From Enterobacteriaceae bacterium (GTDB lineage Bacteria; Pseudomonadota; Gammaproteobacteria; Pseudomonadales; Pseudohongiellaceae), in contig JAYPEI010000002.1 of NCBI GenBank assembly GCA_038125665.1, positions 179,311 through 243,310 on the forward strand: 64,000 nucleotides of DNA. The letters are read 5' to 3'. Below the pieces are notes generated by a model that made no database searches, was not told where the DNA came from, and worked only from the letters and a program-made list of their open reading frames with translations. Position 1 is the first letter of the stretch. Each line of letters starts with the position of its first letter. Both the position numbers and the translations under genes were made by a program. This document shows positions 1 through 64,000 of the stretch, piece by piece.

Positions 1-2106
1 AATAGAGTAGATCTGGAGCCCCTGCGAATGAATGAATTGCAAAGCGGCCCCCTATCAGCTGAATTTGACTACGTGGCCGCGTTCAATAATCTAGATATAG
101 ATGCCCTCAAGGCTGATCTGGTCAGCCTAATGACTACCTCCCAAGACTGGTGGCCTGCCGATTATGGACACTATGGCCCATTCTTTATTCGTATGGCATG
201 GCATAGCGCTGGTACCTACCGCACCTCTGATGGCCGCGGTGGCTCAGATGGTGGCTTCCTACGTTTTGCTCCTCTCAACAGCTGGCCAGATAACGCAAAT
301 CTTGATAAAGCGGTGCGCCTTTTACAACCTATCAAGCAAAAATACGGTAACAACATCAGCTGGGCAGATTTGATTGTGCTTGCTGGTACAGTAGCTATGG
401 AATCAATGGGATTTGAAACCTTCGGCTTTGCCGGTGGACGCATCGATAGCTGGGTAGCGAACAATACTGACTGGGGCTCTGAAGCTCAGTGGCTTGAAGA
501 TAATCGTCACAGTGGTAACAGAGACCTTAAGCGTCCCCTTGGTGCCACTCAGATGGGTCTTATCTATGTAAATCCAGAAGGTCCTAACGGGACGCCAGAC
601 CCTCTCGCAGCTGCTCATGATATTCGTGAAACCTTTGGTCGTATGGCTATGAACGACGAAGAGACAGCGGCTCTGATTGCTGGTGGTCATACTTTTGGTA
701 AGGCCCACGGTGCTGCAAAAGCATCCGAATGCGTTGGTGTAGAGCCGGAGGCTGGTCAGGTTGAAGATCAAGCACTCGGTTGGAAAAATAATTGTGAGAC
801 AGGTAAAGGGATAGACACTATTACTTCAGGTCTGGAAGGTGCTTGGACAGTTAATCCAACCCAGTGGACACACAATTATCTGCAAAACCTCTACGGCTAT
901 GATTGGGTAATGAGCAAGAGTCCTGGTGGTGCCACTCAATGGGTGCCTTCTGATGGAGCAGCAAGTAACTTAGTTCCAGATGCACATGATCCATCAAAAC
1001 GTCATGCCCCAATTATGTTTACCACAGACTTATCCTTACGCGAAGATCCAGGTTACCGTGAAGTCACTTCACGTTGGTTGGAAAATCCAGAGGAATTCAG
1101 TGCTGCTTTTGGTAGGGCGTGGTTCAAGCTTACTCACCGTGATCTGGGACCCAGCACTCGTTACTTGGGTTCTTTGGCTCCAAACGAACAGATGATCTGG
1201 CAGGATCCTATTCCTGCTGTTGGCTACACGCTAATTGATGAGTCTGATGCTAATGCTATTAAAGTGACCATTCTTGATTCAGGCCTGTCAGTAGGAGACC
1301 TGGTTCGTACTGCATGGGCCGGCGCTGTGACTTATCGCAATACTGATATGCGGGGCGGCATCAATGGTGCGCGTTTAGCCTTGGCACCTCAAAAGGATTG
1401 GTCAGTGAACGATCCTACAGAACTGGATCGAGTTCTAAGTGTTCTTAAAAGGATTCAGGAAGACTTTAATGATAAGGCTACTGGTAGAAAAAAAGTCTCA
1501 CTCGCAGATTTGATAGTGTTAGCAGGTAATGCAGGAGTTGAAGCAGCAGCGGCAGCGGCAGGTCATGACATTGAGGTACCTTTTATCGCAGGCCGAAACG
1601 ATACCTCGCAAGAACTTACGGATGTAAGTTCCTTTGCAGTTCTTGAGCCTACATCTGATGGGTTCCGCAACTATCATGACGATAATTCTTTACATGGGCC
1701 AGTGGATTCACTAGTGGATAAGGCTTCAGTATTAGGCTTAACTTCCAGTGAGATGACTGCCCTTGTTGGTGGCATGCGTGTCATGGATGCCAACTACGGA
1801 TCATCTAAAGCGGGCGTGTTAACTGCGACCCCAGGTGTGCTGAACAACCACTTCTTTGTAAACCTGGTGGATATGTCTACTGAATGGTCTAACACCGGTA
1901 ACGGTATTTATGAAGGTAAGGACCGTAGTACTGGTGATGTGAAGTGGACAGCGACTCCAGTTGACCTGATCTTTGGTTCCAACACAGAGCTACGAGCTAT
2001 CACTGAGTTCTATGCTCAAAATGATAGTGAAGAAAAGTTTCTAGATGACTTCGTCTCAGCGTGGACCAAAGTTATGGAGGCTGATCGCTTTGATCTTCAT
2101 CGATAG
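1..2106 (+). CDS. katG: catalase-peroxidase KatG, 5' end cut by window edge
   Basis: Frame 1 is open from base 1. The residues NRVDLEPLR before the listed Met align with the KatG N-terminal region. Motifs seen: [13 protein letters not shown] (distal His/Arg), [10 protein letters not shown] (proximal His), a duplicated peroxidase-like C-terminal half, and a C-terminal DRFDL. Confidence 0.97.
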
Positions 2107-2153
2107 CGCAGTTTTAAATTAGCGTAGCATCCCCTCGCTACTGCTATTTGCTT

Positions 2154-2179
2154 AAGGCGACCGTTTGGTCGCCTTTTTT
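2154..2179 (+). terminator. rho-independent terminator after katG
   Basis: Perfect 9-bp stem aaggcgacc / ggtcgcctt with a gttt loop, running into a T6 tract, 48 nt after the katG stop. Confidence 0.75.
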
Positions 2180-2272
2180 CGTAATATTTTTTTTATTGTT
2201 AATAGGCCTTTTCTGATACGCTAACTCAATATTTACTAATTTATTCACCGCTAGTTAAGGGATGGATGACAC

Positions 2273-3310
2273 ATGTCATTAGCTTGGATTAACCCTCAAA
2301 TCAGAGCAGAAACTAAGCTTTTGAAAAGTAAGTTTAAGCAAGCAAGCCCATTTCCTTACTTGGTCCTAGAAAACTTTTTTGCTCTTCCTGTAGCACAAAC
2401 GTTGCTCGATGACTTTCCAATTTTTGATGAAGGCTTGGCTAAAGATGAAAATAGCAATGTTGGCAAGAAATCTGTCCATCAGCATATTAATAAGCTAGGT
2501 AGCTCTTATTCCTCTCTCGATAGATTAGTCCGGTCTGCTGAATTTCTACAATTAGTTGAAGAGATGACTGGTATAGGTCCACTAATTTATGACCCCTACT
2601 ATTATGGTGGTGGGACCCATGAAAATTTACATGGACAAGAACTTGACCCCCACGTGGATTTCACTCTCCATCCGAAATTAAAACTGCATAGAAGGCTCAA
2701 TCTCATTCTGTATTTAAATAAGCAGTGGGAGGAGGAGTGGGGTGGGAATATTCAATTTCATCGCAACCCAAGATTACCTGAAAATCAAGATGAAATTATC
2801 ACAGTAAGACCTTTATTTAATCGGGCCGTACTATTCGCTACCGATAACACCAGTTGGCATGGGTTCAAAAGAATTAACCTGCCCGAACAGTACAGGGAGA
2901 TCTTCTCTCGTAAGTCGATTGCGCTTTATTTTTATACAGAGGAACGCGAGCCCCCAGTACGTCCGCATTCGACGATTTATGTGGAAAGACATCTTCCTAA
3001 CAGTGTTCAGCCAGGATCCCCGCTCAACCCAGAGGATTATGAGGAAATCCAACGTCTATTGAGCAGACGAGATCAGCATCTTGCGAGACTTTACAATAAT
3101 ATCAGTCAATTGATGCAGAGAGTTGATAGCGTAAAAACTCCATTTTCTAAGCAAATAAGTGCTAATCAACAAATGGTAGAAGATTTGAATAAGGAAGAAT
3201 TAGTGAAGCGTGTCATAGAAATAGAAAACTCTAACTCTTGGCGCTTGACTGCACCGCTACGTCAGGCAAGATATCTCTTAAATAAATTGACTAACTATTT
3301 TAATTCGTGA
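2273..3310 (+). CDS. 2OG-Fe(II) oxygenase superfamily protein (prolyl-4-hydroxylase-like) with C-terminal coiled-coil tail
   Basis: 345-aa ORF. It has an H-x-D motif (DPHVDF), a distal His (SWHGF) and NRAVLF typical of the P4H-like double-stranded beta-helix fold. The C-terminal ~90 aa are heptad-like and end in [11 protein letters not shown]. The gene stops 19 nt before the next gene. Confidence 0.7.
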
Positions 3311-3329
3311 TGAGAGAGGACACTGCTTT

Positions 3330-3824
3330 ATGCAACTCTTAGTTAATGATGAACTTTACGAGGTGGATGTTGAGGATGACATGCCCTTACTTTGGGTAAT
3401 AAGGGATGTCCTAAATCTCAAAGGGACCAAATATGGCTGTGGTATCGCTCAGTGTGGTGCATGCACAGTGCATTTAGATGGAGAATTGGTACGCTCATGC
3501 TCTATGCCTGTCGTAGCCGCTCAAGGAAAAGCGATCAGAACTATTGAGGGTCTATCGAAGGATAGTTCGCACCCACTGCAATTAGCCTGGATAGAGCATC
3601 AAGTCCCTCAATGTGGTTACTGTCAATCAGGCCAGTTAATGGCTGCTGCCGCCTTGTTGGAGAAGATTCCCCAACCCACAGATGCTGATATTGAGGCTAC
3701 CATGACAAATATCTGCCGCTGCGGTACCTATGTTCGTATTAAAAGTGCCATCCGAGACATTGCTGGTAATTACTATGAAGTGGCAGAAGCTGCAAAAAGT
3801 AAACTTGAGGAGGGAGGAGCATGA
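3330..3824 (+). CDS. (2Fe-2S)-binding small subunit of an aldehyde oxidase / isoquinoline 1-oxidoreductase-type Moco dehydrogenase
   Basis: Two 2Fe-2S cysteine clusters are present: [11 protein letters not shown] and CGYCQSGQ...CRCGTY. Size is 164 aa. A 4-nt ATGA overlap links it to the large-subunit gene. Confidence 0.9.
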
Positions 3825-5992
3825 AAAACACTTTGCCAACTTCAAGACGAGGATTCCTCTGTGCTACTGCCGGAGTAAGCGGGAGTTTTGCGCTGGGTAT
3901 TGAGCTCGGCGGAGCCCAAGCCTTAGAGGCTGCAGAAAATGCTAATAAGCGTATCAACATCTGGGTTGAAATAGCCCCAGACGATACTGTTGATATTAAG
4001 TTTGCCCGCAGTGAGATGGGGCAGGGTTCACTCACCTCTGCCCCCCAGTTGGTTGCGGATGAACTCGATGCTAGCTGGGAACAAGTACGCATTTCTTATG
4101 TTGATGCAAATGAACACATGCGAAGAAATAGGGCTTGGGGTGATATGGCAACGGTAGGTAGCCGGACCATTCGTAATTCTCAGGATTATCTGCGTACTGC
4201 AGGGGCCACGGCGAAAGCCATGTTGCTAACAGCAGCATCACAAAAATGGTCCGTTCCATTAAGTGAGCTGACTGTAAATCAAGGGATTATCTCCCATGAA
4301 GCTTCCAATCGGCGTACAGGTTTTGGATCCCTTGCAGCCCTTGCAGCTACTCTCGCAATACCCGAGGAGGTATCCCTAAAAGACCCATCTGGTTGGCATA
4401 TTATCGGAAAATCTGTCCCGCGGATTGATATACCTGCTTCCGTTGATGGTTCTCAGGTCTATGGTATCGATATTGAACTGCCTGACATGTTGCACGCATC
4501 AATTGCACAGAGTCCAGTCTTCGGCGGTAAAGTGCGCACATTTGATGCAGAAAAAGCTAAAGGTCGCCGCGGGATTTTAGAGGTCTTTACCATCGATGAA
4601 GGTAAGGCTTTGGTTGTTGTCGCTGATAATTGGTGGCGTGCTAAGCAAGCTCTGCAGGAAGTCGTTATTGAGTGGGATAACCAAGGTAATGATTCTATAG
4701 GTGATGCTGAATTGATTGCACAGTTCACTATGGCTTTATCAGCACCTGAAGCAGCGGCATTACCTAACAATCGAGGGGATGCAGAAACTGCCTTAGCGTC
4801 TAGTAAGACAGTTCTTGAAGCTGATTATTACACACCGTTTTTAAGCCATTCACCAATGGAACCTATGGGAGCCACTGTACAAATAGCCAATGATAGAGTG
4901 GACATTTGGTGTTCTACACAGAATGCTGAAGGATGTCTTGTAGCGGTTGCCAACGCATTACAAAGAGATGTCACTGATGTCTATTTGCATAGGGTCCAAG
5001 CAGGGGGTGGTTTCGGACGACGTGGAGGCGGAGACGAATATGCAGCCCAAGCTGCACTAATAGCAGCACATTTAAGGACACAACGACCAGTCAAACTTCT
5101 CTGGACTCGAGAAGAAGACATGCAACATGACTTTTATCGTCCATTAGGGATGTATCGTTTAAAGGCAGGCCTTAATGAGGAAGGTAAAATTACAGGATGG
5201 GAGGCACGTATTGCCAGTGGGTCTATTTTGAATCAAATGCGTGGTGTTCCTCTGGCTCGCGGAGTTGATGGTCCAGCGACTGAGGGTTTTCTACATCTGC
5301 CCTATGAGATAGCAGATCAGAAACAAAGTTATAAGCAGGTAAATACTCATGTTCCGCTTGGATTCTGGCGCACAGTAGGTTGGTCACAGACTCCCTTTGC
5401 CCGCGAGCAATTCATTGATGAGTTAGCATTGGCGGCAGGAAAAGATCCCTTAGCATTCAGATTAGAACACATGCCTGAGGATGAACTCTCCAGACATATT
5501 CTGGAGGTAGCAGCTGAAGCAGCCAATTGGTCATCAAAACCAGTTCAAGGAGTTTATCGTGGCATTGCAACGACTGAGCCTTACGGTTCTTATACGGCTG
5601 CGGTTGTTGAGCTTTCGGTAGATGACAGTGGTGCAATAAAGGTCCATCGAATCATTCAAGCCATTAACTGTGGTCATGCAGTGAATCCACTCAATATTGA
5701 AGCACAACTACAGGGTGCTACTGTATGGACCCTTACCGCTGCGATGTGGGGTGAGATTAATATTTCTGAAGGCAGAGTAATGCAGAGCAATTTCCATGAC
5801 TATCGAATGCTAAGGCTTGCTGAAATGCCTCACGTAGAAGTAGTGATCGCTAATACCGGCGGATTCTGGGGAGGAGTTGGAGAGCCTGGACAAGCTCCTT
5901 TATTACCCGCATTCTGTAATGCATTGTATGCGGCTACAGGTAAGCGTATTCGGAAATTGCCACTACATCACTTTGGTTATCGCTTCGCTTAA
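3821..5992 (+). CDS. molybdopterin-binding large subunit (IorB / aldehyde oxidase family), Tat-exported
   Basis: Twin-arginine leader [12 protein letters not shown]...AQA. The 723-aa size and the motifs GGGFGRRG and EPGQAP are typical of xanthine dehydrogenase family beta subunits. Confidence 0.88.
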
Positions 5993-6049
5993 TGTATATT
6001 GATAGCGCAAGGTATTATAGATTGAAAATTTTTTTTTTTAATTAAATAT

Positions 6050-7384
6050 CTACCATGAAACAAGTCCTTGGAGAAACAAGTATCGAGTGTCTGCAGGGTC
6101 TTTAACGCCAGGAGCAGTTTGCAAGTAAAGGCTCTTTTGTAAGAGGACTAATCCAGCTTCCAAACTGAGTTTCTCAGTCATTTTGTAATTAAATCGCCCC
6201 TCGAACATAGTTCCTAGTTCATTTCCGCTGGCGCCACTGAGGTCTTGTAAATCTGCATGTGCAGATAAATCTGTGGCCTGATCAGTGATGAGTTGACGCA
6301 GAAAAAATTGGAGATGCAGTTTTTTTGTGGGGGAGTAGGTGAATTTAAGCGCGGGTGATTTTAAATTTGCTCTTTTTATACCACCGATGAGGCCCACCGC
6401 CCCAAAATCCAATCTAGGTAGGCCATAAAGTTGATTGAAGCGTTCATTTTCAGCAGAGCCTATTTTATCTCCGCTGACATAGTCGTAAAGAAGGAAAATC
6501 CTTGGTGATCCTGGAGAACTAAGCATATACCCTATTTCTGTATGAATAAGGTGCCCCTTAGCGATATCTTGCTGCAGATGTCCAAATTGCTGCATTAATT
6601 CGAGATTGAATTCAGCTTTACCTAAGTTGCTTGGTCCAAAGTTGAACTGCTTAAGATTATAGCCAATAGTATGAAGTGGACCCTTGGCGGCAGGCGTTGA
6701 GTATCCAAAGTAGAAGAACTCTTGATTAAGATTTCCAGAAAATTCGCTATGAATCCCCCAGATTTCATTTTTTCCAGTTTTGTCTAATCCCTGCTTGTGG
6801 TCTGCTAGTTCGCTGAAAGAGTTTGGAAGACGCAACACAGGGCGAAGGTACATAGCTTGTATTTGCATAGAATGCCAGTTGAGCTTTGTCTGGATTCCAT
6901 CAAAAGAGTTAACTGTATTCCGAAACACCTGCCTTCCAATTAATCGCCGTGAACCGACATCAAGGGTCATCCTACCCAATTGCAAGGAGAATAATTCCCC
7001 ATGTCGCCAACCTAACCAAACTTGAATTGGCTCTAAGACATTGACATCATCATTGCCAAGAGGGGTTGCTGGCTCTATGTGAAAAGCTCTGGCATCCCTT
7101 AACTCCAGCATACCATTGAAGTTCGATTTTCGAATCGAAAAGCCAACATCCGCCATCGTTGAGTACAAGGATAATTGACCAGCCGCATTGGCTTGGTAGG
7201 GGTGCTGGACAATCTCATTGCGAAAACGCAAGCTACCAAAGGAAGCTATGCTGCTGTCATCAGCAAGCACAAAGGGACTTTGACACAGAATTAGAAAAAA
7301 AACGAAACTGCAGGCAAATGACAAATTTAACCTATTGTGTGTTTCTAAGCACAGAGTAATCACAAAGGGCTTTACAAGGAACAT
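6050..7384 (-). CDS. outer-membrane beta-barrel protein, alginate-export (AlgE-like porin) family candidate; start uncertain
   Basis: GSLRFRNE and RNTVNSFDGIQ resemble alginate_exp family motifs. The sequence has an alternating beta-strand pattern and a C-terminal aromatic residue (LVSW). The ORF-track start at 7444 would overlap modA. ATG at 7384 or TTG at 7324 (giving signal peptide SFACSFVFFLILCQSPFVLA/DD) is more plausible. Confidence 0.55.
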   Translation of the reverse strand: MFLVKPFVITLCLETHNRLNLSFACSFVFFLILCQSPFVLADDSSIASFGSLRFRNEIVQHPYQANAAGQLSLYSTMADVGFSIRKSNFNGMLELRDARAFHIEPATPLGNDDVNVLEPIQVWLGWRHGELFSLQLGRMTLDVGSRRLIGRQVFRNTVNSFDGIQTKLNWHSMQIQAMYLRPVLRLPNSFSELADHKQGLDKTGKNEIWGIHSEFSGNLNQEFFYFGYSTPAAKGPLHTIGYNLKQFNFGPSNLGKAEFNLELMQQFGHLQQDIAKGHLIHTEIGYMLSSPGSPRIFLLYDYVSGDKIGSAENERFNQLYGLPRLDFGAVGLIGGIKRANLKSPALKFTYSPTKKLHLQFFLRQLITDQATDLSAHADLQDLSGASGNELGTMFEGRFNYKMTEKLSLEAGLVLLQKSLYLQTAPGVKDPADTRYLFLQGLVSW

Positions 7385-7407
7385 GACAAGGAATAGTGTG
7401 TGGGGCG

Positions 7408-8175
7408 ATGCGAAAATATAATCATAAAGTGGGTCAGCTATCAATTATTTTAGCCGCTACATTATTACAAAGTCTTATTCTATTAGCTCCTTTAACTGTA
7501 GTTCATGCATCAACAGTAACCGTAGCTGTTGCATCAAACTATGCTCGGCCTTTGCAACAAATTGCCGAGCGTTTTACTCAACACACTGGTCATAATGTCC
7601 GCCTTAGTAGTGGTTCATCTGGTCAGCTGGCTACCCAAATCCAAAATGGTGCCCCATTTGATATATTTCTTTCAGCCGATCAGGCTTTACCAGAAAAATT
7701 AGAAGCTCTTGGTCTTACTGTTAAGGGCTCTCGCTTTACTTACGCTCATGGTAGATTAGTGTTGTGGTCATTATCTATAGAAGACCCCCTCATGGCTTTA
7801 AAAAATGGGCAGTTCACACGATTAGCCTTGGCTAATCCTGAGTTGGCACCTTACGGCAAAGCTGCAGCAGAGGTGTTAGAGGCTCTCGGTTTGTCAGCCT
7901 CTGACTCTTGGGTGTTTGGTGAAAATATTTCACAAACCTATCAGTTTGTTGCTACAGCTAATGCGTCATTGGGCTTTATAGCTCACTCTCAATGGAAGAG
8001 CACAGCCCTAGCAAAAAAGGGGTATCGCTGGGAAATCCCAGAAAATTTGCATACACCAATCCTACAAGATGCGGTACTCTTGAAGAGAGGCGCTAACTCT
8101 TTAGCTGCAAGACAGCTTATGGAATTTCTTAATAGTCAAGAAGCTCAACAATTAAATGCTAGTTTAGGTTACTAG
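7408..8175 (+). CDS. modA: molybdate ABC transporter periplasmic substrate-binding protein
   Basis: It has a signal peptide, then VAVASNYARPLQQIAERFTQHTGHNVRLSSGSSGQLATQIQNGAPFDIFLSAD, the classic ModA N-lobe pattern. ATG at 7408 is preferred over GTG at 7396. No modB or modC gene follows. Confidence 0.85.
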   Translation: MRKYNHKVGQLSIILAATLLQSLILLAPLTVVHASTVTVAVASNYARPLQQIAERFTQHTGHNVRLSSGSSGQLATQIQNGAPFDIFLSADQALPEKLEALGLTVKGSRFTYAHGRLVLWSLSIEDPLMALKNGQFTRLALANPELAPYGKAAAEVLEALGLSASDSWVFGENISQTYQFVATANASLGFIAHSQWKSTALAKKGYRWEIPENLHTPILQDAVLLKRGANSLAARQLMEFLNSQEAQQLNASLGY

Positions 8176-8291
8176 GAAGGAATTAATTTCATCTCTATGC
8201 TTGATCTATGCAAAAGCTGTGAAAGTGCACAAAATTCCTCTCAGAGTTAAAGATAAAAAGAATCACTCTACAGTCACTTAAAAGGTCGATT

Positions 8292-9872
8292 ATGACTCTT
8301 CTTACTTTTTTATTTTTTACTGGCTTAGTGGCAGTTGTCACTTGGCGGATTACTCACAAAGATGATCATCACTCGAGCACGGGTTACTTTCTAGCTGGAC
8401 GTTCATTAACTTGGCCTTTCATAGCCGGGTCTTTGTTATTAACAAACCTCTCAACAGAGCAGATGGTAGGCTTAAATGGATCGGCTTACAAAGATGGACT
8501 TCTTGTTATGGCTTGGGAGGTTGTTGCGGTAGTTGCTCTTGTGACAGCAGCATTATTCTTTCTACCAAAATTTCTGCGCAGTGGTATATCAACAGTACCA
8601 GAGTTGCTGGAGCTTAGGTTTGATGCCCAGACCAGGGCATTTTGTTCGATACTGTTTTTAGTAGCTTACGCAGTGATTTTATTACCTATCATACTCTACA
8701 CGGGTGCCACGGGATTGATAGGGATGCTAGATTTATCAGCTATTATTGGGGTTTCAGACTATGACACCCTGCTTTGGTTGGTTGTTTGGTTGGTGGGTTT
8801 GCTCGGGTCTGTCTATGCCCTCTTTGGGGGTCTACGTACTGTGGTTGTCTCTGATACATTGAATGGCATTGGTCTGTTGATCGGCGGGTTGTTGATTGCC
8901 TGGCTGGGCTTATCTGAGTTGGGTGAAGGATCCGTTGGAGTTGGTTTACAAGTAGTGGCAGAAGCAAACCCTGGACGCTTAAGTTCCAACGGCAGTGAAA
9001 GTTCATCAGTACCATTTTCTACGCTTTTTTCAGGAGTTCTATTGCTGCATATGTTCTACTGGACTACAAATCAACAGATTATCCAGAGGACGCTGGGTGC
9101 TAAATCACTAGCCGAAGGTCAAAAAGGGATAATGGCAACAGGTTTCCTAAAGTTGTTTGGCCCCTTATATCTGGTCTTGCCCGGTTTAATTGCCTATGCA
9201 ATGTTCCCAGACCTTGGATCAGCGGATCAAGCATATGGCACACTTGTTAGCAACGTATTACCGGATACTCTTATTGGCTTCTTTGCAGCCGTGATGGTAG
9301 GAGCGATCTTATCAAGCTACAACTCTGCTCTGAATTCCACGTGTACACTATTTAGTCTTGGCGTTTATCAACGCTTGATTGCCCCTGAAGCAAGTGGTGA
9401 ACGAGTAGTGGCTGCGGGTAAAAAGTTTGGCTGGGTGGTCTCAGTAATAGCCATGATTGGTGCTCCTCTGCTGGCCGGGCAAAGTAGTATTTTTAATTAT
9501 TTACAGCAGATGAATGGATTATATTTTATTCCCATTTTAGCAGTTGTTTTTTGTGGCTTAATTTCTCGGCGTATGCCGGCGATATCCGCTAAAGTAACGC
9601 TTATCGTAGGGCCAGTGGGAATTGCTATTGTGTATTTCGTGCCCGTGGTGAGCCAGCAACTGGATTGGTTACATGAATACCATTTTCTTGGGCTAATGTT
9701 CGTTGCGCTTTGTCTGTTGATGCTAGCTTTACGGTTACTCAGGCCTTTAAAAGAGGACTGGGTTCAACCTGATGCCGAGGTGGTTGATATGACTCCTTGG
9801 GCTTACGTACGCTTGTCCGGTCTGGCTCTTCTGCTGGCAGTTTTGGGTATCTATAGTTTGTTTTATCAGTAA
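8292..9872 (+). CDS. sodium:solute symporter (SSF/SGLT family) transporter
   Basis: 526 aa and polytopic, with ~13-14 hydrophobic segments. GYFLAGRSLTW, LSTEQMVGLNG and WTTNQQIIQR are typical of SSF family members. Confidence 0.85.
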   Translation: MTLLTFLFFTGLVAVVTWRITHKDDHHSSTGYFLAGRSLTWPFIAGSLLLTNLSTEQMVGLNGSAYKDGLLVMAWEVVAVVALVTAALFFLPKFLRSGISTVPELLELRFDAQTRAFCSILFLVAYAVILLPIILYTGATGLIGMLDLSAIIGVSDYDTLLWLVVWLVGLLGSVYALFGGLRTVVVSDTLNGIGLLIGGLLIAWLGLSELGEGSVGVGLQVVAEANPGRLSSNGSESSSVPFSTLFSGVLLLHMFYWTTNQQIIQRTLGAKSLAEGQKGIMATGFLKLFGPLYLVLPGLIAYAMFPDLGSADQAYGTLVSNVLPDTLIGFFAAVMVGAILSSYNSALNSTCTLFSLGVYQRLIAPEASGERVVAAGKKFGWVVSVIAMIGAPLLAGQSSIFNYLQQMNGLYFIPILAVVFCGLISRRMPAISAKVTLIVGPVGIAIVYFVPVVSQQLDWLHEYHFLGLMFVALCLLMLALRLLRPLKEDWVQPDAEVVDMTPWAYVRLSGLALLLAVLGIYSLFYQ

Positions 9873-10145
9873 TCACAGTACCAATTATGTTACTCAGGTA
9901 TTTCGATATGAACATAATTAAGCCGTGTCAGTATTCAGTGAGTGTCATGAGTCAATATCATAGGCTCTAAAAGTGTTAACTCTCTAGACTCTCGTGTGCA
10001 TAATTTATTCAAAATTAGAGACTTAGATCATCTAACGGTGCTTGCTGAGAGGGTTTTAAGGTGTGCGTTATATCGGTGATTGTCGTACAATTTCATCTGT
10101 TAACAAAAACCAAGAATTTATCTGAAGTATATAGGAGTGTGCCTG

Positions 10146-12569
10146 ATGTCACGCACTTATGATGAACTATTTAAAGAGTTGAGCTTAATCTTAGTCCTGC
10201 AGTTGTCTTTTGCTTTTTTTATTTCTTCAAGTTTTGCTGCGACAGCAGAGGATCCCATTAATAGTGAACAGTTTACAGGGTTTTTACAAAGCTACTGTAT
10301 GGACTGCCACAACAGTGAAGATTGGGCAGGCTCTATCGCGATGGATACTTTGAACTTGAGTGATGTGAGACATGACGCTGAAATCTGGGAGAAAGCACTT
10401 GGTAGATTGCGTGGTCGATTAATGCCTCCAGTCAGTGCTGACCAGCCCGAGCAAATAGCCATTGATGCCATCATTCAGCATCTTGAAGCGAGGATTGATA
10501 CTACCAATAATGATGAATTTGTCGTCAGCCATGTGCCCATTCAACGACTGAATCGAGATGAGTTCACGGCAACTATTGAAGGGCTCATAGGTGTCAAGTT
10601 GGACCCAGAGCAAGTACTACCAACTGAAATTGAAGTCGAAGGGTTTAATAATCAAGCGGGTGCACTTATTATTTCACCCGCTTTCCTTGAGCAGTATCTG
10701 AGCGCTGTCCGAAACGCGGTCAGGCTCGCGATGGGCGAACCGGTACCAAAATTCGCTAGTACTTTTTATGCATCAGATGGGGGTACGCAACGTTCACCGG
10801 CTAATAATCAAACGATTCACCGTACTGGTATGCCTTTAGGAACTCGGGGAGGTATCAAGTTCACTCATGTATTTCCAACGGATGGCGAATATCGTTTTAA
10901 CGTGCTAGATATTGACGCGGGACTCTACCCTCGAGGTGTGGAAACTTCCGCTACACTAGTTATCTTGATTGATGACGAAGAAGTGTTGAGAAAAAAAATC
11001 GGAGGCCCAGAAGATCTTGAGTTGGCAGATCGTGATGGTCCTGAAGGTCGAGCAGCCATTATCGCTAAATTGAGTAATTTACCGGCTCTAGTGACAGCAG
11101 GTCCCCACGAAGTAGTAATTACTTATATCGAACGTTCGCGAGCTATAAGTTCAGATCTCACAGGAGGTGGTTTATTATCAAACATGCCGAGACTTCAAGA
11201 TGGCATTGAAGTGGAGGGGCCATTTCAACCATCAGGGCTGTCTATGAGTGAGAGCCGTGAAAAAATTCTCTCCTGTTTACCCAGCGAACTTGCTGAAGAA
11301 ACGGCTTGTGCAGAACAAATTATTCGAACCTTAGGAACTAAGGCGTTTCGTCGTCAAGTCACAGAGGAAGACATTGAATGGTTATTACCCTATTTTGAAG
11401 CTGGTCGTGCCGAAGCAGGTGGTTTTGACAGTGGTATTACAGAGATGGTCACAGCGATGTTGTCATCTCCCGATTTTCTTTTCAGAGCTATAAAAGGTCA
11501 GGATGCTTCTCAAGAAGCCAGCAAGCTATCTGATCTTGAGCTTGCGTCGCGGCTGTCTTTCCTTCTGTGGAGCCAAGGTCCTGATCAAGAATTAATCGAT
11601 TTGGCAGAGAAAGGCCGTCTGCATGAAGGTGTAGTCTTAGATGAACAAGTCGACAGAATGTTAGGAGATCCTCGTGCAAGTGCCTTGATAGAAAACTTTG
11701 CCTTAGCATGGTTGAATCTGGATGAGCTTGAACAGATTGAGCCGCTTGATCCGACATTTAATGATGGCATGAGGAAGAATTTTGAAACCGAAATAAGGAT
11801 GTTTCTAAGTTCTGTACTACTCGAGGATAAATCAGTAACAGAACTTTTAGATGCAAACTATACCTTTGTCAATGAGGCTTTGGCGCGTCATTACAATATC
11901 CCTGATGTTTTAGGCTCTCAATTCCGTCGAGTTGAGTTGGCTGATGAGAACCGTTGGGGATTATTGGGTAAGGGGGCTGTGTTGCTTCGTACGTCCTACG
12001 GCGATAGAACTTCTCCAGTACTCCGCGGCGCATGGGTTCTAGATCGTGTTCTAGGAACGCCCCCCACTCCGCCGCCTCCTAATGTTGAAACAGATCTTTC
12101 TATTAAAGAGGGTGAAAAGCCAACAACTGTTCGTCAGCGCCTTGAACAACATCGAGAAAATACAAGTTGTCAGTCTTGTCATGGGGCCATTGATCCACTG
12201 GGGCTGGCACTTGAGAATTTTGATGTTACTGGCAAATGGCGTTTGGTGGACGAACAAGCTAAAGAAAAAATTGACGCCTCTACTGTATTGCCGGGTGGTA
12301 AGCAAATTGAAGGGCCTGTGGCTTTGCGTGAACATCTACTGAGTCGTGCTGACCAATTTCCACAGACTATGACAAAAAGATTGATGATGTATGCTCTCAA
12401 TCGAGAAGTAGAGTTCTTTGATATGCCTGAAGTACGCCGCATTGTCGATGAGTCAAAGGAAAATGGTTGGAGCTTCGCAGCAATATTAAAGGGGGTAGTG
12501 AATAGTCCGGCCTTTAGAATGCAGGGATCTGAAGTAGAGCTCAGTCAAGTAGCTAGTAACGCTCACTAG
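10146..12569 (+). CDS. secreted multidomain heme-c protein of the planctomycete PSCyt/PSD type (DUF1587/1592/1595/1588/1585 architecture), module A
   Basis: It has a signal peptide, an N-terminal CMDCH (10296-10310) followed by GRLMPP, and a C-terminal CQSCHGAIDPLGLALENFDVTGKWR (CxxCH at 12168-12182). ATG at 10146 lies 8 nt after AGGAG. It is paralogous to 25929-28391. Confidence 0.8.
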   Translation: MSRTYDELFKELSLILVLQLSFAFFISSSFAATAEDPINSEQFTGFLQSYCMDCHNSEDWAGSIAMDTLNLSDVRHDAEIWEKALGRLRGRLMPPVSADQPEQIAIDAIIQHLEARIDTTNNDEFVVSHVPIQRLNRDEFTATIEGLIGVKLDPEQVLPTEIEVEGFNNQAGALIISPAFLEQYLSAVRNAVRLAMGEPVPKFASTFYASDGGTQRSPANNQTIHRTGMPLGTRGGIKFTHVFPTDGEYRFNVLDIDAGLYPRGVETSATLVILIDDEEVLRKKIGGPEDLELADRDGPEGRAAIIAKLSNLPALVTAGPHEVVITYIERSRAISSDLTGGGLLSNMPRLQDGIEVEGPFQPSGLSMSESREKILSCLPSELAEETACAEQIIRTLGTKAFRRQVTEEDIEWLLPYFEAGRAEAGGFDSGITEMVTAMLSSPDFLFRAIKGQDASQEASKLSDLELASRLSFLLWSQGPDQELIDLAEKGRLHEGVVLDEQVDRMLGDPRASALIENFALAWLNLDELEQIEPLDPTFNDGMRKNFETEIRMFLSSVLLEDKSVTELLDANYTFVNEALARHYNIPDVLGSQFRRVELADENRWGLLGKGAVLLRTSYGDRTSPVLRGAWVLDRVLGTPPTPPPPNVETDLSIKEGEKPTTVRQRLEQHRENTSCQSCHGAIDPLGLALENFDVTGKWRLVDEQAKEKIDASTVLPGGKQIEGPVALREHLLSRADQFPQTMTKRLMMYALNREVEFFDMPEVRRIVDESKENGWSFAAILKGVVNSPAFRMQGSEVELSQVASNAH

Positions 12570-12587
12570 AGAATAGGGGATCAAGAA

Positions 12588-13937
12588 ATGGCCAATTTTC
12601 TTACCAAAAAATATCTTTCACGCCGTACGCTGTTACGTAATGGAAGTCTAGCGCTTTCATTGCCTTTGCTTGATGCGATGATTCCAGCCTCTACTGCGTT
12701 GGCGCAGACTGCCGCCAGTCCTAAGCTGCGAGCTGGGTTCTTCTATATCCCGCATGGTGCCATAATGAATAACACACCTTTTGGTAAGGAAGTGGATGCT
12801 TGGACTTCTGAAGGTGAGGGTGAGAAATTCAAATTGGGTCATATTCTTGAACCGTTAGAGGCTTATAAGCGATATGTCACTACATTTGAAAATTTAGAAA
12901 ATAAAGCCTCTTTCGGATCAGTTCATACTATAAACCCAGCTACCTGGTTGAGTTGTGTGCGCCCGGATACTGACGCTAAAACTGCGAGTATGTCAATTAC
13001 CTTAGATCAGATTATTGCTCAGCAGCTTGGTCAGGAAACTGCGCTGCCTTCACTTGAGGTATGTTCTGAAACTACTATTCAAGTGGCTGCTTGTGGGGGA
13101 GCAGGTTGTTATTACGCATCAACGCTTTCTTACGCGGCTCCAAACTCTCCTTTACCTATGGAATTTAATCCACGCAAAATTTTTATTCAGTTATTGGGTG
13201 AAGGTGATACTGCCTTAGAGCGTGAGGCGCTCTTACAAAAAAATGCCTCAGTATTGGATATGATAGCTGATCGTACTTCTGCATTGAGTAAGCAGCTAGG
13301 TCCAGGTGACAAAGCCATTCTTTCTGATTACTTGGATAATGTTCGTGAAATAGAAAGACGAGTCGCGCTGGCGAGTGCAAGAGATCTTTCTGGTATTGAT
13401 ATTCCAGATGCGCCAGTAGGGCAGTTAGAAGACTTTGATGAACAAGTGAAATTGATGTTTGATCTTATAGCTTTAGCGTATCAGGCAGACCTCACGCGAG
13501 TGGCTTCTTATGTAATGGTCTCAGAAGGTACCAACCGTACCTATAACCATGTAGGTGTGCCTGATAGTTTCCATCCTGTATCTCATCATACGAATGACCC
13601 TGAAAGAATTCGTCGCTTAACAATCATCCAAAGATACCACATGCAGCGATTCGCCGACTTTGTCACTAAATTGGATAACACACCTGATGGAGACGGTTCT
13701 TTGTTGGATCATTCTTTGTTCCTTTATGGATCAAATATGAGTAATTCGAATCAGCACGATAACTATCCTCTTCCAGAACTTTGGATTGGTGGTGCTAATG
13801 GTCGTCATCGTGGTGGCAAAAATGTGCAATTGCCAGAGCGCACTCCACTGGCGAATCTCCATCTGACCTTCCTCGACAAGATGGGTATTGGACAGGAGAC
13901 CTTTGCCAATAGTACTGGCCTTATTGAGAAAGCCTGA
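12588..13937 (+). CDS. Tat-exported DUF1552 family protein, module A
   Basis: Twin-arginine leader LSRRTLLRNGSLALSLPLLDAM and an HxxSHH-type motif (HPVSHH). Size is 449 aa. It is paralogous to 24592-25926 and lies 18 nt after the upstream gene. Confidence 0.8.
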   Translation: MANFLTKKYLSRRTLLRNGSLALSLPLLDAMIPASTALAQTAASPKLRAGFFYIPHGAIMNNTPFGKEVDAWTSEGEGEKFKLGHILEPLEAYKRYVTTFENLENKASFGSVHTINPATWLSCVRPDTDAKTASMSITLDQIIAQQLGQETALPSLEVCSETTIQVAACGGAGCYYASTLSYAAPNSPLPMEFNPRKIFIQLLGEGDTALEREALLQKNASVLDMIADRTSALSKQLGPGDKAILSDYLDNVREIERRVALASARDLSGIDIPDAPVGQLEDFDEQVKLMFDLIALAYQADLTRVASYVMVSEGTNRTYNHVGVPDSFHPVSHHTNDPERIRRLTIIQRYHMQRFADFVTKLDNTPDGDGSLLDHSLFLYGSNMSNSNQHDNYPLPELWIGGANGRHRGGKNVQLPERTPLANLHLTFLDKMGIGQETFANSTGLIEKA

Positions 13938-13966
13938 TTTGAATTAAGATTACGAGTTGAAGAAGT

Positions 13967-14911
13967 ATGAATAAAAAAAATCGAAGAGAGATTCTGACTT
14001 TAGCGGGGCAAGGTGTTGGCCTGCTCAGTGTGGTCTCTTTGCTAGGAGGGCTGAGTAGCTGTTCGGGTTCAGCTAAACCTTTACCTATGCAGATACTGAA
14101 ACCAGGTATTACCTTAGTAACAGGTACCCCAGGTAATAGCTTGTTGGTCGAAACTATTGCTGGTCTAGCAATGGTGGACACAGCCGCTGCTGAGAGAGGG
14201 GCAGCTCTACTTGCTACTTTGGCTGGCAGCCCTGTCAATACACTTTTTAATACACACTATCATCGAGATCAAACAGGAGCTAATGCACTTATTGGTGAAA
14301 CAGGTGCTCAGATTTGTGCCCAAGAAATCACTAGACAATGGACCGCCTCAGATTACTACATACCGGCTGAGGAACGTTGGGAACACGCTTTACCTATAAT
14401 TTCTCAACCAACACGCACCTTTCGAGTGCGTGATGAACTAGTGGTGGGAGATCAGAATATTATTTGTGGCTACTTACTAGAGGCTCATACTCGGGGAGAC
14501 ATGTATGTCTATTTCAGTGAGGCGAATGTGCTAGCTGTGGGTGATGTTGCTTCTCCAGAACGAGATCCAGTTTTAGACTGGTTCGCGGGGGGCTGGCTAG
14601 GTGGTCGAGTAGATGCTATTGATGATTTACTTGAAATTGCAAACAATGAAACCCTGATAGTCCCGGCCTATGGCTCAGTAATGACCAGGGGGCAACTACA
14701 AACAGAACGTGACATGATGCAGTATTTATTCGATCGAACTACTGACATGGTTGACCATGGGTTCAGCGCTCAGGACATGCTGGAATCTGGTGTCATGGAT
14801 GAAGTCGTTCAGAAGTTTAATCGTCGTTTCAACGATAACTACCGTTTTCTTTACGATGTAGCTAAAAGTCATTGGGCCCACTACACAAATTTTGGTGGCA
14901 ACATTGTTTAA
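13967..14911 (+). CDS. MBL-fold metallo-hydrolase paralog with a degenerate metal motif and a Tat/lipoprotein-like leader, module A
   Basis: Leader NRREILTLAG...LSSCSGS. The motif NTHYHRDQTG replaces the canonical HxHxDH. AHTRGD and VGDV are conserved. It aligns with the MBL at 21733-22590. Confidence 0.7.
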   Translation: MNKKNRREILTLAGQGVGLLSVVSLLGGLSSCSGSAKPLPMQILKPGITLVTGTPGNSLLVETIAGLAMVDTAAAERGAALLATLAGSPVNTLFNTHYHRDQTGANALIGETGAQICAQEITRQWTASDYYIPAEERWEHALPIISQPTRTFRVRDELVVGDQNIICGYLLEAHTRGDMYVYFSEANVLAVGDVASPERDPVLDWFAGGWLGGRVDAIDDLLEIANNETLIVPAYGSVMTRGQLQTERDMMQYLFDRTTDMVDHGFSAQDMLESGVMDEVVQKFNRRFNDNYRFLYDVAKSHWAHYTNFGGNIV

Positions 14912-14958
14912 GTCGCCACAGCGCTTGGTGAAAAAAATATTGGGCGAGAAAATCAGTT

Positions 14959-16572
14959 ATGAGTAGAATTAAATTGACAAAAATGACCAAAAATTCGCTA
15001 ACCCTGAAAGTAGGAGTATTGGCTGTAGCCGCTGCTGTCACATGGAGTACTGGTCTATTTGCTCAAGAAACTTTGATTGATCTTGCCAAAGCGGGCAAAA
15101 CTGAGATAGTTGTTGCAGCCATCACTTCGCCCGACCTAAATCTGAACCAACAAAGTGCTGATGGCTCTACTTCATTGTTGTGGGCTACTTACAACGTTGA
15201 TTATAAAATGGTGACGGCATTATTGGAGAAAGGGGCAGACCCGAATATTGCCAATAACTTTGGTGCTTTCCCGCTTAGTGAAGCTACAAAACTAGGAGAC
15301 CTGACCTTAGTTTCCTTGCTGCTGAAAGCAGGGGCAGACCCCAATCTAAGTAATACAGATAACCAAACCGCTCTTATGTTAGCAGCCAATGTGGGTTCTG
15401 TAGAAATAGCCAATTTGTTAGTTGAGGCGGGCGCTGATGTCAATGCTATAGAGGGATTTCGTCAACAGGATGCTTTAATGTGGGCTGCTGCAAACAACCA
15501 GCCAAAAATAGTTAAGTTGTTAGTAGAGGCTGGTGCGGATGTTAATCGCAGGTCCAAAGCAGACGATTGGCCAAGACAAATGACTTCCGAGCCCAGAGCC
15601 CAGTTTCGTGATACCGGAGGCCTAACATCATTACTTTATGCTACTCGCTCGGGTTGTTTGGAGTGCGTAAAAACAATTGTGGAGGCTGGCGCTGATATTG
15701 ATAAGCCAAATCCTGATGGTGTTACCCCCTTGATCAATGCACTTGATAATAAAAAATGGGATATCGCTTGGTATCTTCTAGATAAAGGAGCAAGAAATGA
15801 CATCTGGGACATGAGTGGTCGCACACCACTATATGTGGCGGTAGACCAAAACTCTTTCCGGGCTCGTGGCTTTTTCGCAGGATTTTTTAACTACGGTAGG
15901 GGGAAGGAAAGTGCACCTAACCGCTTTACAGGAATGGATTTAATAAATCGTCTTCTCAGTGAAGGAGTTGATACTGATCACCAGTTGACTCGAATGCGCC
16001 CTAACGGTTACGGGCGAGGCCGTTTTGCGGATTACATGATGAGAGGTGGCACAGGTCCTTTGATGGTTGCCACTCTATCTTATGATATTGATGCCATGAA
16101 AGCATTGCTTGCAGCAGGTGCTGAAGTTGATCTACCGAATGTCTATCAGATTACCCCTTTAATGGCTGCAGTAGGTATGAGTGGCAATTCGCGCGGACCG
16201 GCTACTATTCCTGAAGGTGATATCCAAGCTAAGGTAATTGAAGCGATCGATTTATTATTAGATGCTGGTGCAGATATAAATAAAACAGTTGCAGATTCTC
16301 GCACTTATACCGCAAAAATGGATGCCTACATAATTGGTAGAGATCAAGAAGGAAGAACTGCTCTTTTTGCAGCGGCTGAAACAGGCTGGGATAGGGTTGT
16401 TACTAGACTTCTTGAAAGAGGAGCTGATCCAACTCTACTTGATGCTGAGGGAAAGGGTATACTGGATGCAGCCATGAATCCTGTTCGAACCGGGCCAGGC
16501 GCTAGTATGGAAATTGCTGGTGCTAATCGTGAAGTGACGATATCCCTAGTTAAAGAAGCCCTTGACCAATAA
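14959..16572 (+). CDS. secreted ankyrin-repeat protein, module A
   Basis: A Sec signal peptide (…AVTWSTGLFA/QE) is followed by about 10 or more ANK repeats, for example ALMWAAANNQPKIVKLLVEAGADVN and TPLINALDNKKWDIAWYLLDKGA. It is paralogous to 28393-30009. Confidence 0.9.
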   Translation: MSRIKLTKMTKNSLTLKVGVLAVAAAVTWSTGLFAQETLIDLAKAGKTEIVVAAITSPDLNLNQQSADGSTSLLWATYNVDYKMVTALLEKGADPNIANNFGAFPLSEATKLGDLTLVSLLLKAGADPNLSNTDNQTALMLAANVGSVEIANLLVEAGADVNAIEGFRQQDALMWAAANNQPKIVKLLVEAGADVNRRSKADDWPRQMTSEPRAQFRDTGGLTSLLYATRSGCLECVKTIVEAGADIDKPNPDGVTPLINALDNKKWDIAWYLLDKGARNDIWDMSGRTPLYVAVDQNSFRARGFFAGFFNYGRGKESAPNRFTGMDLINRLLSEGVDTDHQLTRMRPNGYGRGRFADYMMRGGTGPLMVATLSYDIDAMKALLAAGAEVDLPNVYQITPLMAAVGMSGNSRGPATIPEGDIQAKVIEAIDLLLDAGADINKTVADSRTYTAKMDAYIIGRDQEGRTALFAAAETGWDRVVTRLLERGADPTLLDAEGKGILDAAMNPVRTGPGASMEIAGANREVTISLVKEALDQ

Positions 16573-16679
16573 GGTGAGCGAAGAGGCAATGCTGGATACC
16601 AAGTTTGCACTCAAAAAAACAGATTCCTAGCTTAAGTTTGCAATGACAAAAAGCCTCTGGCTTGGGGAAACATCTCTCA

Positions 16680-18683
16680 TTAGAAACGATAACTTATTCC
16701 CAATCGTATACTCCTTGGAATAGTTGCTCTACTCATCCTGCAGTTTACTTCCGAGCAATCGATTTCTTCGCTATTCATCACATTATCGTAGCCAGACACG
16801 AAAGCAGGATAGAAGTAAGTAATTTCTTTACGATCGGTATCAAGCAGGTTTGCCAACTCGGCGTAGATTGTGAATTGCTCATGATGCCAAGCTGCTCGGA
16901 GATTGATATTAAGTAAACTCTGTGAACGATGTTGATTATCTGCTGATAGCGCGTATGGTCCAAGATAACGAGCTCGTAAAGCTAAATCCCAATTTTTTAG
17001 AGTAGCTGAAACGCCAATTTGTGCTGTCTCTTCTACTGCACCTTCGACATACACCCCTTCAGGGTTATCGACATAGCGAGCATTACTATGGGTATAAACG
17101 GCGTCTATACCCAACCAGTCTCTAGGTTGCCAGAAAGCTGTCAATTCTAGGCCTTGTCGCTTGGAGGCGCCTTTTGGCTCTACAGAATTGGCATCTCCAA
17201 TGAAGATTAGTTCACTACTTTGTTTCAACCACCACCAAGCAGTGGTGACTTTTAAATCACCAGTAGAAAAACGTGCTCCCCACTCGTAGCCTTTTCCTGG
17301 AGAGATGGCAGGAACTGGATCTTCAGTATTGATAACCCCTCTGGCGTCATTAGTGTGAAATCCTCGACCAAAGTTACTATATAGCTCCAGGTTTGCCGAT
17401 ACCAAATAAGCCACACTAATCTTTGGTGAGAATTGAATATCGCTATCTTTTCCGGTTGAGCTTAGCTCGTTGAGAGCATCTATCTCAAATTTTGTGGTGT
17501 CTCCCCTTAGACCAGTCATTACACGGAGCTTTTCTGTGGGCATCCATTCTGCGGACAGATAAGTCCCAACGAATAAATTTTTTGCACTATTGGCACTGAT
17601 AGGGTTTTGGAACAATCGTGCAAGGGTGTGCTCTACGCCTGTCAGACGAATATAGTCATAGCTTGCATTTCCACCAACAGAAACTTCAAGTTGGGGTGTT
17701 ATGAAAAGTAAATGATTAAGTGTAGCTCCGATCGAGTTCCTCTTATCGAACTGATTTATCTGGTAGTCGTAGGTGGGGTTGGAGTTCATCTTCCAGTCGT
17801 ATTGTTGTGCCCAAACTGTGGCATCAAATGTATCAGTGTTATGTGAGACCGTAGTCGTTAATCTCTGAGTGCTTCCCTTGGAGGTAGGGTCTAGACTGCA
17901 AAAAACATTCTCGCAGATCTGACTACGTAAGACTCGCTCAGGGATCTGCTCTGTAGGGTCCCAGCTGGCATTGTAGTAAGATATTGTTGAGGAAAACTCA
18001 CCAAGATGTGTCTGCCAAGAGCCCTTTCCCCATAAAGAAAGGTGATTGAGTTTTTCCTCTTTTTCCCAAGGACCATCATTATGTTTGTATTCTCCTACCC
18101 AAGTGTAATTAGCTAAGTCAGATTTGATAGTCTGGCCTCCTACTACGCGCTGCCAACCATAGTGGCCACCTTCAAGAGATACGAAATTTCTATCCAGTTT
18201 GTCGATAGTTTTTATTTTGGAGGCCCCAGCCATAGAAAAATCACCAAGTTCGGCGTAATACGGGCCCTTTCGGTAATCAATTCTTTCTACAGTCTCAGGA
18301 ATAAGGCCATTAACATCCAGATATCCTTGCCCATGCCCGTGGGTAGAGAGATTGACTGGTAGTCCATCAATAGTTACTGAGTAGTCTGTGCCATGGTCAA
18401 GATTGAAACCCCGTAAGAAATACTGGTTAGCTTTACCACTACCAGAGTGCTGGACAGCCACCATGCCAGGCATAGACTCCAGTAGCTCTGCCGTCTTGAA
18501 TAAAGGTTGAAGCAGTAGATCCGCCCCTTCAACAGAACCTTCGCTGGCTCCTTGGGAGTTCCCGATAAGGTCTTGGTTTCTACCAAAGACTAGGACCTCT
18601 TCAAGTTCACTTGGTTGGGCGAATGAGTACATGCTAAAAAATGAAAGAAACAGAAGAATTAATTTATGAGAATGTTCTTTCAA
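16680..18683 (-). CDS. TonB-dependent outer-membrane receptor (667 aa)
   Basis: It has a signal peptide, a plug region (ELEEVLVFGR, NQYFLRGFNLDHGTD), a long beta-barrel and a C-terminal ...ISYRF. Confidence 0.9.
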   Translation of the reverse strand: MKEHSHKLILLFLSFFSMYSFAQPSELEEVLVFGRNQDLIGNSQGASEGSVEGADLLLQPLFKTAELLESMPGMVAVQHSGSGKANQYFLRGFNLDHGTDYSVTIDGLPVNLSTHGHGQGYLDVNGLIPETVERIDYRKGPYYAELGDFSMAGASKIKTIDKLDRNFVSLEGGHYGWQRVVGGQTIKSDLANYTWVGEYKHNDGPWEKEEKLNHLSLWGKGSWQTHLGEFSSTISYYNASWDPTEQIPERVLRSQICENVFCSLDPTSKGSTQRLTTTVSHNTDTFDATVWAQQYDWKMNSNPTYDYQINQFDKRNSIGATLNHLLFITPQLEVSVGGNASYDYIRLTGVEHTLARLFQNPISANSAKNLFVGTYLSAEWMPTEKLRVMTGLRGDTTKFEIDALNELSSTGKDSDIQFSPKISVAYLVSANLELYSNFGRGFHTNDARGVINTEDPVPAISPGKGYEWGARFSTGDLKVTTAWWWLKQSSELIFIGDANSVEPKGASKRQGLELTAFWQPRDWLGIDAVYTHSNARYVDNPEGVYVEGAVEETAQIGVSATLKNWDLALRARYLGPYALSADNQHRSQSLLNINLRAAWHHEQFTIYAELANLLDTDRKEITYFYPAFVSGYDNVMNSEEIDCSEVNCRMSRATIPRSIRLGISYRF

Positions 18684-18882
18684 AATAACACCATCAGCCA
18701 GTTAGAATCTTGTTTAAATCATGACCGCTAAGTCATTTTTGAATAAAGCATTTAATATTGGAATCATAAAACTTTTAAGACATTTTAACTATCGTTAATT
18801 AATTTAAGCCAATGAAATTATTTAATATTTTATTTTTTTTTCGGCGTCTGGATTTCATGGAAAAAATGTGTATATTAAGTGC

Positions 18883-18900
18883 ATGACATTGTTATGTCAT
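18883..18900. repeat. perfect inverted repeat ATGACAT-tgtt-ATGTCAT in the divergent TBDR promoter region (candidate operator)
   Basis: Read directly from the sequence. It lies 110 nt upstream of the 19010 start, in an AT-rich 326-bp divergent intergenic region. Confidence 0.35.
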
Positions 18901-19009
18901 CTAAAGATGGTTCTAAAAAGAAGGAGAGAAAATTTCTAAGGGGTTAATAATCTAGCAGTTGAGGATTAAATTAACAGTATTCTAAATTTATATAATTAGG
19001 GGTAACTGA

Positions 19010-21520
19010 ATGAAAAAAAAATCTCAACTTAGTACCGCCATAGCAATGGCTATCCTAGGTACTTTTACATACTCAGATATCACGACTGCCCAAGAATCAG
19101 AGGGGCTTGAGGAAGTCGTTGTAACAGCACAGCGCCGAGAACAGAACCTGCAAGAGGTTCCAGTCTCTATTGTAGCTTTGACTGGTGAGGCACTTGAAAA
19201 TCAAGGCTTAGACAGCCTCGAAGATGTCGGCAACTTTACACCAAACATTAATATTCAGGGCGGCGGTGCTGGGACATTCGGCCCGGTCTTCCGTGTGCGT
19301 GGATTACCAAACATTGGTCTCTATGTGGACGGTGTATGGCAAGTAAACTCATCGGGTTTCTTGACCTCAGACTTCGTCGAAGTAGACAGGGTGGAGGTGC
19401 TACGTGGTCCTCAGGGTACCTCGTATGGACGAGACGCTGTTGGTGGCGCTATTAGAATTTGGACCAAAGGACCAAGTGACGAATTCGGCGGTAATATCAC
19501 TGTCACGACTGGTTCTTACGACAGAAAAGATGTTAAGGCTTCAGTAGATATTCCTTTGAGCGACACACTGACAACCAAGTGGACATTATCAAGTCTGTAT
19601 CGCGACGGCTACATCGACAGTGTATCTGTTGACCAGTCCTATGGTATGTCTGACCAGGACGTATTTCGCGCTGATATTAAGTGGGCTCCCTCTGACACAT
19701 TCGAAGCACGCTTGACGCATACCAGTGACCAGTTACAGTTGACTGAGCCAAGGGTACAGGATGCAATCTTTGATACTCGTGTAATTCCTGGTCCCGATTT
19801 AATAGTAGGCACAGCCGATGATGTTCAAAATTGGGGCGCCTTGATGAAGGACTTCTACGGGCTGGCTATTGAAGGCAATCCAACTCGCTACGCAGGATTC
19901 CTGCCCTATACGCCCGAAAATTTCACTTCTGGGTATCCCAATGGTCGTATTGGTAAGTGGCAAACTGCCTCCGATACCAATAGACCCTCAAACATTGAAA
20001 GGGAAACCACCAACCTTTCACTGAGCTGGGATATAACGGACACCATGAATCTACAGTCGCTGACTTCGTCTCAAAAAGTTGCTACAGACATCATCATCGA
20101 TTGGGACGGCTCTGATTACGACATCGTGGGTGATCTCTCTAGGGGCCGCACAGACGTATTCAGCCAAGAGTTCCAACTAACGGGTGTTGCCTTCAATGAT
20201 CGTCTGAACTGGATGGTGGGTTACTACTACTGGGATCAGGAGGGCATCTCACGTGCCGACCGCCGTACTCTGGGGGATTTCTTTACTTACCCTGGCGATA
20301 CCGGTGAACCAACATTTAGGTTCGAAGACGTTTTCAGTACGGCTCACTGCCAGGCATTGCTAGATCCGGCAATAAACATCACCGGTCAAACTACTTGCCA
20401 GTTCGCAGCCTTCTTTGCAGAAAACATTTTTGCGTACGACCAGCTGACCTTCAACGACCAGGACGGTGACGCGTGGTTCGGTGAGGCAACCTTCAGTCTG
20501 ACAGATAAGTTAGATGTCACAGCGGGTATACGTTACCACGACCAGAGCATTGATTCTGGGTCAATGAGCTTCAACGCTAACACTGCCCCACAGACTATCC
20601 GCACAGATGTACTCCACTCTGGGGGAGACCCCTGGGCCGGTGATAGGATCATTGATCCCGAATCACCAGGTGTAAACTTCTCGGCGACCACCTACAAGTT
20701 TGCTGGGCAGTACCAGTTCAATGACGACATCATGGCTTACGCTAGCTACTCTGAGGGATTCAACTCAGGTGGTCTAAGTAGTGTGACAACCACTCGAAGA
20801 ATCTGGTTCCCTTATGATCCTGAGATCATTGAGAGCAGAGAGGTCGGGATAAGGGCTGACCTTGCGGGAGGTAAGTTACGTGTGAACGCAACCTACTTCG
20901 ACTCCGACTGGACCAATATCCAGAACAGTGGTGTGGTAAGAGACCCCGACACCGGTGTGGAGCTACCACAGCTAGTTACCACTAACGTGGGTGAGGCCAA
21001 CGCTAACGGTCTTGAGCTGGAGGTGACTTGGCTTGCGACCGATAGCTTGAATCTCTACCTTAATCTTGGTCTGCTCGATACCGCCTACACTAACATTGCT
21101 GAGGGGACTTCCTTCTTGGATACCAGCACGGAGTTTGAGCAGGCACCAGACATGACCTGGAGTTTTGGTCTTCAGCACGAGCTAGCCTTGTCACGTGGAG
21201 GCACGATCACCTCAAGATTTGATTACTCCTACACTGACCAGTTCTGGCGTTCGTTGGCGTTCTTGAGACTGGATCAGTACGGCGTCAAGAATGGTGGACC
21301 AATCCCAGCAAATTTTGATGAGGCAGGGGACTGGGGTACGGCGAATATACGTTTCACCTACGATCCACCTGAAGGAAACTATGTCTTCTCTGTTTTCGGT
21401 ACAAACATCACAGACAAGTACATGCTTAACTCTGGGTTCTTCCATGGAATCTGGGGCTATGACTTTGCCACTGTGGGACGTCCAGCAGAGTATGGTGCTT
21501 CATTGACTATCAACTTCTAG
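19010..21520 (+). CDS. TonB-dependent outer-membrane receptor (836 aa)
   Basis: It has a signal peptide, a plug (LEEVVVTAQRREQNLQEVPVSI, VEVLRGPQGTSYGRDAVGGAIRI) and a C-terminal ...LTINF. Confidence 0.92.
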   Translation: MKKKSQLSTAIAMAILGTFTYSDITTAQESEGLEEVVVTAQRREQNLQEVPVSIVALTGEALENQGLDSLEDVGNFTPNINIQGGGAGTFGPVFRVRGLPNIGLYVDGVWQVNSSGFLTSDFVEVDRVEVLRGPQGTSYGRDAVGGAIRIWTKGPSDEFGGNITVTTGSYDRKDVKASVDIPLSDTLTTKWTLSSLYRDGYIDSVSVDQSYGMSDQDVFRADIKWAPSDTFEARLTHTSDQLQLTEPRVQDAIFDTRVIPGPDLIVGTADDVQNWGALMKDFYGLAIEGNPTRYAGFLPYTPENFTSGYPNGRIGKWQTASDTNRPSNIERETTNLSLSWDITDTMNLQSLTSSQKVATDIIIDWDGSDYDIVGDLSRGRTDVFSQEFQLTGVAFNDRLNWMVGYYYWDQEGISRADRRTLGDFFTYPGDTGEPTFRFEDVFSTAHCQALLDPAINITGQTTCQFAAFFAENIFAYDQLTFNDQDGDAWFGEATFSLTDKLDVTAGIRYHDQSIDSGSMSFNANTAPQTIRTDVLHSGGDPWAGDRIIDPESPGVNFSATTYKFAGQYQFNDDIMAYASYSEGFNSGGLSSVTTTRRIWFPYDPEIIESREVGIRADLAGGKLRVNATYFDSDWTNIQNSGVVRDPDTGVELPQLVTTNVGEANANGLELEVTWLATDSLNLYLNLGLLDTAYTNIAEGTSFLDTSTEFEQAPDMTWSFGLQHELALSRGGTITSRFDYSYTDQFWRSLAFLRLDQYGVKNGGPIPANFDEAGDWGTANIRFTYDPPEGNYVFSVFGTNITDKYMLNSGFFHGIWGYDFATVGRPAEYGASLTINF

Positions 21521-21556
21521 GAAGTCAAAACAAGAACTAACGTAACAAAACTAAGG

Positions 21557-21588
21557 CGCTGGTAGATTACACTACCAGCGTTTTTTTT
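21557..21588 (+). terminator. rho-independent terminator after the 836-aa TBDR
   Basis: Perfect 9-bp stem cgctggtag / ctaccagcg with a 6-nt loop, followed by T8. Confidence 0.85.
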
Positions 21589-21732
21589 GGAAAATTTTAA
21601 GGTCCCTTAACTAAAGTCAGTTCCACAAATTTACTCTAGTGTTTTGAATTTGAAGGGAGGTAAACTCTAGCTAGTAGATTGGGTAAAGTTATATTCGTAC
21701 TTGATCAGTTGATCCAACCAAGAGAGAAGACT

Positions 21733-22590
21733 ATGCAAAATTCAAAAGTTCGTATGATCAGTTTACACCTGTTACTTTTTTCCTTGAGTAGTTTTGGTCT
21801 TGCTCAGGAAGACTTCAGTGCGGTTGAAATCAAGTCTCACCACGTCCAGGGGCCAATTTATTACCTAGAGGGCCGAGGAGGAAACATAGGTCTGTCTGTG
21901 GGTGAGGACGGCGTGGTTATGATTGACGACCAGTTCGCACCGCTGACAGATAAAATCTTGGCAGCTATACGTGAACTCAGCGATGGTGAGATTCGTTTCC
22001 TAATCAACACTCACATACATGGTGATCATACTGGGGGTAACGAAAATCTTGGCAATCTTGGTGTGCAGATACTAACAAGAGACGCCATTAGAGTTCGCCT
22101 ACAGGAAAGTGGTTCACCTGCGGCTGCCCTACCTGTCCTGACCTTCTCAGAAAATTTGAGTATCTTCCTTAATGGGGAGGAGACGCAAGTAATTTCGATG
22201 CCGGCCGGTCACACTGATGGGGACACCGTGATCTATTTTACTGAGTCAGATGTACTACATGTGGGAGACGTTTTTCGTACTACTGGATTCCCGGTTATTG
22301 ATCTAACAAATGGTGGTACTCTGCAAGGAACACTGGACACTCTAGGTAAAATTATAGGGATGTCGGGTCCTGACACAAAAATTATTCCTGGCCACGGAGG
22401 CGTTTCTAGTCGGGAAGATGTACAAGTCTTCAGAGACATGATTCTTGATGTTAAGTCTAGGGTGGCTGAACTTGCCCGTGAGGGTATGAGTTTTGAAGAA
22501 GTTATTGCCGCTAATCCTACATCGGTTTACAACGAACGTTATGGTGATCCGGCAAGGTTTCTCCCTGGTGTTTACGATGGTGTTAAATAA
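21733..22590 (+). CDS. secreted MBL-fold metallo-hydrolase (canonical metal site)
   Basis: Signal peptide MQNSKVRMISLHLLLFSLSSFGLA/QE. Motifs NTHIHGDHTGGN (HxHxDH), PAGHTDGD, HVGDVF and PGHG are present. ATG at 21733 is preferred over the upstream TTG at 21679. Confidence 0.85.
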   Translation: MQNSKVRMISLHLLLFSLSSFGLAQEDFSAVEIKSHHVQGPIYYLEGRGGNIGLSVGEDGVVMIDDQFAPLTDKILAAIRELSDGEIRFLINTHIHGDHTGGNENLGNLGVQILTRDAIRVRLQESGSPAAALPVLTFSENLSIFLNGEETQVISMPAGHTDGDTVIYFTESDVLHVGDVFRTTGFPVIDLTNGGTLQGTLDTLGKIIGMSGPDTKIIPGHGGVSSREDVQVFRDMILDVKSRVAELAREGMSFEEVIAANPTSVYNERYGDPARFLPGVYDGVK

Positions 22591-22614
22591 ATTATTACCA
22601 TATCTAATGGGGTT

Positions 22615-23619
22615 ATGTTAATGAAATTCTCTTTGTCCAAAATCGCCTTATCCGCTTTCTTGCTTAGTTGTACAGCTGGCACTGCAGCTCATCACAGCCA
22701 GGCTGTTTTTGATACGAGTCGTGTTATTACCTTCGAGGGAACCGTTAAGCGATTCGATTGGCGCAACCCACACATGTACTTGCAGGTAGAGACACAGAAA
22801 GAAAATGGTGAAACCTATGTCCAGCAGATCGAGGGGCTAGCGATAACGCAAGCTCTGGTTGATGGACTTAAAAAAGAGGACCTTCTGCCTGGGATGCAAG
22901 TGATAGTAAGAGCTAACCCAAACAGAAGAGATAGATACAATACTATCAGAGGATTAAACATCACCACCGCAGACGGGGTTGTGCACCCGTTCTACGAAAG
23001 TAACCCAGTACAGCCTGTTCTAGTTCCCGCAGACACAATGAGCGGCCACTGGGCACCCTCTCTGGGGGAAACAGGCAAGGCAATGGCAGCCTCTCGTTCT
23101 TGGCCCCTAAGTAAGCCAGGTCCTCGCCCCTATGAAGAGGCAGGCTGCATGGTCGAACCGGTCCCCTTCTTAACCGTGATAAACGAGTTACGGGTAATCG
23201 AGCTGAGAGAAAATGAAGTGTTAATGAGACATGATAATTCAGGAGATATCGTTGATCGGATAATTCCTCTGGGACTAACAACTCATCCCGACAATATTGT
23301 GCCATCCCTATTTGGTCACTCGATTGGCCGTTGGGAAGGTAACACTTTGGTCATAGACACCATAGGATACGCCGCCAACGATGCTGGCCTGTTCTCTGGT
23401 ATCCCTGGTGGAGTAAGGAAACAGACTATAGAACGTTTAACGCTAACTGAAGATCGTAAACAGCTAAGATATGAAGTAACGATGACGGATCCTGACTTTC
23501 TTACAGCCCCTGTTGAAATTAGTATGTTATGGGATCACCGTCCAGACCTACCACTGTCCAGTGACCCTTGTGAGCAGGAGATTTCTGACAGGTTCCTCAG
23601 TGACGGTTTTTTGGAGTAG
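22615..23619 (+). CDS. secreted protein: DUF6152-like N-terminal domain fused to a ~200-aa C-terminal domain of unknown function
   Basis: A signal peptide is followed by AHHSQAVFDTSRVITFEGTVKRFDWRNPHMYL, the pattern I associate with small DUF6152 proteins found next to TBDRs. The C-terminal part contains GHSIGRWEGNTLVIDT...LRYEVTMTDPDFLTAP. Confidence 0.55.
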   Translation: MLMKFSLSKIALSAFLLSCTAGTAAHHSQAVFDTSRVITFEGTVKRFDWRNPHMYLQVETQKENGETYVQQIEGLAITQALVDGLKKEDLLPGMQVIVRANPNRRDRYNTIRGLNITTADGVVHPFYESNPVQPVLVPADTMSGHWAPSLGETGKAMAASRSWPLSKPGPRPYEEAGCMVEPVPFLTVINELRVIELRENEVLMRHDNSGDIVDRIIPLGLTTHPDNIVPSLFGHSIGRWEGNTLVIDTIGYAANDAGLFSGIPGGVRKQTIERLTLTEDRKQLRYEVTMTDPDFLTAPVEISMLWDHRPDLPLSSDPCEQEISDRFLSDGFLE

Positions 23620-23642
23620 GGTTACTTCTCACAGGAAAAATA

Positions 23643-24533
23643 ATGGTGATGAATCATTTTTCTCTGATAATGAAAATAATCTCAACTTTGGTAATTCTGC
23701 CTATTCTTCCCGTAACTGTAATGGCAACAACTGTTGTTGAGACAATTTCATACTCACATGAATCTCTGCCTGGACATACAATATATCAACCAAGGAATTT
23801 GGTTAGTCAATACCCAGTGGTCCTCTGGGGAAATGGGAGTTGCGTAAACAGCTCATACAGCTATGAATCATTTCTAAGAGAGGTAGCTGCACAGGGTTTA
23901 GTCGTAATCGCAATCGGTCCCTATCGCGACTCGCCTTATCCAAGGCGACAGAGATCAGAGGACCCTGCAGATTGGCCACCCTTTGAGACGAACTATCGGC
24001 AACACTTTGAAGCACTTGAGTGGGCTGAGGATGTGAAGCGGGGAGGAATAGATGATCTGGGGTCTCATCTTGATCTGACTAGGATAGCAGTCATGGGGCA
24101 CTCGTGTGGAGGTTTGCAGGCAGTAAAGGCATCCAGTGACCCTCGTGTTACAACAACAGTTGTGCTCAACAGTGGGCTCTTCCCAGATGACGACCAGTAC
24201 ATGATAAGACATGAAGCTAAGCGGGAAGACTTATTAAAACTCCATGCCCCCATTGCCTACTTTATTGGTGGAGAAACAGACATCGCTTACCTTAATGCTG
24301 AACAAGACTGGCTTTCACTTCAATATCAAGATCAAATTGTTATTAACGCGAATATGGAGGTCGGACACGGGGCAACCTATGACCAGCCTGGTGGTTATCC
24401 TTTTGCCGAGGGCCCGATTGAGTGGTTAAAGTTTCAGCTGCTTGGTAACGAGGAGTCAGGCTCAAAATTTACTGGTGAAAATTGTGGTTTTTGCTCTTCA
24501 AGCGAGTGGATAATAAAAAAGAAAGGGATATGA
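23643..24533 (+). CDS. secreted alpha/beta hydrolase (dienelactone hydrolase / cutinase / chlorophyllase-like fold)
   Basis: It has a signal peptide, VVLWGNGSC...GLVVIAIG, and the nucleophile elbow VMGHSCGG (GxSxG). Confidence 0.65.
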   Translation: MVMNHFSLIMKIISTLVILPILPVTVMATTVVETISYSHESLPGHTIYQPRNLVSQYPVVLWGNGSCVNSSYSYESFLREVAAQGLVVIAIGPYRDSPYPRRQRSEDPADWPPFETNYRQHFEALEWAEDVKRGGIDDLGSHLDLTRIAVMGHSCGGLQAVKASSDPRVTTTVVLNSGLFPDDDQYMIRHEAKREDLLKLHAPIAYFIGGETDIAYLNAEQDWLSLQYQDQIVINANMEVGHGATYDQPGGYPFAEGPIEWLKFQLLGNEESGSKFTGENCGFCSSSEWIIKKKGI

Positions 24534-24545
24534 TGTGAATTAACA

Positions 24546-24582
24546 GCCCTGCACTGGGTTAAACCAGCCAGGGCATCTTTTT
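24546..24582 (+). terminator. hairpin terminator in the convergent gap after the alpha/beta hydrolase gene
   Basis: Stem gccctgCActgg / ccagCcagggc (10 bp, with CA and C bulges) with a gttaaa loop, followed by atcttttt. Confidence 0.6.
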
Positions 24583-24591
24583 ATAGATAAC

Positions 24592-25926
24592 CTAGAGCAA
24601 GAATCTGCCTGTTGATATCCCGATCTCATTCATCTCGACACCCATAACGTCGGCTATTCCAAGAAGTAGGTTGGAAGTTGGTTCATCTTCGCTAGCTTTC
24701 AAATGACGGTTACCCTCAACACGTCCCCCCGCACTGCCAACTAACATGGCCGGTACGTTATGGCGATCATGTACCAACCCGTTACTCATGCCTGCACCAT
24801 AGTAGAGTAGAGAGTTGTCTAGCAAGCTACCTTCACCATCAGGAGTGTTGCTCATTTTCTCAACAAATTCTGAGAATTTATGCATCTGATAGGTAGTGAT
24901 CTTGGAATATTTAGCGATACTCTCTTCAGTGTTTTTATGATGAGTCACATTGTGGTGTGGCTCATTGACACCAATGTGAGCATAGCTGCGACCAGTGGCT
25001 TCATGTCCAGTCATGAAAGTGAACACACGAGTCATGTCTCCCTGGAATGCAAGGTGAATTAAATCGTAGGTTATTGACATGTGAGTATCAAAATCCTCAG
25101 GTATGCCGACTGGGCCATCTGTAGCTCCAGATATGACCTCTGAGCGCGATGACATGCGTTCTATTTGGCTTTCCACTCGACGTACATTAGTGAGATATTC
25201 ATCTAAAAGTGTTCTATCATTAGAACCAAGCATTTTATCTAACCGCTTGGTCTCGTCCAGAATAGAGTCCAACATGCTTTGTTTGGTGTCTAGTCGACGA
25301 AGACGCTGTTCCGCGGTGCCAGGATCGCCGAACATACGCTCAAAGGTGACTTGAGGGCTGATTACAACAGGAAGTGGGCTCTCATCATCGTACCAAGCCA
25401 GAGTATTAAAGAAGATACAAGGGTAGTTGTCGCACGCTCCCGCTGCAGTTCCCATATCCTCAACACCGAGCTCGAGTGATCGCATGGGTGTATCCCCAGC
25501 AATAACGTCCGCGATGTACTGATCAAGAGATTTCGCCGAGCGCAACTGGTTAAAGTTCCCATTCTCACTCAAAGGGCCACGGCCGTTAAGAAAAGCTGAA
25601 CTTGCTCCCATATGGATACCGCCCATATCCTGACGTCCCTCAGGTGATTTCATTCGACTTATTGTCGTGACATAGTTCCGGAACCTCTCCATTGGCTTCA
25701 TCACTTTATTGAAGGTGAAGTCTTTCCCAACTTCTTCTGGGTGCCAGTCTCCAGGATATATTCCGTTAGGTATGTAGACAGTACCAAATCTTAGTTTTCT
25801 TGCCGCTGCAGTTTTTGATTGAGCGGTGGCAGCGGGGACCATAGCATCGAGCAGTGGAAGTGCAAGTGCAGTACCAGCACCCCTTAGAAGAGTGCGGCGA
25901 TTGAGATGTTTTTTAGTGATGTACAT
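24592..25926 (-). CDS. Tat-exported DUF1552 family protein, module B
   Basis: Leader LNRRTLLRGAGTALALPLLDAM and motif HNVTHH. Size is 444 aa. Its start lies 2 nt after the stop of the upstream gene. Confidence 0.8.
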   Translation of the reverse strand: MYITKKHLNRRTLLRGAGTALALPLLDAMVPAATAQSKTAAARKLRFGTVYIPNGIYPGDWHPEEVGKDFTFNKVMKPMERFRNYVTTISRMKSPEGRQDMGGIHMGASSAFLNGRGPLSENGNFNQLRSAKSLDQYIADVIAGDTPMRSLELGVEDMGTAAGACDNYPCIFFNTLAWYDDESPLPVVISPQVTFERMFGDPGTAEQRLRRLDTKQSMLDSILDETKRLDKMLGSNDRTLLDEYLTNVRRVESQIERMSSRSEVISGATDGPVGIPEDFDTHMSITYDLIHLAFQGDMTRVFTFMTGHEATGRSYAHIGVNEPHHNVTHHKNTEESIAKYSKITTYQMHKFSEFVEKMSNTPDGEGSLLDNSLLYYGAGMSNGLVHDRHNVPAMLVGSAGGRVEGNRHLKASEDEPTSNLLLGIADVMGVEMNEIGISTGRFLL

Positions 25927-25928
25927 GG

Positions 25929-28391
25929 CTAATCTCCCAAGTTGGTGTTTGAAGCCAGGCTTGAAACGTTTGATTTACTGCTATTTGTACGCATAAGGAA
26001 AGGATAGCTTTCAATGATCCCTAATATGATAGATTGTAAGGAGTAGTTTTCCTTTGAAGCTCCTCTTACAATCCTTCTTACCATAGGTTTATCAAGGGGA
26101 TCAAGCCCCCTGCCCAGTGCATAGATTAGAAGCTTCTCTGTGACCGTGCTTGCAAAAAGCTCTGGGTCGGCAAGGAGGGCCTCTCGTAGCTGTATTGGTC
26201 CATGGATATCTCGACCGTCTAGCAGAGTGCCTGATGAATCTATGGGTAGGCCTTCGCGATTAACCGTTCTCCAAGTTCCATCCACATCAAAGTTTTCCAT
26301 GGCGAAGCCAACAGGGTCAATGACATCATGGCAGTGCGCACAGGTGGGGTCGGCTCGGTGGCGTTCAAGTTGCTCTCTAACAGTAGAGGCACGTCCTACT
26401 GGAGCGCTAGCCTCTAATGCAGGAACATTTGGTGGCGCGGGTGGGGGAGGGTTATTCCAAAGCTCCGATAAGATGAATTTGCCTCTCATAATGGGTGAGG
26501 TTCTGCTGGTTGCCGAAGTCTGAGTGCTGATACTACCGTGCCCTAAAAGACCGAAGCGATTAGGGTCTGTTACATCAACTTTACGAACTCTAGATCCGAG
26601 CACTCCCGAAATGCCATAGTGTTTGGCGAGTCGCTCGTCCACGAAAGTATATTCAGCGGAGAGTAATTCATGGACAGGTCGATTTTCTCTTAGCACGTAC
26701 GCAAAGAGGGACTCTGTTTCTTTCCTCATACTTTGACGTAAGTTGTCATCAAAGTCTGGATACATTGATAAGTCTGGACGAGAAAGTTGGTCCATGTTTC
26801 GTAGATGCAGCCACTGGCCTACAAAGTTTTCGACAAACGAATCAGCCTTTGGATTGTTAAGCATACGAACAACTTGAGATTTTCTCTCTGTTGAGTCCAA
26901 CAATGAATCTGTACTTGCTGAGTCAAGCAACTCATCGTCAGGGATGGATGACCAGAGGAAGTAGGAGAGACGAGACGCTAGTTCGTAGGCATTAATGGCT
27001 TGGTCTGATCCTGGTGCAGTATCAGTTGCATCATTTTCGACCCTAAAAAGGAAGAAGGGACTAACAATTGTTCTGGCTACTCCTGAGCGAATGCCTTCGT
27101 AGAAATTACCGCCACTGTCTCGTTCACTCTGGTAGAAGGCCATTGGGGCTGCAATGTCAGAATCATTAACTTCACGACGGAAAGCTCGTCGTGCTAGGTT
27201 GGTCAATATTTGACGTGCACAGTTTTCTTCTTCGGAAGCTAAAGCTGGGTCACAAGTGAGTATCTTTTCGCGTGTAGACATCTGGCTGATACCAGAAACA
27301 TTGTACGGACCCTCAATCATCACTTTTTCAAGTCTTGGATTGCCAGACGTATTGTGAATTTCTAAGGTATCACGGGCAACGGGTTGCCAAGAATTTTGTT
27401 CAGCATTAGGACGCTCACGCCAAGTCCAGATCACTTCATGCGGACCAGCCGTGACTTTTAGCTTGGGTGAAGTAAGTTTCTGATTGACCACGGGGATGAC
27501 ATCATTAAATTCCTTCACCGAAATTTCATGTTGTTCCTTGCCCCCTATCTTGCTGGAATAAACAAGATTGCCATCGATATATATGAGGAAGTCGTGAGGG
27601 CGATCATGGCCCTCAATACCAAAATAACCTTCCGCAACTCCCTGTAAAGGACGAGCAGAAAAAGTATATTCGCCATCTGCTGGGAAATAATGAGTTTTTG
27701 CAATGCCACCTCTAGTCCCAATAGGCATGCCAGCTAGATGTTTGTTTTGTGAAGTATCGAAAGGAATATTATAAGTGATGGCATTAACGGCAGCCTCTGT
27801 ATTACCCATAGCCAGATCTGCAATTCGCATACCTACCGTAAGATAGCGATCCAGTAACATGGGTGAAGTTCGTAATAGATCACCAATATTGTCGAAGCCA
27901 TAATCTCCTGAGTCTGCCGGTAGCGTCTCGGTTAGGTCAAGATCAATGCCCAGTAAATCACGTATTGAGTTTGTGTACTCGGCTCGGTTTAGTCTGTGAA
28001 TGCTGGTAGAACCTGCATAGGGTTTATGAGCTGCTGACTCATCTAGGGCTGCCTCCAAAACAGCCACGAAGTTTTCTCTCTCCTCTCGACTTGGCTGAGA
28101 ATTACGTTTGGGTGGCATAGAATAAATACGCATCTTCCGGAGGATCTCTTCAAAAATACCTGGATCCTTTGTTAAGTCTTTTGGAGAGTAATCCTCTAGG
28201 GATAAGTTGGCTCTGAATTCAACTATGTTGTGACATTCAGTACAGTACTCATCGACTAATGGCCAAGCCTCTTCTAAGGCAGTTACTGCTTGTTGATTCT
28301 GCTGTGCTTGGGTCTCTAGGACAAAAAACGCGCTAACGCAAGAAAGTTGTGCGAAGAATAGAGCAAACTTCTTTCTTCTAAGATTGGGCAT
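25929..28391 (-). CDS. secreted multidomain heme-c protein of the PSCyt/PSD type (DUF1592-type architecture), module B
   Basis: It has a signal peptide, an N-terminal CTECH followed by MPP, and a C-terminal CAHCHDVIDPVGFAMENFDVDGTWR. Size is 820 aa. Its start lies 1 nt after the ankyrin gene stop. Confidence 0.8.
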   Translation of the reverse strand: MPNLRRKKFALFFAQLSCVSAFFVLETQAQQNQQAVTALEEAWPLVDEYCTECHNIVEFRANLSLEDYSPKDLTKDPGIFEEILRKMRIYSMPPKRNSQPSREERENFVAVLEAALDESAAHKPYAGSTSIHRLNRAEYTNSIRDLLGIDLDLTETLPADSGDYGFDNIGDLLRTSPMLLDRYLTVGMRIADLAMGNTEAAVNAITYNIPFDTSQNKHLAGMPIGTRGGIAKTHYFPADGEYTFSARPLQGVAEGYFGIEGHDRPHDFLIYIDGNLVYSSKIGGKEQHEISVKEFNDVIPVVNQKLTSPKLKVTAGPHEVIWTWRERPNAEQNSWQPVARDTLEIHNTSGNPRLEKVMIEGPYNVSGISQMSTREKILTCDPALASEEENCARQILTNLARRAFRREVNDSDIAAPMAFYQSERDSGGNFYEGIRSGVARTIVSPFFLFRVENDATDTAPGSDQAINAYELASRLSYFLWSSIPDDELLDSASTDSLLDSTERKSQVVRMLNNPKADSFVENFVGQWLHLRNMDQLSRPDLSMYPDFDDNLRQSMRKETESLFAYVLRENRPVHELLSAEYTFVDERLAKHYGISGVLGSRVRKVDVTDPNRFGLLGHGSISTQTSATSRTSPIMRGKFILSELWNNPPPPAPPNVPALEASAPVGRASTVREQLERHRADPTCAHCHDVIDPVGFAMENFDVDGTWRTVNREGLPIDSSGTLLDGRDIHGPIQLREALLADPELFASTVTEKLLIYALGRGLDPLDKPMVRRIVRGASKENYSLQSIILGIIESYPFLMRTNSSKSNVSSLASNTNLGD

Positions 28392-28392
28392 C

Positions 28393-30009
28393 CTACTGAC
28401 CTCTTGCTAGCTGCTGTGAGTGTTCATCTTGTCTAGCTTGGAGCTGGGTATCTTGTAATTCTTCAAGGAGAGCAACAATTTCTTCAGGCCAGGCGGGCGG
28501 TTCCTCAAAATAAAATCCGGGCGTACCGCTAGGCCTAGGCATTTTTCTCACTTGATCGAGTGCGGTTTCTCCTTTGTTATTGGTTTGATCTAGCTGTGCA
28601 CCATGTGCCACCAATGCTTTAATGATCGTAGGATTAAGTTCTTTGACTGCGTAGTGCAAGGCAGTATCACCATCTGGGCCAGCAACTGTGACATCGGCAC
28701 CATGGCGCAGTAATAAATCAACAGCCATTTCAGGACTTCGAACACCCTCCTCCCTGTATGGAGGAGGACCATACCTTAGATCATTTGGGCCACCATCTAC
28801 ACCTACTCCATTGCCACCTCTGATCGCTGCCATCAATGCAGTTCTACTGGCGATGGTTTCTTCACCGTCAATGCCGACGCTGCGTGTTTGTGACTCTGGT
28901 TTCCAGTTGACATCTGCACCGTGTTGTAACATAAGCTCCATACCAGCAATGTCGGCGGCTTCTGCGGCACGATAAAAACCACTGACATTCACTTTAACGT
29001 CGCAGCACATTGAGGCGTTATGCATTTGACCAATGAATGGTTTATTTGGGTCTGCTCCTTTTTCTAACAATCTTCTGGTTAACTCCAGGGCGCTCAATTT
29101 ATTTTCAAAATCATGGCGATAAACTGTGCCATCTTGTGCGCGCCAATCAGTAGTTGCATCACGCATTACTGTTGCGTAATACAGTGAGCCATCATTTGCA
29201 TCAGCACCAAGTTCAAGCATATAGGCTGCGACATCCAGACGATCATTGACTACAGCCAGCATTAAGGGCGTGACTGAATCACCGTTGATGGGGCTAAGGG
29301 CGGCTCCATGTTCGACTAAAAGATCGATCATCTTCAAGTCACCATTGCGAACTGCCCAGTGTAAGGCCGCAAAACCGCCGCTTGTAAAGTCGGCATTTTT
29401 ACGTTTGGTCAACTCATTGACTCTAGTTTGTAAGTTTGGATCTGCATCATGATCTAGAAGAAATTTCGCGACATCATGATGGCCAGCTGCAACTGCCCAC
29501 ATCAAAGCGCTCTGTTGATCAAAAGCTTCTGTTTGATTGACTGGAGCACCATTTTCCAACAGTAGTTTCACTGTGTCTAAGGAACCTGATCGAGCACCTG
29601 CAAGGAGAACAGGCTCCGAAGTGAGATCATGTGATAAAACTTGAGCTCCTGCTTTGAGTAATAATGACAGTATTTCAGTTTCTCCGTTACGTGCAGCCTG
29701 TAACAAAGGGCTGATATCAAGGTTATTTGCAATGTTGGGATCGGCTCCAGCCGCTAGTAAAAGAGACGTCATCTCTTCCGAGCTGTTATAAACAGCCCAA
29801 AGAAGTGCTGAACTGCCATCGGGTGAGGTGCTGTTCACAGATGCCTTTGCGGAGTTGTTTTTTTGTAGAGCTTCTAGCTGAGTTTTAAGTGTATCGGCAT
29901 CGTTTTGACGAGCGCTATTAATCAAACTGTTATTAGCGAATACAACACTACTTATCAGTGAAGAGCACCCAAAAAATAAAGCGAATAGGATTGAACAAAA
30001 ACGCGACAT
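28393..30009 (-). CDS. secreted ankyrin-repeat protein, module B
   Basis: Signal peptide MSRFCSILFALFFGCSSLISSVVFA/NN, followed by ANK repeats such as ALMWAVAAGHHDVAKFLLDHDADPN and TPLMLAVVNDRLDVAAYMLELGADAN. Confidence 0.9.
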   Translation of the reverse strand: MSRFCSILFALFFGCSSLISSVVFANNSLINSARQNDADTLKTQLEALQKNNSAKASVNSTSPDGSSALLWAVYNSSEEMTSLLLAAGADPNIANNLDISPLLQAARNGETEILSLLLKAGAQVLSHDLTSEPVLLAGARSGSLDTVKLLLENGAPVNQTEAFDQQSALMWAVAAGHHDVAKFLLDHDADPNLQTRVNELTKRKNADFTSGGFAALHWAVRNGDLKMIDLLVEHGAALSPINGDSVTPLMLAVVNDRLDVAAYMLELGADANDGSLYYATVMRDATTDWRAQDGTVYRHDFENKLSALELTRRLLEKGADPNKPFIGQMHNASMCCDVKVNVSGFYRAAEAADIAGMELMLQHGADVNWKPESQTRSVGIDGEETIASRTALMAAIRGGNGVGVDGGPNDLRYGPPPYREEGVRSPEMAVDLLLRHGADVTVAGPDGDTALHYAVKELNPTIIKALVAHGAQLDQTNNKGETALDQVRKMPRPSGTPGFYFEEPPAWPEEIVALLEELQDTQLQARQDEHSQQLARGQ

Positions 30010-30315
30010 AACTACCCCCTCTGCGATGCCTTAAGGCAGCTTTAGCCAGGGTTGCAGCACTACTTGATGAAGCAGCTGTGGCGAGGCTGCGTGTCTTCTC
30101 TTGCCTGGATTTTTAACCTCGTATGATTGAAGTTTTCAGGCGCAAGTTTTTCGTAATACTTCTTCTTTATTAATATGCCATAGGATTTTTAAAGTAGGAA
30201 GTAATTGTTTGTGGATTTATTAAGATATTTTCTCGATAGATGAAAACTATCATATTGTTTTATAATGATTTTTATCTAGTTTGAGTGCCGTGTTTCAATA
30301 ATGACAGGCGGGAGT

Positions 30316-31218
30316 TCATCTTAATCTTTTGGCTCCAATCACTTTTCTCCTAAGCCAAAGATAAACACCACTTATCAGCAAGAAAGTTGGTAGCGTACTG
30401 GCAAGTACCCATAGCAGGTCTGAAGTGAGCCCCTCACCGAATTGACCAAAGTGCATCTCTTGGAAGAATTGCAGCATGGTTACTAGGAGACTCTCAGGAT
30501 CCCCGGGCTCTATTCCCAAGCTAAAGAGCCAGCTCCGTACAAGAGGGCCCTGTCCGAGTTGAAAACCACTGATTCCCCAAGCTAGAACAAGAGTGAAGCC
30601 CCAGAAACCAAGAAAGCTATGAAGTTGCCAAAGTATGTTATTTTTATTGCGTGGGCTAACGATGAAACTAGACCAAAACCGAGATCGTCCTCGCCACCAA
30701 AGAAATAAACCTGAGACGCTCATCACTACAAAACTCAATGCGGCGTAACCATTAAGACGTCGCCCAGGGAGATCCATAAATAAATCTGCATGGACGGAGC
30801 CAAGTAGTTCCACCATCTTGATCGGAAAGGGATTAGCTACTCCCTGATCCTTGCCGGTGTACTGATTAAAATAGTGTGGGAAGTATTCTCCGTCCTTGTT
30901 TAGTACGATATAGGTGGCTTCATTTTCATCATAAGCTTCCATGAGAAAACCAAGCTCATAACCTGCATAGACTTCTTGCATAATCTCACGTAGAGCTTGC
31001 CCTGTAAGTGGCTCTGTTTGTGCTGGGTGGTGATCTAGCAGTTTAGGTTCAAACCACCGATAAAAAGGAGGCTTTAGGAGTAAAGCTGTGCCGCTCAGGC
31101 TGATCACTAGTACATATAGACTGAGTAAGATGCCAATCCAAAGATGAATTTGAAATATAATTTTTCTCAGCCAATGTGTTTGGGGCGCCTTATAAAGCTG
31201 TTCCAGGGTATTCATCAA
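30316..31218 (-). CDS. PepSY-associated TM-helix domain membrane protein
   Basis: N-terminal WLRKIIFQIHLWIGILLSLYVLVISLSGTALL and a 4-TM layout with conserved His residues, typical of PiuB/FoxB-like proteins. Confidence 0.7.
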   Translation of the reverse strand: MMNTLEQLYKAPQTHWLRKIIFQIHLWIGILLSLYVLVISLSGTALLLKPPFYRWFEPKLLDHHPAQTEPLTGQALREIMQEVYAGYELGFLMEAYDENEATYIVLNKDGEYFPHYFNQYTGKDQGVANPFPIKMVELLGSVHADLFMDLPGRRLNGYAALSFVVMSVSGLFLWWRGRSRFWSSFIVSPRNKNNILWQLHSFLGFWGFTLVLAWGISGFQLGQGPLVRSWLFSLGIEPGDPESLLVTMLQFFQEMHFGQFGEGLTSDLLWVLASTLPTFLLISGVYLWLRRKVIGAKRLR

Positions 31219-31747
31219 TAAGCTGCTTTTAATGTAATTAATTCTGAGTTAGATACTTAACCACTTCTTCGAGTTCGTTGTTGTTTATTTATGTTTATCT
31301 TGTCATGGACATACAAAAAAAGTCCTACATGTAAAACAGTGCGAATTAACTCTTCACTTATGTCTTGTCTTTCTGTCAGGATCCCTCCATCTCGAAGAGC
31401 TTGTGACCTTGCTCTGCTATCGGAGTCATCAATAGAGGAAAATTTTCACAATACGAATGTTAAGAGTTTTTAGCAAGAGTTGTTGCTGGAAGGAAAGAAT
31501 ATTTACTGAGGTTGATTATTTCTTATAGGTCACGACATAAACCTGTGTTTAGTAATTGTCGGCGCTTAGAAGATCTATTCTTTTTTTGATACTAACCATA
31601 ATCAATTTTTTTATTTTTTCTGGGACTGAATTTAGCCTCATTATCAACACAATGAAAAGTCCTCAACGATATAACTGAGATTCTGTCGTATTCTTAGTTA
31701 ACACTATGATAATTTAGTATGAAGACTAGACCACAAGGGCGCTGCAT

Positions 31748-33043
31748 ATGCATCAATCCAGGAAGTTAAAAATTTTTCTAATGGCTGTATCAATTATTTG
31801 CGCTAGGGGCTTTGGGCAGATACCCATCCCTACCGGCTCTGGGCCAGCGTTCGATGGACAAACAGGTGCCCCAGCGCCTTCTCAGCCATCTCGCTTTCAG
31901 GTGGAAGTCATTACTGAGGATCTCAGTGGTCCATGGTCTCTGGCCTTTCTTCCGGGTGGACATTTCCTATTCACTGATACCACAGGAAGTATGCGCACGA
32001 TTTCTCCTGCAGGTAATGTTTCTGAGCCCATACAAGGGGTCCCTGCTATTAAACGAGTGGCTGCTGAAGGATTACATGATGTCGTTTTAGATCCTGAATT
32101 TAGTACAAATCGGTATATTTATTTTACTTATCTCGCGCCACCCAAGGGTGAGGAGAGGGACAAAGTGTGGCCGATCACTCACTGGTACGAAGATGTATGG
32201 AATCTTTCACTTGCAGAGAGGCGAGCACTGGATCTTGGTACAGAGCGCATCGCCAGAGCTAAACTCAGCGAAGACTTATCCTCCTTAGATGATTTTGAAG
32301 TGCTTGCTGAAACACGTACAGAACGTCGTCTTGTGTTTGCGCCAGACGGTACTTTGTTTGGTATAGGTGCTGATGCTTTCAGATTTTATGATTCGGAACT
32401 CGATACTGTAGAAGGACGTGATTTTCTAGATGAGCCAGATATACCCCGAAATTTCTCTGGTCGTGTAGTTCGCATTAATAAAGATGGAACTATTCCCGGT
32501 GATAACCCTTGGCTTGGAAGAGCGACAGTTAGTAGGGAGACATTTGCTCATGGTTTAAAAGATCCAGAAGGTGGTGCCATTAATCCATCAACAGGAGAGC
32601 TGTGGGTCGTGGATCATGGTCCACAAGGTGGAGATGAAATTAACATCATAAAAGCAGGCTCAGACTATGGCTGGCCGAATTATTCCTACGGAGTCCAGTA
32701 TGATGCCAGACAATCAGATGGTCGACGGAATGTACCCGTGGGCACTGGGTTGAGTCGCGGGCCTGGTATGACAGAACCTATCTATTACTGGGTGCCTTCT
32801 ATAGCTCCTTCAGGTATGGCTTTCTACGATGGTGATCTTTTTCCCGAGTGGCAGGGTAATTTATTTGTTGGAGCCTTGTCAGGCCAGGCACTTATCCGAC
32901 TTGTGCTAGAGGGAGAAAAAGTCGTTGCTGAGGAGCGCCTTCTTGAGTCCTTAGGACAGCGCTTTAGGGAAGTCCGAGTTGGCCCCGAAGGAGCGCTTTA
33001 TGTTTTTGCAGGTAACTCTCTACTCAGACTCATCCCTGAGTAA
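31748..33043 (+). CDS. PQQ-dependent sugar (glucose/sorbosone) dehydrogenase, soluble beta-propeller type
   Basis: It has a signal peptide and the motifs GLHDVVLDPEF, FAPDGTLF and HGLKDPEGGAINPSTGELWVVDHGPQGGDEINIIKAGSDYGWP. Confidence 0.85.
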   Translation: MHQSRKLKIFLMAVSIICARGFGQIPIPTGSGPAFDGQTGAPAPSQPSRFQVEVITEDLSGPWSLAFLPGGHFLFTDTTGSMRTISPAGNVSEPIQGVPAIKRVAAEGLHDVVLDPEFSTNRYIYFTYLAPPKGEERDKVWPITHWYEDVWNLSLAERRALDLGTERIARAKLSEDLSSLDDFEVLAETRTERRLVFAPDGTLFGIGADAFRFYDSELDTVEGRDFLDEPDIPRNFSGRVVRINKDGTIPGDNPWLGRATVSRETFAHGLKDPEGGAINPSTGELWVVDHGPQGGDEINIIKAGSDYGWPNYSYGVQYDARQSDGRRNVPVGTGLSRGPGMTEPIYYWVPSIAPSGMAFYDGDLFPEWQGNLFVGALSGQALIRLVLEGEKVVAEERLLESLGQRFREVRVGPEGALYVFAGNSLLRLIPE

Positions 33044-33084
33044 AAAGCGAACAGCATTGACTTCATGATTGAGCAAGCTTCTTT

Positions 33085-35430
33085 TTATGAGGCCTGCTCT
33101 TTCAAAGCAGCTAAGACCTTTTCAGCACGGAAAGGGACGGACCGTAGTCTAAGACCAGTTGCATCGAATATTGCATTGGCAATAGCGGCGATCATTGGTT
33201 TATGACTAGCTTCACCGGCACCGTAGTGTGGAAGATCTGGTCTGTCAGGTGAGGGGTCTCCATTGACAATGATCACATCAATTGATTCGGGAGTGTCCGA
33301 GTGACGCATAGTAGGGTGTGAGATCCAGTCGGTACTGGTCACTTTCTCTTCGTCGAACTGGACCTCCTCCCACAATGCACGGCTCAGACCATGCAGCATG
33401 CCACATTCTACTGTGTACTTTAGGTTTGTAGGGTTGATGACCAAGCCACAATCATGAGCACATACGAGTCGTTTGACAAACACTCTTCCTGTTAGAGTAT
33501 TCACTTCGGTCTCAGCCATAACAGTGACTACCGTGCCATTACGATAGGTATATGCAACACCTTGACCGAGTAGCACTTCATTGCGAGACGACCCCGATGG
33601 GGCTGACCCTTGGCCCCAACCAAAACTTTGCGCTGCCGCCTTTAATGTTGCCAGAGAGCGTGCTCTTCGGAAGCGATTGTCTTCCGGCATGGCAGTAATT
33701 AGCTGCATTCGGAAATCTACTGGGTCTACCTTTGCCGCTGCAGCCATTTCATCAATAAAGGACTCAAAAGCAAAAGTGACTTGCGGACCATTAGGGTCTC
33801 TCAAATTACCGCAACGAAGTGGGGTTTCCCAGATTTGAGGTAAGCTAACTATATGTCCAGTGAGTTTTTGATTTGGAATTGCATAAAGGATATCTGGTGT
33901 TGGTGCCGAGCCTGGTGCAGGTGTTGGTGTACGTCTTCCCATCAGTTGAGCAATCAGTACGGTGTTAGGGTCGTTGTACCAGAGGTGATTATAGTCTAGC
34001 GCACGAGCCTCATATTCAAGTGCGGTTGGCTTGTTTTCATCATCTAAAGCTCCTCGTAAGCGGAACGTGAATGCAGGTCCCTTGGTATCCCAAGCAGTTT
34101 CCTCCGCACGAGACCACTGAACGCGGACGGGTATGCCTAATTCGTGTGCCAGGAAGGCAGCTTCAAAGCCTGCATCATCGGCAGCAGTGCGGCCATAGAC
34201 CTGCGGACCATCCATGTACACCACGCGCACTTTCTCACGAGGTAGATTAAGGAACTCTGCCACACCATTGCGTAGACCATAAGTTTTCATATCATTAGAA
34301 TAAATGGTTAGCTGACCATCAGAGGGATCTGCCATTGCATGAGCAGGCCCAATGGCTGTGTGTCCTTGGAAGGGGACCTCGTAATCAGCTTCAATTACTC
34401 TCGCTGCAGAGGCAAAGGCAGCTTCGGGCTCGCCGTTAACTAAGTCTTGGCCAATGACTGCAGGTTCTTGCTCTCGGATATATGAAAAGAGCTTTTGTGA
34501 CGAAGGAAAAGCAGGTTTTGTTGGTTTTTGCCAAGCAACTTTCAAATCACTTGCACCAGCTATTGCTTGTTCTTCACGTTCAAAAACCACTGCTAGATAA
34601 TTTCCACGATGAACAACAGCAACAAAACCCTGTTTTCCAGAGATTGAACTCTCATCCACACTGATTATTTTTGCTCCAGCTACAGGGGGGCGAACATGTC
34701 TAGCATGCACCATGCCCGGTACTGTCATATCCACTGCCCAAGTAAGCGATCCATCTACTTTGGGGGGTATATCGTAACGCTGGATGGATTGACCTATTAG
34801 TTGTAAGTCCTGCACTTTTTTTACATCTGCTTGGCCTTTTGTTGCGTTGATGTTAGCGCCCGAAAGTGTAATATCGAAACGTTTACCTCCAACTAATTGG
34901 GCATAAGTCACTGTACGTGAGGGATCTTGAATGAGATAAATGACACCATTACTTACGTCGAGTTCACCGACATCAACCCCAAATTCCGTGGATGCTAGCT
35001 CCAAAAGAACTCGTCGAGCTTCTGCAGCAGTTCGACGCATCGGCCAACCGTCTACTTCTATGGCATCCGAGCCGCCCGAGCCCCCTTGATCTGGTGTGAT
35101 ATCTGTTCTGCCCATCACCAGGATGGTATCGGTATAAGCCATGTCCAACTCATCGGCCATCATTTGCCGAAAAGCAGTACCTGTACCTTGTCCACCATCG
35201 GTTTTGCCCACAAAAAAAGTAGCTGTATTGTCTGGGTGAATGACAATCCAGGTATCCAATTGCAGGTAATCTGGATCGGGATAAGTTCCAACACTAGCGG
35301 TTTGGGAGAAAACACTTTGTAACGTTCCAGAGCTAATAACTATTGCTCCTGAAGCCAACAAGAATTGCCGACGCGAGCTTGATGGCAGTTTTTGGCCAAG
35401 TACAGAGGCTATGTAAGTAGGGAATTTCAT
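33085..35430 (-). CDS. molybdopterin-binding large subunit (IorB / aldehyde oxidase family), Tat-type leader
   Basis: Leader SSRRQFLLASGAIVI. Size is 781 aa. It has xanthine dehydrogenase family beta-subunit organisation and a 4-nt overlap with the small-subunit gene. Confidence 0.85.
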   Translation of the reverse strand: MKFPTYIASVLGQKLPSSSRRQFLLASGAIVISSGTLQSVFSQTASVGTYPDPDYLQLDTWIVIHPDNTATFFVGKTDGGQGTGTAFRQMMADELDMAYTDTILVMGRTDITPDQGGSGGSDAIEVDGWPMRRTAAEARRVLLELASTEFGVDVGELDVSNGVIYLIQDPSRTVTYAQLVGGKRFDITLSGANINATKGQADVKKVQDLQLIGQSIQRYDIPPKVDGSLTWAVDMTVPGMVHARHVRPPVAGAKIISVDESSISGKQGFVAVVHRGNYLAVVFEREEQAIAGASDLKVAWQKPTKPAFPSSQKLFSYIREQEPAVIGQDLVNGEPEAAFASAARVIEADYEVPFQGHTAIGPAHAMADPSDGQLTIYSNDMKTYGLRNGVAEFLNLPREKVRVVYMDGPQVYGRTAADDAGFEAAFLAHELGIPVRVQWSRAEETAWDTKGPAFTFRLRGALDDENKPTALEYEARALDYNHLWYNDPNTVLIAQLMGRRTPTPAPGSAPTPDILYAIPNQKLTGHIVSLPQIWETPLRCGNLRDPNGPQVTFAFESFIDEMAAAAKVDPVDFRMQLITAMPEDNRFRRARSLATLKAAAQSFGWGQGSAPSGSSRNEVLLGQGVAYTYRNGTVVTVMAETEVNTLTGRVFVKRLVCAHDCGLVINPTNLKYTVECGMLHGLSRALWEEVQFDEEKVTSTDWISHPTMRHSDTPESIDVIIVNGDPSPDRPDLPHYGAGEASHKPMIAAIANAIFDATGLRLRSVPFRAEKVLAALKEQAS

Positions 35431-35960
35431 GAGCTAACCCCCACAGTACTTGTCTCAGACATGGCATCAACAAACTCAGTAGGTTTAGGTTGTGTATTTG
35501 CTATCTGTTTTTTGGCGGCATCTTTAATAGCGGCATGTATTCTGAAATAGCTCATACAACGGCATAAAACACCTTCCATGCCAGCTCTGATTTCTGCATC
35601 ACTGGGGTTGGGATTGTTATTTAGAAGGACCCGCGCTGTGAGTAATTGACCATTCTGACAATACCCACATTGAGGAACCTGATGATCTACCCATGCCTGC
35701 TGAAGAAGATCCAATTGTCCGGACTTCGAGAGTCCTTCAAGTGTCGTGATTTTACCAGTGACATTGGCTACAGGTAATAAGCAGGTACGTACTGCTCTAC
35801 CATCAATAATTGCAGTACAAGCTCCACATTGTCCTAAGCCGCAACCGAAGTGTGGGCCCTTTAGATGAAGATCATTACGCAGCACATAGAGCAAAGGAGT
35901 AGAAGGATCTACATCTACCTGATGATTATTGCCGTTAACTGTAAGCTGGTAGATCGGCAT
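35427..35960 (-). CDS. (2Fe-2S)-binding small subunit of a Moco dehydrogenase
   Basis: Cysteine clusters CGLGQCGACTA, CGYCQNGQ and CRCMSY. ATG at 35960 is preceded by GGAG, so it is preferred over the track's TTG at 35972. Confidence 0.9.
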   Translation of the reverse strand: MPIYQLTVNGNNHQVDVDPSTPLLYVLRNDLHLKGPHFGCGLGQCGACTAIIDGRAVRTCLLPVANVTGKITTLEGLSKSGQLDLLQQAWVDHQVPQCGYCQNGQLLTARVLLNNNPNPSDAEIRAGMEGVLCRCMSYFRIHAAIKDAAKKQIANTQPKPTEFVDAMSETSTVGVSS

Positions 35961-36104
35961 AACAGGCTCCAAGAATGAAAATTTTCAAACTGTAGATTAC
36001 TGGATGGGTCAAGGGAATTCAATTGACTAGGTTGTTTAGCAGACTGCTAGTTCTTCATTTAGAAACTTGAGTGAAGATGCTTACTAATATTCCATTCAAA
36101 TATC

Positions 36105-36494
36105 TTAGTCCTCTGCTTCTTGGTTAATCATATAAAGTACAGCGGAGGAGATTTCTGCATCAGAAAGATCAGGCCTACCTCCCTTCCTGGGCATGATGCC
36201 AAACTTGCCAGAGTAGCCATTTAAGGCATGACTGATTAATGTCTCAAGACCTTGTGTGAGTCTTGGTGCCCAGTCTGCTTCGCTACGAAAAGCAGGGGCT
36301 CCCCCAAGACCAGGCGGTGAATGGCAGGCGATACAAACATTTTCATAGACTCGTTGCCCATTGAGTTGCTTTTTATTTGTCATTTCAGAGGGATGACTTA
36401 CCTCTTGGGCACTTGCTGAGTATAAGGTACAACTGTCTAAAAGTATTATAAAAAAAATTAATATTAGAGTAGCGTTTAATTTCTTCTTGGCCAT
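36105..36494 (-). CDS. c-type cytochrome (cytochrome c5-like), probable electron acceptor of the downstream dehydrogenase
   Basis: It has a signal peptide, a single CIACH heme motif, and a distal MP(R)KGG and SDAEISSAVLYM typical of c5-type cytochromes. Confidence 0.8.
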   Translation of the reverse strand: MAKKKLNATLILIFFIILLDSCTLYSASAQEVSHPSEMTNKKQLNGQRVYENVCIACHSPPGLGGAPAFRSEADWAPRLTQGLETLISHALNGYSGKFGIMPRKGGRPDLSDAEISSAVLYMINQEAED

Positions 36495-36662
36495 TGCGTG
36501 GTCTTCAATAATAATTAGTTTTAAGTTATCGATTTAACTCCAACGAAACCAGATTATATCAGAGCAAAAAGAGTAAAAATCATTAATTATGTTTGGGTGG
36601 GTTTACAAAGGTGTTTGTTATGGTTAATTTTTCCTTAAAATACTCACAATAAAGATAAAACT

Positions 36663-36682
36663 TACCTTGATGTATCAAGGTA
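36663..36682. repeat. perfect 20-bp palindrome TACCTTGAT-gt-ATCAAGGTA upstream of the first G8 gene (candidate operator)
   Basis: Read directly from the sequence. It lies 110 nt upstream of ATG 36792, within the 297-bp divergent intergenic region. Confidence 0.35.
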
Positions 36683-36791
36683 CATGGCAATTCAGTATTT
36701 GTGAGTTGGCTCTGAAATCCGAGAAAGAGACCTTATAAGCCGATCAAAAAGATAAAGTATTCAACTAAAGTGCCAAAGAAGAGTTTAAATC

Positions 36792-39476
36792 ATGAAGAAA
36801 CATGCATTTTCCTTAGTCCTATCGCTTGTTACCGCAAGTGGCTTCAGTACTTTGATAACGAGCCTAGCATACGCGCAGATGAATCACTCAACACATAACC
36901 ATGAGGCCAGTGAACATGAGGCTCACCATGATGCCCATCTTGCAGAAGCTGTAACAGTTAACGCACTAATGGCAGGACAATGGTCTGATGCTTCGATTTG
37001 GTCATCAGGTAAAGTACCTAGTGCAGGTTCGCTAGTGACCATAGGTGAGGGAATAGAGGTTGTATTGGATTCAGACACAGCGGCTTTACAAGGTTTGAAT
37101 CTCAATGGGAAATTAAGCTTTGCGGATAACAAAAAAATCGAGCTCACCACAGAGTGGGTACTGTTAACTGGTGAACTTGAAATAGGAAGTGCCACAACTC
37201 CTTATTCAGGTAATGCAACCATCACCCTAACAGATCATGTTACTGGTGAAAATATCAATGGTATGGGGGATCGTGGAATTCTATTAGTGGGTGGGACTTT
37301 GAATCTTCACGGCAACCGCAAAAATAGTTGGACTAAACTAACTTCTACTGCCGAAGTTGGTAGTAAGGTTATAGAGGTCATGGATGGTAGCGGTTGGAGA
37401 GAAGGGGACCAAATAGTATTAGCCTCCACTGACTTCAATCCCCGTCAGGCAGAACGCCGATATATTGATAAAATTCGAGGTAACAAAATCACCTTGGATG
37501 AGCCGTTAGAGTTCATGCATTTTGGGCAGATAACTTATGGAGTCGATGAACGTGGTGAAGTTGGTTTACTGTCACGAAACATTAAAATTCAAGCCTCAGA
37601 GGATGCTGAAAAAACATTCTTTGGTGGCCACATCATGGCGATGGTTACCAGTAAAATGTATGTTGATGGTGTTGAGTTGACCCGGATGGGCCAAAACCTT
37701 GAATTAGCTAGATACCCCATTCACTGGCACCTTGTCGGAGAAGGCGGGGCGGGTCAGTATCTTGTTAACACTGCCATCTATGATACTTACAATCGTTGTG
37801 TCACAGTTCATGGAACGAATGATTTAAAAGTAGAAAATAACGTCACCTACAACACTGTTGGGCATTGTTTTTTCATGGAGGATGGAATTGAGACAGGTAA
37901 CGAGTTTATACGAAATTTAGCGATTCAAACCAAATGTCACACTTCTCTCGCCTGCGATCCAACTAACTTGGCTCCTTTCGGGTCATCTCCAGATGGATTA
38001 AATTTTAAAACCACAGGTCAAGACTCTCCCCACATTCTCATACCATCTGATAACACTGCGTCTTCATTCTGGATTACTAATCCAGACAACACCTACAGAG
38101 GTAACGTGGCAGCAGGTTCTGATTCAACAGGTTTTTGGTTTGCATTTCCTGAGCATCCAACTGGTGCATTCGAGGGCTCTGAGATTAGTCAAGCTACTTG
38201 GCCTCGACGGACTAAATTTCGTGAGTTTTCAGGAAACGTAGCCCACTCTAACTTCGATGGGTTTATGGGTGACCGTGCTCCTCGTGCGGATGGTCATTTT
38301 GCAGTGGGTGGCTATATAGCTCTATCAGACCCCTCAGATCCAAACAGTAAACAAGTAGAGTCAGTTGTTGAGGATTTCACAACCTATAAAAATCGGAACA
38401 GTGGTATCTGGGCCCGTGGAGAATTACATCTCTATAAGGGTCTAAAAATGGCTGATAATGGTATAGGTTTCACCCATGCTTCTGGAGCCTTTGGGCAGGC
38501 CCCGTACACGTCTCGAGTAGTTGATTCAGTTTTTGTGGGTGAATCTGAAAATATCGGAAACCCTGAGTCTAGTTCAGAAATGGCCTATGGAAGAAGTTTG
38601 CCTCAACCTATGTTGGCAGATTTTCCAATCAGGGCTTATGAGTTTTATGATTATCATCATCAGTTGGAAAATAATACTTTTATCAACTATCAAGATAATG
38701 AAACCCGCAAGACTGGAGCTGTCTCGTACCTTCTATTCACCAGCTTTGGGATGAGTTCAAATAATTATCTAGAACGATCTACTTTCATAAACGCTAAACC
38801 AGTATATTTCCCACGAATTGATAACCGTTGGAGTAACGACGATTACGGTAATACGATTTATAAGACCTCAGTTTTCAATGATCGAGATGGAACTATAACT
38901 GGCATACCAGGCTCATATATTTTAAATGATACCGGGTATGATGCCGATGACAAATGTGAGTCTAGAGCTAGCTGGAATGCACTTGTATGCACCGGAGACA
39001 TGGGGCGTATGACGGTTGGTGGTGGCGGACCCGTTGGATTTAGTTTTGGTGGTGGGTCGCGCCCGACTACGCCACCAGTATTTGAAATTGCTCCAGGTGG
39101 TGGACGTATTCGTGGTCGTCCACCTGAGGGTCCTCAAATTCTTCTAAGCAGAAATGGCAAAAAATTTAAAGCAGAAAGTGAAACAAATGTACGGTCTGGA
39201 AGTGAATATAGGGTTGAAACAATGAGAGAGACCCTAAATCTAAACGTCAAAGAATTAGATGAAGGTTCATGGGTGATTTTTGAGTTGCCAGGTTTTAGTA
39301 TCGCCGACAAAGCAGAAGAACAAAGAAGCCTCGATAATCTGCATGATGCCAAGGTGACATCTTTCTACAAGGGGGAAAAGTCTCTTTGGGTGAAACTGGT
39401 ATCCACTGGTGATGTTTTGGGAAGCGCTCAAGGTAAGGGGCCTGGGCCAGGAGAAAGCGTTAGTGTCAGTCGTTAA
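36792..39476 (+). CDS. secreted G8-domain / parallel beta-helix protein (CEMIP/TMEM2-like), copy 1, with His-rich N-terminus
   Basis: It has a signal peptide and a His-rich stretch. The G8-like pattern is GQWSDASIWSSGKVPSAGSLVTIGEG...LNLNGKLSFAD...EWVLLTGELEIG...ATITL. It is followed by VLASTDFNPRQAE, ARYPIHWHLVGEGG, NRCVTVHGT and GHCFFMEDGIETGN. Confidence 0.8.
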   Translation: MKKHAFSLVLSLVTASGFSTLITSLAYAQMNHSTHNHEASEHEAHHDAHLAEAVTVNALMAGQWSDASIWSSGKVPSAGSLVTIGEGIEVVLDSDTAALQGLNLNGKLSFADNKKIELTTEWVLLTGELEIGSATTPYSGNATITLTDHVTGENINGMGDRGILLVGGTLNLHGNRKNSWTKLTSTAEVGSKVIEVMDGSGWREGDQIVLASTDFNPRQAERRYIDKIRGNKITLDEPLEFMHFGQITYGVDERGEVGLLSRNIKIQASEDAEKTFFGGHIMAMVTSKMYVDGVELTRMGQNLELARYPIHWHLVGEGGAGQYLVNTAIYDTYNRCVTVHGTNDLKVENNVTYNTVGHCFFMEDGIETGNEFIRNLAIQTKCHTSLACDPTNLAPFGSSPDGLNFKTTGQDSPHILIPSDNTASSFWITNPDNTYRGNVAAGSDSTGFWFAFPEHPTGAFEGSEISQATWPRRTKFREFSGNVAHSNFDGFMGDRAPRADGHFAVGGYIALSDPSDPNSKQVESVVEDFTTYKNRNSGIWARGELHLYKGLKMADNGIGFTHASGAFGQAPYTSRVVDSVFVGESENIGNPESSSEMAYGRSLPQPMLADFPIRAYEFYDYHHQLENNTFINYQDNETRKTGAVSYLLFTSFGMSSNNYLERSTFINAKPVYFPRIDNRWSNDDYGNTIYKTSVFNDRDGTITGIPGSYILNDTGYDADDKCESRASWNALVCTGDMGRMTVGGGGPVGFSFGGGSRPTTPPVFEIAPGGGRIRGRPPEGPQILLSRNGKKFKAESETNVRSGSEYRVETMRETLNLNVKELDEGSWVIFELPGFSIADKAEEQRSLDNLHDAKVTSFYKGEKSLWVKLVSTGDVLGSAQGKGPGPGESVSVSR

Positions 39477-39528
39477 TATTTTTTTGTCTCTACGCCATCT
39501 GAGTTAAAAGTAAATTAGAAATTAAAAT

Positions 39529-39558
39529 GGGGTAGGTGAATCGCCCACCCCGTTGTTT
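39529..39558 (+). terminator. probable terminator after G8 gene copy 1
   Basis: Stem ggggtagg / cccacccc (8 bp, one mismatch) with a 7-nt loop, followed by gttgttt. Confidence 0.5.
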
Positions 39559-39696
39559 CAAGAAGTCCTCAGACTAGTAGAGATATTATTATTTACAGTC
39601 TTATGTTGGTCCTCAGTAGTTTCTTTTGCTAATTTCTGAAGAAAGTTTTATAGAGTTTTGTGTGTTCAATAACCAGCTTAGTAATGGGGAATGTAA

Positions 39697-42342
39697 ATGA
39701 GATCTGGTTTCTTTTTCTACATGTCGATCTTGTTATCAGGAGTTTGCTCTTTTCAGCTGCAGGCTGAAGAGGCTATAAAATCTGGCCTTTGGTCTGATTC
39801 ATCGATTTGGTCAAACGGAGAACTTCCCAAAGTCGGCGCTAAGGTGAGCATTGCTAAAGAGGTCAACGTTATTCTTGATGTCACGCCTCCCTCTTTGAAC
39901 GGTCTGACGATCAATGGCAAATTAAGCTTCTCAGATGAGACTGATATTGAGTTAAGTACAGAATGGATAATGGTGTTCGGAGAGTTGGAAATTGGCACAG
40001 AGTCCATACCTCATGAAAGACGAGCCATTATTACTCTTACAGATAATGTCCCTGATGAGCAAATGATGGGCATGGGAGATCGTGGCATCATGCTTTCTGG
40101 TGGCACACTAAATTTACATGGTAATCGCTCCAATGCTTGGACAAAACTGGATCAAACTGCAAGAGCCGGAGCAAACACCATCACAGTTTTGAACGCAGCT
40201 CAATGGGAAGTTGGTGATCAAATAGTCCTGGCGTCAACAGACTTTAACCCGCGACAAGCCGAAACTCGGTTTATTCAAGCTATTGATGGCAATACCCTCA
40301 CGCTTGATATCCCTCTGGAGTTCATGCACTACGGTGAGATAACTTATGGGATAGATGAACGCGGGGAGGTTGGCTTGCTAACTCGTAATATTAAGATTCA
40401 GTCTTCTGAAGATTCTTTGGAGTCTTACTTTGGTGGTCATGTGATGGCTATGGTAACCAGTAAAATGTTTGTCGATGGGGTTGAGTTAAACCGCATGGGG
40501 CAGCACATGGAATTAGCCCGCTACCCAATTCATTGGCACCTTGTGGGAGAGGGAGGAAAAGGGCAATACATAAAGAATACATCAATACACGATACTTTTA
40601 ATCGGTGTGTAACTGTGCATGGAACTCACGATTTGAAGATAGAAAATAATGTCACTTATAACACGATTGGGCACTGTTTTTTTATGGAAGATGGTATCGA
40701 AACAGGTAATGAATTCATCAGAAATTTGGCAATTCAAACCAAGTGTCACCCCACGAGACCATGCGTACCAAATAATTTAGCTGCTAATGGGGAAATTGGT
40801 ACTGAGAGTCGCCAGAATTTAAGAAAAATAAGTTTTTCCGGTGAGCACACTCTGTTACCTTCGGACAATACTGTTTCCTCTTTTTGGATTACTAACCCGG
40901 ATAACTCATACATAGATAACGTGGCCGCTGGCTCAGATGAAACAGGATTTTGGTTTTCAATTCCGCAACACCCAAACGGTGCATTTCTGGGTTCAGAATT
41001 AAGCATGAATATCTGGCCTAGGAGAACTGCTCTGCGTGCTTTCAAAGGTAATGTGGCTCATTCTAATTTCGATGGCTTCATGATTGACCGGCACATAGAC
41101 GAAGATAATACTTTTGGCTTGGCTTCCATTCCTCTACTGCCACTAACAGATCCAGAAGATCTTGAAAGTGAAGTCCTTGAATCTCACTTCGAAAACCTTA
41201 CTAGCTATAAAAACCGTAATGGTGGATTGTGGGGGAGAGGCGACATGTATGTCTATAGCAACATGAAGCTAGCAGATAACGCTATTGGCATGACACAAGC
41301 TGCAGGTGATATAGGCAGTCTACCTTTTAGTTCAAGGCTAGTCGACGCGCTAGTCGTAGGTGAAACAGATAATATTGGTAACCCGACAACGAATGAAGAG
41401 TTGGCATATGGACGTAGTTTGCCTAAACCGCTTATTCCAGATTTCCCTATTCGTGGTTACGAATATTACGACTACCGTGATGATGTTGTGAATCCAACTT
41501 TCATAAACTTCCAAGATAACTCTAGAAGAAATACTGGCGCGCTCTCCTTTTTGATGTTTACAAGTGCAGGATTGAGTACTAGAAGTACCATTAGTGGTGC
41601 AACTTTTATCAACGCTAAGCCAGTTTATTTCCCAAAGTATGATGCAAGGTTCGATAACGATAATCGTGGGGGTAATTCCTACAGAACGCTTTCAATCCAT
41701 GACCTGGATGGTTCAGTGAGTGGTATCCCAAATTCTTATATTTTATTAAACGATGGGGAGAATGATAGTGTTGCTAGTGATGAGACCTGTCAGTTGAAAC
41801 CTTCATGGAATGCTACAGTTTGTACTGGCGATATTGGTCGATTAAATCTGTCAGATAGTCGGGGAGAGTTACCTGCAGCTGTAGATCTTGAAACTCGTAC
41901 AGCGCGTTTTGCCTTACTGGCTTCACTAAGCCCAAATGCGCCAGACACTCCTTTAGTTAGGGCTCAACGCTCTGCGCTGTTTTCCAGACGTCCACCACAA
42001 GAGCCTATTAAATTGATGCGAAATGGTCGAGAGTTCAATATTTTCGGAGATCAAAGTACAGTAAAAGCTGGTACGGAGATTCAAGTAAAAACTGAAAGAG
42101 AGGAGGTTACTCTTAGTGTTAGTGAGTTGGAAGAAGGTGCTTGGTTAATCTTTGAATTACCCGGGTTTTCAAAGTCTGCTTCAGGGGCCCAACAACAGAG
42201 TATCGATGCATTACACGAAGCTAAGGAGACCTCTTGGTATCAAGAAGTAGATACACTTTGGGTGAAATTAGTGGCCAAGGCACCGATGAAACCGGTGGTT
42301 CGTCCCACGGATCTGCAGGCAAGCATTACAGTGACGCGTTAA
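39697..42342 (+). CDS. secreted G8-domain / parallel beta-helix protein (CEMIP/TMEM2-like), copy 2
   Basis: It has a signal peptide. The G8-like pattern is GLWSDSSIWSNGELPKVGAKVSIAKE...LTINGKLSFSD...EWIMVFGELEIG. The core motifs are identical to copy 1: VLASTDFNPRQAE, ARYPIHWHLVGEGG and GHCFFMEDGIETGNEFIRNLAIQTKCH. Confidence 0.8.
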   Translation: MRSGFFFYMSILLSGVCSFQLQAEEAIKSGLWSDSSIWSNGELPKVGAKVSIAKEVNVILDVTPPSLNGLTINGKLSFSDETDIELSTEWIMVFGELEIGTESIPHERRAIITLTDNVPDEQMMGMGDRGIMLSGGTLNLHGNRSNAWTKLDQTARAGANTITVLNAAQWEVGDQIVLASTDFNPRQAETRFIQAIDGNTLTLDIPLEFMHYGEITYGIDERGEVGLLTRNIKIQSSEDSLESYFGGHVMAMVTSKMFVDGVELNRMGQHMELARYPIHWHLVGEGGKGQYIKNTSIHDTFNRCVTVHGTHDLKIENNVTYNTIGHCFFMEDGIETGNEFIRNLAIQTKCHPTRPCVPNNLAANGEIGTESRQNLRKISFSGEHTLLPSDNTVSSFWITNPDNSYIDNVAAGSDETGFWFSIPQHPNGAFLGSELSMNIWPRRTALRAFKGNVAHSNFDGFMIDRHIDEDNTFGLASIPLLPLTDPEDLESEVLESHFENLTSYKNRNGGLWGRGDMYVYSNMKLADNAIGMTQAAGDIGSLPFSSRLVDALVVGETDNIGNPTTNEELAYGRSLPKPLIPDFPIRGYEYYDYRDDVVNPTFINFQDNSRRNTGALSFLMFTSAGLSTRSTISGATFINAKPVYFPKYDARFDNDNRGGNSYRTLSIHDLDGSVSGIPNSYILLNDGENDSVASDETCQLKPSWNATVCTGDIGRLNLSDSRGELPAAVDLETRTARFALLASLSPNAPDTPLVRAQRSALFSRRPPQEPIKLMRNGREFNIFGDQSTVKAGTEIQVKTEREEVTLSVSELEEGAWLIFELPGFSKSASGAQQQSIDALHEAKETSWYQEVDTLWVKLVAKAPMKPVVRPTDLQASITVTR

Positions 42343-42400
42343 AAAGCTCTGTTTATTTTTAGCTTTTTAAAAGAAGAAACCTCTTTAATCCTTGTAAATA

Positions 42401-42477
<77 letters not shown>

Positions 42478-42515
42478 TTACGCGGTATACATGCTTCCGA
42501 ATTCAGATTAAAGCC

Positions 42516-44372
42516 TTAATCATCAAGGAAGCTACGCAGATGATCTGAGCGAGTTGGATGACGTAGCTTGCGCAGTGCTTTCGCTTCAATCTGACGGATA
42601 CGTTCACGAGTAACATCGAACTGCTTACCGACTTCCTCAAGAGTATGGTCGGTATTCATATCAATACCAAAACGCATACGGAGAACCTTAGCTTCACGAG
42701 CTGTTAGTCCAGACAGCACTTCTCGAGTTGCTTCACGCAGGCCTTCTTCCATGGAGGAATCTACAGGTGAGTCTATATTACTGTCTTCAATGAAATCTCC
42801 CAAGTGTGAATCTTCATCATCACCAATTGGTGTTTCCATAGATATAGGTTCTTTTGCAATTTTTAGAACTTTTCGAATTTTGTCTTCACTAAGGTCCATG
42901 CGCTCACCAAGTTCTTCTGGTGTAGGTTCTCGACCCTTTTCATGCAGCATTTGACGGCTGATACGATTCAACTTATTGATGGTCTCGATCATATGTACGG
43001 GGATACGAATGGTCCGTGCTTGGTCCGCAATGGAACGTGTTATCGCTTGACGAATCCACCATGTTGCATAAGTAGAGAACTTGAAACCACGACGATACTC
43101 GAATTTGTCTACAGCCTTCATTAGGCCAATGTTACCTTCCTGGATAAGGTCTAGGAATTGTAATCCACGGTTGGTATATTTTTTGGCTATGGAGATTACA
43201 AGACGTAGATTGGCTTCAACCATATCTTTTTTCGCACGACGGCTCTTGGCTTCGCCGATAGACATCCGGCGGCTAATTTCTTTGATCTCGGATATAGTTA
43301 GTCCTGTTTCTTCTTCAAGTACAAGCATCTTGCGCTGAGCACGTAAGACTTCAATTTTTACTTTACTCAAAGTTTCGGCATAAGCTTTCTTTTTCAGGTG
43401 AGGTTCAATCCACTTAAGGTCAACCTCGTTCCCAATGAATCCCTTTATGAATATTGAGCGTGGCATCTTTCCGCTCTTAACACAAAGGGTCATGATGTTT
43501 TTCTCATGACGACGAATACGGCTTAGCGTGAGTCGAATATTGGCTAGCAAGGGATCGAGAGTTTTTGGAGACAACTTGAAGTATTTAAAAACCTCGCCAA
43601 GTTTCTCCAGAGCGTCTTGTGCCTTAGGATCTGTCCTGGGGGATTTCTTCAAGACTTTCTCAGTCGCTTTAAGAACTTTTCTTAATTCTTCAAAACGTGC
43701 TTTGGCAATTTCTGGATCTGGACCGCTAGAGGTATCATCGTCGTCTGTGGCAGGAGCAGCTGAACTATCTTCTTCCTCTTCCACATCGTCAGACACCGCA
43801 TCGCTATCTTCAGCAGATAGTCCATCATCGACAGTATCTTCGACAACTTCTTCTTCGTTAGTATCAAGGTATCCAGTGATCACATCACCTAAACGCTTAC
43901 CTTCATGTTCCACCATATCGTATTCTTGAAGCACATATTCTACCGAGCCTGGGAAATAGGCCACAGCAGACAAAGTTTCGCGCATACCTTCTTCAATTCT
44001 CTTTGCAATGGCGATTTCACCAATGCGAGTAAGAAGTTCAACAGTCCCCATTTCACGCATATACATGCGAACGGGATCTGTAGTTCTTCCAGCTTCATTT
44101 TCCACAGCGGCCAGGGCAGCCGCAGCTTCGGCGGCAGCTAGTTCATCAGTGGCTTCGCTTTCTATTAGCAATAATTCGTCGGCATCAGGAGCAGTCTCAT
44201 AGACCTTAATCCCCATGTCGTCGATCATCTGTATAATGTCTTCAACCTGATCTGGGTCCGAAATAGATTCCGGCAGATGGTCATTAACCTCTGCGTAAGT
44301 CAGATAGTTCTGTTCTTTCCCTTTAGCTATTAGGGCTTTTAGACTGGATTGTTGGGTGCTGATTTCGCTCAT
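42516..44372 (-). CDS. rpoD: RNA polymerase sigma-70 factor RpoD
   Basis: 618 aa with region 1.1, an acidic spacer, region 2 ([12 protein letters not shown]), region 3 and region 4 ([15 protein letters not shown]...[20 protein letters not shown]). Confidence 0.98.
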
Positions 44373-44487
44373 GGGTTACCAAGTAGTCTACCGAGAAAAC
44401 GTCTTCCAAACGGGGGGGGATGAATAGCCGGACATTATAATAGCCAATGCGCCGAAATTCCACTATGTGACACATTTTAAAATAATT

Positions 44488-46302
44488 TTACTGCTCCAAA
44501 GGTGGCACATCTAATGGAGGGAGTTCGTTGGTTGGCTCTGACTGAAAGTGCGTATGCAGTTTCTGTAGAGTTGCCGCTTTCAATTTTAGCTGCTGTTGTT
44601 GCTGTGTCAGTCCTGTAAGAAGCTCCTTGAATTCATGGGCAAATCCTTCTTTGGGGGTAATCAGCTCTCGGCTCAGCACTTGAGTTAACTGTTCGCTATA
44701 GTCAGTGGAATACAGACGTCCCATTAATTCGTGAGGGGAGGCATCTGGGCTAGAACGAGCTATTTCAATAACCTTAAGCAGCAAGAGGAGGTCTCTTGTT
44801 TGATATTGTTGAAAATCTTCCGGAAGTTCTACCTCTCTAAGTATAGAAGGCTGACGTATGAGTAGGTTCACCATGCGCATAGCAACACTGATAGTTTGCG
44901 GACGAGAGTTACGTTTTGACTGCTGTGGTAGGGAATTTCTCGAAAGAGTATTAGGTTTTTCAATGTAAGCTGGGGAGTTGGTCAAGTTTGCTGGGGGGGA
45001 AGCTAGTAAGTCATAACGGCTTACCCCTGTGAGCCTGCCTAGTTCGTCTAGCATTAGCTTGGAAAATACTCCCTCAGGAAGTTTTTGCAACAGTGGTTTA
45101 GCAGCACTGGCTAGTTGTGCCTTCCCTTCTGGCGAATCCATATCAAGCTTGGAACTCAGAGTTGAAAACAGAAAGTCTGCAAGCCTTGTCGCCTGTGCAA
45201 TCTGCGCCTCGAAGGCTTGCCGGCCTATCGTGCGCACATGAGTATCTGGGTCTTGACCATCTGGCAGAAATAAAAATCGTAGTGATCGTCCATCTTCCAT
45301 CAGTGGAAGCGCCACTTGTAAGGCGCGCCAAGCTGCCTCGCGGCCGGCATTATCACCATCAAAACAGAACACAATTTCACTTGTTTGTTTAAAAAGAGTA
45401 CGCAAGTGTTTTTCACTAGTAGCAGTACCCAGTGTGGCCACAGAGTTGTAGATACTATTCTGCGCTAAGGCAATCACATCCATGTAGCCTTCAACAAGCA
45501 AGTATCTCTCAAACTGACGGCGTTGCTGTTTGGCTTCGTATAGACCATAAAGCTCTTCGCCTTTGCGAAACACTTGTGTTTCAGGGGAATTCAGATACTT
45601 AGGTTTCTCATCACCCAAGACTCTTCCACCAAAACCGATTACACGCCCACGCACATCTCGTATAGGATAGATAATACGATCCCGAAAACGGTCATAATGA
45701 CTATGACGGTTATTTGAAGTATTTTTATCTCTACCGATGACAAGTCCAGCTTCTTCTAACAGTTTTACGGCCTCAGGCGTGCTACCAAATTCGCCCATGA
45801 CGTTTTCCCAACCTGGTGGTGCGTAACCAAGGTTGAAATCACGGGCGATCTCTCCCGTAATTCCTCGTTTTTTAAGATACGAAACAGCACGCTCTCTTGC
45901 GGGGTGGAGTTTCAATTGCTGTACGTACCACTTATTCACCTTAGCCAGTAATTCAAGTGTGGTGTCGTAACGAGATTTGGATGCCTTAGTGGCTTTGGTT
46001 TCTTCCCTTGGTACTTCTACTCCGGCCAAGCGCGCTAATTCTTCTACGGCATCTGGGAAATCTATGTTTTCATAGGCCATGAGAAAGCCTAGAGCATTCC
46101 CTCCTACGCCGCAGCCAAAGCAGTGGTAGAACTGCTTATCTGGTTGAACGCTGAAGGAAGGAGATTTTTCGTTATGAAAAGGGCATAGCCCCGAATAGTT
46201 TTTGCCAGCCTTGCGTAATTTAACACGACTATCAATAACTTCTAGGATATCCACCCTGTTGAGTAGTTCGTCGATAAATTGTTGAGGAATCAATCCGGCC
46301 AT
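44488..46302 (-). CDS. dnaG: DNA primase DnaG
   Basis: MAGLIPQQFIDELLNRVDI... aligns from residue 1 with E. coli DnaG. It has the zinc ribbon CPFHNEKSPSF...YHCFGCG and a TOPRIM domain (EGYMDV, DGDNAG). ATG at 46302 is preferred over the track start at 46332. Confidence 0.95.
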   Translation of the reverse strand: MAGLIPQQFIDELLNRVDILEVIDSRVKLRKAGKNYSGLCPFHNEKSPSFSVQPDKQFYHCFGCGVGGNALGFLMAYENIDFPDAVEELARLAGVEVPREETKATKASKSRYDTTLELLAKVNKWYVQQLKLHPARERAVSYLKKRGITGEIARDFNLGYAPPGWENVMGEFGSTPEAVKLLEEAGLVIGRDKNTSNNRHSHYDRFRDRIIYPIRDVRGRVIGFGGRVLGDEKPKYLNSPETQVFRKGEELYGLYEAKQQRRQFERYLLVEGYMDVIALAQNSIYNSVATLGTATSEKHLRTLFKQTSEIVFCFDGDNAGREAAWRALQVALPLMEDGRSLRFLFLPDGQDPDTHVRTIGRQAFEAQIAQATRLADFLFSTLSSKLDMDSPEGKAQLASAAKPLLQKLPEGVFSKLMLDELGRLTGVSRYDLLASPPANLTNSPAYIEKPNTLSRNSLPQQSKRNSRPQTISVAMRMVNLLIRQPSILREVELPEDFQQYQTRDLLLLLKVIEIARSSPDASPHELMGRLYSTDYSEQLTQVLSRELITPKEGFAHEFKELLTGLTQQQQQLKLKAATLQKLHTHFQSEPTNELPPLDVPPLEQ

Positions 46303-46391
46303 AGTCACTAAATAATAAGTTATTCGTGGCAACTTAGCACGTTGATAATTTAAGAGAGTATAGATGGGAAAAAATGGACGAAGAGTGAGGT

Positions 46392-46847
46392 TTAGGGCCC
46401 TAAGAGATTCTTAACCAACTTAGAGGCTTCTCCTAGATCACAACGTCCTTGGAGTTGAGGACGTATCAAATTCATTACTGCCCCCATATCACGAACAGAG
46501 ATGGCTCCAGAACTGGCAATGGCAGCTTTGATGATGGCGGTGGTTTCTTCATCTGATAGCTGTTGCGGCATGAAGTCTTGAATTACTTCAATTTCCGCCT
46601 GTTCTTTGGCGGCTAATTCAGGACGATTGCCGGCTACAAATTGTTTGATAGATTCTCGGCGCTGTTTGACCATTTTATCAAGCAGACTGAGTGCGCGTTC
46701 ATCTTCAACATCAATACGCTCATCGACCTCGATACGCTTGAACTCAGAAAGAATTAGCCTAATCGTATTGAGCCGATCCTGTTCACGAGCCTTCATCGCC
46801 TCTTTCATTGCTGAGACGATAGCATTTTTAATGGGGTGGTCGGCCAT
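46392..46847 (-). CDS. GatB/YqeY domain-containing protein
   Basis: 151 aa. KEAMKAREQDRLNTIRLILSEFKR is typical of the YqeY family. The position between rpsU and dnaG matches pseudomonad-type operons. Confidence 0.85.
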   Translation of the reverse strand: MADHPIKNAIVSAMKEAMKAREQDRLNTIRLILSEFKRIEVDERIDVEDERALSLLDKMVKQRRESIKQFVAGNRPELAAKEQAEIEVIQDFMPQQLSDEETTAIIKAAIASSGAISVRDMGAVMNLIRPQLQGRCDLGEASKLVKNLLGP

Positions 46848-46868
46848 TGGCGGTTTGAACAGTAAGAA

Positions 46869-47084
46869 CTAGTACAGACGCTGGGTACGACGAGTTTCGC
46901 GCGAAACTTTTTTTAGATGACGCTTGACTGCAGCAGCAGCTTTGCGCTTACGAATGGTAGTTGGCTTTTCGTAAAATTCACGACGACGGACTTCAGCCAG
47001 TACACCGGCTTTTTCACAGGAACGCTTAAAACGACGTAAGGCAACGTCGAAAGGTTCATTTTCTTTGATACGCACTACTGGCAT
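46869..47084 (-). CDS. rpsU: 30S ribosomal protein S21
   Basis: 71 aa, [42 protein letters not shown]..., near-canonical S21. Confidence 0.98.
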
Positions 47085-47123
47085 AGAGTTGTTTCCATAA
47101 CTTGCTGGCTTTGAAGGTGGCGA

Positions 47124-47152
47124 ATTGTATAGGGTTGGCGCTCTAAATGCAA
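47124..47152 (-). promoter_or_regulatory. candidate sigma-70 promoter of the rpsU operon
   Basis: On the minus strand: TTGCAT (47152-47147), a 17-nt spacer, then TACAAT (47129-47124), about 40 nt upstream of the rpsU ATG. Confidence 0.5.
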
Positions 47153-47198
47153 AGCCAGTAGACTGCGCAGCTATAAATAATTGTCTGGAGCTGAAGTA

Positions 47199-48851
47199 AT
47201 GTCAAAAAAGGCCATAATTATTAATGGAGAAGGTCTAAAAATTTCTGCACTGATGGCCATTTCTAGGGCTAAAGCTGAAGTAAAAATTACTGAAGATCAA
47301 TCAGTTAGAGAAAAAGTTGAGGCTTCTAGTGATTTTATCCTTGATGCGGTATCTAAGAACCAACCAATTTATGGGGTTACGTCTGGGTTTGGCGCAATGG
47401 CCTACAAAGCTATCAGCAAAGACCAAGCCGTAGCACTACAAAATAATATTCCATGGTTTCATAAGGTTGGCACAGGTAATCGAATTGCTACAAGCGATGT
47501 GCGCGCTGCCATCGCTCTGCGTATTAATTCTCATTTACGCGGCGCCTCTGGGATACGTTTGTCTATGGTCGAGCGAATGGCTACTTTCCTGAATTTAGAT
47601 GCTGTACCCCATGTTTACGAGTTTTGCTCTATTGGTGCCAGCGGGGATTTGTCGCCACTGTCTTACATCACGGCTTGCTTAATCGGTTTAGATGATGGTT
47701 GGAAGTTGGATTACCAAGGTCAAACTATAGGTGCTCGAACATTTGTCGACAAAATAGGCTTGGGTAGAGAAGAGTTGGGTCCGAAAGAAGGTCTGGCCAT
47801 GGTGAATGGCACTTCAGTAATGACTGCGATTGCCGCTGGATGTCTTTTTGACATGCATAATTTATTGGGGTTGAGCTTTGGTGCTCATGCATTATTGTTC
47901 CAAGGTATGTCTGCAACCAACCAAAGTTTTCATCCCTTTATTCATGATCACAAACCGCTGAATGGACAAAAAGTTGCAGCGTCAGTGATGCTTAAATTAC
48001 TGAAAGGGTCAGCACTAATCGCCGATGAGTTGGATGGTCAGCATGAATTCCGTGGTGGCGATGAACCGATACAAGACCGCTATTCTTTGCGCTGTTTGCC
48101 TCAGTACATGGGGCCGATAGTCGATGGTATTCGTCAGATTACCGCACAAGTAGAGATTGAAATGAATTCCGCCACAGATAACCCTCTTGTTGATCAAGTT
48201 CGTGGGCACACATATCACGGGGGTAACTTCCTTGGGCAGTATATTGGCGTGGGAATGGATCAGCTACGCTATCATATGGCACTTCTCGCTAAACATCTTG
48301 ATATTCAAATCGCAATGGCAGCTACACCTGCATTTTCAAATGGATTACCAGCTATGCTAGTTGGCAACCCAGAACGATCATTCAACGGTGGGCTTCAGTC
48401 TCTGCAAATCTGTGGTAATTGCATCATGCCGCAATTGATGTTCTATGGTAATTCTCTCGTGTCACATTACCCAAGTCATGCAGAGGGATTTAATCAAAAC
48501 ATTAATTCTCAGGGTTATGGCTCTGCCAATCTCACCCGCCGAGCTGTCGAAATTTTTCAACATTACATAGCAATTTCTCTCCTATTTGGTGTGCAGTCTG
48601 CCGAGTTACGTACCAAGTTGGATTCAGGACACTTTGATGCCGGCAACACTTTATCGGTAGGCACTAAAGATCTCTACTACACTATTTACTCAATAATTGG
48701 TGCGCAGCAGAGTGCTGAGAAGGCATTAATTCATAACGATGATGAACAGCAAATTGACCAATACCTAGCGGCAATAGTAGATGATCTCCAAGGGGAGGGA
48801 AGATTAGCCAAAACTATGTCAGGCACTGTTGATGAGTTATTACACTTGTAG
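47199..48851 (+). CDS. aromatic amino acid ammonia-lyase (MIO-dependent, PAL/TAL-like rather than HAL-like)
   Basis: MIO-forming Ala-Ser-Gly in [16 protein letters not shown] (47637-47645). [11 protein letters not shown] and [19 protein letters not shown] closely match cyanobacterial PAL motifs as I recall them. ATG at 47199 follows GGAG. Confidence 0.85.
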
Positions 48852-48870
48852 GAGAGCGTAATAGGGTAGA

Positions 48871-50589
48871 TTAATCTACTCGCAAGCTTTGTCCAGGGTG
48901 TATGAGGTTAGTGTTTAAACTATTGAGGCGTTTCAGTTGGTCAACACTTTTATTGAAACGTCTGGCAATCATATAAAGATTGTCACCCTTCTTAACTCGA
49001 TAAGTGATTACCTTCGCTACGTTACCTTCTAATGTGCGGGCAGCGGAGTGAATTGTGAGTTCTTGATTTGGGAAGATGGTAGACCCTTTAATGTCATTGT
49101 TTGCTTGAATACTCACGACAGAAACACCAAATTGCTGGGCAATCTTCCCTAGGGTATCTCCAGATTTTACTTTGTAGATTGTGGGGATTAAATCAATAAC
49201 ACCTTCCTCAACTTGTACGGGCTGGCGTAAGCTGACAGCAAGGAGGGGTTTATCTGGTGTTGACCCTGCCTGTTCAACAAGTTCAAATTCATCGGACAAG
49301 GGGATAGGGCGATTCACAGAATTGCCAAAAGCAACTGAGCGAAGTGTCTCGCTCAAAATTTCAATGCTTGTTAATTGGGCAGTGCCGGGTATCAATAATT
49401 CCTGATTGATACGAATTAAGCTGCCTTTGATATTGTTGGCTAGTTGCAGCTCTTTAACCGTAGTGTTATGGGAACGGGCGATAGCCCCAAGCGTGTCACC
49501 GCTTCTCACAATATATTTATCGTGCCCTTTCAGTTCGACAGGTTTTTGCTGTTCAAAATTACCCAAGAAGCGCTCAAAACTATTTCTTGGTATACGTAAT
49601 ACATAAGCTTGACCATCACCCGGTAATGTTGAGCGTAATAGAGCAGGGTTTAGCTGGCGGATGGTGGGTACGTCAGTACCAGCAAGACTGGCTGCATCCT
49701 CAATAGCCAACATTCCTATAATAGAGATTTCATCGTAAGCTAGTTCCTCTCCGAGGTAATCGACCTCAATACCGTATTGGGTTGGATTCGAGAGCAGCAA
49801 AGCATTAGCAATAAACTTGGGGACGAAGCCTCGTGTTTCTTGTGGAAGATGTGGATAGACATCCCAGTAGGTAGGGTTATCATTTAAATTGTAGCCAGCG
49901 CGTCTGATAGCGCGAGTGATGCAGCGATAACTGCAGTTATATCCTGCAAGAGCTAGGTGCCAACGGCCGTTGTAATCCTGATTTAGTTTTTTAAGGTGCT
50001 TAGCGGCAGCTCGAGTTGATAGTTCAGGATCTCGACGCTCGTCTACCCACTCATCAATGCGTAACCCCTCGCTACGACCAGTGGCTTTCATGAACTGCCA
50101 CATACCAACCGCCCCAGCTCGGCTGGTAATGGTGGGGTTTAGACCACTCTCACCGATTGCAAGATATTTTAGTTCATCAGGCACACCTTCTTCAGCAAAA
50201 ATTTTTTCAATCATTGGAAAGTAGATATGGCTTCGTTCCGCCCATATGCGCAGGACAGTACGATTATTTTGCAGCATATTGTTGATGGTTCGCTCAACAA
50301 GACGGTTAGGAGTCATTGGTATAGTGGTGCCTACTACTTCAACAGAGCCTTCATCAAGGCTATCGTTAACTTTAGGCTCCTTTGGTTCGGTCGAGATAGA
50401 TTTCTCACTTGCTTTAACAGCGTCTTTAACTAATGAAGAAATCACTGCTTCAGGAGACGACTTGAATTCTAGGCTCTTTTGCTCCGCAATGGTGTCTATG
50501 CTCTGAAACGTGGCGCAGGAAGACAACACAAAGGTGAGCGTAAGTGCGATGAGAAAGTGATTTTTTTTAACTAGAGAAAACAAAACCAT
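48871..50589 (-). CDS. mltD: membrane-bound lytic murein transglycosylase D-like lipoprotein with three LysM domains
   Basis: Lipobox LTFVLSS-C. SLT catalytic region ESGLNPTITSRAGAVGMWQFM. Three LysM repeats: YIVRSGDTLGAIA, YKVKSGDTLGKIA and YRVKKGDNLYMIA. The start is either ATG 50589 or TTG 50616. Confidence 0.85.
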   Translation of the reverse strand: MVLFSLVKKNHFLIALTLTFVLSSCATFQSIDTIAEQKSLEFKSSPEAVISSLVKDAVKASEKSISTEPKEPKVNDSLDEGSVEVVGTTIPMTPNRLVERTINNMLQNNRTVLRIWAERSHIYFPMIEKIFAEEGVPDELKYLAIGESGLNPTITSRAGAVGMWQFMKATGRSEGLRIDEWVDERRDPELSTRAAAKHLKKLNQDYNGRWHLALAGYNCSYRCITRAIRRAGYNLNDNPTYWDVYPHLPQETRGFVPKFIANALLLSNPTQYGIEVDYLGEELAYDEISIIGMLAIEDAASLAGTDVPTIRQLNPALLRSTLPGDGQAYVLRIPRNSFERFLGNFEQQKPVELKGHDKYIVRSGDTLGAIARSHNTTVKELQLANNIKGSLIRINQELLIPGTAQLTSIEILSETLRSVAFGNSVNRPIPLSDEFELVEQAGSTPDKPLLAVSLRQPVQVEEGVIDLIPTIYKVKSGDTLGKIAQQFGVSVVSIQANNDIKGSTIFPNQELTIHSAARTLEGNVAKVITYRVKKGDNLYMIARRFNKSVDQLKRLNSLNTNLIHPGQSLRVD

Positions 50590-50697
50590 GGATAACTTTG
50601 AGTGATGTTGGAGCAAGTATTATGCACATCTGTGCCAAAAAGTTAAGTATTTTTAATTTAAAAAAAACTTAACCTACTGAAAGAATTAAAAATTTCC

Positions 50698-50731
50698 AAA
50701 AAAAACGGCAGCCTTAAGGTCAGCTGCCGTT
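50698..50731 (-). terminator. rho-independent terminator downstream of the quinone oxidoreductase gene
   Basis: On the minus strand: perfect 9-bp stem aacggcagc / gctgccgtt with a 10-nt loop, followed by T8. Confidence 0.8.
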
Positions 50732-50854
50732 TAAAATTTGGTGGCCAAGCAGGGAATTCATATTGTCCCGTAGGGTCTTAGGAAAACCACGCCCAGCCAT
50801 TCACTTTGTCCTTTAAGCTGACAGTAAGTTCCCTAAAAAAATTAAAAAAATAAT

Positions 50855-51871
50855 TTAAAGGGAAATCACTACCTTACCAAAATGTTTTTGGCTGTGCAGA
50901 TATCCATAGGCAGCCACTGTCTCATCAAGAGAGAAACTCTTATCGATAAATGGTTCTAGCTTGTTGATAGTAATAGCTTTGTTCATATTTTCAAACATGC
51001 GACGGTTTCCAACAAAAATTCCGTGAAGACTACCAGCCTTCAGCATTAGGGTATGCGGGCTAGTATCACCTTCGCGAGTTAGTACGCCAATCAAACTTAC
51101 TTTTCCACCTTGCGCCAAAGCTCGCATTGAACGTGCTACTGTGCCGGCACCTCCCACTTCAACAACAACATCAGCTCCATGACCGGCAGTCAATCTCATC
51201 ACTTCTTGGTCCCACTCTGGGATGTCTTTGTAGTTGAGGGTCATATCAGCTCCAAGCTCTTTAGCTCGCTCGAGTTTCTCTGCGGAAGAAGAAGTAATAA
51301 TTACTTGCGCGCCAGCCGCTTTAGCAAGAAGCAATGCTTGCAGAGAAACGCCACCTGTACCCAACAAGAGAACAGTTTGGCCTGCTTGCAGGGGATGTCC
51401 TGCCTCCATTAGTGCATTCCATGCTGTCAATCCTGCACAGGGAAGAGTAGCTGCTTGGGCATCAGATAAATGTGCGGGAACAGCCACTGCATCATCAGCA
51501 TTGAAAACGACATATTCCGCTAGAACACCTGGGGTAGAGCCTGCGCCAAGTGCAGCATGAGCCGTGGGATTGGGGATTTCATTGATACATTGACGGAAGA
51601 AGGTACCTGCAACTCGGTCACCCAACTTAAATCTAGAGATGCCCTCGCCCAAGGCAACTACTTCACCAACTCCATCTGAAAGTGGCACTAAATCAACTGG
51701 TACTGGACCTCCTATATAGACCCCCATCGGGACTGCTAGATCCCGGTAATTAAGAGCTGCCGCTTTAATTTTGACCAGAATTTGACCAGGACCTGCCTCT
51801 GGCATTGGTAGATCGGTGCTTTGGAGACCCTCCAGTGAGGAGCTGCCTGCTTTAATGACAAATGCTTTCAT
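50855..51871 (-). CDS. NAD(P)H:quinone oxidoreductase / zinc-type alcohol dehydrogenase superfamily (MDR) protein
   Basis: 338 aa. ILVKIKAAALNYRDL, a Rossmann motif LLLGTGGVSLQALLLAKAAGA, and a C-terminal GKVVISL. Confidence 0.8.
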   Translation of the reverse strand: MKAFVIKAGSSSLEGLQSTDLPMPEAGPGQILVKIKAAALNYRDLAVPMGVYIGGPVPVDLVPLSDGVGEVVALGEGISRFKLGDRVAGTFFRQCINEIPNPTAHAALGAGSTPGVLAEYVVFNADDAVAVPAHLSDAQAATLPCAGLTAWNALMEAGHPLQAGQTVLLLGTGGVSLQALLLAKAAGAQVIITSSSAEKLERAKELGADMTLNYKDIPEWDQEVMRLTAGHGADVVVEVGGAGTVARSMRALAQGGKVSLIGVLTREGDTSPHTLMLKAGSLHGIFVGNRRMFENMNKAITINKLEPFIDKSFSLDETVAAYGYLHSQKHFGKVVISL

Positions 51872-52018
51872 TTGTAAACCTCAAGTTAAGACATATCAAT
51901 TATTGATGATGATGTTAGCACAGCATAAAGCCAGCCAGTGCAGTTCACTACTAGAGAAATTATAAATGATTAGCCATTCAATGATGACAGCATGCTCCAT
52001 CCAAGGCATCCACTGCTG

Positions 52019-52027
52019 TGGTATAAT
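52019..52027 (+). promoter_or_regulatory. candidate extended -10 element (TGgTATAAT) upstream of tsaD
   Basis: tgGTATAAT read directly, about 95 nt upstream of the tsaD ATG. No good -35 was seen. Confidence 0.35.
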
Positions 52028-52121
52028 TCGCAGATAAATGACGGGGGTGATATCCCAAGATTTCAAATTTCCTACCATTTGTTGACGTGGTGCGTAAGCA
52101 AAAACTTTTTATGAGCTCTTC

Positions 52122-53153
52122 ATGTTAGTTCTTGGAATTGAAAGCTCCTGCGATGAAACCGGATTAGCGCTTTACCATAGCGAAAAGGGATTAGTTGCGG
52201 AGGTTCTACACTCTCAAATAAGCCTACATCGACCCTATGGTGGTGTCGTGCCTGAATTAGCCTCACGCGACCACATACGCAGGACCGTGCCCCTAATACG
52301 TGAGCTATTTACCAATGCAAGTTGTACATTGAAAGATCTTGACGGGATTGCCTATACAGCTGGGCCTGGGCTCGCGGGTGCTCTGCTTGTAGGGGCTGCT
52401 CTAGCTCGCTCAATGGGCATGGCACTGGCAATTCCTACCGTGGGCATCCATCATATGGAGGGACATCTATTAGCTCCCATGCTGGCAGACCCAGCCCCAA
52501 GCTACCCTTTTCTTGCATTGTTAGTCTCAGGCGGTCATACGCAATTAGTTCAAGTTGATGGTTTGGGAGCCTATCGACTACTAGGCGAAAGTGTTGATGA
52601 TGCAGCAGGTGAAGCTTTTGATAAAGTGGCCAAGATGTTGAATCTTCCATATCCTGGCGGTCCAGAACTGGCTCGACTTGCTTTAAAGGGAAGACCTGGA
52701 CGATTTGAATTTACCCGTCCGATGCTGAACCGCCCCGGTCTAGACTTTAGCTTTAGTGGGTTAAAAACAGCTGTGTTAACAGCATTGCAAGATGTAGAAG
52801 CCGTTGGGGAAGTCACTGAACAAGATAAAGCTGACCTCGCCTATGAGTTTCAAAATACTGTTGTCGATACTCTAACAGTTAAGTGTCGGCGAGCCTTGCG
52901 CCAAAGTGGTCTAGATTCTCTCGTTGTGGCAGGTGGAGTAAGCGCCAACACAGCCTTACGCAAGTCTTTACATGAGATGGTAAAAGCAGAAAATGTACAT
53001 TTATACTTTCCCCCGCTGGCGTATTGCACCGATAATGGAGCTATGATTGCGTATGCTGGTTGCCAGCGATTGTTGGCTGGCGAAGCAGATGATTTAACAA
53101 TTAAAGCACAGCCACGCTGGAACTTATCTTCACTCTCTGTGCCAACTGAATAA
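52122..53153 (+). CDS. tsaD: tRNA N6-adenosine threonylcarbamoyltransferase TsaD
   Basis: [18 protein letters not shown]..., [10 protein letters not shown], and GGVSAN...[10 protein letters not shown] are all canonical Kae1/TsaD motifs. Confidence 0.97.
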
Positions 53154-53173
53154 GATAAAACTGGAGTTGACCC

Positions 53174-53542
53174 TTGGATATCGTGTACATCCGCGGCCTA
53201 GAAGTAAAAACTGTGATTGGTGTTTATGACTGGGAACGCGAAATTAAACAGCCTATCTCAGTCGATTTGGATATGGCTGCAGACTTCACTAAAGCTGCAC
53301 AAACTGATGAGCACGAATTCGTTCTCGATTATAAAATTGTTTGTGTCCGTATCGCAGAATTGATCGAAAAAACAGATATTAAGTTGTTGGAAGCTATGGC
53401 TGAAATTATTGCTAAAGTGATACAAGATGAGTTTAAAGTTGCTTGGGTGAGAGTCAAAATTAGCAAGCCAGCAGCCATTACTGGAGCAAAAGATGTTGGA
53501 GTCATCATCGAAAGAGGCGGTCCCCGCCCATCGGCAGCGTGA
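53174..53542 (+). CDS. folB: dihydroneopterin aldolase FolB
   Basis: TTG start. MDIVYIRGLEVKTVIGVYDWEREIKQPISVDLDMA aligns with the E. coli FolB N-terminus. Confidence 0.9.
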   Translation: MDIVYIRGLEVKTVIGVYDWEREIKQPISVDLDMAADFTKAAQTDEHEFVLDYKIVCVRIAELIEKTDIKLLEAMAEIIAKVIQDEFKVAWVRVKISKPAAITGAKDVGVIIERGGPRPSAA

Positions 53543-54135
53543 CACTGGCAACTCTCGGAATAGGTTCGAATTATCAGGCAACAAAGCACATTGAGCTCTG
53601 CCTTGACGAACTTCTCCTGCGTTTTAACGATTTGACATTGTCGTCAGTATTTGCCAGTTCTGCCGTGGGCTTTGCCAATCATAAATCAACTGCCAGAAGT
53701 ACAAGTGATGGAATGGAATCTACACCAAATGAAGAGGATAGCAAGGTTGAAAAGTCAGTTAGTTCAGACTATCTGAATATGGTGGTCGCGCTTGAAACCA
53801 ATCTCTCAGCGGCGCAGCTTGTGGAACACCTTAAAGCCTTAGAATATAAGCTAGGACGGCGTCCTGAGCACAAAAGAGAGGGACGAGTGCCAATAGATAT
53901 CGATTTGCTTACTTTTGGCAAGGGGGGGGTTAAAGTATTCGGAAAGACGCTTCCTTCTGAGGAAATCCTTAAAGCCGCTTATGTGCTATGGCCATTATCT
54001 CAAGTCATCCCTCGACAAAGACACCCTCAGTCCGGCCTGAGTTACAGTCAGCATTGGAAAGAATTCAGTGACCCATCACAACAGATCCGACCAGTAGACT
54101 TCAATTGGCATGGACGACAGCTATCTTTGGCATGA
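53539..54135 (+). CDS. folK: 2-amino-4-hydroxy-6-hydroxymethyldihydropteridine pyrophosphokinase FolK, with an internal insertion
   Basis: GTG start overlapping the folB stop by 4 nt. LGIGSN, DYLNMVVALET, and GRVPIDIDLL correspond to E. coli GSN, DYLNAAVALET, and PRTLDLDI. There are ~25-30 extra residues after SSAVGF. Confidence 0.85.
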   Translation: MTLATLGIGSNYQATKHIELCLDELLLRFNDLTLSSVFASSAVGFANHKSTARSTSDGMESTPNEEDSKVEKSVSSDYLNMVVALETNLSAAQLVEHLKALEYKLGRRPEHKREGRVPIDIDLLTFGKGGVKVFGKTLPSEEILKAAYVLWPLSQVIPRQRHPQSGLSYSQHWKEFSDPSQQIRPVDFNWHGRQLSLA

Positions 54136-54295
54136 GTCTTGCGCCAGATCCAAATTGTATGTAGCTTCGTCACTTTATTTTTTCCTTCTCTTTTTTAATG
54201 GAGATAAGATATTTTGTGATTTGATAAATGTCACTAGGACCGCTCTGAAAAAGGAAAGATTCAAGGGGAGGAATAAATTCATTGGGCGTATTTCT

Positions 54296-54802
54296 ATGAA
54301 AAAACTACTCAATAACAGATGTTTAATAGTTTCATCATGGCTTGAGAAATTCATCAAACTAAGCCTGCTCTTCATCAGCTTAAGTTGTCTGCCTATTACA
54401 CATGCGCAGATCACCTTTAATGCTGCCAGAATAACAGCTGTTGATTCGTTGTCTGTTGCTGAATTTTATAAAGAAGCATTCGGTATGCATGAAGTCGAGC
54501 GTATCAATCTGCCCAATGGGGAGGTTGAGATAATGTTGAATTTTGGAGCAACACAGGCAGAAGCAATTGCGAATACCAATGCTGAAATTGTAGTAATGCC
54601 ACGTACAGTAAGTCAGCAACATGAAAATGTTGCGCATGTGATTTTTACCGTAACTAATATTCAAGATACTTTTCTAGCAGCAACTGCTGCCGGTGCTGGA
54701 GTAGTCCGAGAACCCTTTGAATTCGGAAATACCGGTATTTGGATAGCAATGATTGCAGATCCTGATGGTAATCAGATCGAGCTTTTACAATATGCGAAGT
54801 GA
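54296..54802 (+). CDS. secreted VOC (glyoxalase/bleomycin-resistance/dioxygenase) family protein
   Basis: A signal peptide from ATG 54296 (…LPITHA/QI) is followed by a single VOC module ending in IADPDGNQIELLQY. Confidence 0.7.
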   Translation: MKKLLNNRCLIVSSWLEKFIKLSLLFISLSCLPITHAQITFNAARITAVDSLSVAEFYKEAFGMHEVERINLPNGEVEIMLNFGATQAEAIANTNAEIVVMPRTVSQQHENVAHVIFTVTNIQDTFLAATAAGAGVVREPFEFGNTGIWIAMIADPDGNQIELLQYAK

Positions 54803-54859
54803 GTTGGATTTATCTCACTTAGACTAAACTATTTGAATTTTGATAAAAGGAAACGGCTT

Positions 54860-56551
54860 ATGCTTAATCAAAAGCTCCCGACTGTTGATCAGTTGCATTT
54901 ATCGGCACTTAGTCTGGTGGCCGTTGCGGCTGCTATGCTGACAGCCTGTCAACCCGAAGTCCAAGACTCTGCTTCTTCAACAGTTGTGCCACAATCGGCT
55001 AGCGATGCTTGTGCTGCTCTGGCAGGTATGATGATAGACAGCTCTCTGATTGGTTTGCCAAGCACAGGAGCGATAGTCAATAGTGCAGAGCTAGTGCGAG
55101 CTGAAGCAGATAATAATAGTAATGGTGAATTTTGTAAGATATTAGGCGCTATTTACCCGGTGGACTATACTGCCCCAGAGATTAATTTCGAAGTGAACCT
55201 TCCGTCACAGTGGAATGGCAAAACTTTGCAATTTGGTGGTGGTGGGCTTAATGGTGTATTGATTAATGGTCTTGGTCATTACGCTAAACAACCAAATTCA
55301 GAGATGACTCCCTTGGCACGTGGTTATGTTACCTTAGGTTCCGATTCTGGACACCAAGGTGAATTTGGTTGGGATCCCTCTTTTTACTTAAATGAAGAAT
55401 CATTACTTAATTACGGGCACCAGCAGATAAAGAAGACTCACGATGTCGCCATGAAGATAGTTCAAGAACGCTATGGCCAGGAATCATCTCGTAATTATTT
55501 TATCGGGGGCTCTCAAGGGGGGCATGAGGGTTTTGATGCCGCACAACGTTTCCCAAATGATTATGACGGCGTGGTTGCAGGCTACCCTGCTCATAACGTT
55601 GTTATGCTCCATCTATCAGCGTTGAACTATGCTCGTGCACTTGACCCAGATCACGGTGATGGTTGGATGAATCCAGCAGAAATTGGTTGGTATACGGATC
55701 AAGTTTATGCGCGTTGTGATGACCTCGATGGAGCTAAAGATGGCATTATCTCTAACAGGGTAGCTTGCCAAGGAGTTAACGCAGAGCTGAAATTGAAAAA
55801 TCAAGACAATCCTCTACGTTGTACTCTAGGTCTGAACACGGGCGATGATTGTTTGTCAGATGCTCAAATTGCGGCATTGAACACCATGGACACTCCTTAT
55901 CGCCTCAGCTTTAATGTGTTCAATGATGATGAAGGCGGGGCTGTGTTCCCCAAGTGGACACCATTTGAGGGTTCAACTTTTATGGATGGTGGAGCTTCCA
56001 ATTTAGGGGTCAACGGGCCTGAACAAGCATTGCAGCGAACCCCTGGTATTGCAACGCCTGGTTATGCGATTGCCCAGAATAAAGCGTTGGATGTGATCGA
56101 TGATTTTGATGCAGATGCCTATGCAGCAGCAATTATCAAACGTGCCTCTCAACTTAGTGCTAACAGTACCAATCTAGATGCATTCCGAAATAAAGGCGGT
56201 AAGTTGATTTTCTTCCACGGTAATATTGATGATTATATTCCTGTTTATAGCTCTATTGAATATTTCAACCGACTGCTTGGCCGTTACGGCAGTGACTTGA
56301 GTAATTTTGTGCGTTTTTACACTGTTCCTGGTATGGGACACGTAACTGGTGTATTCAATGCCCGTATTTCCATGCTTGATGCCCTGGAGGCTTGGGTTGA
56401 AGAAGGTCAGCCACCTAAGGAACTTATAGCTGTGGATGCTAATGAAGCTACTGCCGGACGTACTCGACCAGTGTGCGAATATCCACAATGGCCTCAATAC
56501 AATGGAAGTGGAGATATTAACTCTGCTACAAGTTTTACGTGCATTGAATAA
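54860..56551 (+). CDS. tannase / feruloyl esterase family alpha/beta hydrolase, lipoprotein
   Basis: Lipobox MLTA-C. Nucleophile motif GGSQGGHEG (family pattern G-x-S-x-G-G-x-x-G). Size is ~560 aa, with multiple conserved Cys and a C-terminal PGMGH. ATG at 54860 lies 8 nt after AAGGA. Confidence 0.75.
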   Translation: MLNQKLPTVDQLHLSALSLVAVAAAMLTACQPEVQDSASSTVVPQSASDACAALAGMMIDSSLIGLPSTGAIVNSAELVRAEADNNSNGEFCKILGAIYPVDYTAPEINFEVNLPSQWNGKTLQFGGGGLNGVLINGLGHYAKQPNSEMTPLARGYVTLGSDSGHQGEFGWDPSFYLNEESLLNYGHQQIKKTHDVAMKIVQERYGQESSRNYFIGGSQGGHEGFDAAQRFPNDYDGVVAGYPAHNVVMLHLSALNYARALDPDHGDGWMNPAEIGWYTDQVYARCDDLDGAKDGIISNRVACQGVNAELKLKNQDNPLRCTLGLNTGDDCLSDAQIAALNTMDTPYRLSFNVFNDDEGGAVFPKWTPFEGSTFMDGGASNLGVNGPEQALQRTPGIATPGYAIAQNKALDVIDDFDADAYAAAIIKRASQLSANSTNLDAFRNKGGKLIFFHGNIDDYIPVYSSIEYFNRLLGRYGSDLSNFVRFYTVPGMGHVTGVFNARISMLDALEAWVEEGQPPKELIAVDANEATAGRTRPVCEYPQWPQYNGSGDINSATSFTCIE

Positions 56552-56580
56552 TTGAAAAATTCTATCTCTTGGAGAGTGTC

Positions 56581-58728
56581 ATGTCGAAAATAACTTGGAT
56601 AGGTTTTATTACCATGCTATTGCTCGCCGGATGTAATCAGGCTCCAGATGAACTGCCACAAAACAGCGAGGAAGCGCTAGGAATGTTAACGGAAAACCCT
56701 TTCTACAGTCGAAGCACTCTTGATTTCCAGTATCCACACTTCGATAAGATAAAGTCCGAGCACTATTTGCCCGCTTTTCAGCGAGGTATGGCAGAGCAAC
56801 TGGTGGAGATAGAGGAAATTACTTCACAAAGCGCTGAGCCTAGTTTTGCTAATACTATTATCCCTTTAGAACTCAGTGGAGAATTACTGAGTAGAGTAGC
56901 GAGTGTCTTTTTTGCTCTGAGTTCAGCGCATACTAACGAGGATATCCAAGCAATTGAGGTTGAAGTATCCCCTAAGCTTTCAGCTCACCGAGACAGTATT
57001 AACTTAAATAGAGCGCTTTTTGAGAGAGTTAAAACTGTTTATAACAGCCGTGAGAAGGCGGGACTTGATATTGAATCCTTAAGGCTGCTTGAAAATTACT
57101 ACCGTGATTTTGTGTTATCCGGCGCTCAACTGGATGATTCGCAACAAGACCGCCTGCGTGCAATAAACGCTGAACTGGCAAAACTGGAAACTCAGTTTGA
57201 TCAGAATGTTTTAGCGGAAGTCAATGCATCAGCCATTATCGTAGAAAACCTAGAAGAGCTCAGCGGATTATCAGATGCGGAAGTTCAGACTGCAGCCGAT
57301 AGAGCTGAAGAAAGAGGAATCTCTGGCAAGTATGTTATTCCATTGCTAAATACTTCTGGGCAGCCAATTTTACCTAGTCTCGAAAATAGAAGCTTACGTC
57401 AAAGAATTACAGAAGCTTCATTGTCTCGCGGTTCGCGGGGCAATGAGTTTGATAACACTTTAATTCTCGCGCAAGTTGCCAGATTACGAGCAGAGCGTGC
57501 GCAGTTATTAGGTTATCCCAACCATGCATCACTCCGTCTAGTGACACAAACTGCGCAAACTGTAGAAGCTGTTGAAACACGGCTAGCCTCACTAATTCCA
57601 CCGGCAATAGCTAACGCTGAGCGTGAAGCAGCTGAGTTACAGGCCATGTTACAACAAGAAGGCGCTGATTTTACGCTGGCTTCTTGGGACTGGGCGTTTT
57701 ATACCGAAAAAGTGCGTCAAGAAAAATTTGCGTTTGACGAAGCCCAGCTACGTCCTTACTTCGAAATTAACAATGTATTACAGAAAGGAGTTTTCTTTGC
57801 GGCCAATCAGATTTACGGATTGAGTTTTGACGAGCGCTTTGATCTGCCTGTCTACCAAGAAGATGTAAGAGTATTCGATGTCAAAGAAGAAGATGGTAGT
57901 CAACTTGCTATTTTTATTTTTGATCCTTACGCAAGACCAAGTAAGCGCGGTGGTGCTTGGATGAACTCTTATGTTGATCAGTCAGAATTAACTGGGAACA
58001 AAGCAATAGTAGCAAACCATCTTAATATTCCTGAACCACCAGAAGGACAGCCAACGCTACTTACTTTTGATGAAGTGACAACCATGTTTCATGAATTTGG
58101 TCATGCCTTACATGGAATGTTTTCTAATGTAACGTATCCTAGTTTTTCAGGAACCTCTGTGCCACGTGACTTTGTGGAATTTCCCTCCCAAGTTAATGAG
58201 ATGTGGGCAAGTTGGCCTGAAGTTTTAAAGAACTATGCGGTTCATTTTGAAACTAATGAGCCGATGCCAAGTGAATTGTTAGACAAAGTCTTAGCTACGC
58301 AAAAGTTTAATCAGGGCTTTGCTACCAGCGAATATCTTATGGCAGCGCTAATTGATATGAAACTTCATGTCTTAGCACCTGAAGATGTGCCTACCGGTGA
58401 AGAGCTAATGCAGTACGAGGAAAGAGTGCTGAATGAAGCAGGTGCTAATCTTGCAGCACTCCCCCCTCGTTATCGTTATCCTTATTTTTCGCATATTATT
58501 GGTGGTTACTCAGCTGGCTACTATGCCTATATCTGGAGTGAAGTACTGGATGCAGATACTGTAAATTGGTTTAAAGAAAATGGTGGTATGCTGAGAGATA
58601 ATGGTCAGCATTTCCGCGAAAGCCTTTTATCACGTGGAGGATCTGTTGATGCAATGCAATTATTCCGTGATTTCCGAGGTAGGGATGCCAGTGTAGAACC
58701 ACTACTTGAAAGACGTGGGTTAAACTAG
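56581..58728 (+). CDS. dcp: M3-family peptidyl-dipeptidase Dcp, lipoprotein
   Basis: Lipobox LLLAG-C and zinc motif HEFGHALH. Size is ~715 aa. GGSVDAMQLFRDFRGRD is typical of the Dcp/oligopeptidase A C-terminus. Confidence 0.85.
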   Translation: MSKITWIGFITMLLLAGCNQAPDELPQNSEEALGMLTENPFYSRSTLDFQYPHFDKIKSEHYLPAFQRGMAEQLVEIEEITSQSAEPSFANTIIPLELSGELLSRVASVFFALSSAHTNEDIQAIEVEVSPKLSAHRDSINLNRALFERVKTVYNSREKAGLDIESLRLLENYYRDFVLSGAQLDDSQQDRLRAINAELAKLETQFDQNVLAEVNASAIIVENLEELSGLSDAEVQTAADRAEERGISGKYVIPLLNTSGQPILPSLENRSLRQRITEASLSRGSRGNEFDNTLILAQVARLRAERAQLLGYPNHASLRLVTQTAQTVEAVETRLASLIPPAIANAEREAAELQAMLQQEGADFTLASWDWAFYTEKVRQEKFAFDEAQLRPYFEINNVLQKGVFFAANQIYGLSFDERFDLPVYQEDVRVFDVKEEDGSQLAIFIFDPYARPSKRGGAWMNSYVDQSELTGNKAIVANHLNIPEPPEGQPTLLTFDEVTTMFHEFGHALHGMFSNVTYPSFSGTSVPRDFVEFPSQVNEMWASWPEVLKNYAVHFETNEPMPSELLDKVLATQKFNQGFATSEYLMAALIDMKLHVLAPEDVPTGEELMQYEERVLNEAGANLAALPPRYRYPYFSHIIGGYSAGYYAYIWSEVLDADTVNWFKENGGMLRDNGQHFRESLLSRGGSVDAMQLFRDFRGRDASVEPLLERRGLN

Positions 58729-58851
58729 CAGTTTATTTGGTCAATTTAAGGATAATGAGCGTTAATGCTTACATCTCCTAGCTACTTTAACTCAATAAAG
58801 CAGATAGGGTTTTTAAGCAGAGCAGTTTGCAATGCTGTAAAATCTAGTTAA

Positions 58852-59649
58852 TTAATGAGAATACAGTGAAGCACCACCATCAACTTTTAGTACCTGACCA
58901 GTAATGTAATTTCCTTGGAAAAGTAGGAAGCGAGCAGCTTCTACTATATCTTCAACACCGCCTGCGCGTTTTAATGCAGTGAGTTGCCTCTCGTGCTCAC
59001 GCACCTCCAGCGGTAGGTCATGGTACTGTGGTGTATCAGGCCATAAAATAATTCCTGGTGAGATACCAACTACTCTTACTGAAGGAGCTAGCTCTTTGGC
59101 AAGAGACCGTGTCATGTTCAAAAGGGCAGCTTTTGCCATGGTATAGGGAGAAAAACCGGATAGACCAGACATAGCAGTACTATCTACCATGTTCAGGATA
59201 CACCCTTTGTTACTTGTCAGTGATTGCTCGAGTGCTTGGCATAGCATGAAGGGTGCTTTGGCGTTAGTGCTTTGAAGGAGCTGCCAGTCTCTTTCTGTGA
59301 CTTCAGATAACTGCTTGGGATAAAAAGCCGACGCGTTGTTAATCAAGATATCTATGGAGCCCCACTGTTGCAACGCAGCTTTTGCTAGATCTAAAACTTC
59401 TTGATCTTTTCCTAAATCAGCTGTTACCACAACGGCTGAATCGTGACGGTTTTGGTTTACTTGTGCCGCTAGCTGATCTGCTTGAGCTTTTGAGCTATGA
59501 CAATGCAAAATCAGATTGTATCCCTCTTCATGCAACATTAGTGCAAGAGCAGCACCAATACGACGAGCAGAACCAGTTACCAGGGCAACTTTTGTTTTTT
59601 TTTCGACGACAATGGGGCGGTTGGCGTCGGGTATCTGACTTATTGACAT
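58852..59649 (-). CDS. pteridine reductase-like short-chain dehydrogenase (SDR)
   Basis: VALVTGSARRIGAALALMLHEEGYNLILHCHSS (a PTR1-like TGxxxRIG and HYH/HCH motif), NNAS, and catalytic YxxxK (YTMAK). Confidence 0.75.
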   Translation of the reverse strand: MSISQIPDANRPIVVEKKTKVALVTGSARRIGAALALMLHEEGYNLILHCHSSKAQADQLAAQVNQNRHDSAVVVTADLGKDQEVLDLAKAALQQWGSIDILINNASAFYPKQLSEVTERDWQLLQSTNAKAPFMLCQALEQSLTSNKGCILNMVDSTAMSGLSGFSPYTMAKAALLNMTRSLAKELAPSVRVVGISPGIILWPDTPQYHDLPLEVREHERQLTALKRAGGVEDIVEAARFLLFQGNYITGQVLKVDGGASLYSH

Positions 59650-59711
59650 AGATCAAAATCTCTAAACAATTTTAGGGACTCCTACAACTAATATATTTAG
59701 TAATGAAGATC

Positions 59712-60839
59712 TTAGTTGGTATGGCGACTCATCGCATTAATCGTACTTTCTATGGCCTGCAGACGAGTTGAGCGAAGTCGGTTCTTGATTACTGCGGCTG
59801 TTGGCTTATCAGCCAATAAGGCGCGTTGATCAATGTTCTTCAGACACTTCAAAGCATTCTCTAAATAATTACGGCACTCATCCGCATCTGGTTTAGCGAG
59901 TTTTGATTCCGCAGTAAGTAGCGTGCACGTCTCTAAGAATTCAGTAAAGCGTTGAGGTCTACGTAGAGCGTCAGTCTGTTCTAAGAAGTCGAGCAATTGA
60001 TGCGCAGATCGATAATTTAACGATGAGAAAAGTGGAAAATAAGTATGCGCAAGCGATGCCAGTTCCTTAAGTTGAGAAGGAACTCGCCAAGTTTCACAGA
60101 ATTTAGGGAGTTCTGTAGCATTGAGTTGGGCAGCGATAACTGCAAAACGGACATTCAGATCAGCATCTTGCGAACAGGCTTGTTTTAAAGCGTTAAAGGA
60201 TAGTTCATCCAACTCGGGAAAAAGTTGTGTGAGGGCACAACTCTCTCGAAGAACTGTGAAAAATTCTTCCGGGTTAGTAGAACATAAGCTGCGTTCGAAT
60301 TCTTGCCAAACTCTCTCTGGTACCAGAGAAGAAAGTTCTCCAGCCTTAACCATTTGCTTTAGTAAAGCCATCGTCTCTGCTGCTACACTAAAATTCAAAT
60401 TGCTAAAACGGGCAGCAAAGCGAGCAATACGCAAAACTCTCAGCGGGTCTTCTGTAAAAGCTTGAGAGACATGTCTTAACTTTCTCTGTTCAAGATCGCG
60501 TTGTCCACCATAGGGATCAATCAGTGTTCCATCTTCAGCCATGGCTATGGCATTAATTGTGAGATCTCGACGCTTAAGATCTTCCTCAAGCGTCACTTCA
60601 GTGTCAGCATGCACTACGAAACCAGTATAACCTTTACCATTTTTTCGTTCAGTACGTGCTAAGGCATATTCTTCTTTGGTTTGGGGGTGCAAGAACACAG
60701 GGAAGTCTTTTCCTACTTGGACATACCCTGAAGCCAGCATTTCATCAACACTAGCACCAACAACTACCCAGTCACGATCCTTAACCGGTAGGCCAAGTAG
60801 TTTATCTCTAACCGCGCCACCAACTTGATATATTTTCAT
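59712..60839 (-). CDS. cca: CCA tRNA nucleotidyltransferase (short form, HD phosphohydrolase motifs absent)
   Basis: MKIYQVGGAVRDKLLGLPVKDRDWVVVG is near-identical to the E. coli Cca N-terminus. It is 375 aa versus ~412 aa in E. coli. RFAVIAAQL sits where E. coli has RFATLCHDLGK. Confidence 0.9.
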   Translation of the reverse strand: MKIYQVGGAVRDKLLGLPVKDRDWVVVGASVDEMLASGYVQVGKDFPVFLHPQTKEEYALARTERKNGKGYTGFVVHADTEVTLEEDLKRRDLTINAIAMAEDGTLIDPYGGQRDLEQRKLRHVSQAFTEDPLRVLRIARFAARFSNLNFSVAAETMALLKQMVKAGELSSLVPERVWQEFERSLCSTNPEEFFTVLRESCALTQLFPELDELSFNALKQACSQDADLNVRFAVIAAQLNATELPKFCETWRVPSQLKELASLAHTYFPLFSSLNYRSAHQLLDFLEQTDALRRPQRFTEFLETCTLLTAESKLAKPDADECRNYLENALKCLKNIDQRALLADKPTAAVIKNRLRSTRLQAIESTINAMSRHTN

Positions 60840-60868
60840 GACCTACCAGTATTAACAAAGGGAAGATA

Positions 60869-60893
60869 GTTGAGCTTGTTGTTCAAGCTTAAC
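60869..60893 (-). terminator. hairpin between apaH and cca (possible terminator or attenuator)
   Basis: On the minus strand: GTTAAGCTTG-aacaa-CAAGCTCAAC, a 10-bp stem with one mismatch, followed by a weakly T-rich tail. Confidence 0.35.
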
Positions 60894-60938
60894 TCTCGTC
60901 ATTGAATCCTTAAAGTATCAATGAGGTAACATTTTTTA

Positions 60939-61781
60939 TTAGGATGCAGATATGTGATATTTTTTGCCTGATTGCAAACACAAAGCTGTGAGTTTACGTC
61001 CCCATACACAGCCTGTGTCTAGCCCAACAATATCTTTTCTCCCTGTTTTTCCGTTCAACATAGCCCAATGACCAAAGAGTATTACACTGCTCTCCCTTTT
61101 ACGTTGTAGTTGGAACCAGGGTAGCCATCCTTTGGAGACCTCTTTAATGGTCCCCTTGAATTTGAAATCCAGCTCTGACTTTTGTGAGATAAAACGAATA
61201 CGCGTAAAAATATTGGTTAATACTCTTAATCTATCGTAACCTTGAAGTTCTTGGGAGAAACTGTTTGGTGTGTTTCCATACATATTACGCAAATAATTTC
61301 TGTATTGGTGACTTTGTAGGGCCTCCTTGAGCTCTTCAGCTAGTGTCATAGCCCGAGTAAATCCCCAGCCTGGCACAATACCTGCATGAACCATCAAGAA
61401 ATCTTTACGCCCATTCTCAGTGGTTAGCTTTTGCCGATGTGCATAGGGCAGGGCACGGACAAACTGGAAAAGCTTATCTAGATCTGGTGCATTTAGAAGG
61501 GTATACAGACTTTTATTTTTCTGATTTTTTTTCCTCGATAGCTCTGGGGCGACTTTTGAAGCTAATGCCAGAAAATGGAGATCGTGATTTCCTAGCACCC
61601 CAATGAAGTCATCGCCCAGAGATAGCAGGAGTCTGAGAGTTGAGAGTGAATCTGCTCCCCGGTTGACCATATCGCCAACTGACCAAAGTTGATCAAGACC
61701 CGGTGTAAATTTGATATGATCTAGCAGACGGCAAAGTTCCTCATAACAGCCCTGGATGTCGCCTACCACATAAGTTGCCAT
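60939..61781 (-). CDS. apaH: bis(5'-nucleosyl)-tetraphosphatase (symmetrical) ApaH
   Basis: MATYVVGDIQGCYEELCRLL, GDMVNRG and GNHD are metallophosphoesterase motifs in the ApaH arrangement. Confidence 0.93.
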   Translation of the reverse strand: MATYVVGDIQGCYEELCRLLDHIKFTPGLDQLWSVGDMVNRGADSLSTLRLLLSLGDDFIGVLGNHDLHFLALASKVAPELSRKKNQKNKSLYTLLNAPDLDKLFQFVRALPYAHRQKLTTENGRKDFLMVHAGIVPGWGFTRAMTLAEELKEALQSHQYRNYLRNMYGNTPNSFSQELQGYDRLRVLTNIFTRIRFISQKSELDFKFKGTIKEVSKGWLPWFQLQRKRESSVILFGHWAMLNGKTGRKDIVGLDTGCVWGRKLTALCLQSGKKYHISAS

Positions 61782-61800
61782 AATTTAACCTGGGTTTGGA

Positions 61801-62184
61801 CTAGTTGAGAACATGTGGGGAGGCAAGAATGAATAATGGGATGGGCACTTCGAATTCGTCTCCCTGACTAGTCTGCATGGTGTAACTGCCATGCATATCA
61901 CCTGCTGGTGTTTGTAGGCGAGCACCGCTAGAGTATTCATAACTGGTGCCGGGTAAGATATAAGGCTGCTGACCAATTACCCCATCACCTTTTACTTCTT
62001 CTACAGAATTATTTGTATCGGTGATTACCCAATGACGGCGCAGTAGTTGTATGGTCTCAGTACTATTATTGCTTATGGAAATGGTATAAGCGAAAGCCCA
62101 TACATTTTCCTCAGGTCTAGAATGCTGTTGTAAAAAATGTGTTGCAACTTGAACCTTAACAGACGCACTAAGAACTTCATTCAT
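61801..62184 (-). CDS. apaG: ApaG (DUF525) protein
   Basis: 127 aa. FAYTISISNNSTETIQLLRRHWVITD...GDGVIGQQPYILPGTSYEYSSG is typical ApaG. Confidence 0.92.
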   Translation of the reverse strand: MNEVLSASVKVQVATHFLQQHSRPEENVWAFAYTISISNNSTETIQLLRRHWVITDTNNSVEEVKGDGVIGQQPYILPGTSYEYSSGARLQTPAGDMHGSYTMQTSQGDEFEVPIPLFILASPHVLN

Positions 62185-62263
62185 CTGCTATTTACTCCTT
62201 TTGGTGTTTATTGCTAACACTCTTTGGTGCTAGTCTTGTGGTTAAATATTCCTAAGCTAATTA

Positions 62264-63112
62264 TTAAGATGACAGATAGTTAGCAATTTTAACATAGTCG
62301 GCTACTCCTAGTTTTTCTGCACGCAGCGAGGGGTCGATATCTAAATGCGAGAAGTCTGCTGGTGTGAGCAGCTCGCGTAAAGTATTACGCAGTGTTTTAC
62401 GGCGCTGTGAAAAGGCAGTTTTTACCAAAGTATCTAATAATTTCGCATCTACTGCAGGATGCGGCAGTACTTTATGTGGTATGAGTTTGACGATAGCAGA
62501 ATCAACCTTGGGAGGAGGATTAAAAGCACTAGGCGGCACCCTAAACAATTTCTCTACTTTGCAGTGATACTGCAACATTACACTGAGTCTTCCGTAATCA
62601 CCACTGCCAGGAACAGCAGCCATGCGTTCTACTACCTCAAGTTGTAGCATGAATATCATGGAGGCAAGTAAATCCCTAAATTGGAGAAGGTGGAATAGCA
62701 AAGGGGTGGATATGTTATAAGGAAGGTTACCAAAGACGCGTAATTTTTTACTACTTTTTACATTTACATCTTTTTTAAGCAGATTAGCAAAATCAATTAG
62801 CATGACGTCTTGCTCAATCAGGACAAAATTAGCTAGTCCCCCAAAGCGTTGACGAAGATCCGCAGCCAAATCTCGGTCAATCTCAATGGCAGTTAAGTGT
62901 AACCCTGCCAACAATAACGGTTCCGTGAGCGCTCCTTGCCCCGGGCCAATTTCTATAAGCAATTCTTCATCGGTTTGCTGGATTTGCTCTTTGCCTAAGG
63001 CTCGAACTATCCTCTCGATAATCTGGGGATCATGAAGGAAGTTTTGACCGAATCTTTTGCGAGCTTTATGCGCTGCAGGTTGAGAAGATGAGAATAGAGT
63101 GGACCGACTCAT
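62264..63112 (-). CDS. rsmA: 16S rRNA (adenine1518/1519-N6)-dimethyltransferase RsmA/KsgA
   Basis: [29 protein letters not shown] and [11 protein letters not shown]. Confidence 0.96.
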
Positions 63113-64000
63113 ACTGAAATACCAGCAAGCTCAGTAGCTAACTCCAAAGCTGTTTTGAAAGAACCTAGATCTATTCTTCCCGTACCTGCCAAAGAAAGAG
63201 CAGTACCATGGTCCACTGAAGTACGAATGATAGGCAGACCCAAAGTGATATTCACTGCTCGACCAAAACCTAGGTGTTTGAGAACAGGTAATCCCTGATC
63301 ATGATACATGGCCAGCACCGCATCTGCACCGCAGAGCCTATCTTGGGTGAATAAGGTGTCTGCAGGCAGTGGACCCACTAGATTCATACCCTCCGCTCTG
63401 AGGGTCTTTAATACAGGGGTTATTACCAAGTGCTCTTCGTCCCCGAGGTGACCATTTTCACCTGCGTGTGGGTTAAGGCCAGCTACTAGAATTAGGGGGT
63501 TAGGTAAGTTAAAACGACTGACGAGATCTCCATGGAGAATCCTGATCGTTTGCATCAAAGATTCCTGCGTTAAGTTCGCTGAAACATCTCTGAGAGGCAA
63601 ATGGGTAGTGGTTAAGGCGACTCTTAAGTGTGAGTTATCACTAAGCTGAGCCATCAGCAACATCACAACTTTTTTACAGCCGCAGCGTTCTGCTAACCAC
63701 TCTGTATGGCCGCTGAAGGCAATGCCTGCCTCATTAATTAAGCTTTTTTGCAAGGGGCCTGTCACTAAAGCACTAAATTCCCCGACTTCACAACCACTTA
63801 CGGCACGCTCAAGAGCTGTGAGTAAGACTCTGGCATTCGCTGTATCTGGCAAGCCAGCCTTAACAGGTTTGGTTAGTGATTGAGGTAAAATAAGCAACTC
63901 ACCTCTCTGATTGGGTGCAAGAAGCTTCTGTGCGCCAGAGAGAGAAGCATCAAAGGGAGAGTATTCACATAATTTCAGGGGTAAACCTAGTTGTTCAGCA
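63109..64000 (-). CDS. pdxA: 4-hydroxythreonine-4-phosphate dehydrogenase PdxA, 5' end beyond window
   Basis: My hand translation shows the frame stays open from 63897 to the window edge: ...[16 protein letters not shown]... aligns with E. coli LGLPLTLRPYSP. Motifs seen: [16 protein letters not shown] and [10 protein letters not shown] 4-nt overlap links it to rsmA. Confidence 0.95.

Follow-up and report, generated by a model that had tools for sequence, protein, structure and literature searches.

The window analysed here (64,000 nucleotides in all) carries, between positions 10146 and 30009, an A-type and a B-type member of a conserved periplasmic cassette, each most likely coding for a heme-wired metalloenzyme complex; we place the probability of this reading at roughly 0.45. 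A PSCyt3/PSD heme protein gene leading into a DUF1552 gene, together with a gene for a secreted ankyrin protein (ANK) and usually one for an MBL-fold protein, is a conserved functional unit. The region comprises the following genes:

10146–12569 (GTG alternative start at 10137), + strand: PSD_A, module A, 807 aa (810 aa from the GTG)
12588–13937, + strand: DUF1552_A, module A (Pfam HXXSHH, E 6e-75)
13967–14911, + strand: MBL_A, module A (Pfam Lactamase_B)
14959–16572, + strand: ANK_A, module A, 537 aa (Pfam Ank families)
16680–18683, − strand: TonB-dependent receptor 1 (TBDR1), centre (Pfam Plug and barrel)
19010–21520, + strand: TonB-dependent receptor 2 (TBDR2), centre (Pfam Plug and barrel)
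21679–22590, + strand: MBL_C, centre (Pfam Lactamase_B; HIHGDH)
22615–23619, + strand: DUF6152 fusion with an unnamed C-terminal domain (Pfam DUF6152, residues 16–105)
23643–24533, + strand: secreted alpha/beta-hydrolase-like protein (weak Pfam matches)
24592–25926, − strand: DUF1552_B, module B, 444 aa (Pfam HXXSHH, E 9e-79)
25929–28391, − strand: PSD_B, module B, 820 aa (Pfam PSD/PSCyt3)
28393–30009, − strand: ANK_B, module B, first gene (Pfam ankyrin)

The twelve genes of the preliminary description were all recovered as ORFs at these positions with their domains confirmed by Pfam, which names the DUF1552, PSD, MBL, ANK and TBDR families. Its statements that every product is exported and that the locus lacks a regulator, TonB/ExbBD and an inner-membrane transporter also hold: export signals were visible by eye in 12 of 12 N-termini, and none of the listed functions is encoded within 10146–30009. 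The region is flanked by genes for an SSF symporter (8292–9872) and a PepSY_TM protein (30316–31218); elsewhere in the window, KatG is encoded at 1–2106 and a GSDH-type PQQ dehydrogenase near module B. Genes within a module are separated by 1–47 nt (18 nt from the PSD_A stop to the DUF1552_A start, 1 nt between ANK_B and the PSD_B start, 2 nt between PSD_B and DUF1552_B), which suggests co-translation. Judging from strand changes and hairpins seen by eye, the region appears to form about five transcription units; one hairpin lies between the alpha/beta-hydrolase gene and DUF1552_B, and another, with a T-run, 3' of TBDR2 (GCGCTGGTAG...CTACCAGCGTTTTTTTT, at about 21556–21588). An automatic promoter and terminator scan gave a signal at background level, and a search for a shared regulator, Fur box, Pho box or riboswitch found none, including no upstream Pho box.

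Conservation was surveyed in 48 DUF1552-anchored loci from other species of Gammaproteobacteria, Alphaproteobacteria, Acidobacteriota and Verrucomicrobiota. A PSD gene lies upstream of DUF1552 in 46 of the 48, an ANK gene downstream in 44 and an MBL gene within 5 kb in 41; at least 37 have all three. A DUF6152 gene was found within 10 kb of DUF1552 in 9/48 loci and a TBDR gene in only 3/48. The expected co-occurrence of PSD, ANK and MBL genes with DUF1552 was thus borne out, but that of the receptors was not: TBDR1 and TBDR2, which are not paralogues, are neighbours and not conserved cassette components. The identical four-gene order recurs in unrelated neighbourhoods (L001–L004, L090–L094 and L104 among the loci collected). 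The adjacent MBL gene is missing from the B-type cassettes examined (L084–L087, L106) and from the distant PVC-type locus L109, which also lacks ANK, and a four-protein model therefore cannot cover the whole family. ORFs of the PQQ quinohemoprotein type occur in 20 of 77 loci, a count without a genome-wide background rate for comparison, and a GSDH-type PQQ dehydrogenase gene directly follows ANK in L090–L092, L098 and L104.

The full-length paralogy between the modules was confirmed far beyond chance, with 36% identity for the PSD pair (E 1e-161), 38% for the DUF1552 pair (E 5e-106), 30% for ANK_A and ANK_B (E 1e-49) and 29% for MBL_A and MBL_C (E 1e-28). An earlier estimate of 35–50% was optimistic for ANK and MBL. 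At the DNA level no repeat was found between the modules, except a single 36-nt segment that codes for a conserved motif. Their gene orders differ, PSD-DUF1552-MBL-ANK in module A versus ANK-PSD-DUF1552 in module B, the latter also seen in L084–L087 and L106. Other genomes carry orthologues of both the A-type and the B-type, approximately 80% identical (77–83% for DUF1552_B), at unrelated loci. Since orthologues occur at unrelated loci and the orders differ, the juxtaposition is probably secondary. The "old duplication" proposed previously stands as ancient paralogy, but the modules are more aptly viewed as two old cassette subfamilies that have come to lie next to each other, probably as independent paralogous operons and not halves of one machine.

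Both PSD proteins contain PSD3, PSD5, PSD4, PSCyt3 and PSD2 domains, along with weak PSCyt1/Cytochrome_CBB3 matches; in PSD_A the order is class-I cytochrome c, PSD3, a beta-sandwich, PSD5, PSD4, PSCyt3 with the second CxxCH, and PSD2. The previously noted heme-c motifs (CMDCH and CQSCH in PSD_A, CTECH and CAHCH in PSD_B) were found in the sequence. Across 31 homologues, C51xxCH, M93-P-P and C675xxCH of PSD_A are invariant, and this conservation of the two CxxCH motifs and of the Met ligand argues for functional hemes. An 807-aa database entry 100% identical to PSD_A supports the ATG start. The AF2 model of PSD_A (pLDDT 74) matched no PDB fold at E<0.01; PDB counterparts were found only for the cytochrome c parts, the N-terminal domain aligning weakly with a bc1 cytochrome c subunit, and for the CBM-like beta-sandwich. 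No Pfam match to CCP_MauG or another peroxidase family was obtained.

The twin-arginine leaders (SRRTLLR in DUF1552_A, NRRTLLR in DUF1552_B, each followed by LPLLDAM) and the HPVSHH/HNVTHH motifs agree with those reported before. In Foldseek searches with the AF2 model of DUF1552_A (pTM 0.73, moderate mean pLDDT of 64, residues 162–226 unmodelled), all matches at E<1e-3 were alkaline-phosphatase-superfamily enzymes (sulfatases, LtaS, MCR-1 and iPGM only), and on this model the predicted fold is that of the superfamily. In 80 members sharing 31–59% identity, D140, Q141, H329 and H333 are invariant; conservation reaches at least 90% at R12, R13, H113, H334 and H390. The sulfatase formylglycine motif C/S-x-P-x-R is absent, the expected nucleophile position holds no conserved Ser, Thr or Cys, H113 being the sole conserved residue there, and beta-strand 1 is followed by P-[HN]-G without an Asp. 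DUF1552_A is the proposed catalytic subunit.

ANK_A has a signal-like N-terminus, and close homologues (57–61% identity) stand alone in unrelated contexts in four of the ten ANK-anchored loci with enough flanking DNA. MBL_A combines a variant HYHRDQ motif with a leader that contains RR and with a possible lipobox; it has only sub-threshold NCBIfam matches (class B core and SoxH-related), and its position is also occupied in orthologous cassettes, whose MBL proteins typically show HxHx[DE][QH]. MBL_C carries the canonical HIHGDH, and its gene and the DUF6152 fusion gene are probably satellites of module B. In L020, L032, L042 and L047, MBL genes adjoin DUF6152 or C-domain genes on the upstream side of the cassette. 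The C-terminal part of the fusion matches separate ORFs in L086, and the fusion is a facultative satellite of the cassette. Membership of the alpha/beta-hydrolase-like protein is doubtful: only PAF-AH_p_II exceeded its Pfam cut-off, and a homologue lies near just one other cassette (L078).

In the heme-wired complex, DUF1552 would fold and probably be metal-loaded in the cytoplasm before Tat export, and would act as catalytic subunit through a putative His/Asp-rich site (H113, D140, H329, H333, H334, H390). The PSCyt3/PSD protein would be exported by Sec and acquire two c-type hemes, forming a relay between the active site and the periplasmic cytochrome c pool of an aerobic respiratory chain, and its beta-sandwich may bind substrate. 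The ankyrin protein would serve as dedicated periplasmic scaffold or assembly factor, and the MBL-fold protein as auxiliary hydrolase of the product or leaving group. In favour of this complex we counted the cassette conservation, the short gene spacing, the fold and conserved residues of DUF1552, the invariant heme motifs of PSD, the PQQ-type redox neighbours and the published findings cited at the end, Cbp2D and AnkB among them; counted against it were the moderate DUF1552 model, the solo ANK_A homologues, the loci without MBL or ANK, and the superfamily itself, for which we know of no redox enzyme.

It is improbable that all 20 kb work as a single system, as first proposed, in which substrate enters through both receptors and is then processed in the periplasm by both modules along with the MBL, DUF6152 and alpha/beta-hydrolase proteins. 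All products look exported and the genes lie together; moreover, a TBDR-DUF6152-C-domain operon abuts the B-type cassette in L086/L087, L019 has a TBDR and DUF6152 upstream of its cassette, and DUF6152 recurs as counted above. The machine around a receptor core fails on the scarcity of nearby TBDR genes and on orthologous cassettes without receptors (L001–L004, L084, L090–L104), and the separate transcription units with the hairpin 3' of TBDR2, the unrelated receptors and the missing common regulatory signals also speak against it; what survives is the periplasmic heme/DUF1552/ANK(+MBL) unit. Also unlikely in our view is the reading of DUF1552 as an ester hydrolase or a transferase of conventional, non-redox type within the alkaline phosphatase superfamily, which would scavenge phosphate or sulfate esters or modify the envelope, with PSD as a substrate-binding or structural partner whose hemes would be vestigial or sensory. 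The fold matches and the CBM-like beta-sandwich fit this, and MBL-fold enzymes include phosphodiesterases and alkylsulfatases. In L109 the gene immediately upstream of the PSD-DUF1552 pair encodes a classical sulfatase, and sulfatase genes are frequent neighbours of PSCyt genes (PMC5615132). The altered nucleophile site and strand-1 sequence of DUF1552, the invariant heme ligands and the missing Pho box argue otherwise.

There is also a slim chance that the cassette serves periplasmic oxidative-stress or peroxide defence, with PSD resembling a di-heme peroxidase and ANK an AnkB-like helper. The B-type cassette of L084 lies directly downstream, on the same strand, of an ECF sigma/zf-HC2-cupin anti-sigma cluster (SnoaL, SDR, amine oxidase, DUF1365, CMAS), which resembles known photo-oxidative-stress regulons. 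The KatG gene of the window, a stress-regulated DUF1552 gene in R. baltica (PMC2754498) and the AnkB-KatB precedent point the same way. Yet peroxidase families are unmatched, the alkaline-phosphatase-like subunit would be left unexplained, the L084 context was not seen in other loci, and PVC bacteria carry many paralogues in each genome (PMC5615132, PMC3542564), which suits a diversity of substrates better than one stress function. Very improbable, finally, is that the PSD cytochrome donates electrons to a separate copper protein, the candidate being DUF6152 with a predicted mature N-terminus His-His-Ser, while DUF1552 would have a different role. All DUF6152 proteins have a signal peptide ending in "...A|HHS" and share "WxNPH", and DUF6152 or its companion domain adjoins about 20% of cassette loci. 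But about 80% lack DUF6152, its metal binding is a prediction for a family with no structure or PDB relative, a possible lipobox (LLSC) upstream of HHS makes cleavage of the window copy ambiguous, and the invariant partner is DUF1552.

The PSCyt3-DUF1552 pairing was described earlier with no function assigned (He et al. 2017, PMC5615132 Text S1). The two-gene core is thus already known, and its conserved ANK and MBL partners appear undescribed; full-text literature searches gave no published function for the gene set, in line with the preliminary description. Genomes from the oxic layer are enriched in PSCyt genes (PMC5615132), and Tat signals have been linked to cofactor-bearing enzymes and the cytochromes to electron transfer (PMC3542564). 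For the ankyrin protein, the precedent is AnkB: as Howell 2000 is cited in PMC12754779, the heme enzyme KatB is fully active only with AnkB. The copper-protein reading is modelled on Cbp2D, whose cytochrome domain reduces LPMOs in vitro (PMC8981238); PSD cytochrome and DUF6152 would take the places of Cbp2D cytochrome and LPMOs, and DUF1587 (PSD3) is common to Cbp2D and the cassette PSD proteins.

The locus comprises two modules in opposite orientation, each encoding a large PSCyt3/PSD two-heme protein (PSD_A, PSD_B), a Tat-leader protein of the HXXSHH family PF07586 (DUF1552_A, DUF1552_B) and a secreted ankyrin protein (ANK_A, ANK_B), with a metallo-beta-lactamase-fold protein in module A (MBL_A) and a second one (MBL_C) between the modules, together with two TonB-dependent receptors (TBDR1, TBDR2). 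The ORF map agreed with the coordinates and gene content of the preliminary description, showing the feature to be real, and each of the domains named there was recovered with Pfam.

Genes of the two modules and of the region between them (window coordinates)
10137 (GTG) or 10146 (ATG)-12569, + strand: PSD_A, heme protein (ORF map)
12588-13937, + strand: DUF1552_A (ORF map, Pfam)
13967-14911, + strand: MBL_A (ORF map, Pfam Lactamase_B)
14959-16572, + strand: ANK_A (ORF map, Pfam)
16680-18683, - strand: TBDR1 (ORF map, Pfam)
19010-21520, + strand: TBDR2 (ORF map, Pfam)
21679-22590, + strand: MBL_C (ORF map, Pfam)
22615-23619, + strand: DUF6152 fusion (ORF map, Pfam)
23643-24533, + strand: alpha/beta hydrolase, weak assignment (ORF map, Pfam)
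30009-28393, - strand: ANK_B (ORF map, Pfam)
28391-25929, - strand: PSD_B (ORF map, Pfam)
25926-24592, - strand: DUF1552_B (ORF map, Pfam)

For PSD_A, the ATG at 10146 is the favoured start, as a 100%-identical database entry has a length of 807 aa. Spacing is tight: module B has gaps of 1-2 nt between its genes and module A gaps of 18-47 nt, and the DUF1552 gene directly follows the PSD gene in both (18 nt in module A, 2 nt in module B). Predicted export signals were found on every component, and the described heme motifs (CMDCH/CQSCH and CTECH/CAHCH) and twin-arginine leaders (SRRTLLR and NRRTLLR) were all present.

Corresponding proteins of the two modules aligned over their full lengths, with 36% identity for PSD_A and PSD_B (E 1e-161), 38% for DUF1552_A and DUF1552_B (E 5e-106) and 30% for ANK_A and ANK_B (E 1e-49); MBL_A and MBL_C shared 29% identity (E 1e-28), likewise over the full length. 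The full-length paralogy proposed earlier thus holds, while the accompanying estimate of roughly 35-50% identity was too generous, the measured values lying at or under its low end. A recent DNA duplication was ruled out because merely a single inverted match of 36 nt (78%) persists between the modules, at 10863-10898 versus 27660-27695. It codes for a conserved part of the PSD beta-sandwich region, the peptide THVFPTDGEYRF / THYFPADGEYTF, whose residues H241, F243, P244, D246, G247, E248 and Y249 are invariant among homologues. A mobile or foreign island was rejected as well, the GC content being even (0.41-0.49) and rpoD and dnaG lying nearby, and so was paralogy of TBDR1 and TBDR2, as the receptors were unrelated by comparison.

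Conservation of the gene set was surveyed at 79 DUF1552-anchored loci from different GTDB species, belonging to Gammaproteobacteria (including Steroidobacteraceae), Alphaproteobacteria, Acidobacteriota (including Bryobacteraceae and Vicinamibacterales) and one Verrucomicrobiota genome. Since component 2 of an ORF clustering of these loci was contaminated by antisense ORFs of high-GC genomes, the window proteins were instead mapped onto the loci by tblastn, and counts were taken from the 48 loci with at least 5 kb on each side. A PSD gene was found upstream of DUF1552 in 46 of the 48 (within 3.2 kb in 44, and with a spacer of ~1 kb in L033 and L038), an ANK gene downstream in 44, and an MBL gene within 5 kb in 41; all three accompany DUF1552 in at least 37. 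DUF6152 was encoded within 10 kb in nine loci and a TonB-dependent receptor in three. The conserved co-localisation expected in the preliminary description therefore stands for the ankyrin and MBL genes and fails for the receptors, and the conservation of the four genes across phyla supports a reading as a conserved, uncharacterised periplasmic cassette.

The position of the MBL gene within the cassette varies: DUF1552 and ANK flank it in the closest orthologues of the A-type (the subfamily typified by module A), while it is found upstream of PSD in a group of cassettes at 45-53% identity, and after ANK in others. An A-type cassette whose DUF1552 protein shares 81% identity has its four genes in the identical order but in very different surroundings, with dihydroxyacetone kinase and PTS genes upstream, SnoaL/DUF8021 downstream and no receptor. 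Orthologues of the B-type (77-80% identity) keep the order ANK-PSD-DUF1552 in unrelated neighbourhoods, without an adjacent MBL gene. Judged from these comparisons of sequence, modules A and B are two old subfamilies of one cassette that have been separately inherited, and their inverted side-by-side placement is most simply explained as secondary. Paired cassettes are also clustered in six other loci (L007, L019, L055, L067, L090 and L092).

In a reverse survey anchored on ANK_A, the cassette was present in six of the ten loci with enough flanking DNA, and the remaining four (57-61% identity) held stand-alone ankyrin genes in unrelated contexts; the ankyrin protein is therefore a frequent cis partner, not an obligatory one. 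These four close homologues of ANK_A (L095, L096, L097 and L100) lack PSD, DUF1552 and MBL genes for 6 kb around them, and the neighbours scanned in L095 and L097 include genes for an MCP, an IS1595 transposase, an MFS transporter and DUF480. Four distant DUF1552 representatives were examined to see if ANK and MBL reach PVC-type members; three lie on short contigs and L109 alone was informative. There, a DUF1552 protein with 32% identity is encoded in the order sulfatase-PSD-DUF1552 near a DUF1501 gene, without ANK or MBL, and from this one locus the ankyrin and MBL partners look like a feature of a sub-clade, not a property of the whole family. The PSD protein of L109 (6078-7991), encoded directly downstream of a classical sulfatase gene, has 637 aa compared to 807-820 aa in the window, and we suspect that a CBM-like beta-sandwich is a candidate for the ~170 additional residues.

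The DUF1552 family is large: clustered at 50% identity, it comprises 13,191 clusters for a threshold of E<=1e-3, of which 6,787 reach E<=1e-10. An AlphaFold2 model built from 35 sequences was of moderate confidence (mean pLDDT 64, pTM 0.73), and in a Foldseek search against the PDB all 21 matches at E<=1e-3 were members of the alkaline phosphatase superfamily (probability ~1.0, E 1e-5 to 1e-3, TM ~0.4, 8-14% identity), including steroid sulfatase (8eg3), LtaS (4uoo), carrageenan sulfatases, sulfamidase, MCR-1 and iPGM. With the moderate confidence that such a model allows, the predicted core alpha/beta fold is that of the alkaline phosphatase superfamily. Neither single-sequence nor HMM profile searches revealed relatives in the PDB, sulfatases included, and as regards a type I sulfatase identity, DUF1552 gave no Pfam Sulfatase match and contains no conserved C/S-x-P-x-R motif.

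An alignment of 80 members (31-59% identity) showed P26, G57, D140, Q141, D224, D241, H329, H333 and G401 to be invariant and R12, R13, H113, W182, D301, T303, R304, H334 and H390 to be conserved in at least 90%. As placed from secondary structure only, beta-strand 1 is followed by a conserved P-[HN]-G without the usual metal-binding Asp, and H113 is the sole conserved residue near the expected position of the nucleophile; the alignment contained no conserved Ser, Thr or formylglycine nucleophile at that position. A long helical hairpin is inserted at residues 209-263. The leaders SRRTLLR and NRRTLLR fit an S/T-R-R-x-F-L-K-like Tat motif followed by a hydrophobic stretch, from which Tat export is predicted. 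Right after the twin arginines, the N-termini (window 12588-12680 and 25926-25840) carry the segment 'ALPLLDAM.PA', which is conserved nearly as strongly as the catalytic-looking residues, with P26 invariant in the 80 diverse members. Signal peptides that are cleaved off are not usually conserved in this way, and the segment may be retained or specifically recognised.

In both PSD proteins, PSCyt3, PSD2, PSD3, PSD4 and PSD5 all scored above the Pfam gathering cut-offs. Each contains two CxxCH motifs, the predicted heme sites, which are invariant in 31 homologues, as are two further cysteines and an M-P-P motif of the kind typical of His/Met class-I cytochrome c. The N-terminal domain aligned weakly to the cytochrome c subunit of bc1, and in the AlphaFold2 model (pLDDT 74) a beta-sandwich at about residues 204-360 showed weak likeness to CBM6, CBM35 and CBM51 modules by Foldseek. 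The full model had no match in the PDB at E<0.01, the helical region 370-800 being without a PDB counterpart, and PDB searches with single sequences and profiles gave nothing useful for the PSD protein or DUF6152. No match to CCP_MauG (di-heme cytochrome c peroxidase/MauG) was found in the PSD protein, either with Pfam at E<=0.01 or by PDB sequence and fold.

The MBL proteins of the cassettes mostly have HxHx[DE]Q instead of HxHxDH, MBL_A carrying HYHRDQ and MBL_C HIHGDH. In NCBIfam they come nearest to the class-B core domain and to the SoxH-related 'quinoprotein relay' hydrolases, with scores far below cut-off throughout; general membership of the Lactamase_B fold, from Pfam, is all that is supported. 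NCBIfam held no curated family for the PSD protein, DUF1552, the DUF6152 fusion, the hydrolase or PepSY. The ANK proteins have signal-peptide-like N-termini and, at 537 and 538 aa, are some three times as large as AnkB, the ankyrin partner of the catalase KatB.

In the centre of the locus, hairpins were seen by eye behind TBDR2, with a T-run after it, and in the gap where the hydrolase and DUF1552_B genes converge. From these and the changes of strand, the region looks divided into about five transcription units. A scan for consensus promoters and terminators returned background levels and was uninformative. No Fur or Pho boxes were found in the intergenic regions, near-matches occurring only within coding sequence, and an Rfam scan of the whole window detected no riboswitch and only a tRNA. 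The DUF6152 fusion joins DUF6152 to an unnamed second domain, which has ORFs of its own at other loci, and a gene for DUF6152 and/or this companion adjoins the cassette in about one locus in five: directly beside the cassette MBL gene in L032 and L047, directly upstream of PSD in L020, and in an operon with a TonB-dependent receptor abutting a B-type cassette in L086/L087. MBL_C and the DUF6152 fusion are plausibly a facultative satellite of module B, and the receptors are tied to the cassette, if at all, via this satellite.

The DUF6152 proteins examined (window 22615-23619, L020, L042, L050, L060, L084 and L086) all share a 'W-x-N-P-H' motif, and their signal peptides all end in an alanine followed by HHS, giving a predicted mature N-terminus of His-His-Ser; the window copy also has a possible lipobox (LLSC) ahead of HHS, so that its site of cleavage is ambiguous. 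By analogy with histidine-brace copper proteins, this N-terminus looks like a putative histidine metal site. Searches on the DUF6152 family returned neither literature nor a relative in the PDB. In the fusion, the C-terminal half (residues ~155-334), for which Pfam gave no match, belongs to an unnamed secreted family with an N-terminal signature like 'G-K-P-D-x-S-G-x-W'. Outside the window this family is encoded by ORFs of its own, as in L086 (15041-16572), L020 (6451-7410) and L042 (5239-6012), which are often duplicated and adjoin DUF6152, MBL or TBDR genes.

Among genes neighbouring the cassette, ORFs for PQQ quinohemoprotein-type dehydrogenases occur in 20 of 77 cassette loci, a raw count within the surveyed loci, and a GSDH-type PQQ dehydrogenase gene lies directly downstream of ANK in five metagenomic loci (L090-L092, L098 and L104). 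The recurrence of periplasmic dehydrogenases beside the cassette favours a redox role, as circumstantial evidence, and so do the reported oxic-layer enrichment of PSCyt genes and the electron-donating cytochrome domain of Cbp2D, both described below.

Several further genes were observed in the surroundings. A GSDH-family PQQ glucose/sorbosone dehydrogenase is encoded near module B (31748-33043), and GSDH/PQQ-type genes are also found in L013 and L059. A molybdopterin dehydrogenase pair, made up of a small 2Fe-2S and a large MoCoBD subunit (isoquinoline/aldehyde oxidoreductase type), occurs twice in the window (3330-5992 and 33085-36494), and a small cytochrome c is encoded behind the second pair (36105-36494); with GSDH, they enlarge the set of dehydrogenase and cytochrome genes in the region. 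KatG is encoded at 1-2106, and two tandem paralogues of ~890 aa, each combining a G8 domain with a CEMIP-type beta-helix, at 36792-39476 and 39697-42342; these domains are best known from animal proteins that bind or depolymerise hyaluronan. In L084, a stress-type cluster (1-7477) on the same strand encodes an ECF sigma factor, a zf-HC2/cupin anti-sigma factor, SnoaL, an SDR, an amine oxidase, DUF1365 and a cyclopropane-fatty-acid synthase, with a B-type cassette directly downstream. We take this cluster to resemble photo-oxidative-stress (RpoE-ChrR-type) regulons; it was not seen at the other surveyed loci.

Our leading reading of the cassette, to which we assign a probability of about 0.45, combines a periplasmic complex with a redox function. 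The cassette products would assemble in the periplasm with the DUF1552 protein as the catalytic metalloprotein, and the PSD protein would contribute a binding module and, through its two hemes, a relay that reaches the cytochrome c pool. The ankyrin protein could serve as scaffold or assembly factor, for which AnkB-KatB would be a precedent by analogy, and the MBL protein may be an auxiliary hydrolase. The main rival holds that DUF1552 is a conventional ester hydrolase or transferase and that the hemes are non-catalytic. The fold matches include sulfatases, and the alignment lacks a conserved nucleophile at the expected position; we regard this rival as unlikely. One system built around a core of TonB-dependent receptors, as first proposed from the layout of the window, finds receptors in only three of the 48 loci, and orthologous cassettes occur without them; a receptor-centred machine is thus highly improbable. 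The same low standing is given to a role in oxidative stress, for which the stress-type cluster next to a cassette was confined to a single surveyed locus, and to electron donation to DUF6152, which is encoded near DUF1552 in nine of the 48.

The complex with a redox function could be taken further, to a new class of periplasmic enzyme in which an alkaline-phosphatase-superfamily scaffold without the usual nucleophile carries a His-rich metal centre, wired via two c-type hemes to the respiratory chain for oxidative chemistry, with the ankyrin protein as obligatory structural subunit. We consider this extension doubtful; if true, it would be the first redox enzyme of the superfamily and would provide the first biochemical handle on thousands of 'planctomycete-specific cytochrome' gene pairs. 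Aerobic heterotrophs of water and soil are rich in PSCyt/PSD cytochrome genes, yet to our knowledge no function has been assigned to these genes since their naming in 2004. The four-gene version outside PVC bacteria, in Proteobacteria and Acidobacteriota, offers concrete partners for pull-downs and co-expression studies, and the lineages carrying it include cultivable genera. For DUF1552, the predicted fold limits the range of likely chemistry and the atypical His-rich residues are specific targets for mutation, while experiments need not be designed around a substrate imported by TBDRs, as these are not conserved partners. We know of few bacterial ankyrin proteins that are secreted and serve a housekeeping function in the periplasm, and because of this rarity a conserved one is of interest in itself. 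A large, long-unexplained family thereby gains testable partners and residues, the core pairing having been published already and the function being inferred.

The PSCyt/PSD-type domains were reportedly named by Studholme et al. in 2004. Full-text literature searches found no functional study of DUF1552, DUF1585/1587/1588/1592/1595, PSCyt or DUF6152. PSCyt3 genes (group III) usually adjoin DUF1552 genes, with no function known (He et al. 2017, PMC5615132 Text S1), and PSCyt genes are enriched in genomes from oxic layers (PMC5615132). Group III modules, with PSCyt3 and PSD4 (often PSD2/3/5), have the same Pfam domain composition as the large proteins of the window, and they likewise have DUF1552 as the next gene downstream, CxxCH motifs and a Tat leader. 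As this pairing was published without a function, the window modules represent a known but uncharacterised module. They differ in residing in a gammaproteobacterial-type genome instead of a PVC bacterium, and in the added genes for a secreted ankyrin and an MBL-fold protein, which are absent at L109 and are not mentioned in the texts of He et al. 2017 or Kamneva et al. 2012. The DUF1501 modules with PSCyt1/PSCyt2/PSD1, present as many paralogues per genome in PVC bacteria, were proposed to combine electron transport with a Tat-exported cofactor enzyme (Kamneva et al. 2012, PMC3542564, where the word 'ankyrin' is absent). They similarly place a Tat-exported protein of unknown function beside a multidomain c-type cytochrome, but with DUF1501 in place of DUF1552 and PSCyt2/PSD1 in place of PSCyt3/PSD2-5, and without an ankyrin or MBL partner; the window contains no DUF1501 gene.

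Among PSD-domain proteins, the literature search returned biochemistry only for the X183 cytochrome domain of Cbp2D from Cellvibrio japonicus, which donates electrons to LPMOs in vitro (PMC8981238). Cbp2D (CBM2, YceI-like, FN3, DUF1587 and two cytochrome c domains; PMC8981238) resembles the PSD protein as an extracytoplasmic multidomain c-type heme protein combining a PSD-type domain with a carbohydrate-binding module, yet PSD3 (DUF1587) is the only domain shown to be common, the architecture is otherwise different, and there is no DUF1552 partner or ankyrin. For katB-ankB of Pseudomonas aeruginosa and Myxococcus, AnkB is described as needed for full catalase activity of KatB (Howell 2000, as cited in PMC12754779). 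As far as that citation goes, the likeness is one of features, a signal-peptide ankyrin sharing an operon with a heme enzyme; KatB is unrelated to the enzyme partnered here, and ankyrin repeats match regardless of function. The SoxH-related zinc metallohydrolases TIGR04558/TIGR04559, the best NCBIfam matches of MBL_C and among the best of MBL_A, are likewise periplasmic MBL-fold proteins found beside periplasmic redox enzymes or cytochromes, but the window proteins score 36-76 bits against cut-offs of 280-300 bits and are not members. Compared to enzymes of the alkaline phosphatase superfamily, DUF1552 shares the predicted fold but has His-rich conserved residues and a cytochrome-gene partner. 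New here relative to the published modules are the conserved ankyrin and MBL partners, the three cassette architectures and the spread in non-PVC phyla, as well as the model-based assignment of a probable fold with atypical conserved residues to DUF1552.

Follow-up and report, generated by a model that had tools for sequence, protein, structure and literature searches.

Introduction

Hyaluronan is a polymer of the vertebrate matrix, and how, or whether, the animal proteins CEMIP (KIAA1199/HYBID) and TMEM2 (CEMIP2) cleave it is still disputed more than ten years after their discovery. The activity at issue is the depolymerisation of hyaluronan to fragments of ~5-10 kDa. The G8 domain of TMEM2 is part of a continuous helix (PMC10206443). 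The residues known to affect the hyaluronan activity of both proteins all lie within the lectin-like domain GG-1 (PMC10206443, PMC12423501): R265, D273, D286, H248 and A303 are required for hyaluronan degradation by TMEM2 (PMC10206443, PMC12423501), and R187 is needed in CEMIP (PMC12423501). In one study, the purified ectodomain of human TMEM2 neither bound nor cleaved hyaluronan (PMC10206443), and the human protein has been called non-catalytic (PMC10276149); another group reported that purified TMEM2 is intrinsically active (PMC10474455). Opinions differ on intrinsic catalysis by the animal proteins, for which nobody has assigned a catalytic residue (PMC10206443, PMC10276149, PMC10474455, PMC12423501). 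According to a 2025 review, what the G8 and beta-helix parts contribute is elusive.

Bacteria carry relatives of these proteins, and the family is not obscure: it is present in at least 586 species genomes and annotated under database labels already in use, such as 'G8 domain-containing protein' or 'CEMIP'. Its carriers are free-living heterotrophs of water and soil, with cultured strains such as Alteraurantiacibacter aestuarii JCM 16339 and Altererythrobacter sp. CC-YST694 among them. In agreement with an earlier note on this DNA, which knew of no bacterial member with a defined substrate, we found no characterised bacterial member in the literature searched. Here we describe two adjacent members in the window, the whole 64-kb stretch of DNA that was analysed.

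Results

The window contains two same-strand open reading frames of 894 and 881 aa, with the lengths and coordinates reported in the earlier note, and no third copy. The features referred to below are the following.

36105..36494, minus strand: mono-haem c-type cytochrome of 129 aa with a CIACH motif, divergent from copy 1 (Pfam)
36792..39476, plus strand: copy 1, predicted exported G8 / CEMIP-type beta-helix protein (ORF, 894 aa)
36792..36878, plus strand: predicted Sec signal peptide of copy 1, aa 1-29, cleavage after AYA (by inspection)
36879..36947, plus strand: His-rich tail of copy 1, aa 30-52, QMNHSTHNHEASEHEAHHDAH... (His count)
36999..37343, plus strand: G8 domain of copy 1, aa 70-184, first beta-helix rungs (PF10162, E 2.4e-26)
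37620..38258, plus strand: CEMIP beta-helix core of copy 1, aa 277-489 (PF24606, E 2.3e-80)
37722..37892, plus strand: polar cluster of copy 1, H311, H313, R335, C336, H340, H358, C359, E363, D364, E367 (conservation)
39030..39113, plus strand: Gly-rich disordered linker of copy 1, aa 747-774, GGGGPVGFSFGGGSRP... (pLDDT <50)
39129..39473, plus strand: C-terminal beta-sandwich-like domain of copy 1, aa 780-894 (all-beta, pLDDT 90-98, no Pfam match)
39529..39551, strand not assigned: G+C-rich hairpin between both genes, possible copy-1 terminator (terminator scan)
39697..42342, plus strand: copy 2, predicted exported G8 / CEMIP-type beta-helix protein of another subfamily (ORF, 881 aa)

By inspection both N-termini are Sec-like, as expected if each protein has its own signal peptide: copy 1 starts with MKKH followed by a hydrophobic core and AYA, with cleavage before Q, and copy 2 with MRSG, a hydrophobic core and LQA, with cleavage before E. 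The possibility that copy 2 is a lipoprotein (LSGVC) was rejected, its -1 residue being Val; a canonical lipobox, a cell-anchoring motif and repeats were absent from the sequences of both copies. The motifs quoted in the earlier note (WSD...LD, VLASTDFNPRQAE, ARYPIHWHLVGEGG, NRCVTVHGT and GHCFFMEDGIETGNEFIRNLAIQTKCH) were recovered in the two proteins. The terminator ascribed to copy 1 stood only in part. There is indeed a G+C-rich hairpin between the genes (GGGGTAGGTG-aatcg-CCCACCCC), but its T-run on the plus strand is weak, with only GTTGTTTC after the hairpin, and the scan scored 39529-39551 as a terminator on the minus strand only; a role as copy-1 terminator is plausible, though it is no textbook terminator. 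An Rfam scan of the whole window returned nothing but one tRNA.

Both copies matched the Pfam models for G8 (PF10162; E 2.4e-26 for copy 1 and 5.6e-26 for copy 2, that is, 92.5 and 91.3 bits against a gathering cut-off of 22.9) and for the CEMIP beta-helix (PF24606, CEMIP_beta-hel; E 2.3e-80 for both; scores of 269.8 and 269.7 bits, the cut-off being 27.3), far above the curated thresholds; in copy 2 the two segments span aa 38-151 and 244-459. The TMEM2 ectodomain (8c6i) was matched by sequence with an E value of 1.6e-87 (phmmer). An AF2 model of copy 1, built on a 114-sequence alignment that included animal and dictyostelid relatives, reached a pLDDT of 88.9 and a pTM of 0.90; the model from a smaller alignment of 15 sequences (pLDDT 49) was discarded. 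The retained model is a right-handed parallel beta-helix of three-strand rungs with an Asn ladder (N326, N350, N375), and its best Foldseek match was TMEM2 (8c6i_A; E 2.5e-49, TMq 0.74). Sequence, profile and fold thus agree with the homology to animal CEMIP/TMEM2 proposed earlier. The other significant Foldseek matches were nearly all polysaccharide depolymerases, lyases, hydrolases or epimerases, among them phage tailspikes, a K1 capsule lyase, PL6, GH87, GH110 and AlgG, a similarity to enzymes other than TMEM2 that is generic (TM at most 0.24, 7-12% identity). Neither copy matched a Pfam or NCBIfam model for PL1, PL6, PL9, GH28, GH49, GH87 or GH110, no NCBIfam model matches these proteins at all, and even with E values up to 10 allowed, Pfam searches of the C-terminal 150 aa, the preceding 254 aa and the N-terminal tail brought no meaningful match.

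The two proteins correspond to a minimal, bacterial form of the CEMIP/TMEM2 core. With the human/mouse TMEM2 ectodomain (8C6I), at about 32-36% identity, they share a CEMIP-type right-handed beta-helix into which the G8 rungs run without a break, the pair of long loops that cover the groove and all the invariant polar residues. However, TMEM2 has a transmembrane anchor where the bacterial copies have a predicted cleavable signal peptide, it carries a beta-sandwich of small size plus lectin-like domain 1 as insertions that follow the G8 rungs, both missing from the bacterial copies, and its C-terminal end differs from their Gly-rich linker and small beta-sandwich. Vertebrate CEMIP is likewise a secreted protein with a signal peptide, G8, CEMIP beta-helix and the same invariant residues, but it also carries GG-1, whereas the bacterial copies have no GG domain. 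In the alignment, residues ~166-335 of the TMEM2 chain have no bacterial counterpart, and the animal proteins are longer by ~85 plus 80-209 residues, inserted at copy-1 positions 189 and 198. The second GG domain and the PF24605 region, which lie C-terminal to the helix, are missing from the bacterial proteins as well: PF24605 and/or PF15711 (ILEI/GG) occur in the relatives from animals and dictyostelids, whereas the two copies match neither model, even at E up to 10 in Pfam. Because GG-1, which holds all known hyaluronan determinants, is absent, hyaluronan is an unlikely substrate of the bacterial proteins; the hyaluronan or glycosaminoglycan link drawn in the earlier note is weak for the same reason, and we set aside hyaluronidase as the specific function.

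The core is strongly conserved. Fifteen columns are invariant in the 114 sequences from bacteria, animals and dictyostelids, and both copies keep all 15; the family-wide invariant set HxH, RC..H, GHC...ED..E and D420 is retained in the two proteins. Among ~140 diverse cluster representatives, which share only 35-45% identity, H311, H313, R335, H340, H358, E363 and E367 are each 98-100% conserved and D364 is 92% conserved; H485 also counts among the near-invariant polar residues. The equivalents in human TMEM2, counted from the alignment, are H550, H552, R580, H585, H603, D609 and E612. In the DSSP register of the AF2 model the cluster maps to PB1 strands and T3/T1 turns of three consecutive rungs, so that, judged from strand register rather than from distances, the polar residues would sit together on the groove face of the helix. 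Enzymes of GH28, PL1 and PL6, as well as tailspikes, bind and cleave their substrates on PB1 and the flanking turns. Since the invariant polar residues would occupy positions where beta-helix carbohydrate enzymes act, we propose H311, H313, R335, H340, H358, E363, D364 and E367 as the candidate active site, with H243, H485 and D420 predicted to lie near it.

Copy 1 and copy 2 are 56% identical over 837 aa. Identity is 74-80% across copy-1 residues 201-400, 58-64% in the flanks of this stretch and ~43% beyond residue 650, where residues 751-800 are the least similar stretch (29%). The highly similar centre described in the earlier note therefore exists but is 200 rather than ~350 aa long, while its description of the C-terminal part as more diverged holds, this being the most diverged region. 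Most differences between the copies fall into the C-terminal domain and the two loops that cover the groove (aa 382-423 and aa 494-523). Of the 149 conserved columns, five deviate, four of them conservatively, the one notable change being H330Y in copy 1. Six Cys are present, arranged as three sequence-local pairs.

The copies agree at 38% of third codon positions, which bears out the extensive differences seen there by eye; with dS saturated and a dN of 0.36, their split is ancient. The two proteins cluster in different ancient subfamilies, each with its own orthologues elsewhere (for copy 2 at loci L002, L075, L023 and L079). In one related MAG, the copy-1 and copy-2 subtypes lie on different contigs, so that in the window two old subfamilies stand side by side; the orthologues in this MAG are 72% and 77% identical to the two copies, compared with 75.6% for its RpoD and 56% for its DnaG. 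Saturated dS, separate subfamilies and separate loci in the related MAG together rule out a recent tandem duplication. Of the old duplication under purifying selection that had been suggested, the age and the selection (dN 0.36 with saturated dS) stand, whereas a tandem event in situ does not.

Both copies are ordinary members of an already catalogued bacterial family, with hundreds of relatives that are 70-78% identical, of equal length and carry the same two Pfam domains. Of 78 related loci, 30 have two to six paralogues; some multi-unit relatives are very large, up to 4,455 aa. In a rough NJ tree the bacterial sequences form their own clade; a recent transfer from animals is rejected on this basis.

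Discussion

With a probability of roughly one half, we interpret the two copies as exported, glycan-active beta-helix enzymes; homology, fold, export signals and conserved residues, like the age and spread of the paralogues, are observed, whereas what we say about their activity, active-site location and glycan substrate is deduced. Both would be Sec-exported single chains folded as a right-handed beta-helix, with G8 rungs followed by the CEMIP-type helix, two groove loops, a Gly-rich linker and a C-terminal beta-sandwich of ~110 aa. Most likely they would cleave or modify an extracellular or periplasmic polysaccharide, catalysis taking place at the near-invariant residues that line three consecutive rungs on the groove face, and the two copies probably recognise different substrates or linkages. 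This reading is favoured because the fold matches are nearly all enzymes acting on polysaccharides; because polar columns conserved at 92-100% fall on PB1 and the T3/T1 turns; because the proteins are under strong constraint, as seen in the orthologues of 72% and 77% identity, the dN value and the single non-conservative change; because export signals are accompanied by six Cys in three local pairs; and because the family forms paralogue arrays (30/78 loci), with the loops and the C-terminal domain accounting for most of the divergence. The secreted polysaccharide depolymerase put forward in the earlier note is a reasonable hypothesis. PL6 chondroitinase B, phage capsule depolymerases, GH87, GH110 and AlgG have the same beta-helix, with the candidate site of our proteins on the corresponding PB1 face; however, this likeness is at the level of the fold only (TM <=0.24). 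The His-rich putative site does not match the known catalytic signatures of these lyases, hydrolases and epimerases, and a site dominated by six or seven His is unlike the signatures known for catalysis in beta-helix GH and PL families. Besides this His-dominated site and the generic similarity to folds other than TMEM2, the genomic context and the dispute about intrinsic catalysis in the animal proteins also count against a glycan-active enzyme.

The genomic context is not of the polysaccharide-utilisation type. SusC/SusD pairs, sulfatases and sugar transporters were found neither in the window nor in the sampled loci, and CAZymes (GH43, GH51) lie near a family gene in one sampled locus only (L082). 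The cytochrome at 36105..36494, located 298 bp from copy 1 and matching Cytochrome_CBB3 and Cytochrom_C in Pfam, has orthologues that flank G8 genes at nine other loci; the one at L068 is 62% identical and adjoins a copy-1-type gene. Small CxxCH cytochromes occupied 17 of 177 flanking slots versus 4 of 737 non-flanking slots of the same loci (odds ratio 19, p 1e-9). They belong to two families, several loci place them inside paralogue arrays beside a ferritin-like protein, and a copy-1-type gene and the cytochrome are still adjacent across a divergence corresponding to 75.6% RpoD identity. Near family genes of Gammaproteobacteria and Acidobacteriota alike, PSCyt/PSD haem proteins, DUF1552 and ankyrin proteins are found repeatedly, and at L079 their genes are on the same strand, directly upstream of the family gene; ferritin-like, DUF8021 and DUF6152 proteins are further recurrent neighbours. 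When the intergenic region between the divergent cytochrome and G8 genes was searched for a common operator, the relatives proved to share a block (…CAGTGTACCAAAATCTGCTTCAGGGTGGGAT…TTTTCACTTTTTATTCAC…) that the window does not have. Based on adjacency, cytochrome and G8 protein may be functionally linked.

These neighbours, together with the unusually many near-invariant His at the candidate site and the His- or His/Met-rich mature N-termini of copy 1 and several unrelated members, would be consistent with a metal-dependent, possibly redox-linked periplasmic enzyme. In such an enzyme H243, H311, H313, H340, H358, H485 and usually H330 would form a site for one or two metal ions along with E363, D364 and E367, small soluble c-type cytochromes and neighbouring uncharacterised haem proteins would act as partners, and oxidative cleavage of a polymer or non-glycan chemistry would be possible. 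We consider this unlikely. The cytochrome linkage is seen in 14 of 77 loci, nearly all from Gammaproteobacteria and always on the opposite strand, so that a gene block inherited from a common ancestor could account for it, and many lineages among the sampled loci have no cytochrome or haem-protein neighbours. The cytochrome of the window heads a molybdenum aldehyde-oxidoreductase operon (33085-35972) and may serve that enzyme. Furthermore, neither protein has a cofactor-binding motif, the cited TMEM2 assay conditions use Ca2+ and no transition metal, and no redox beta-helix enzyme of such a kind is known, which we also count against this explanation.

Quite unlikely, too, is a non-catalytic protein that binds a glycan or another ligand, either a pseudo-enzyme or an adhesin-like surface protein, comparable to the regulatory role proposed for human TMEM2. 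The inactive, non-binding human ectodomain (PMC10206443), its designation as non-catalytic (PMC10276149), the long conserved loops that cover the middle of the groove and the adhesin-like appearance of multi-copy arrays and of relatives up to 4,455 aa would suit such a protein. On the other hand, an ionisable cluster conserved at 98-100% from bacteria to human suggests chemistry beyond binding, intrinsic activity of purified TMEM2 has been reported (PMC10474455), and the copies have no anchoring motif, lipobox or repeats.

Processing of the cell's own exopolysaccharide or envelope glycan by an epimerase, lyase or trimming enzyme of the periplasmic AlgG/AlgL type is very unlikely: export to the periplasm is predicted, the protein is conserved like a housekeeping protein and AlgG (4ozy, 4nk8), a periplasmic alginate C5-epimerase that uses a His-containing DPHD motif, is among the fold matches, but its matches are weak (E ~2e-3 to 6e-3, TMq ~0.2), no glycosyltransferase, polymerase or export genes are adjacent in the window or the sampled loci, and up to six diverged paralogues would be unexpected for a single biosynthetic pathway.

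Returning to the glycan-active enzymes that we favour, the bacterial proteins offer a tractable model, a lectin-free core that is small, very strongly conserved and abundant, and they single out a defined set of residues for mutagenesis on the bacterial as well as the human side. Given hundreds of soil, freshwater and marine species, which often have arrays of up to six diverged genes, the family would constitute a sizeable blind spot in the annotation of carbon cycling. It is a long shot that the His/Arg/acidic cluster shared from bacteria to human is a metal-dependent site that needs an external partner, in bacteria the c-type cytochromes encoded by adjacent genes. If this were true, the family would form a new mechanistic class of polymer-cleaving beta-helix enzymes, the conflict over the activity of purified TMEM2 or CEMIP would come down to an absent metal or redox partner, and the small bacterial proteins, free of glycosylation and lectin domains and with three likely disulfides only, would offer a tractable model.

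Within the bacterial 'G8 domain-containing protein' family, copy 1 stands out by its H330Y change and its His-rich tail. This tail falls largely in the region modelled with a pLDDT below 50 (residues 1-49), and its best 20-aa window holds seven His; among 349 family members, only copy 1 and one other protein (P0001) reach at least six His per 20-aa window.

The two genes and their family

Two same-strand ORFs encode the proteins under study, with a hairpin between them:

36792-39476, + strand, copy 1, G8/CEMIP-type protein of 894 aa
39697-42342, + strand, copy 2, G8/CEMIP-type protein of 881 aa
39529-39551, G+C-rich hairpin between the copies, T-run on the + strand weak

Both copies matched the Pfam models G8 (PF10162, E about 1e-26) and CEMIP_beta-hel (PF24606, E 2.3e-80) far over the curated thresholds, and the sole sequence match in the PDB was the human TMEM2 ectodomain (8C6I, E 1.6e-87). 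These matches bear out the G8/CEMIP membership proposed in the earlier note, whose listed motifs were all found in both copies. No NCBIfam model matched either copy, and no third family copy was found within the window. By inspection each N-terminus is Sec signal peptide-like (cleavage AYA/Q and LQA/E), in agreement with the proposal that each gene has its own; the six cysteines of each mature protein, arranged as three sequence-local pairs, fit an extracytoplasmic location. Just after the predicted cleavage site, copy 1 carries a His-rich tail (aa 30-52, window 36879-36947; up to 7 His per 20 aa), present only in copy 1 and its 99% identical relative, the metagenome protein P0001. Weaker His/Met-rich mature N-termini were seen in unrelated family members (AQ/DAHAHIDMP, AQ/EHVHGE and AQ/EHADHDM), some of them matching an X-X-H (ATCUN-like) pattern.

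The copies share 56% identity across 837 aa. Identity is highest (74-80%) at copy-1 residues 201-400, so that the high central identity described previously holds, over a shorter stretch than the 350 aa claimed; it is 58-64% in the flanks and falls to 29-50% past residue 700, which confirms the greater C-terminal divergence. Third codon positions differ as extensively as had been noted (38% identical) and, together with a saturated dS and a dN of 0.36, imply an ancient split with purifying selection on both copies. The age and the selection proposed for this duplication are thus sustained, but a local tandem origin is ruled out: among 116 full-length relatives the copies do not share a subfamily, and other genomes carry orthologues of each; in the MAG with assembly prefix JAQWPL01 (RpoD 75.6% and DnaG 56% identical to those of the window) the two types lie on separate contigs, the copy-1-type gene (72% identical) adjoining a cytochrome c and the copy-2-type gene (77%) adjoining rpoD-dnaG, the same neighbours as in the window. 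These orthologues are conserved about as well as the sigma factor RpoD and better than the primase DnaG. As for the terminator assigned to copy 1, the hairpin is present but its T-run is weak.

Codon 330 of copy 1 (TAT, window 37779-37781) encodes Tyr where 96% of aligned relatives have His (116/117 copy-1-like and 118/118 copy-2-like matches). P0001, an independent metagenome protein, also carries Tyr 330, which excludes a sequencing error.

Predicted structure and conserved residue cluster

With an alignment of 114 sequences from bacteria, animals and dictyostelids, copy 1 was modelled at pLDDT 88.9 and pTM 0.90, as compared with a pLDDT of only 49 in a first model built on a shallow alignment. 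Disorder is confined to residues 1-49 (signal peptide and His-rich tail) and 747-774 (a Gly-rich linker). From the G8 region on, the modelled chain forms a long right-handed beta-helix, and it ends at the C-terminus in a small beta-sandwich that matched nothing in Pfam. The Foldseek comparison with CEMIP/TMEM2 that had been suggested placed TMEM2 far in front among PDB structures (E 2.5e-49, TMq 0.74). Nearly all remaining significant matches, which are at the level of general fold only (TM at most 0.24), were polysaccharide-acting beta-helix enzymes: phage tailspike depolymerases, a K1 capsule lyase of Klebsiella, PL6, GH87, GH110 and the alginate epimerase AlgG.

Fifteen columns showed no variation across the 114 aligned sequences (G300, Q301, P309, H311, H313, R335, C336, H340, G357, H358, C359, D364, E367, D420 and G442). 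In a far more diverse set of about 140 cluster representatives, R335 was conserved at 100%, H243, H311, H340, H358, E363, E367 and H485 at 99%, H313 at 98% and D364 at 92%; C336 (72%) and C359 (50%), being far less conserved, are probably structural. Read from the model's strand register (PB1, 310-316, 337-342 and 358-362; PB2, 323-325, 346-348 and 371-373; T2 Asn ladder, N326, N350 and N375), conserved histidines lie on PB1 of three successive rungs, R335 in the T3 turn before and E363, D364 and E367 in the T1 turn after, from which we infer that the conserved residues cluster in three dimensions. The PB1-side face is where beta-helix carbohydrate enzymes such as pectate lyases, polygalacturonases, PL6 lyases and tailspikes bind and cleave their substrates.

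In TMEM2, two long loops (residues 627-662 and 733-756) are said to obstruct the groove region, and its authors assigned no active site in a map at 3.5 Å (PMC10206443). Both loops have bacterial counterparts (residues 382-423, which hold the invariant D420, and 494-523), among the helix segments that differ most between copies 1 and 2.

Other parts of the animal proteins are absent. TMEM2 has a small beta-sandwich together with a first lectin-like domain (GG-1) inserted after three turns of the helix, and a second such lectin-like domain near the C-terminus (PMC10206443). Its chain residues of about 166-335 have no counterpart in the bacterial proteins; in a broad alignment the animal sequences are longer by about 85 residues plus 80-209 residues at copy-1 positions 189 and 198, and neither copy matched PF15711 (ILEI/GG) or PF24605 in Pfam. 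All substitutions known to abolish or confer hyaluronan degradation (CEMIP R187; TMEM2 R265, D273, D286, H248 and A303) lie in GG-1 (PMC10206443, PMC12423501); therefore, the window proteins miss a defining feature of the hyaluronan-degrading class. The link to hyaluronan drawn earlier from CEMIP/TMEM2 is thus weak, and judging from the sequences hyaluronan is not supported as a substrate of these soil and water bacteria.

We give about even odds (roughly 0.5) to these proteins being putative exported glycan-active beta-helix enzymes that would use the groove cluster, the paralogues being tuned to different substrates by the loops and the C-terminal domain. The chemistry may be a hydrolysis carried out by the acidic residues, a beta-elimination assisted by Ca2+ in which the invariant Arg or a His serves as base, or of some other kind.

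Gene neighbourhood and alternative roles

All ORFs of 78 related loci were clustered. Most common among the close neighbours of family genes were small mono-haem c-type cytochromes of two families; without exception they were encoded on the opposite strand, in most cases divergently and less than 300 bp away. Small CxxCH proteins occupied 17 of the 177 slots flanking family genes vs 4 of the remaining 737 (odds ratio 19, p 1e-9), an enrichment limited to 14/77 loci, nearly all from Gammaproteobacteria. DUF6152-containing, DUF8021, ferritin-like, SnoaL-like and SRPBCC proteins also recurred, as did a trio of a PSD/PSCyt3 haem protein, a DUF1552 protein and an ankyrin-repeat protein, none of them, to our knowledge, from a family with known function. 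This trio was found in about nine loci, Bryobacteraceae among them, and at L079, a locus from a related MAG, it runs on the same strand directly into the G8 gene. In other lineages no conserved partner gene was found. The window, which also holds metallo-beta-lactamase-fold proteins and two TonB-dependent receptors, contains:

36105-36494, - strand, cytochrome c, divergent from copy 1
33085-36494, - strand, aldehyde-oxidoreductase/xanthine-dehydrogenase-type operon (cytochrome c, 2Fe-2S subunit, molybdopterin subunit), adjoining copy 1
10137-16572, + strand, PSD/PSCyt3 (CxxCH), DUF1552 (HXXSHH) and signal-peptide ankyrin-repeat set 1, plus a metallo-beta-lactamase-fold gene
24592-30009, - strand, PSD/PSCyt3 (CxxCH), DUF1552 (HXXSHH) and signal-peptide ankyrin-repeat set 2
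22615-23619, + strand, DUF6152 protein, about 13 kb upstream
3821-5992, + strand, another molybdopterin subunit gene of that type, near the window start
3330-3824, + strand, 164-aa ORF directly before that gene
42401-42477, - strand, tRNA-Met (CAT), between the copy 2 stop and the rpoD end

This context speaks against a classical polysaccharide-utilisation locus and gives a hint of periplasmic haem proteins. The PSD/PSCyt families are said to be of wholly unknown function (PMC5615132). A metal-dependent or redox-linked role, which we consider unlikely, would be in keeping with the neighbouring cytochromes, the large number of invariant histidines and the His-rich tails at the N-termini; the cytochrome at 36105-36494 could serve the Mo-enzyme operon instead of the G8 protein. 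A non-catalytic binding role, which would parallel the dispute over human TMEM2, appears about as unlikely, and processing of the cell's own exopolysaccharide is the least probable of these roles.

DUF6152 proteins (PF19649) formed the most frequent non-paralogue neighbour cluster (cluster 1, 18/78 loci, including L079, L080, L081 and L084). At L079, LysR, DsbA-like and ECF sigma genes separate the G8 gene from rpoD. A block of about 80 nt (…CAGTGTACCAAAATCTGCTTCAGGGTGGGAT…TTTTCACTTTTTATTCAC…ATACCATCA…), conserved upstream of relatives' G8 genes in the cytochrome c-G8 intergenic regions of five loci (L001, L002, L005, L007 and L068) and absent from the window, may represent a promoter, operator or leader that they have in common.

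Spread and arrays of the family

The window genes are ordinary members of a family already in public databases, and its homology to CEMIP/TMEM2 is known. More than 5,000 metagenomic proteins had an E below 1e-10 to either copy; a library clustered at 50% identity gave 1,949 clusters at E 1e-30 or better, and when one genome per species was scanned, at least 586 carried the family. Among the matches listed are members of Pseudohongiellaceae, Steroidobacteraceae, other Gammaproteobacteria, Sphingomonadales and Acidobacteriota (Vicinamibacterales, Bryobacteraceae); almost all are environmental MAGs, and a few are cultured strains. A rough neighbour-joining tree places the bacterial sequences in a clade of their own, separate from the groups of animals and of dictyostelids. 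In 30/78 related loci, two to six paralogues lie within a stretch of about 20 kb; multi-copy arrays are thus typical of the family, and the window pair is a small example.

Four features appear unreported in the literature searched: the bacterial clade as a minimal, lectin-free CEMIP/TMEM2 core, its arrays of ancient paralogues, the near-invariant His/Arg/acidic cluster common to this clade and the human proteins, and the tendency of the family to lie amid uncharacterised periplasmic haem proteins, not carbohydrate genes. Together they make a disputed question on the animal CEMIP/TMEM2 proteins testable in a simple system, the bacterial proteins.

Some clusters contain giant relatives that reach 4,455 aa and are matched in several stretches each (P0418, P0469, P0471, P0492 and others, of 3,400-4,455 aa), indicating that the G8/CEMIP unit doubles as a module of multi-domain proteins. 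Loci L002 (CAZDCK010000018.1), L031, L049 and L070 each pack five or six diverged paralogues of the G8/CEMIP type into about 20 kb; the L002 array mixes copy-1-type and copy-2-type subfamilies, and the label of its MAG, 'uncultured Enterobacteriaceae', looks like a taxonomic mislabel, judged by its relatives.
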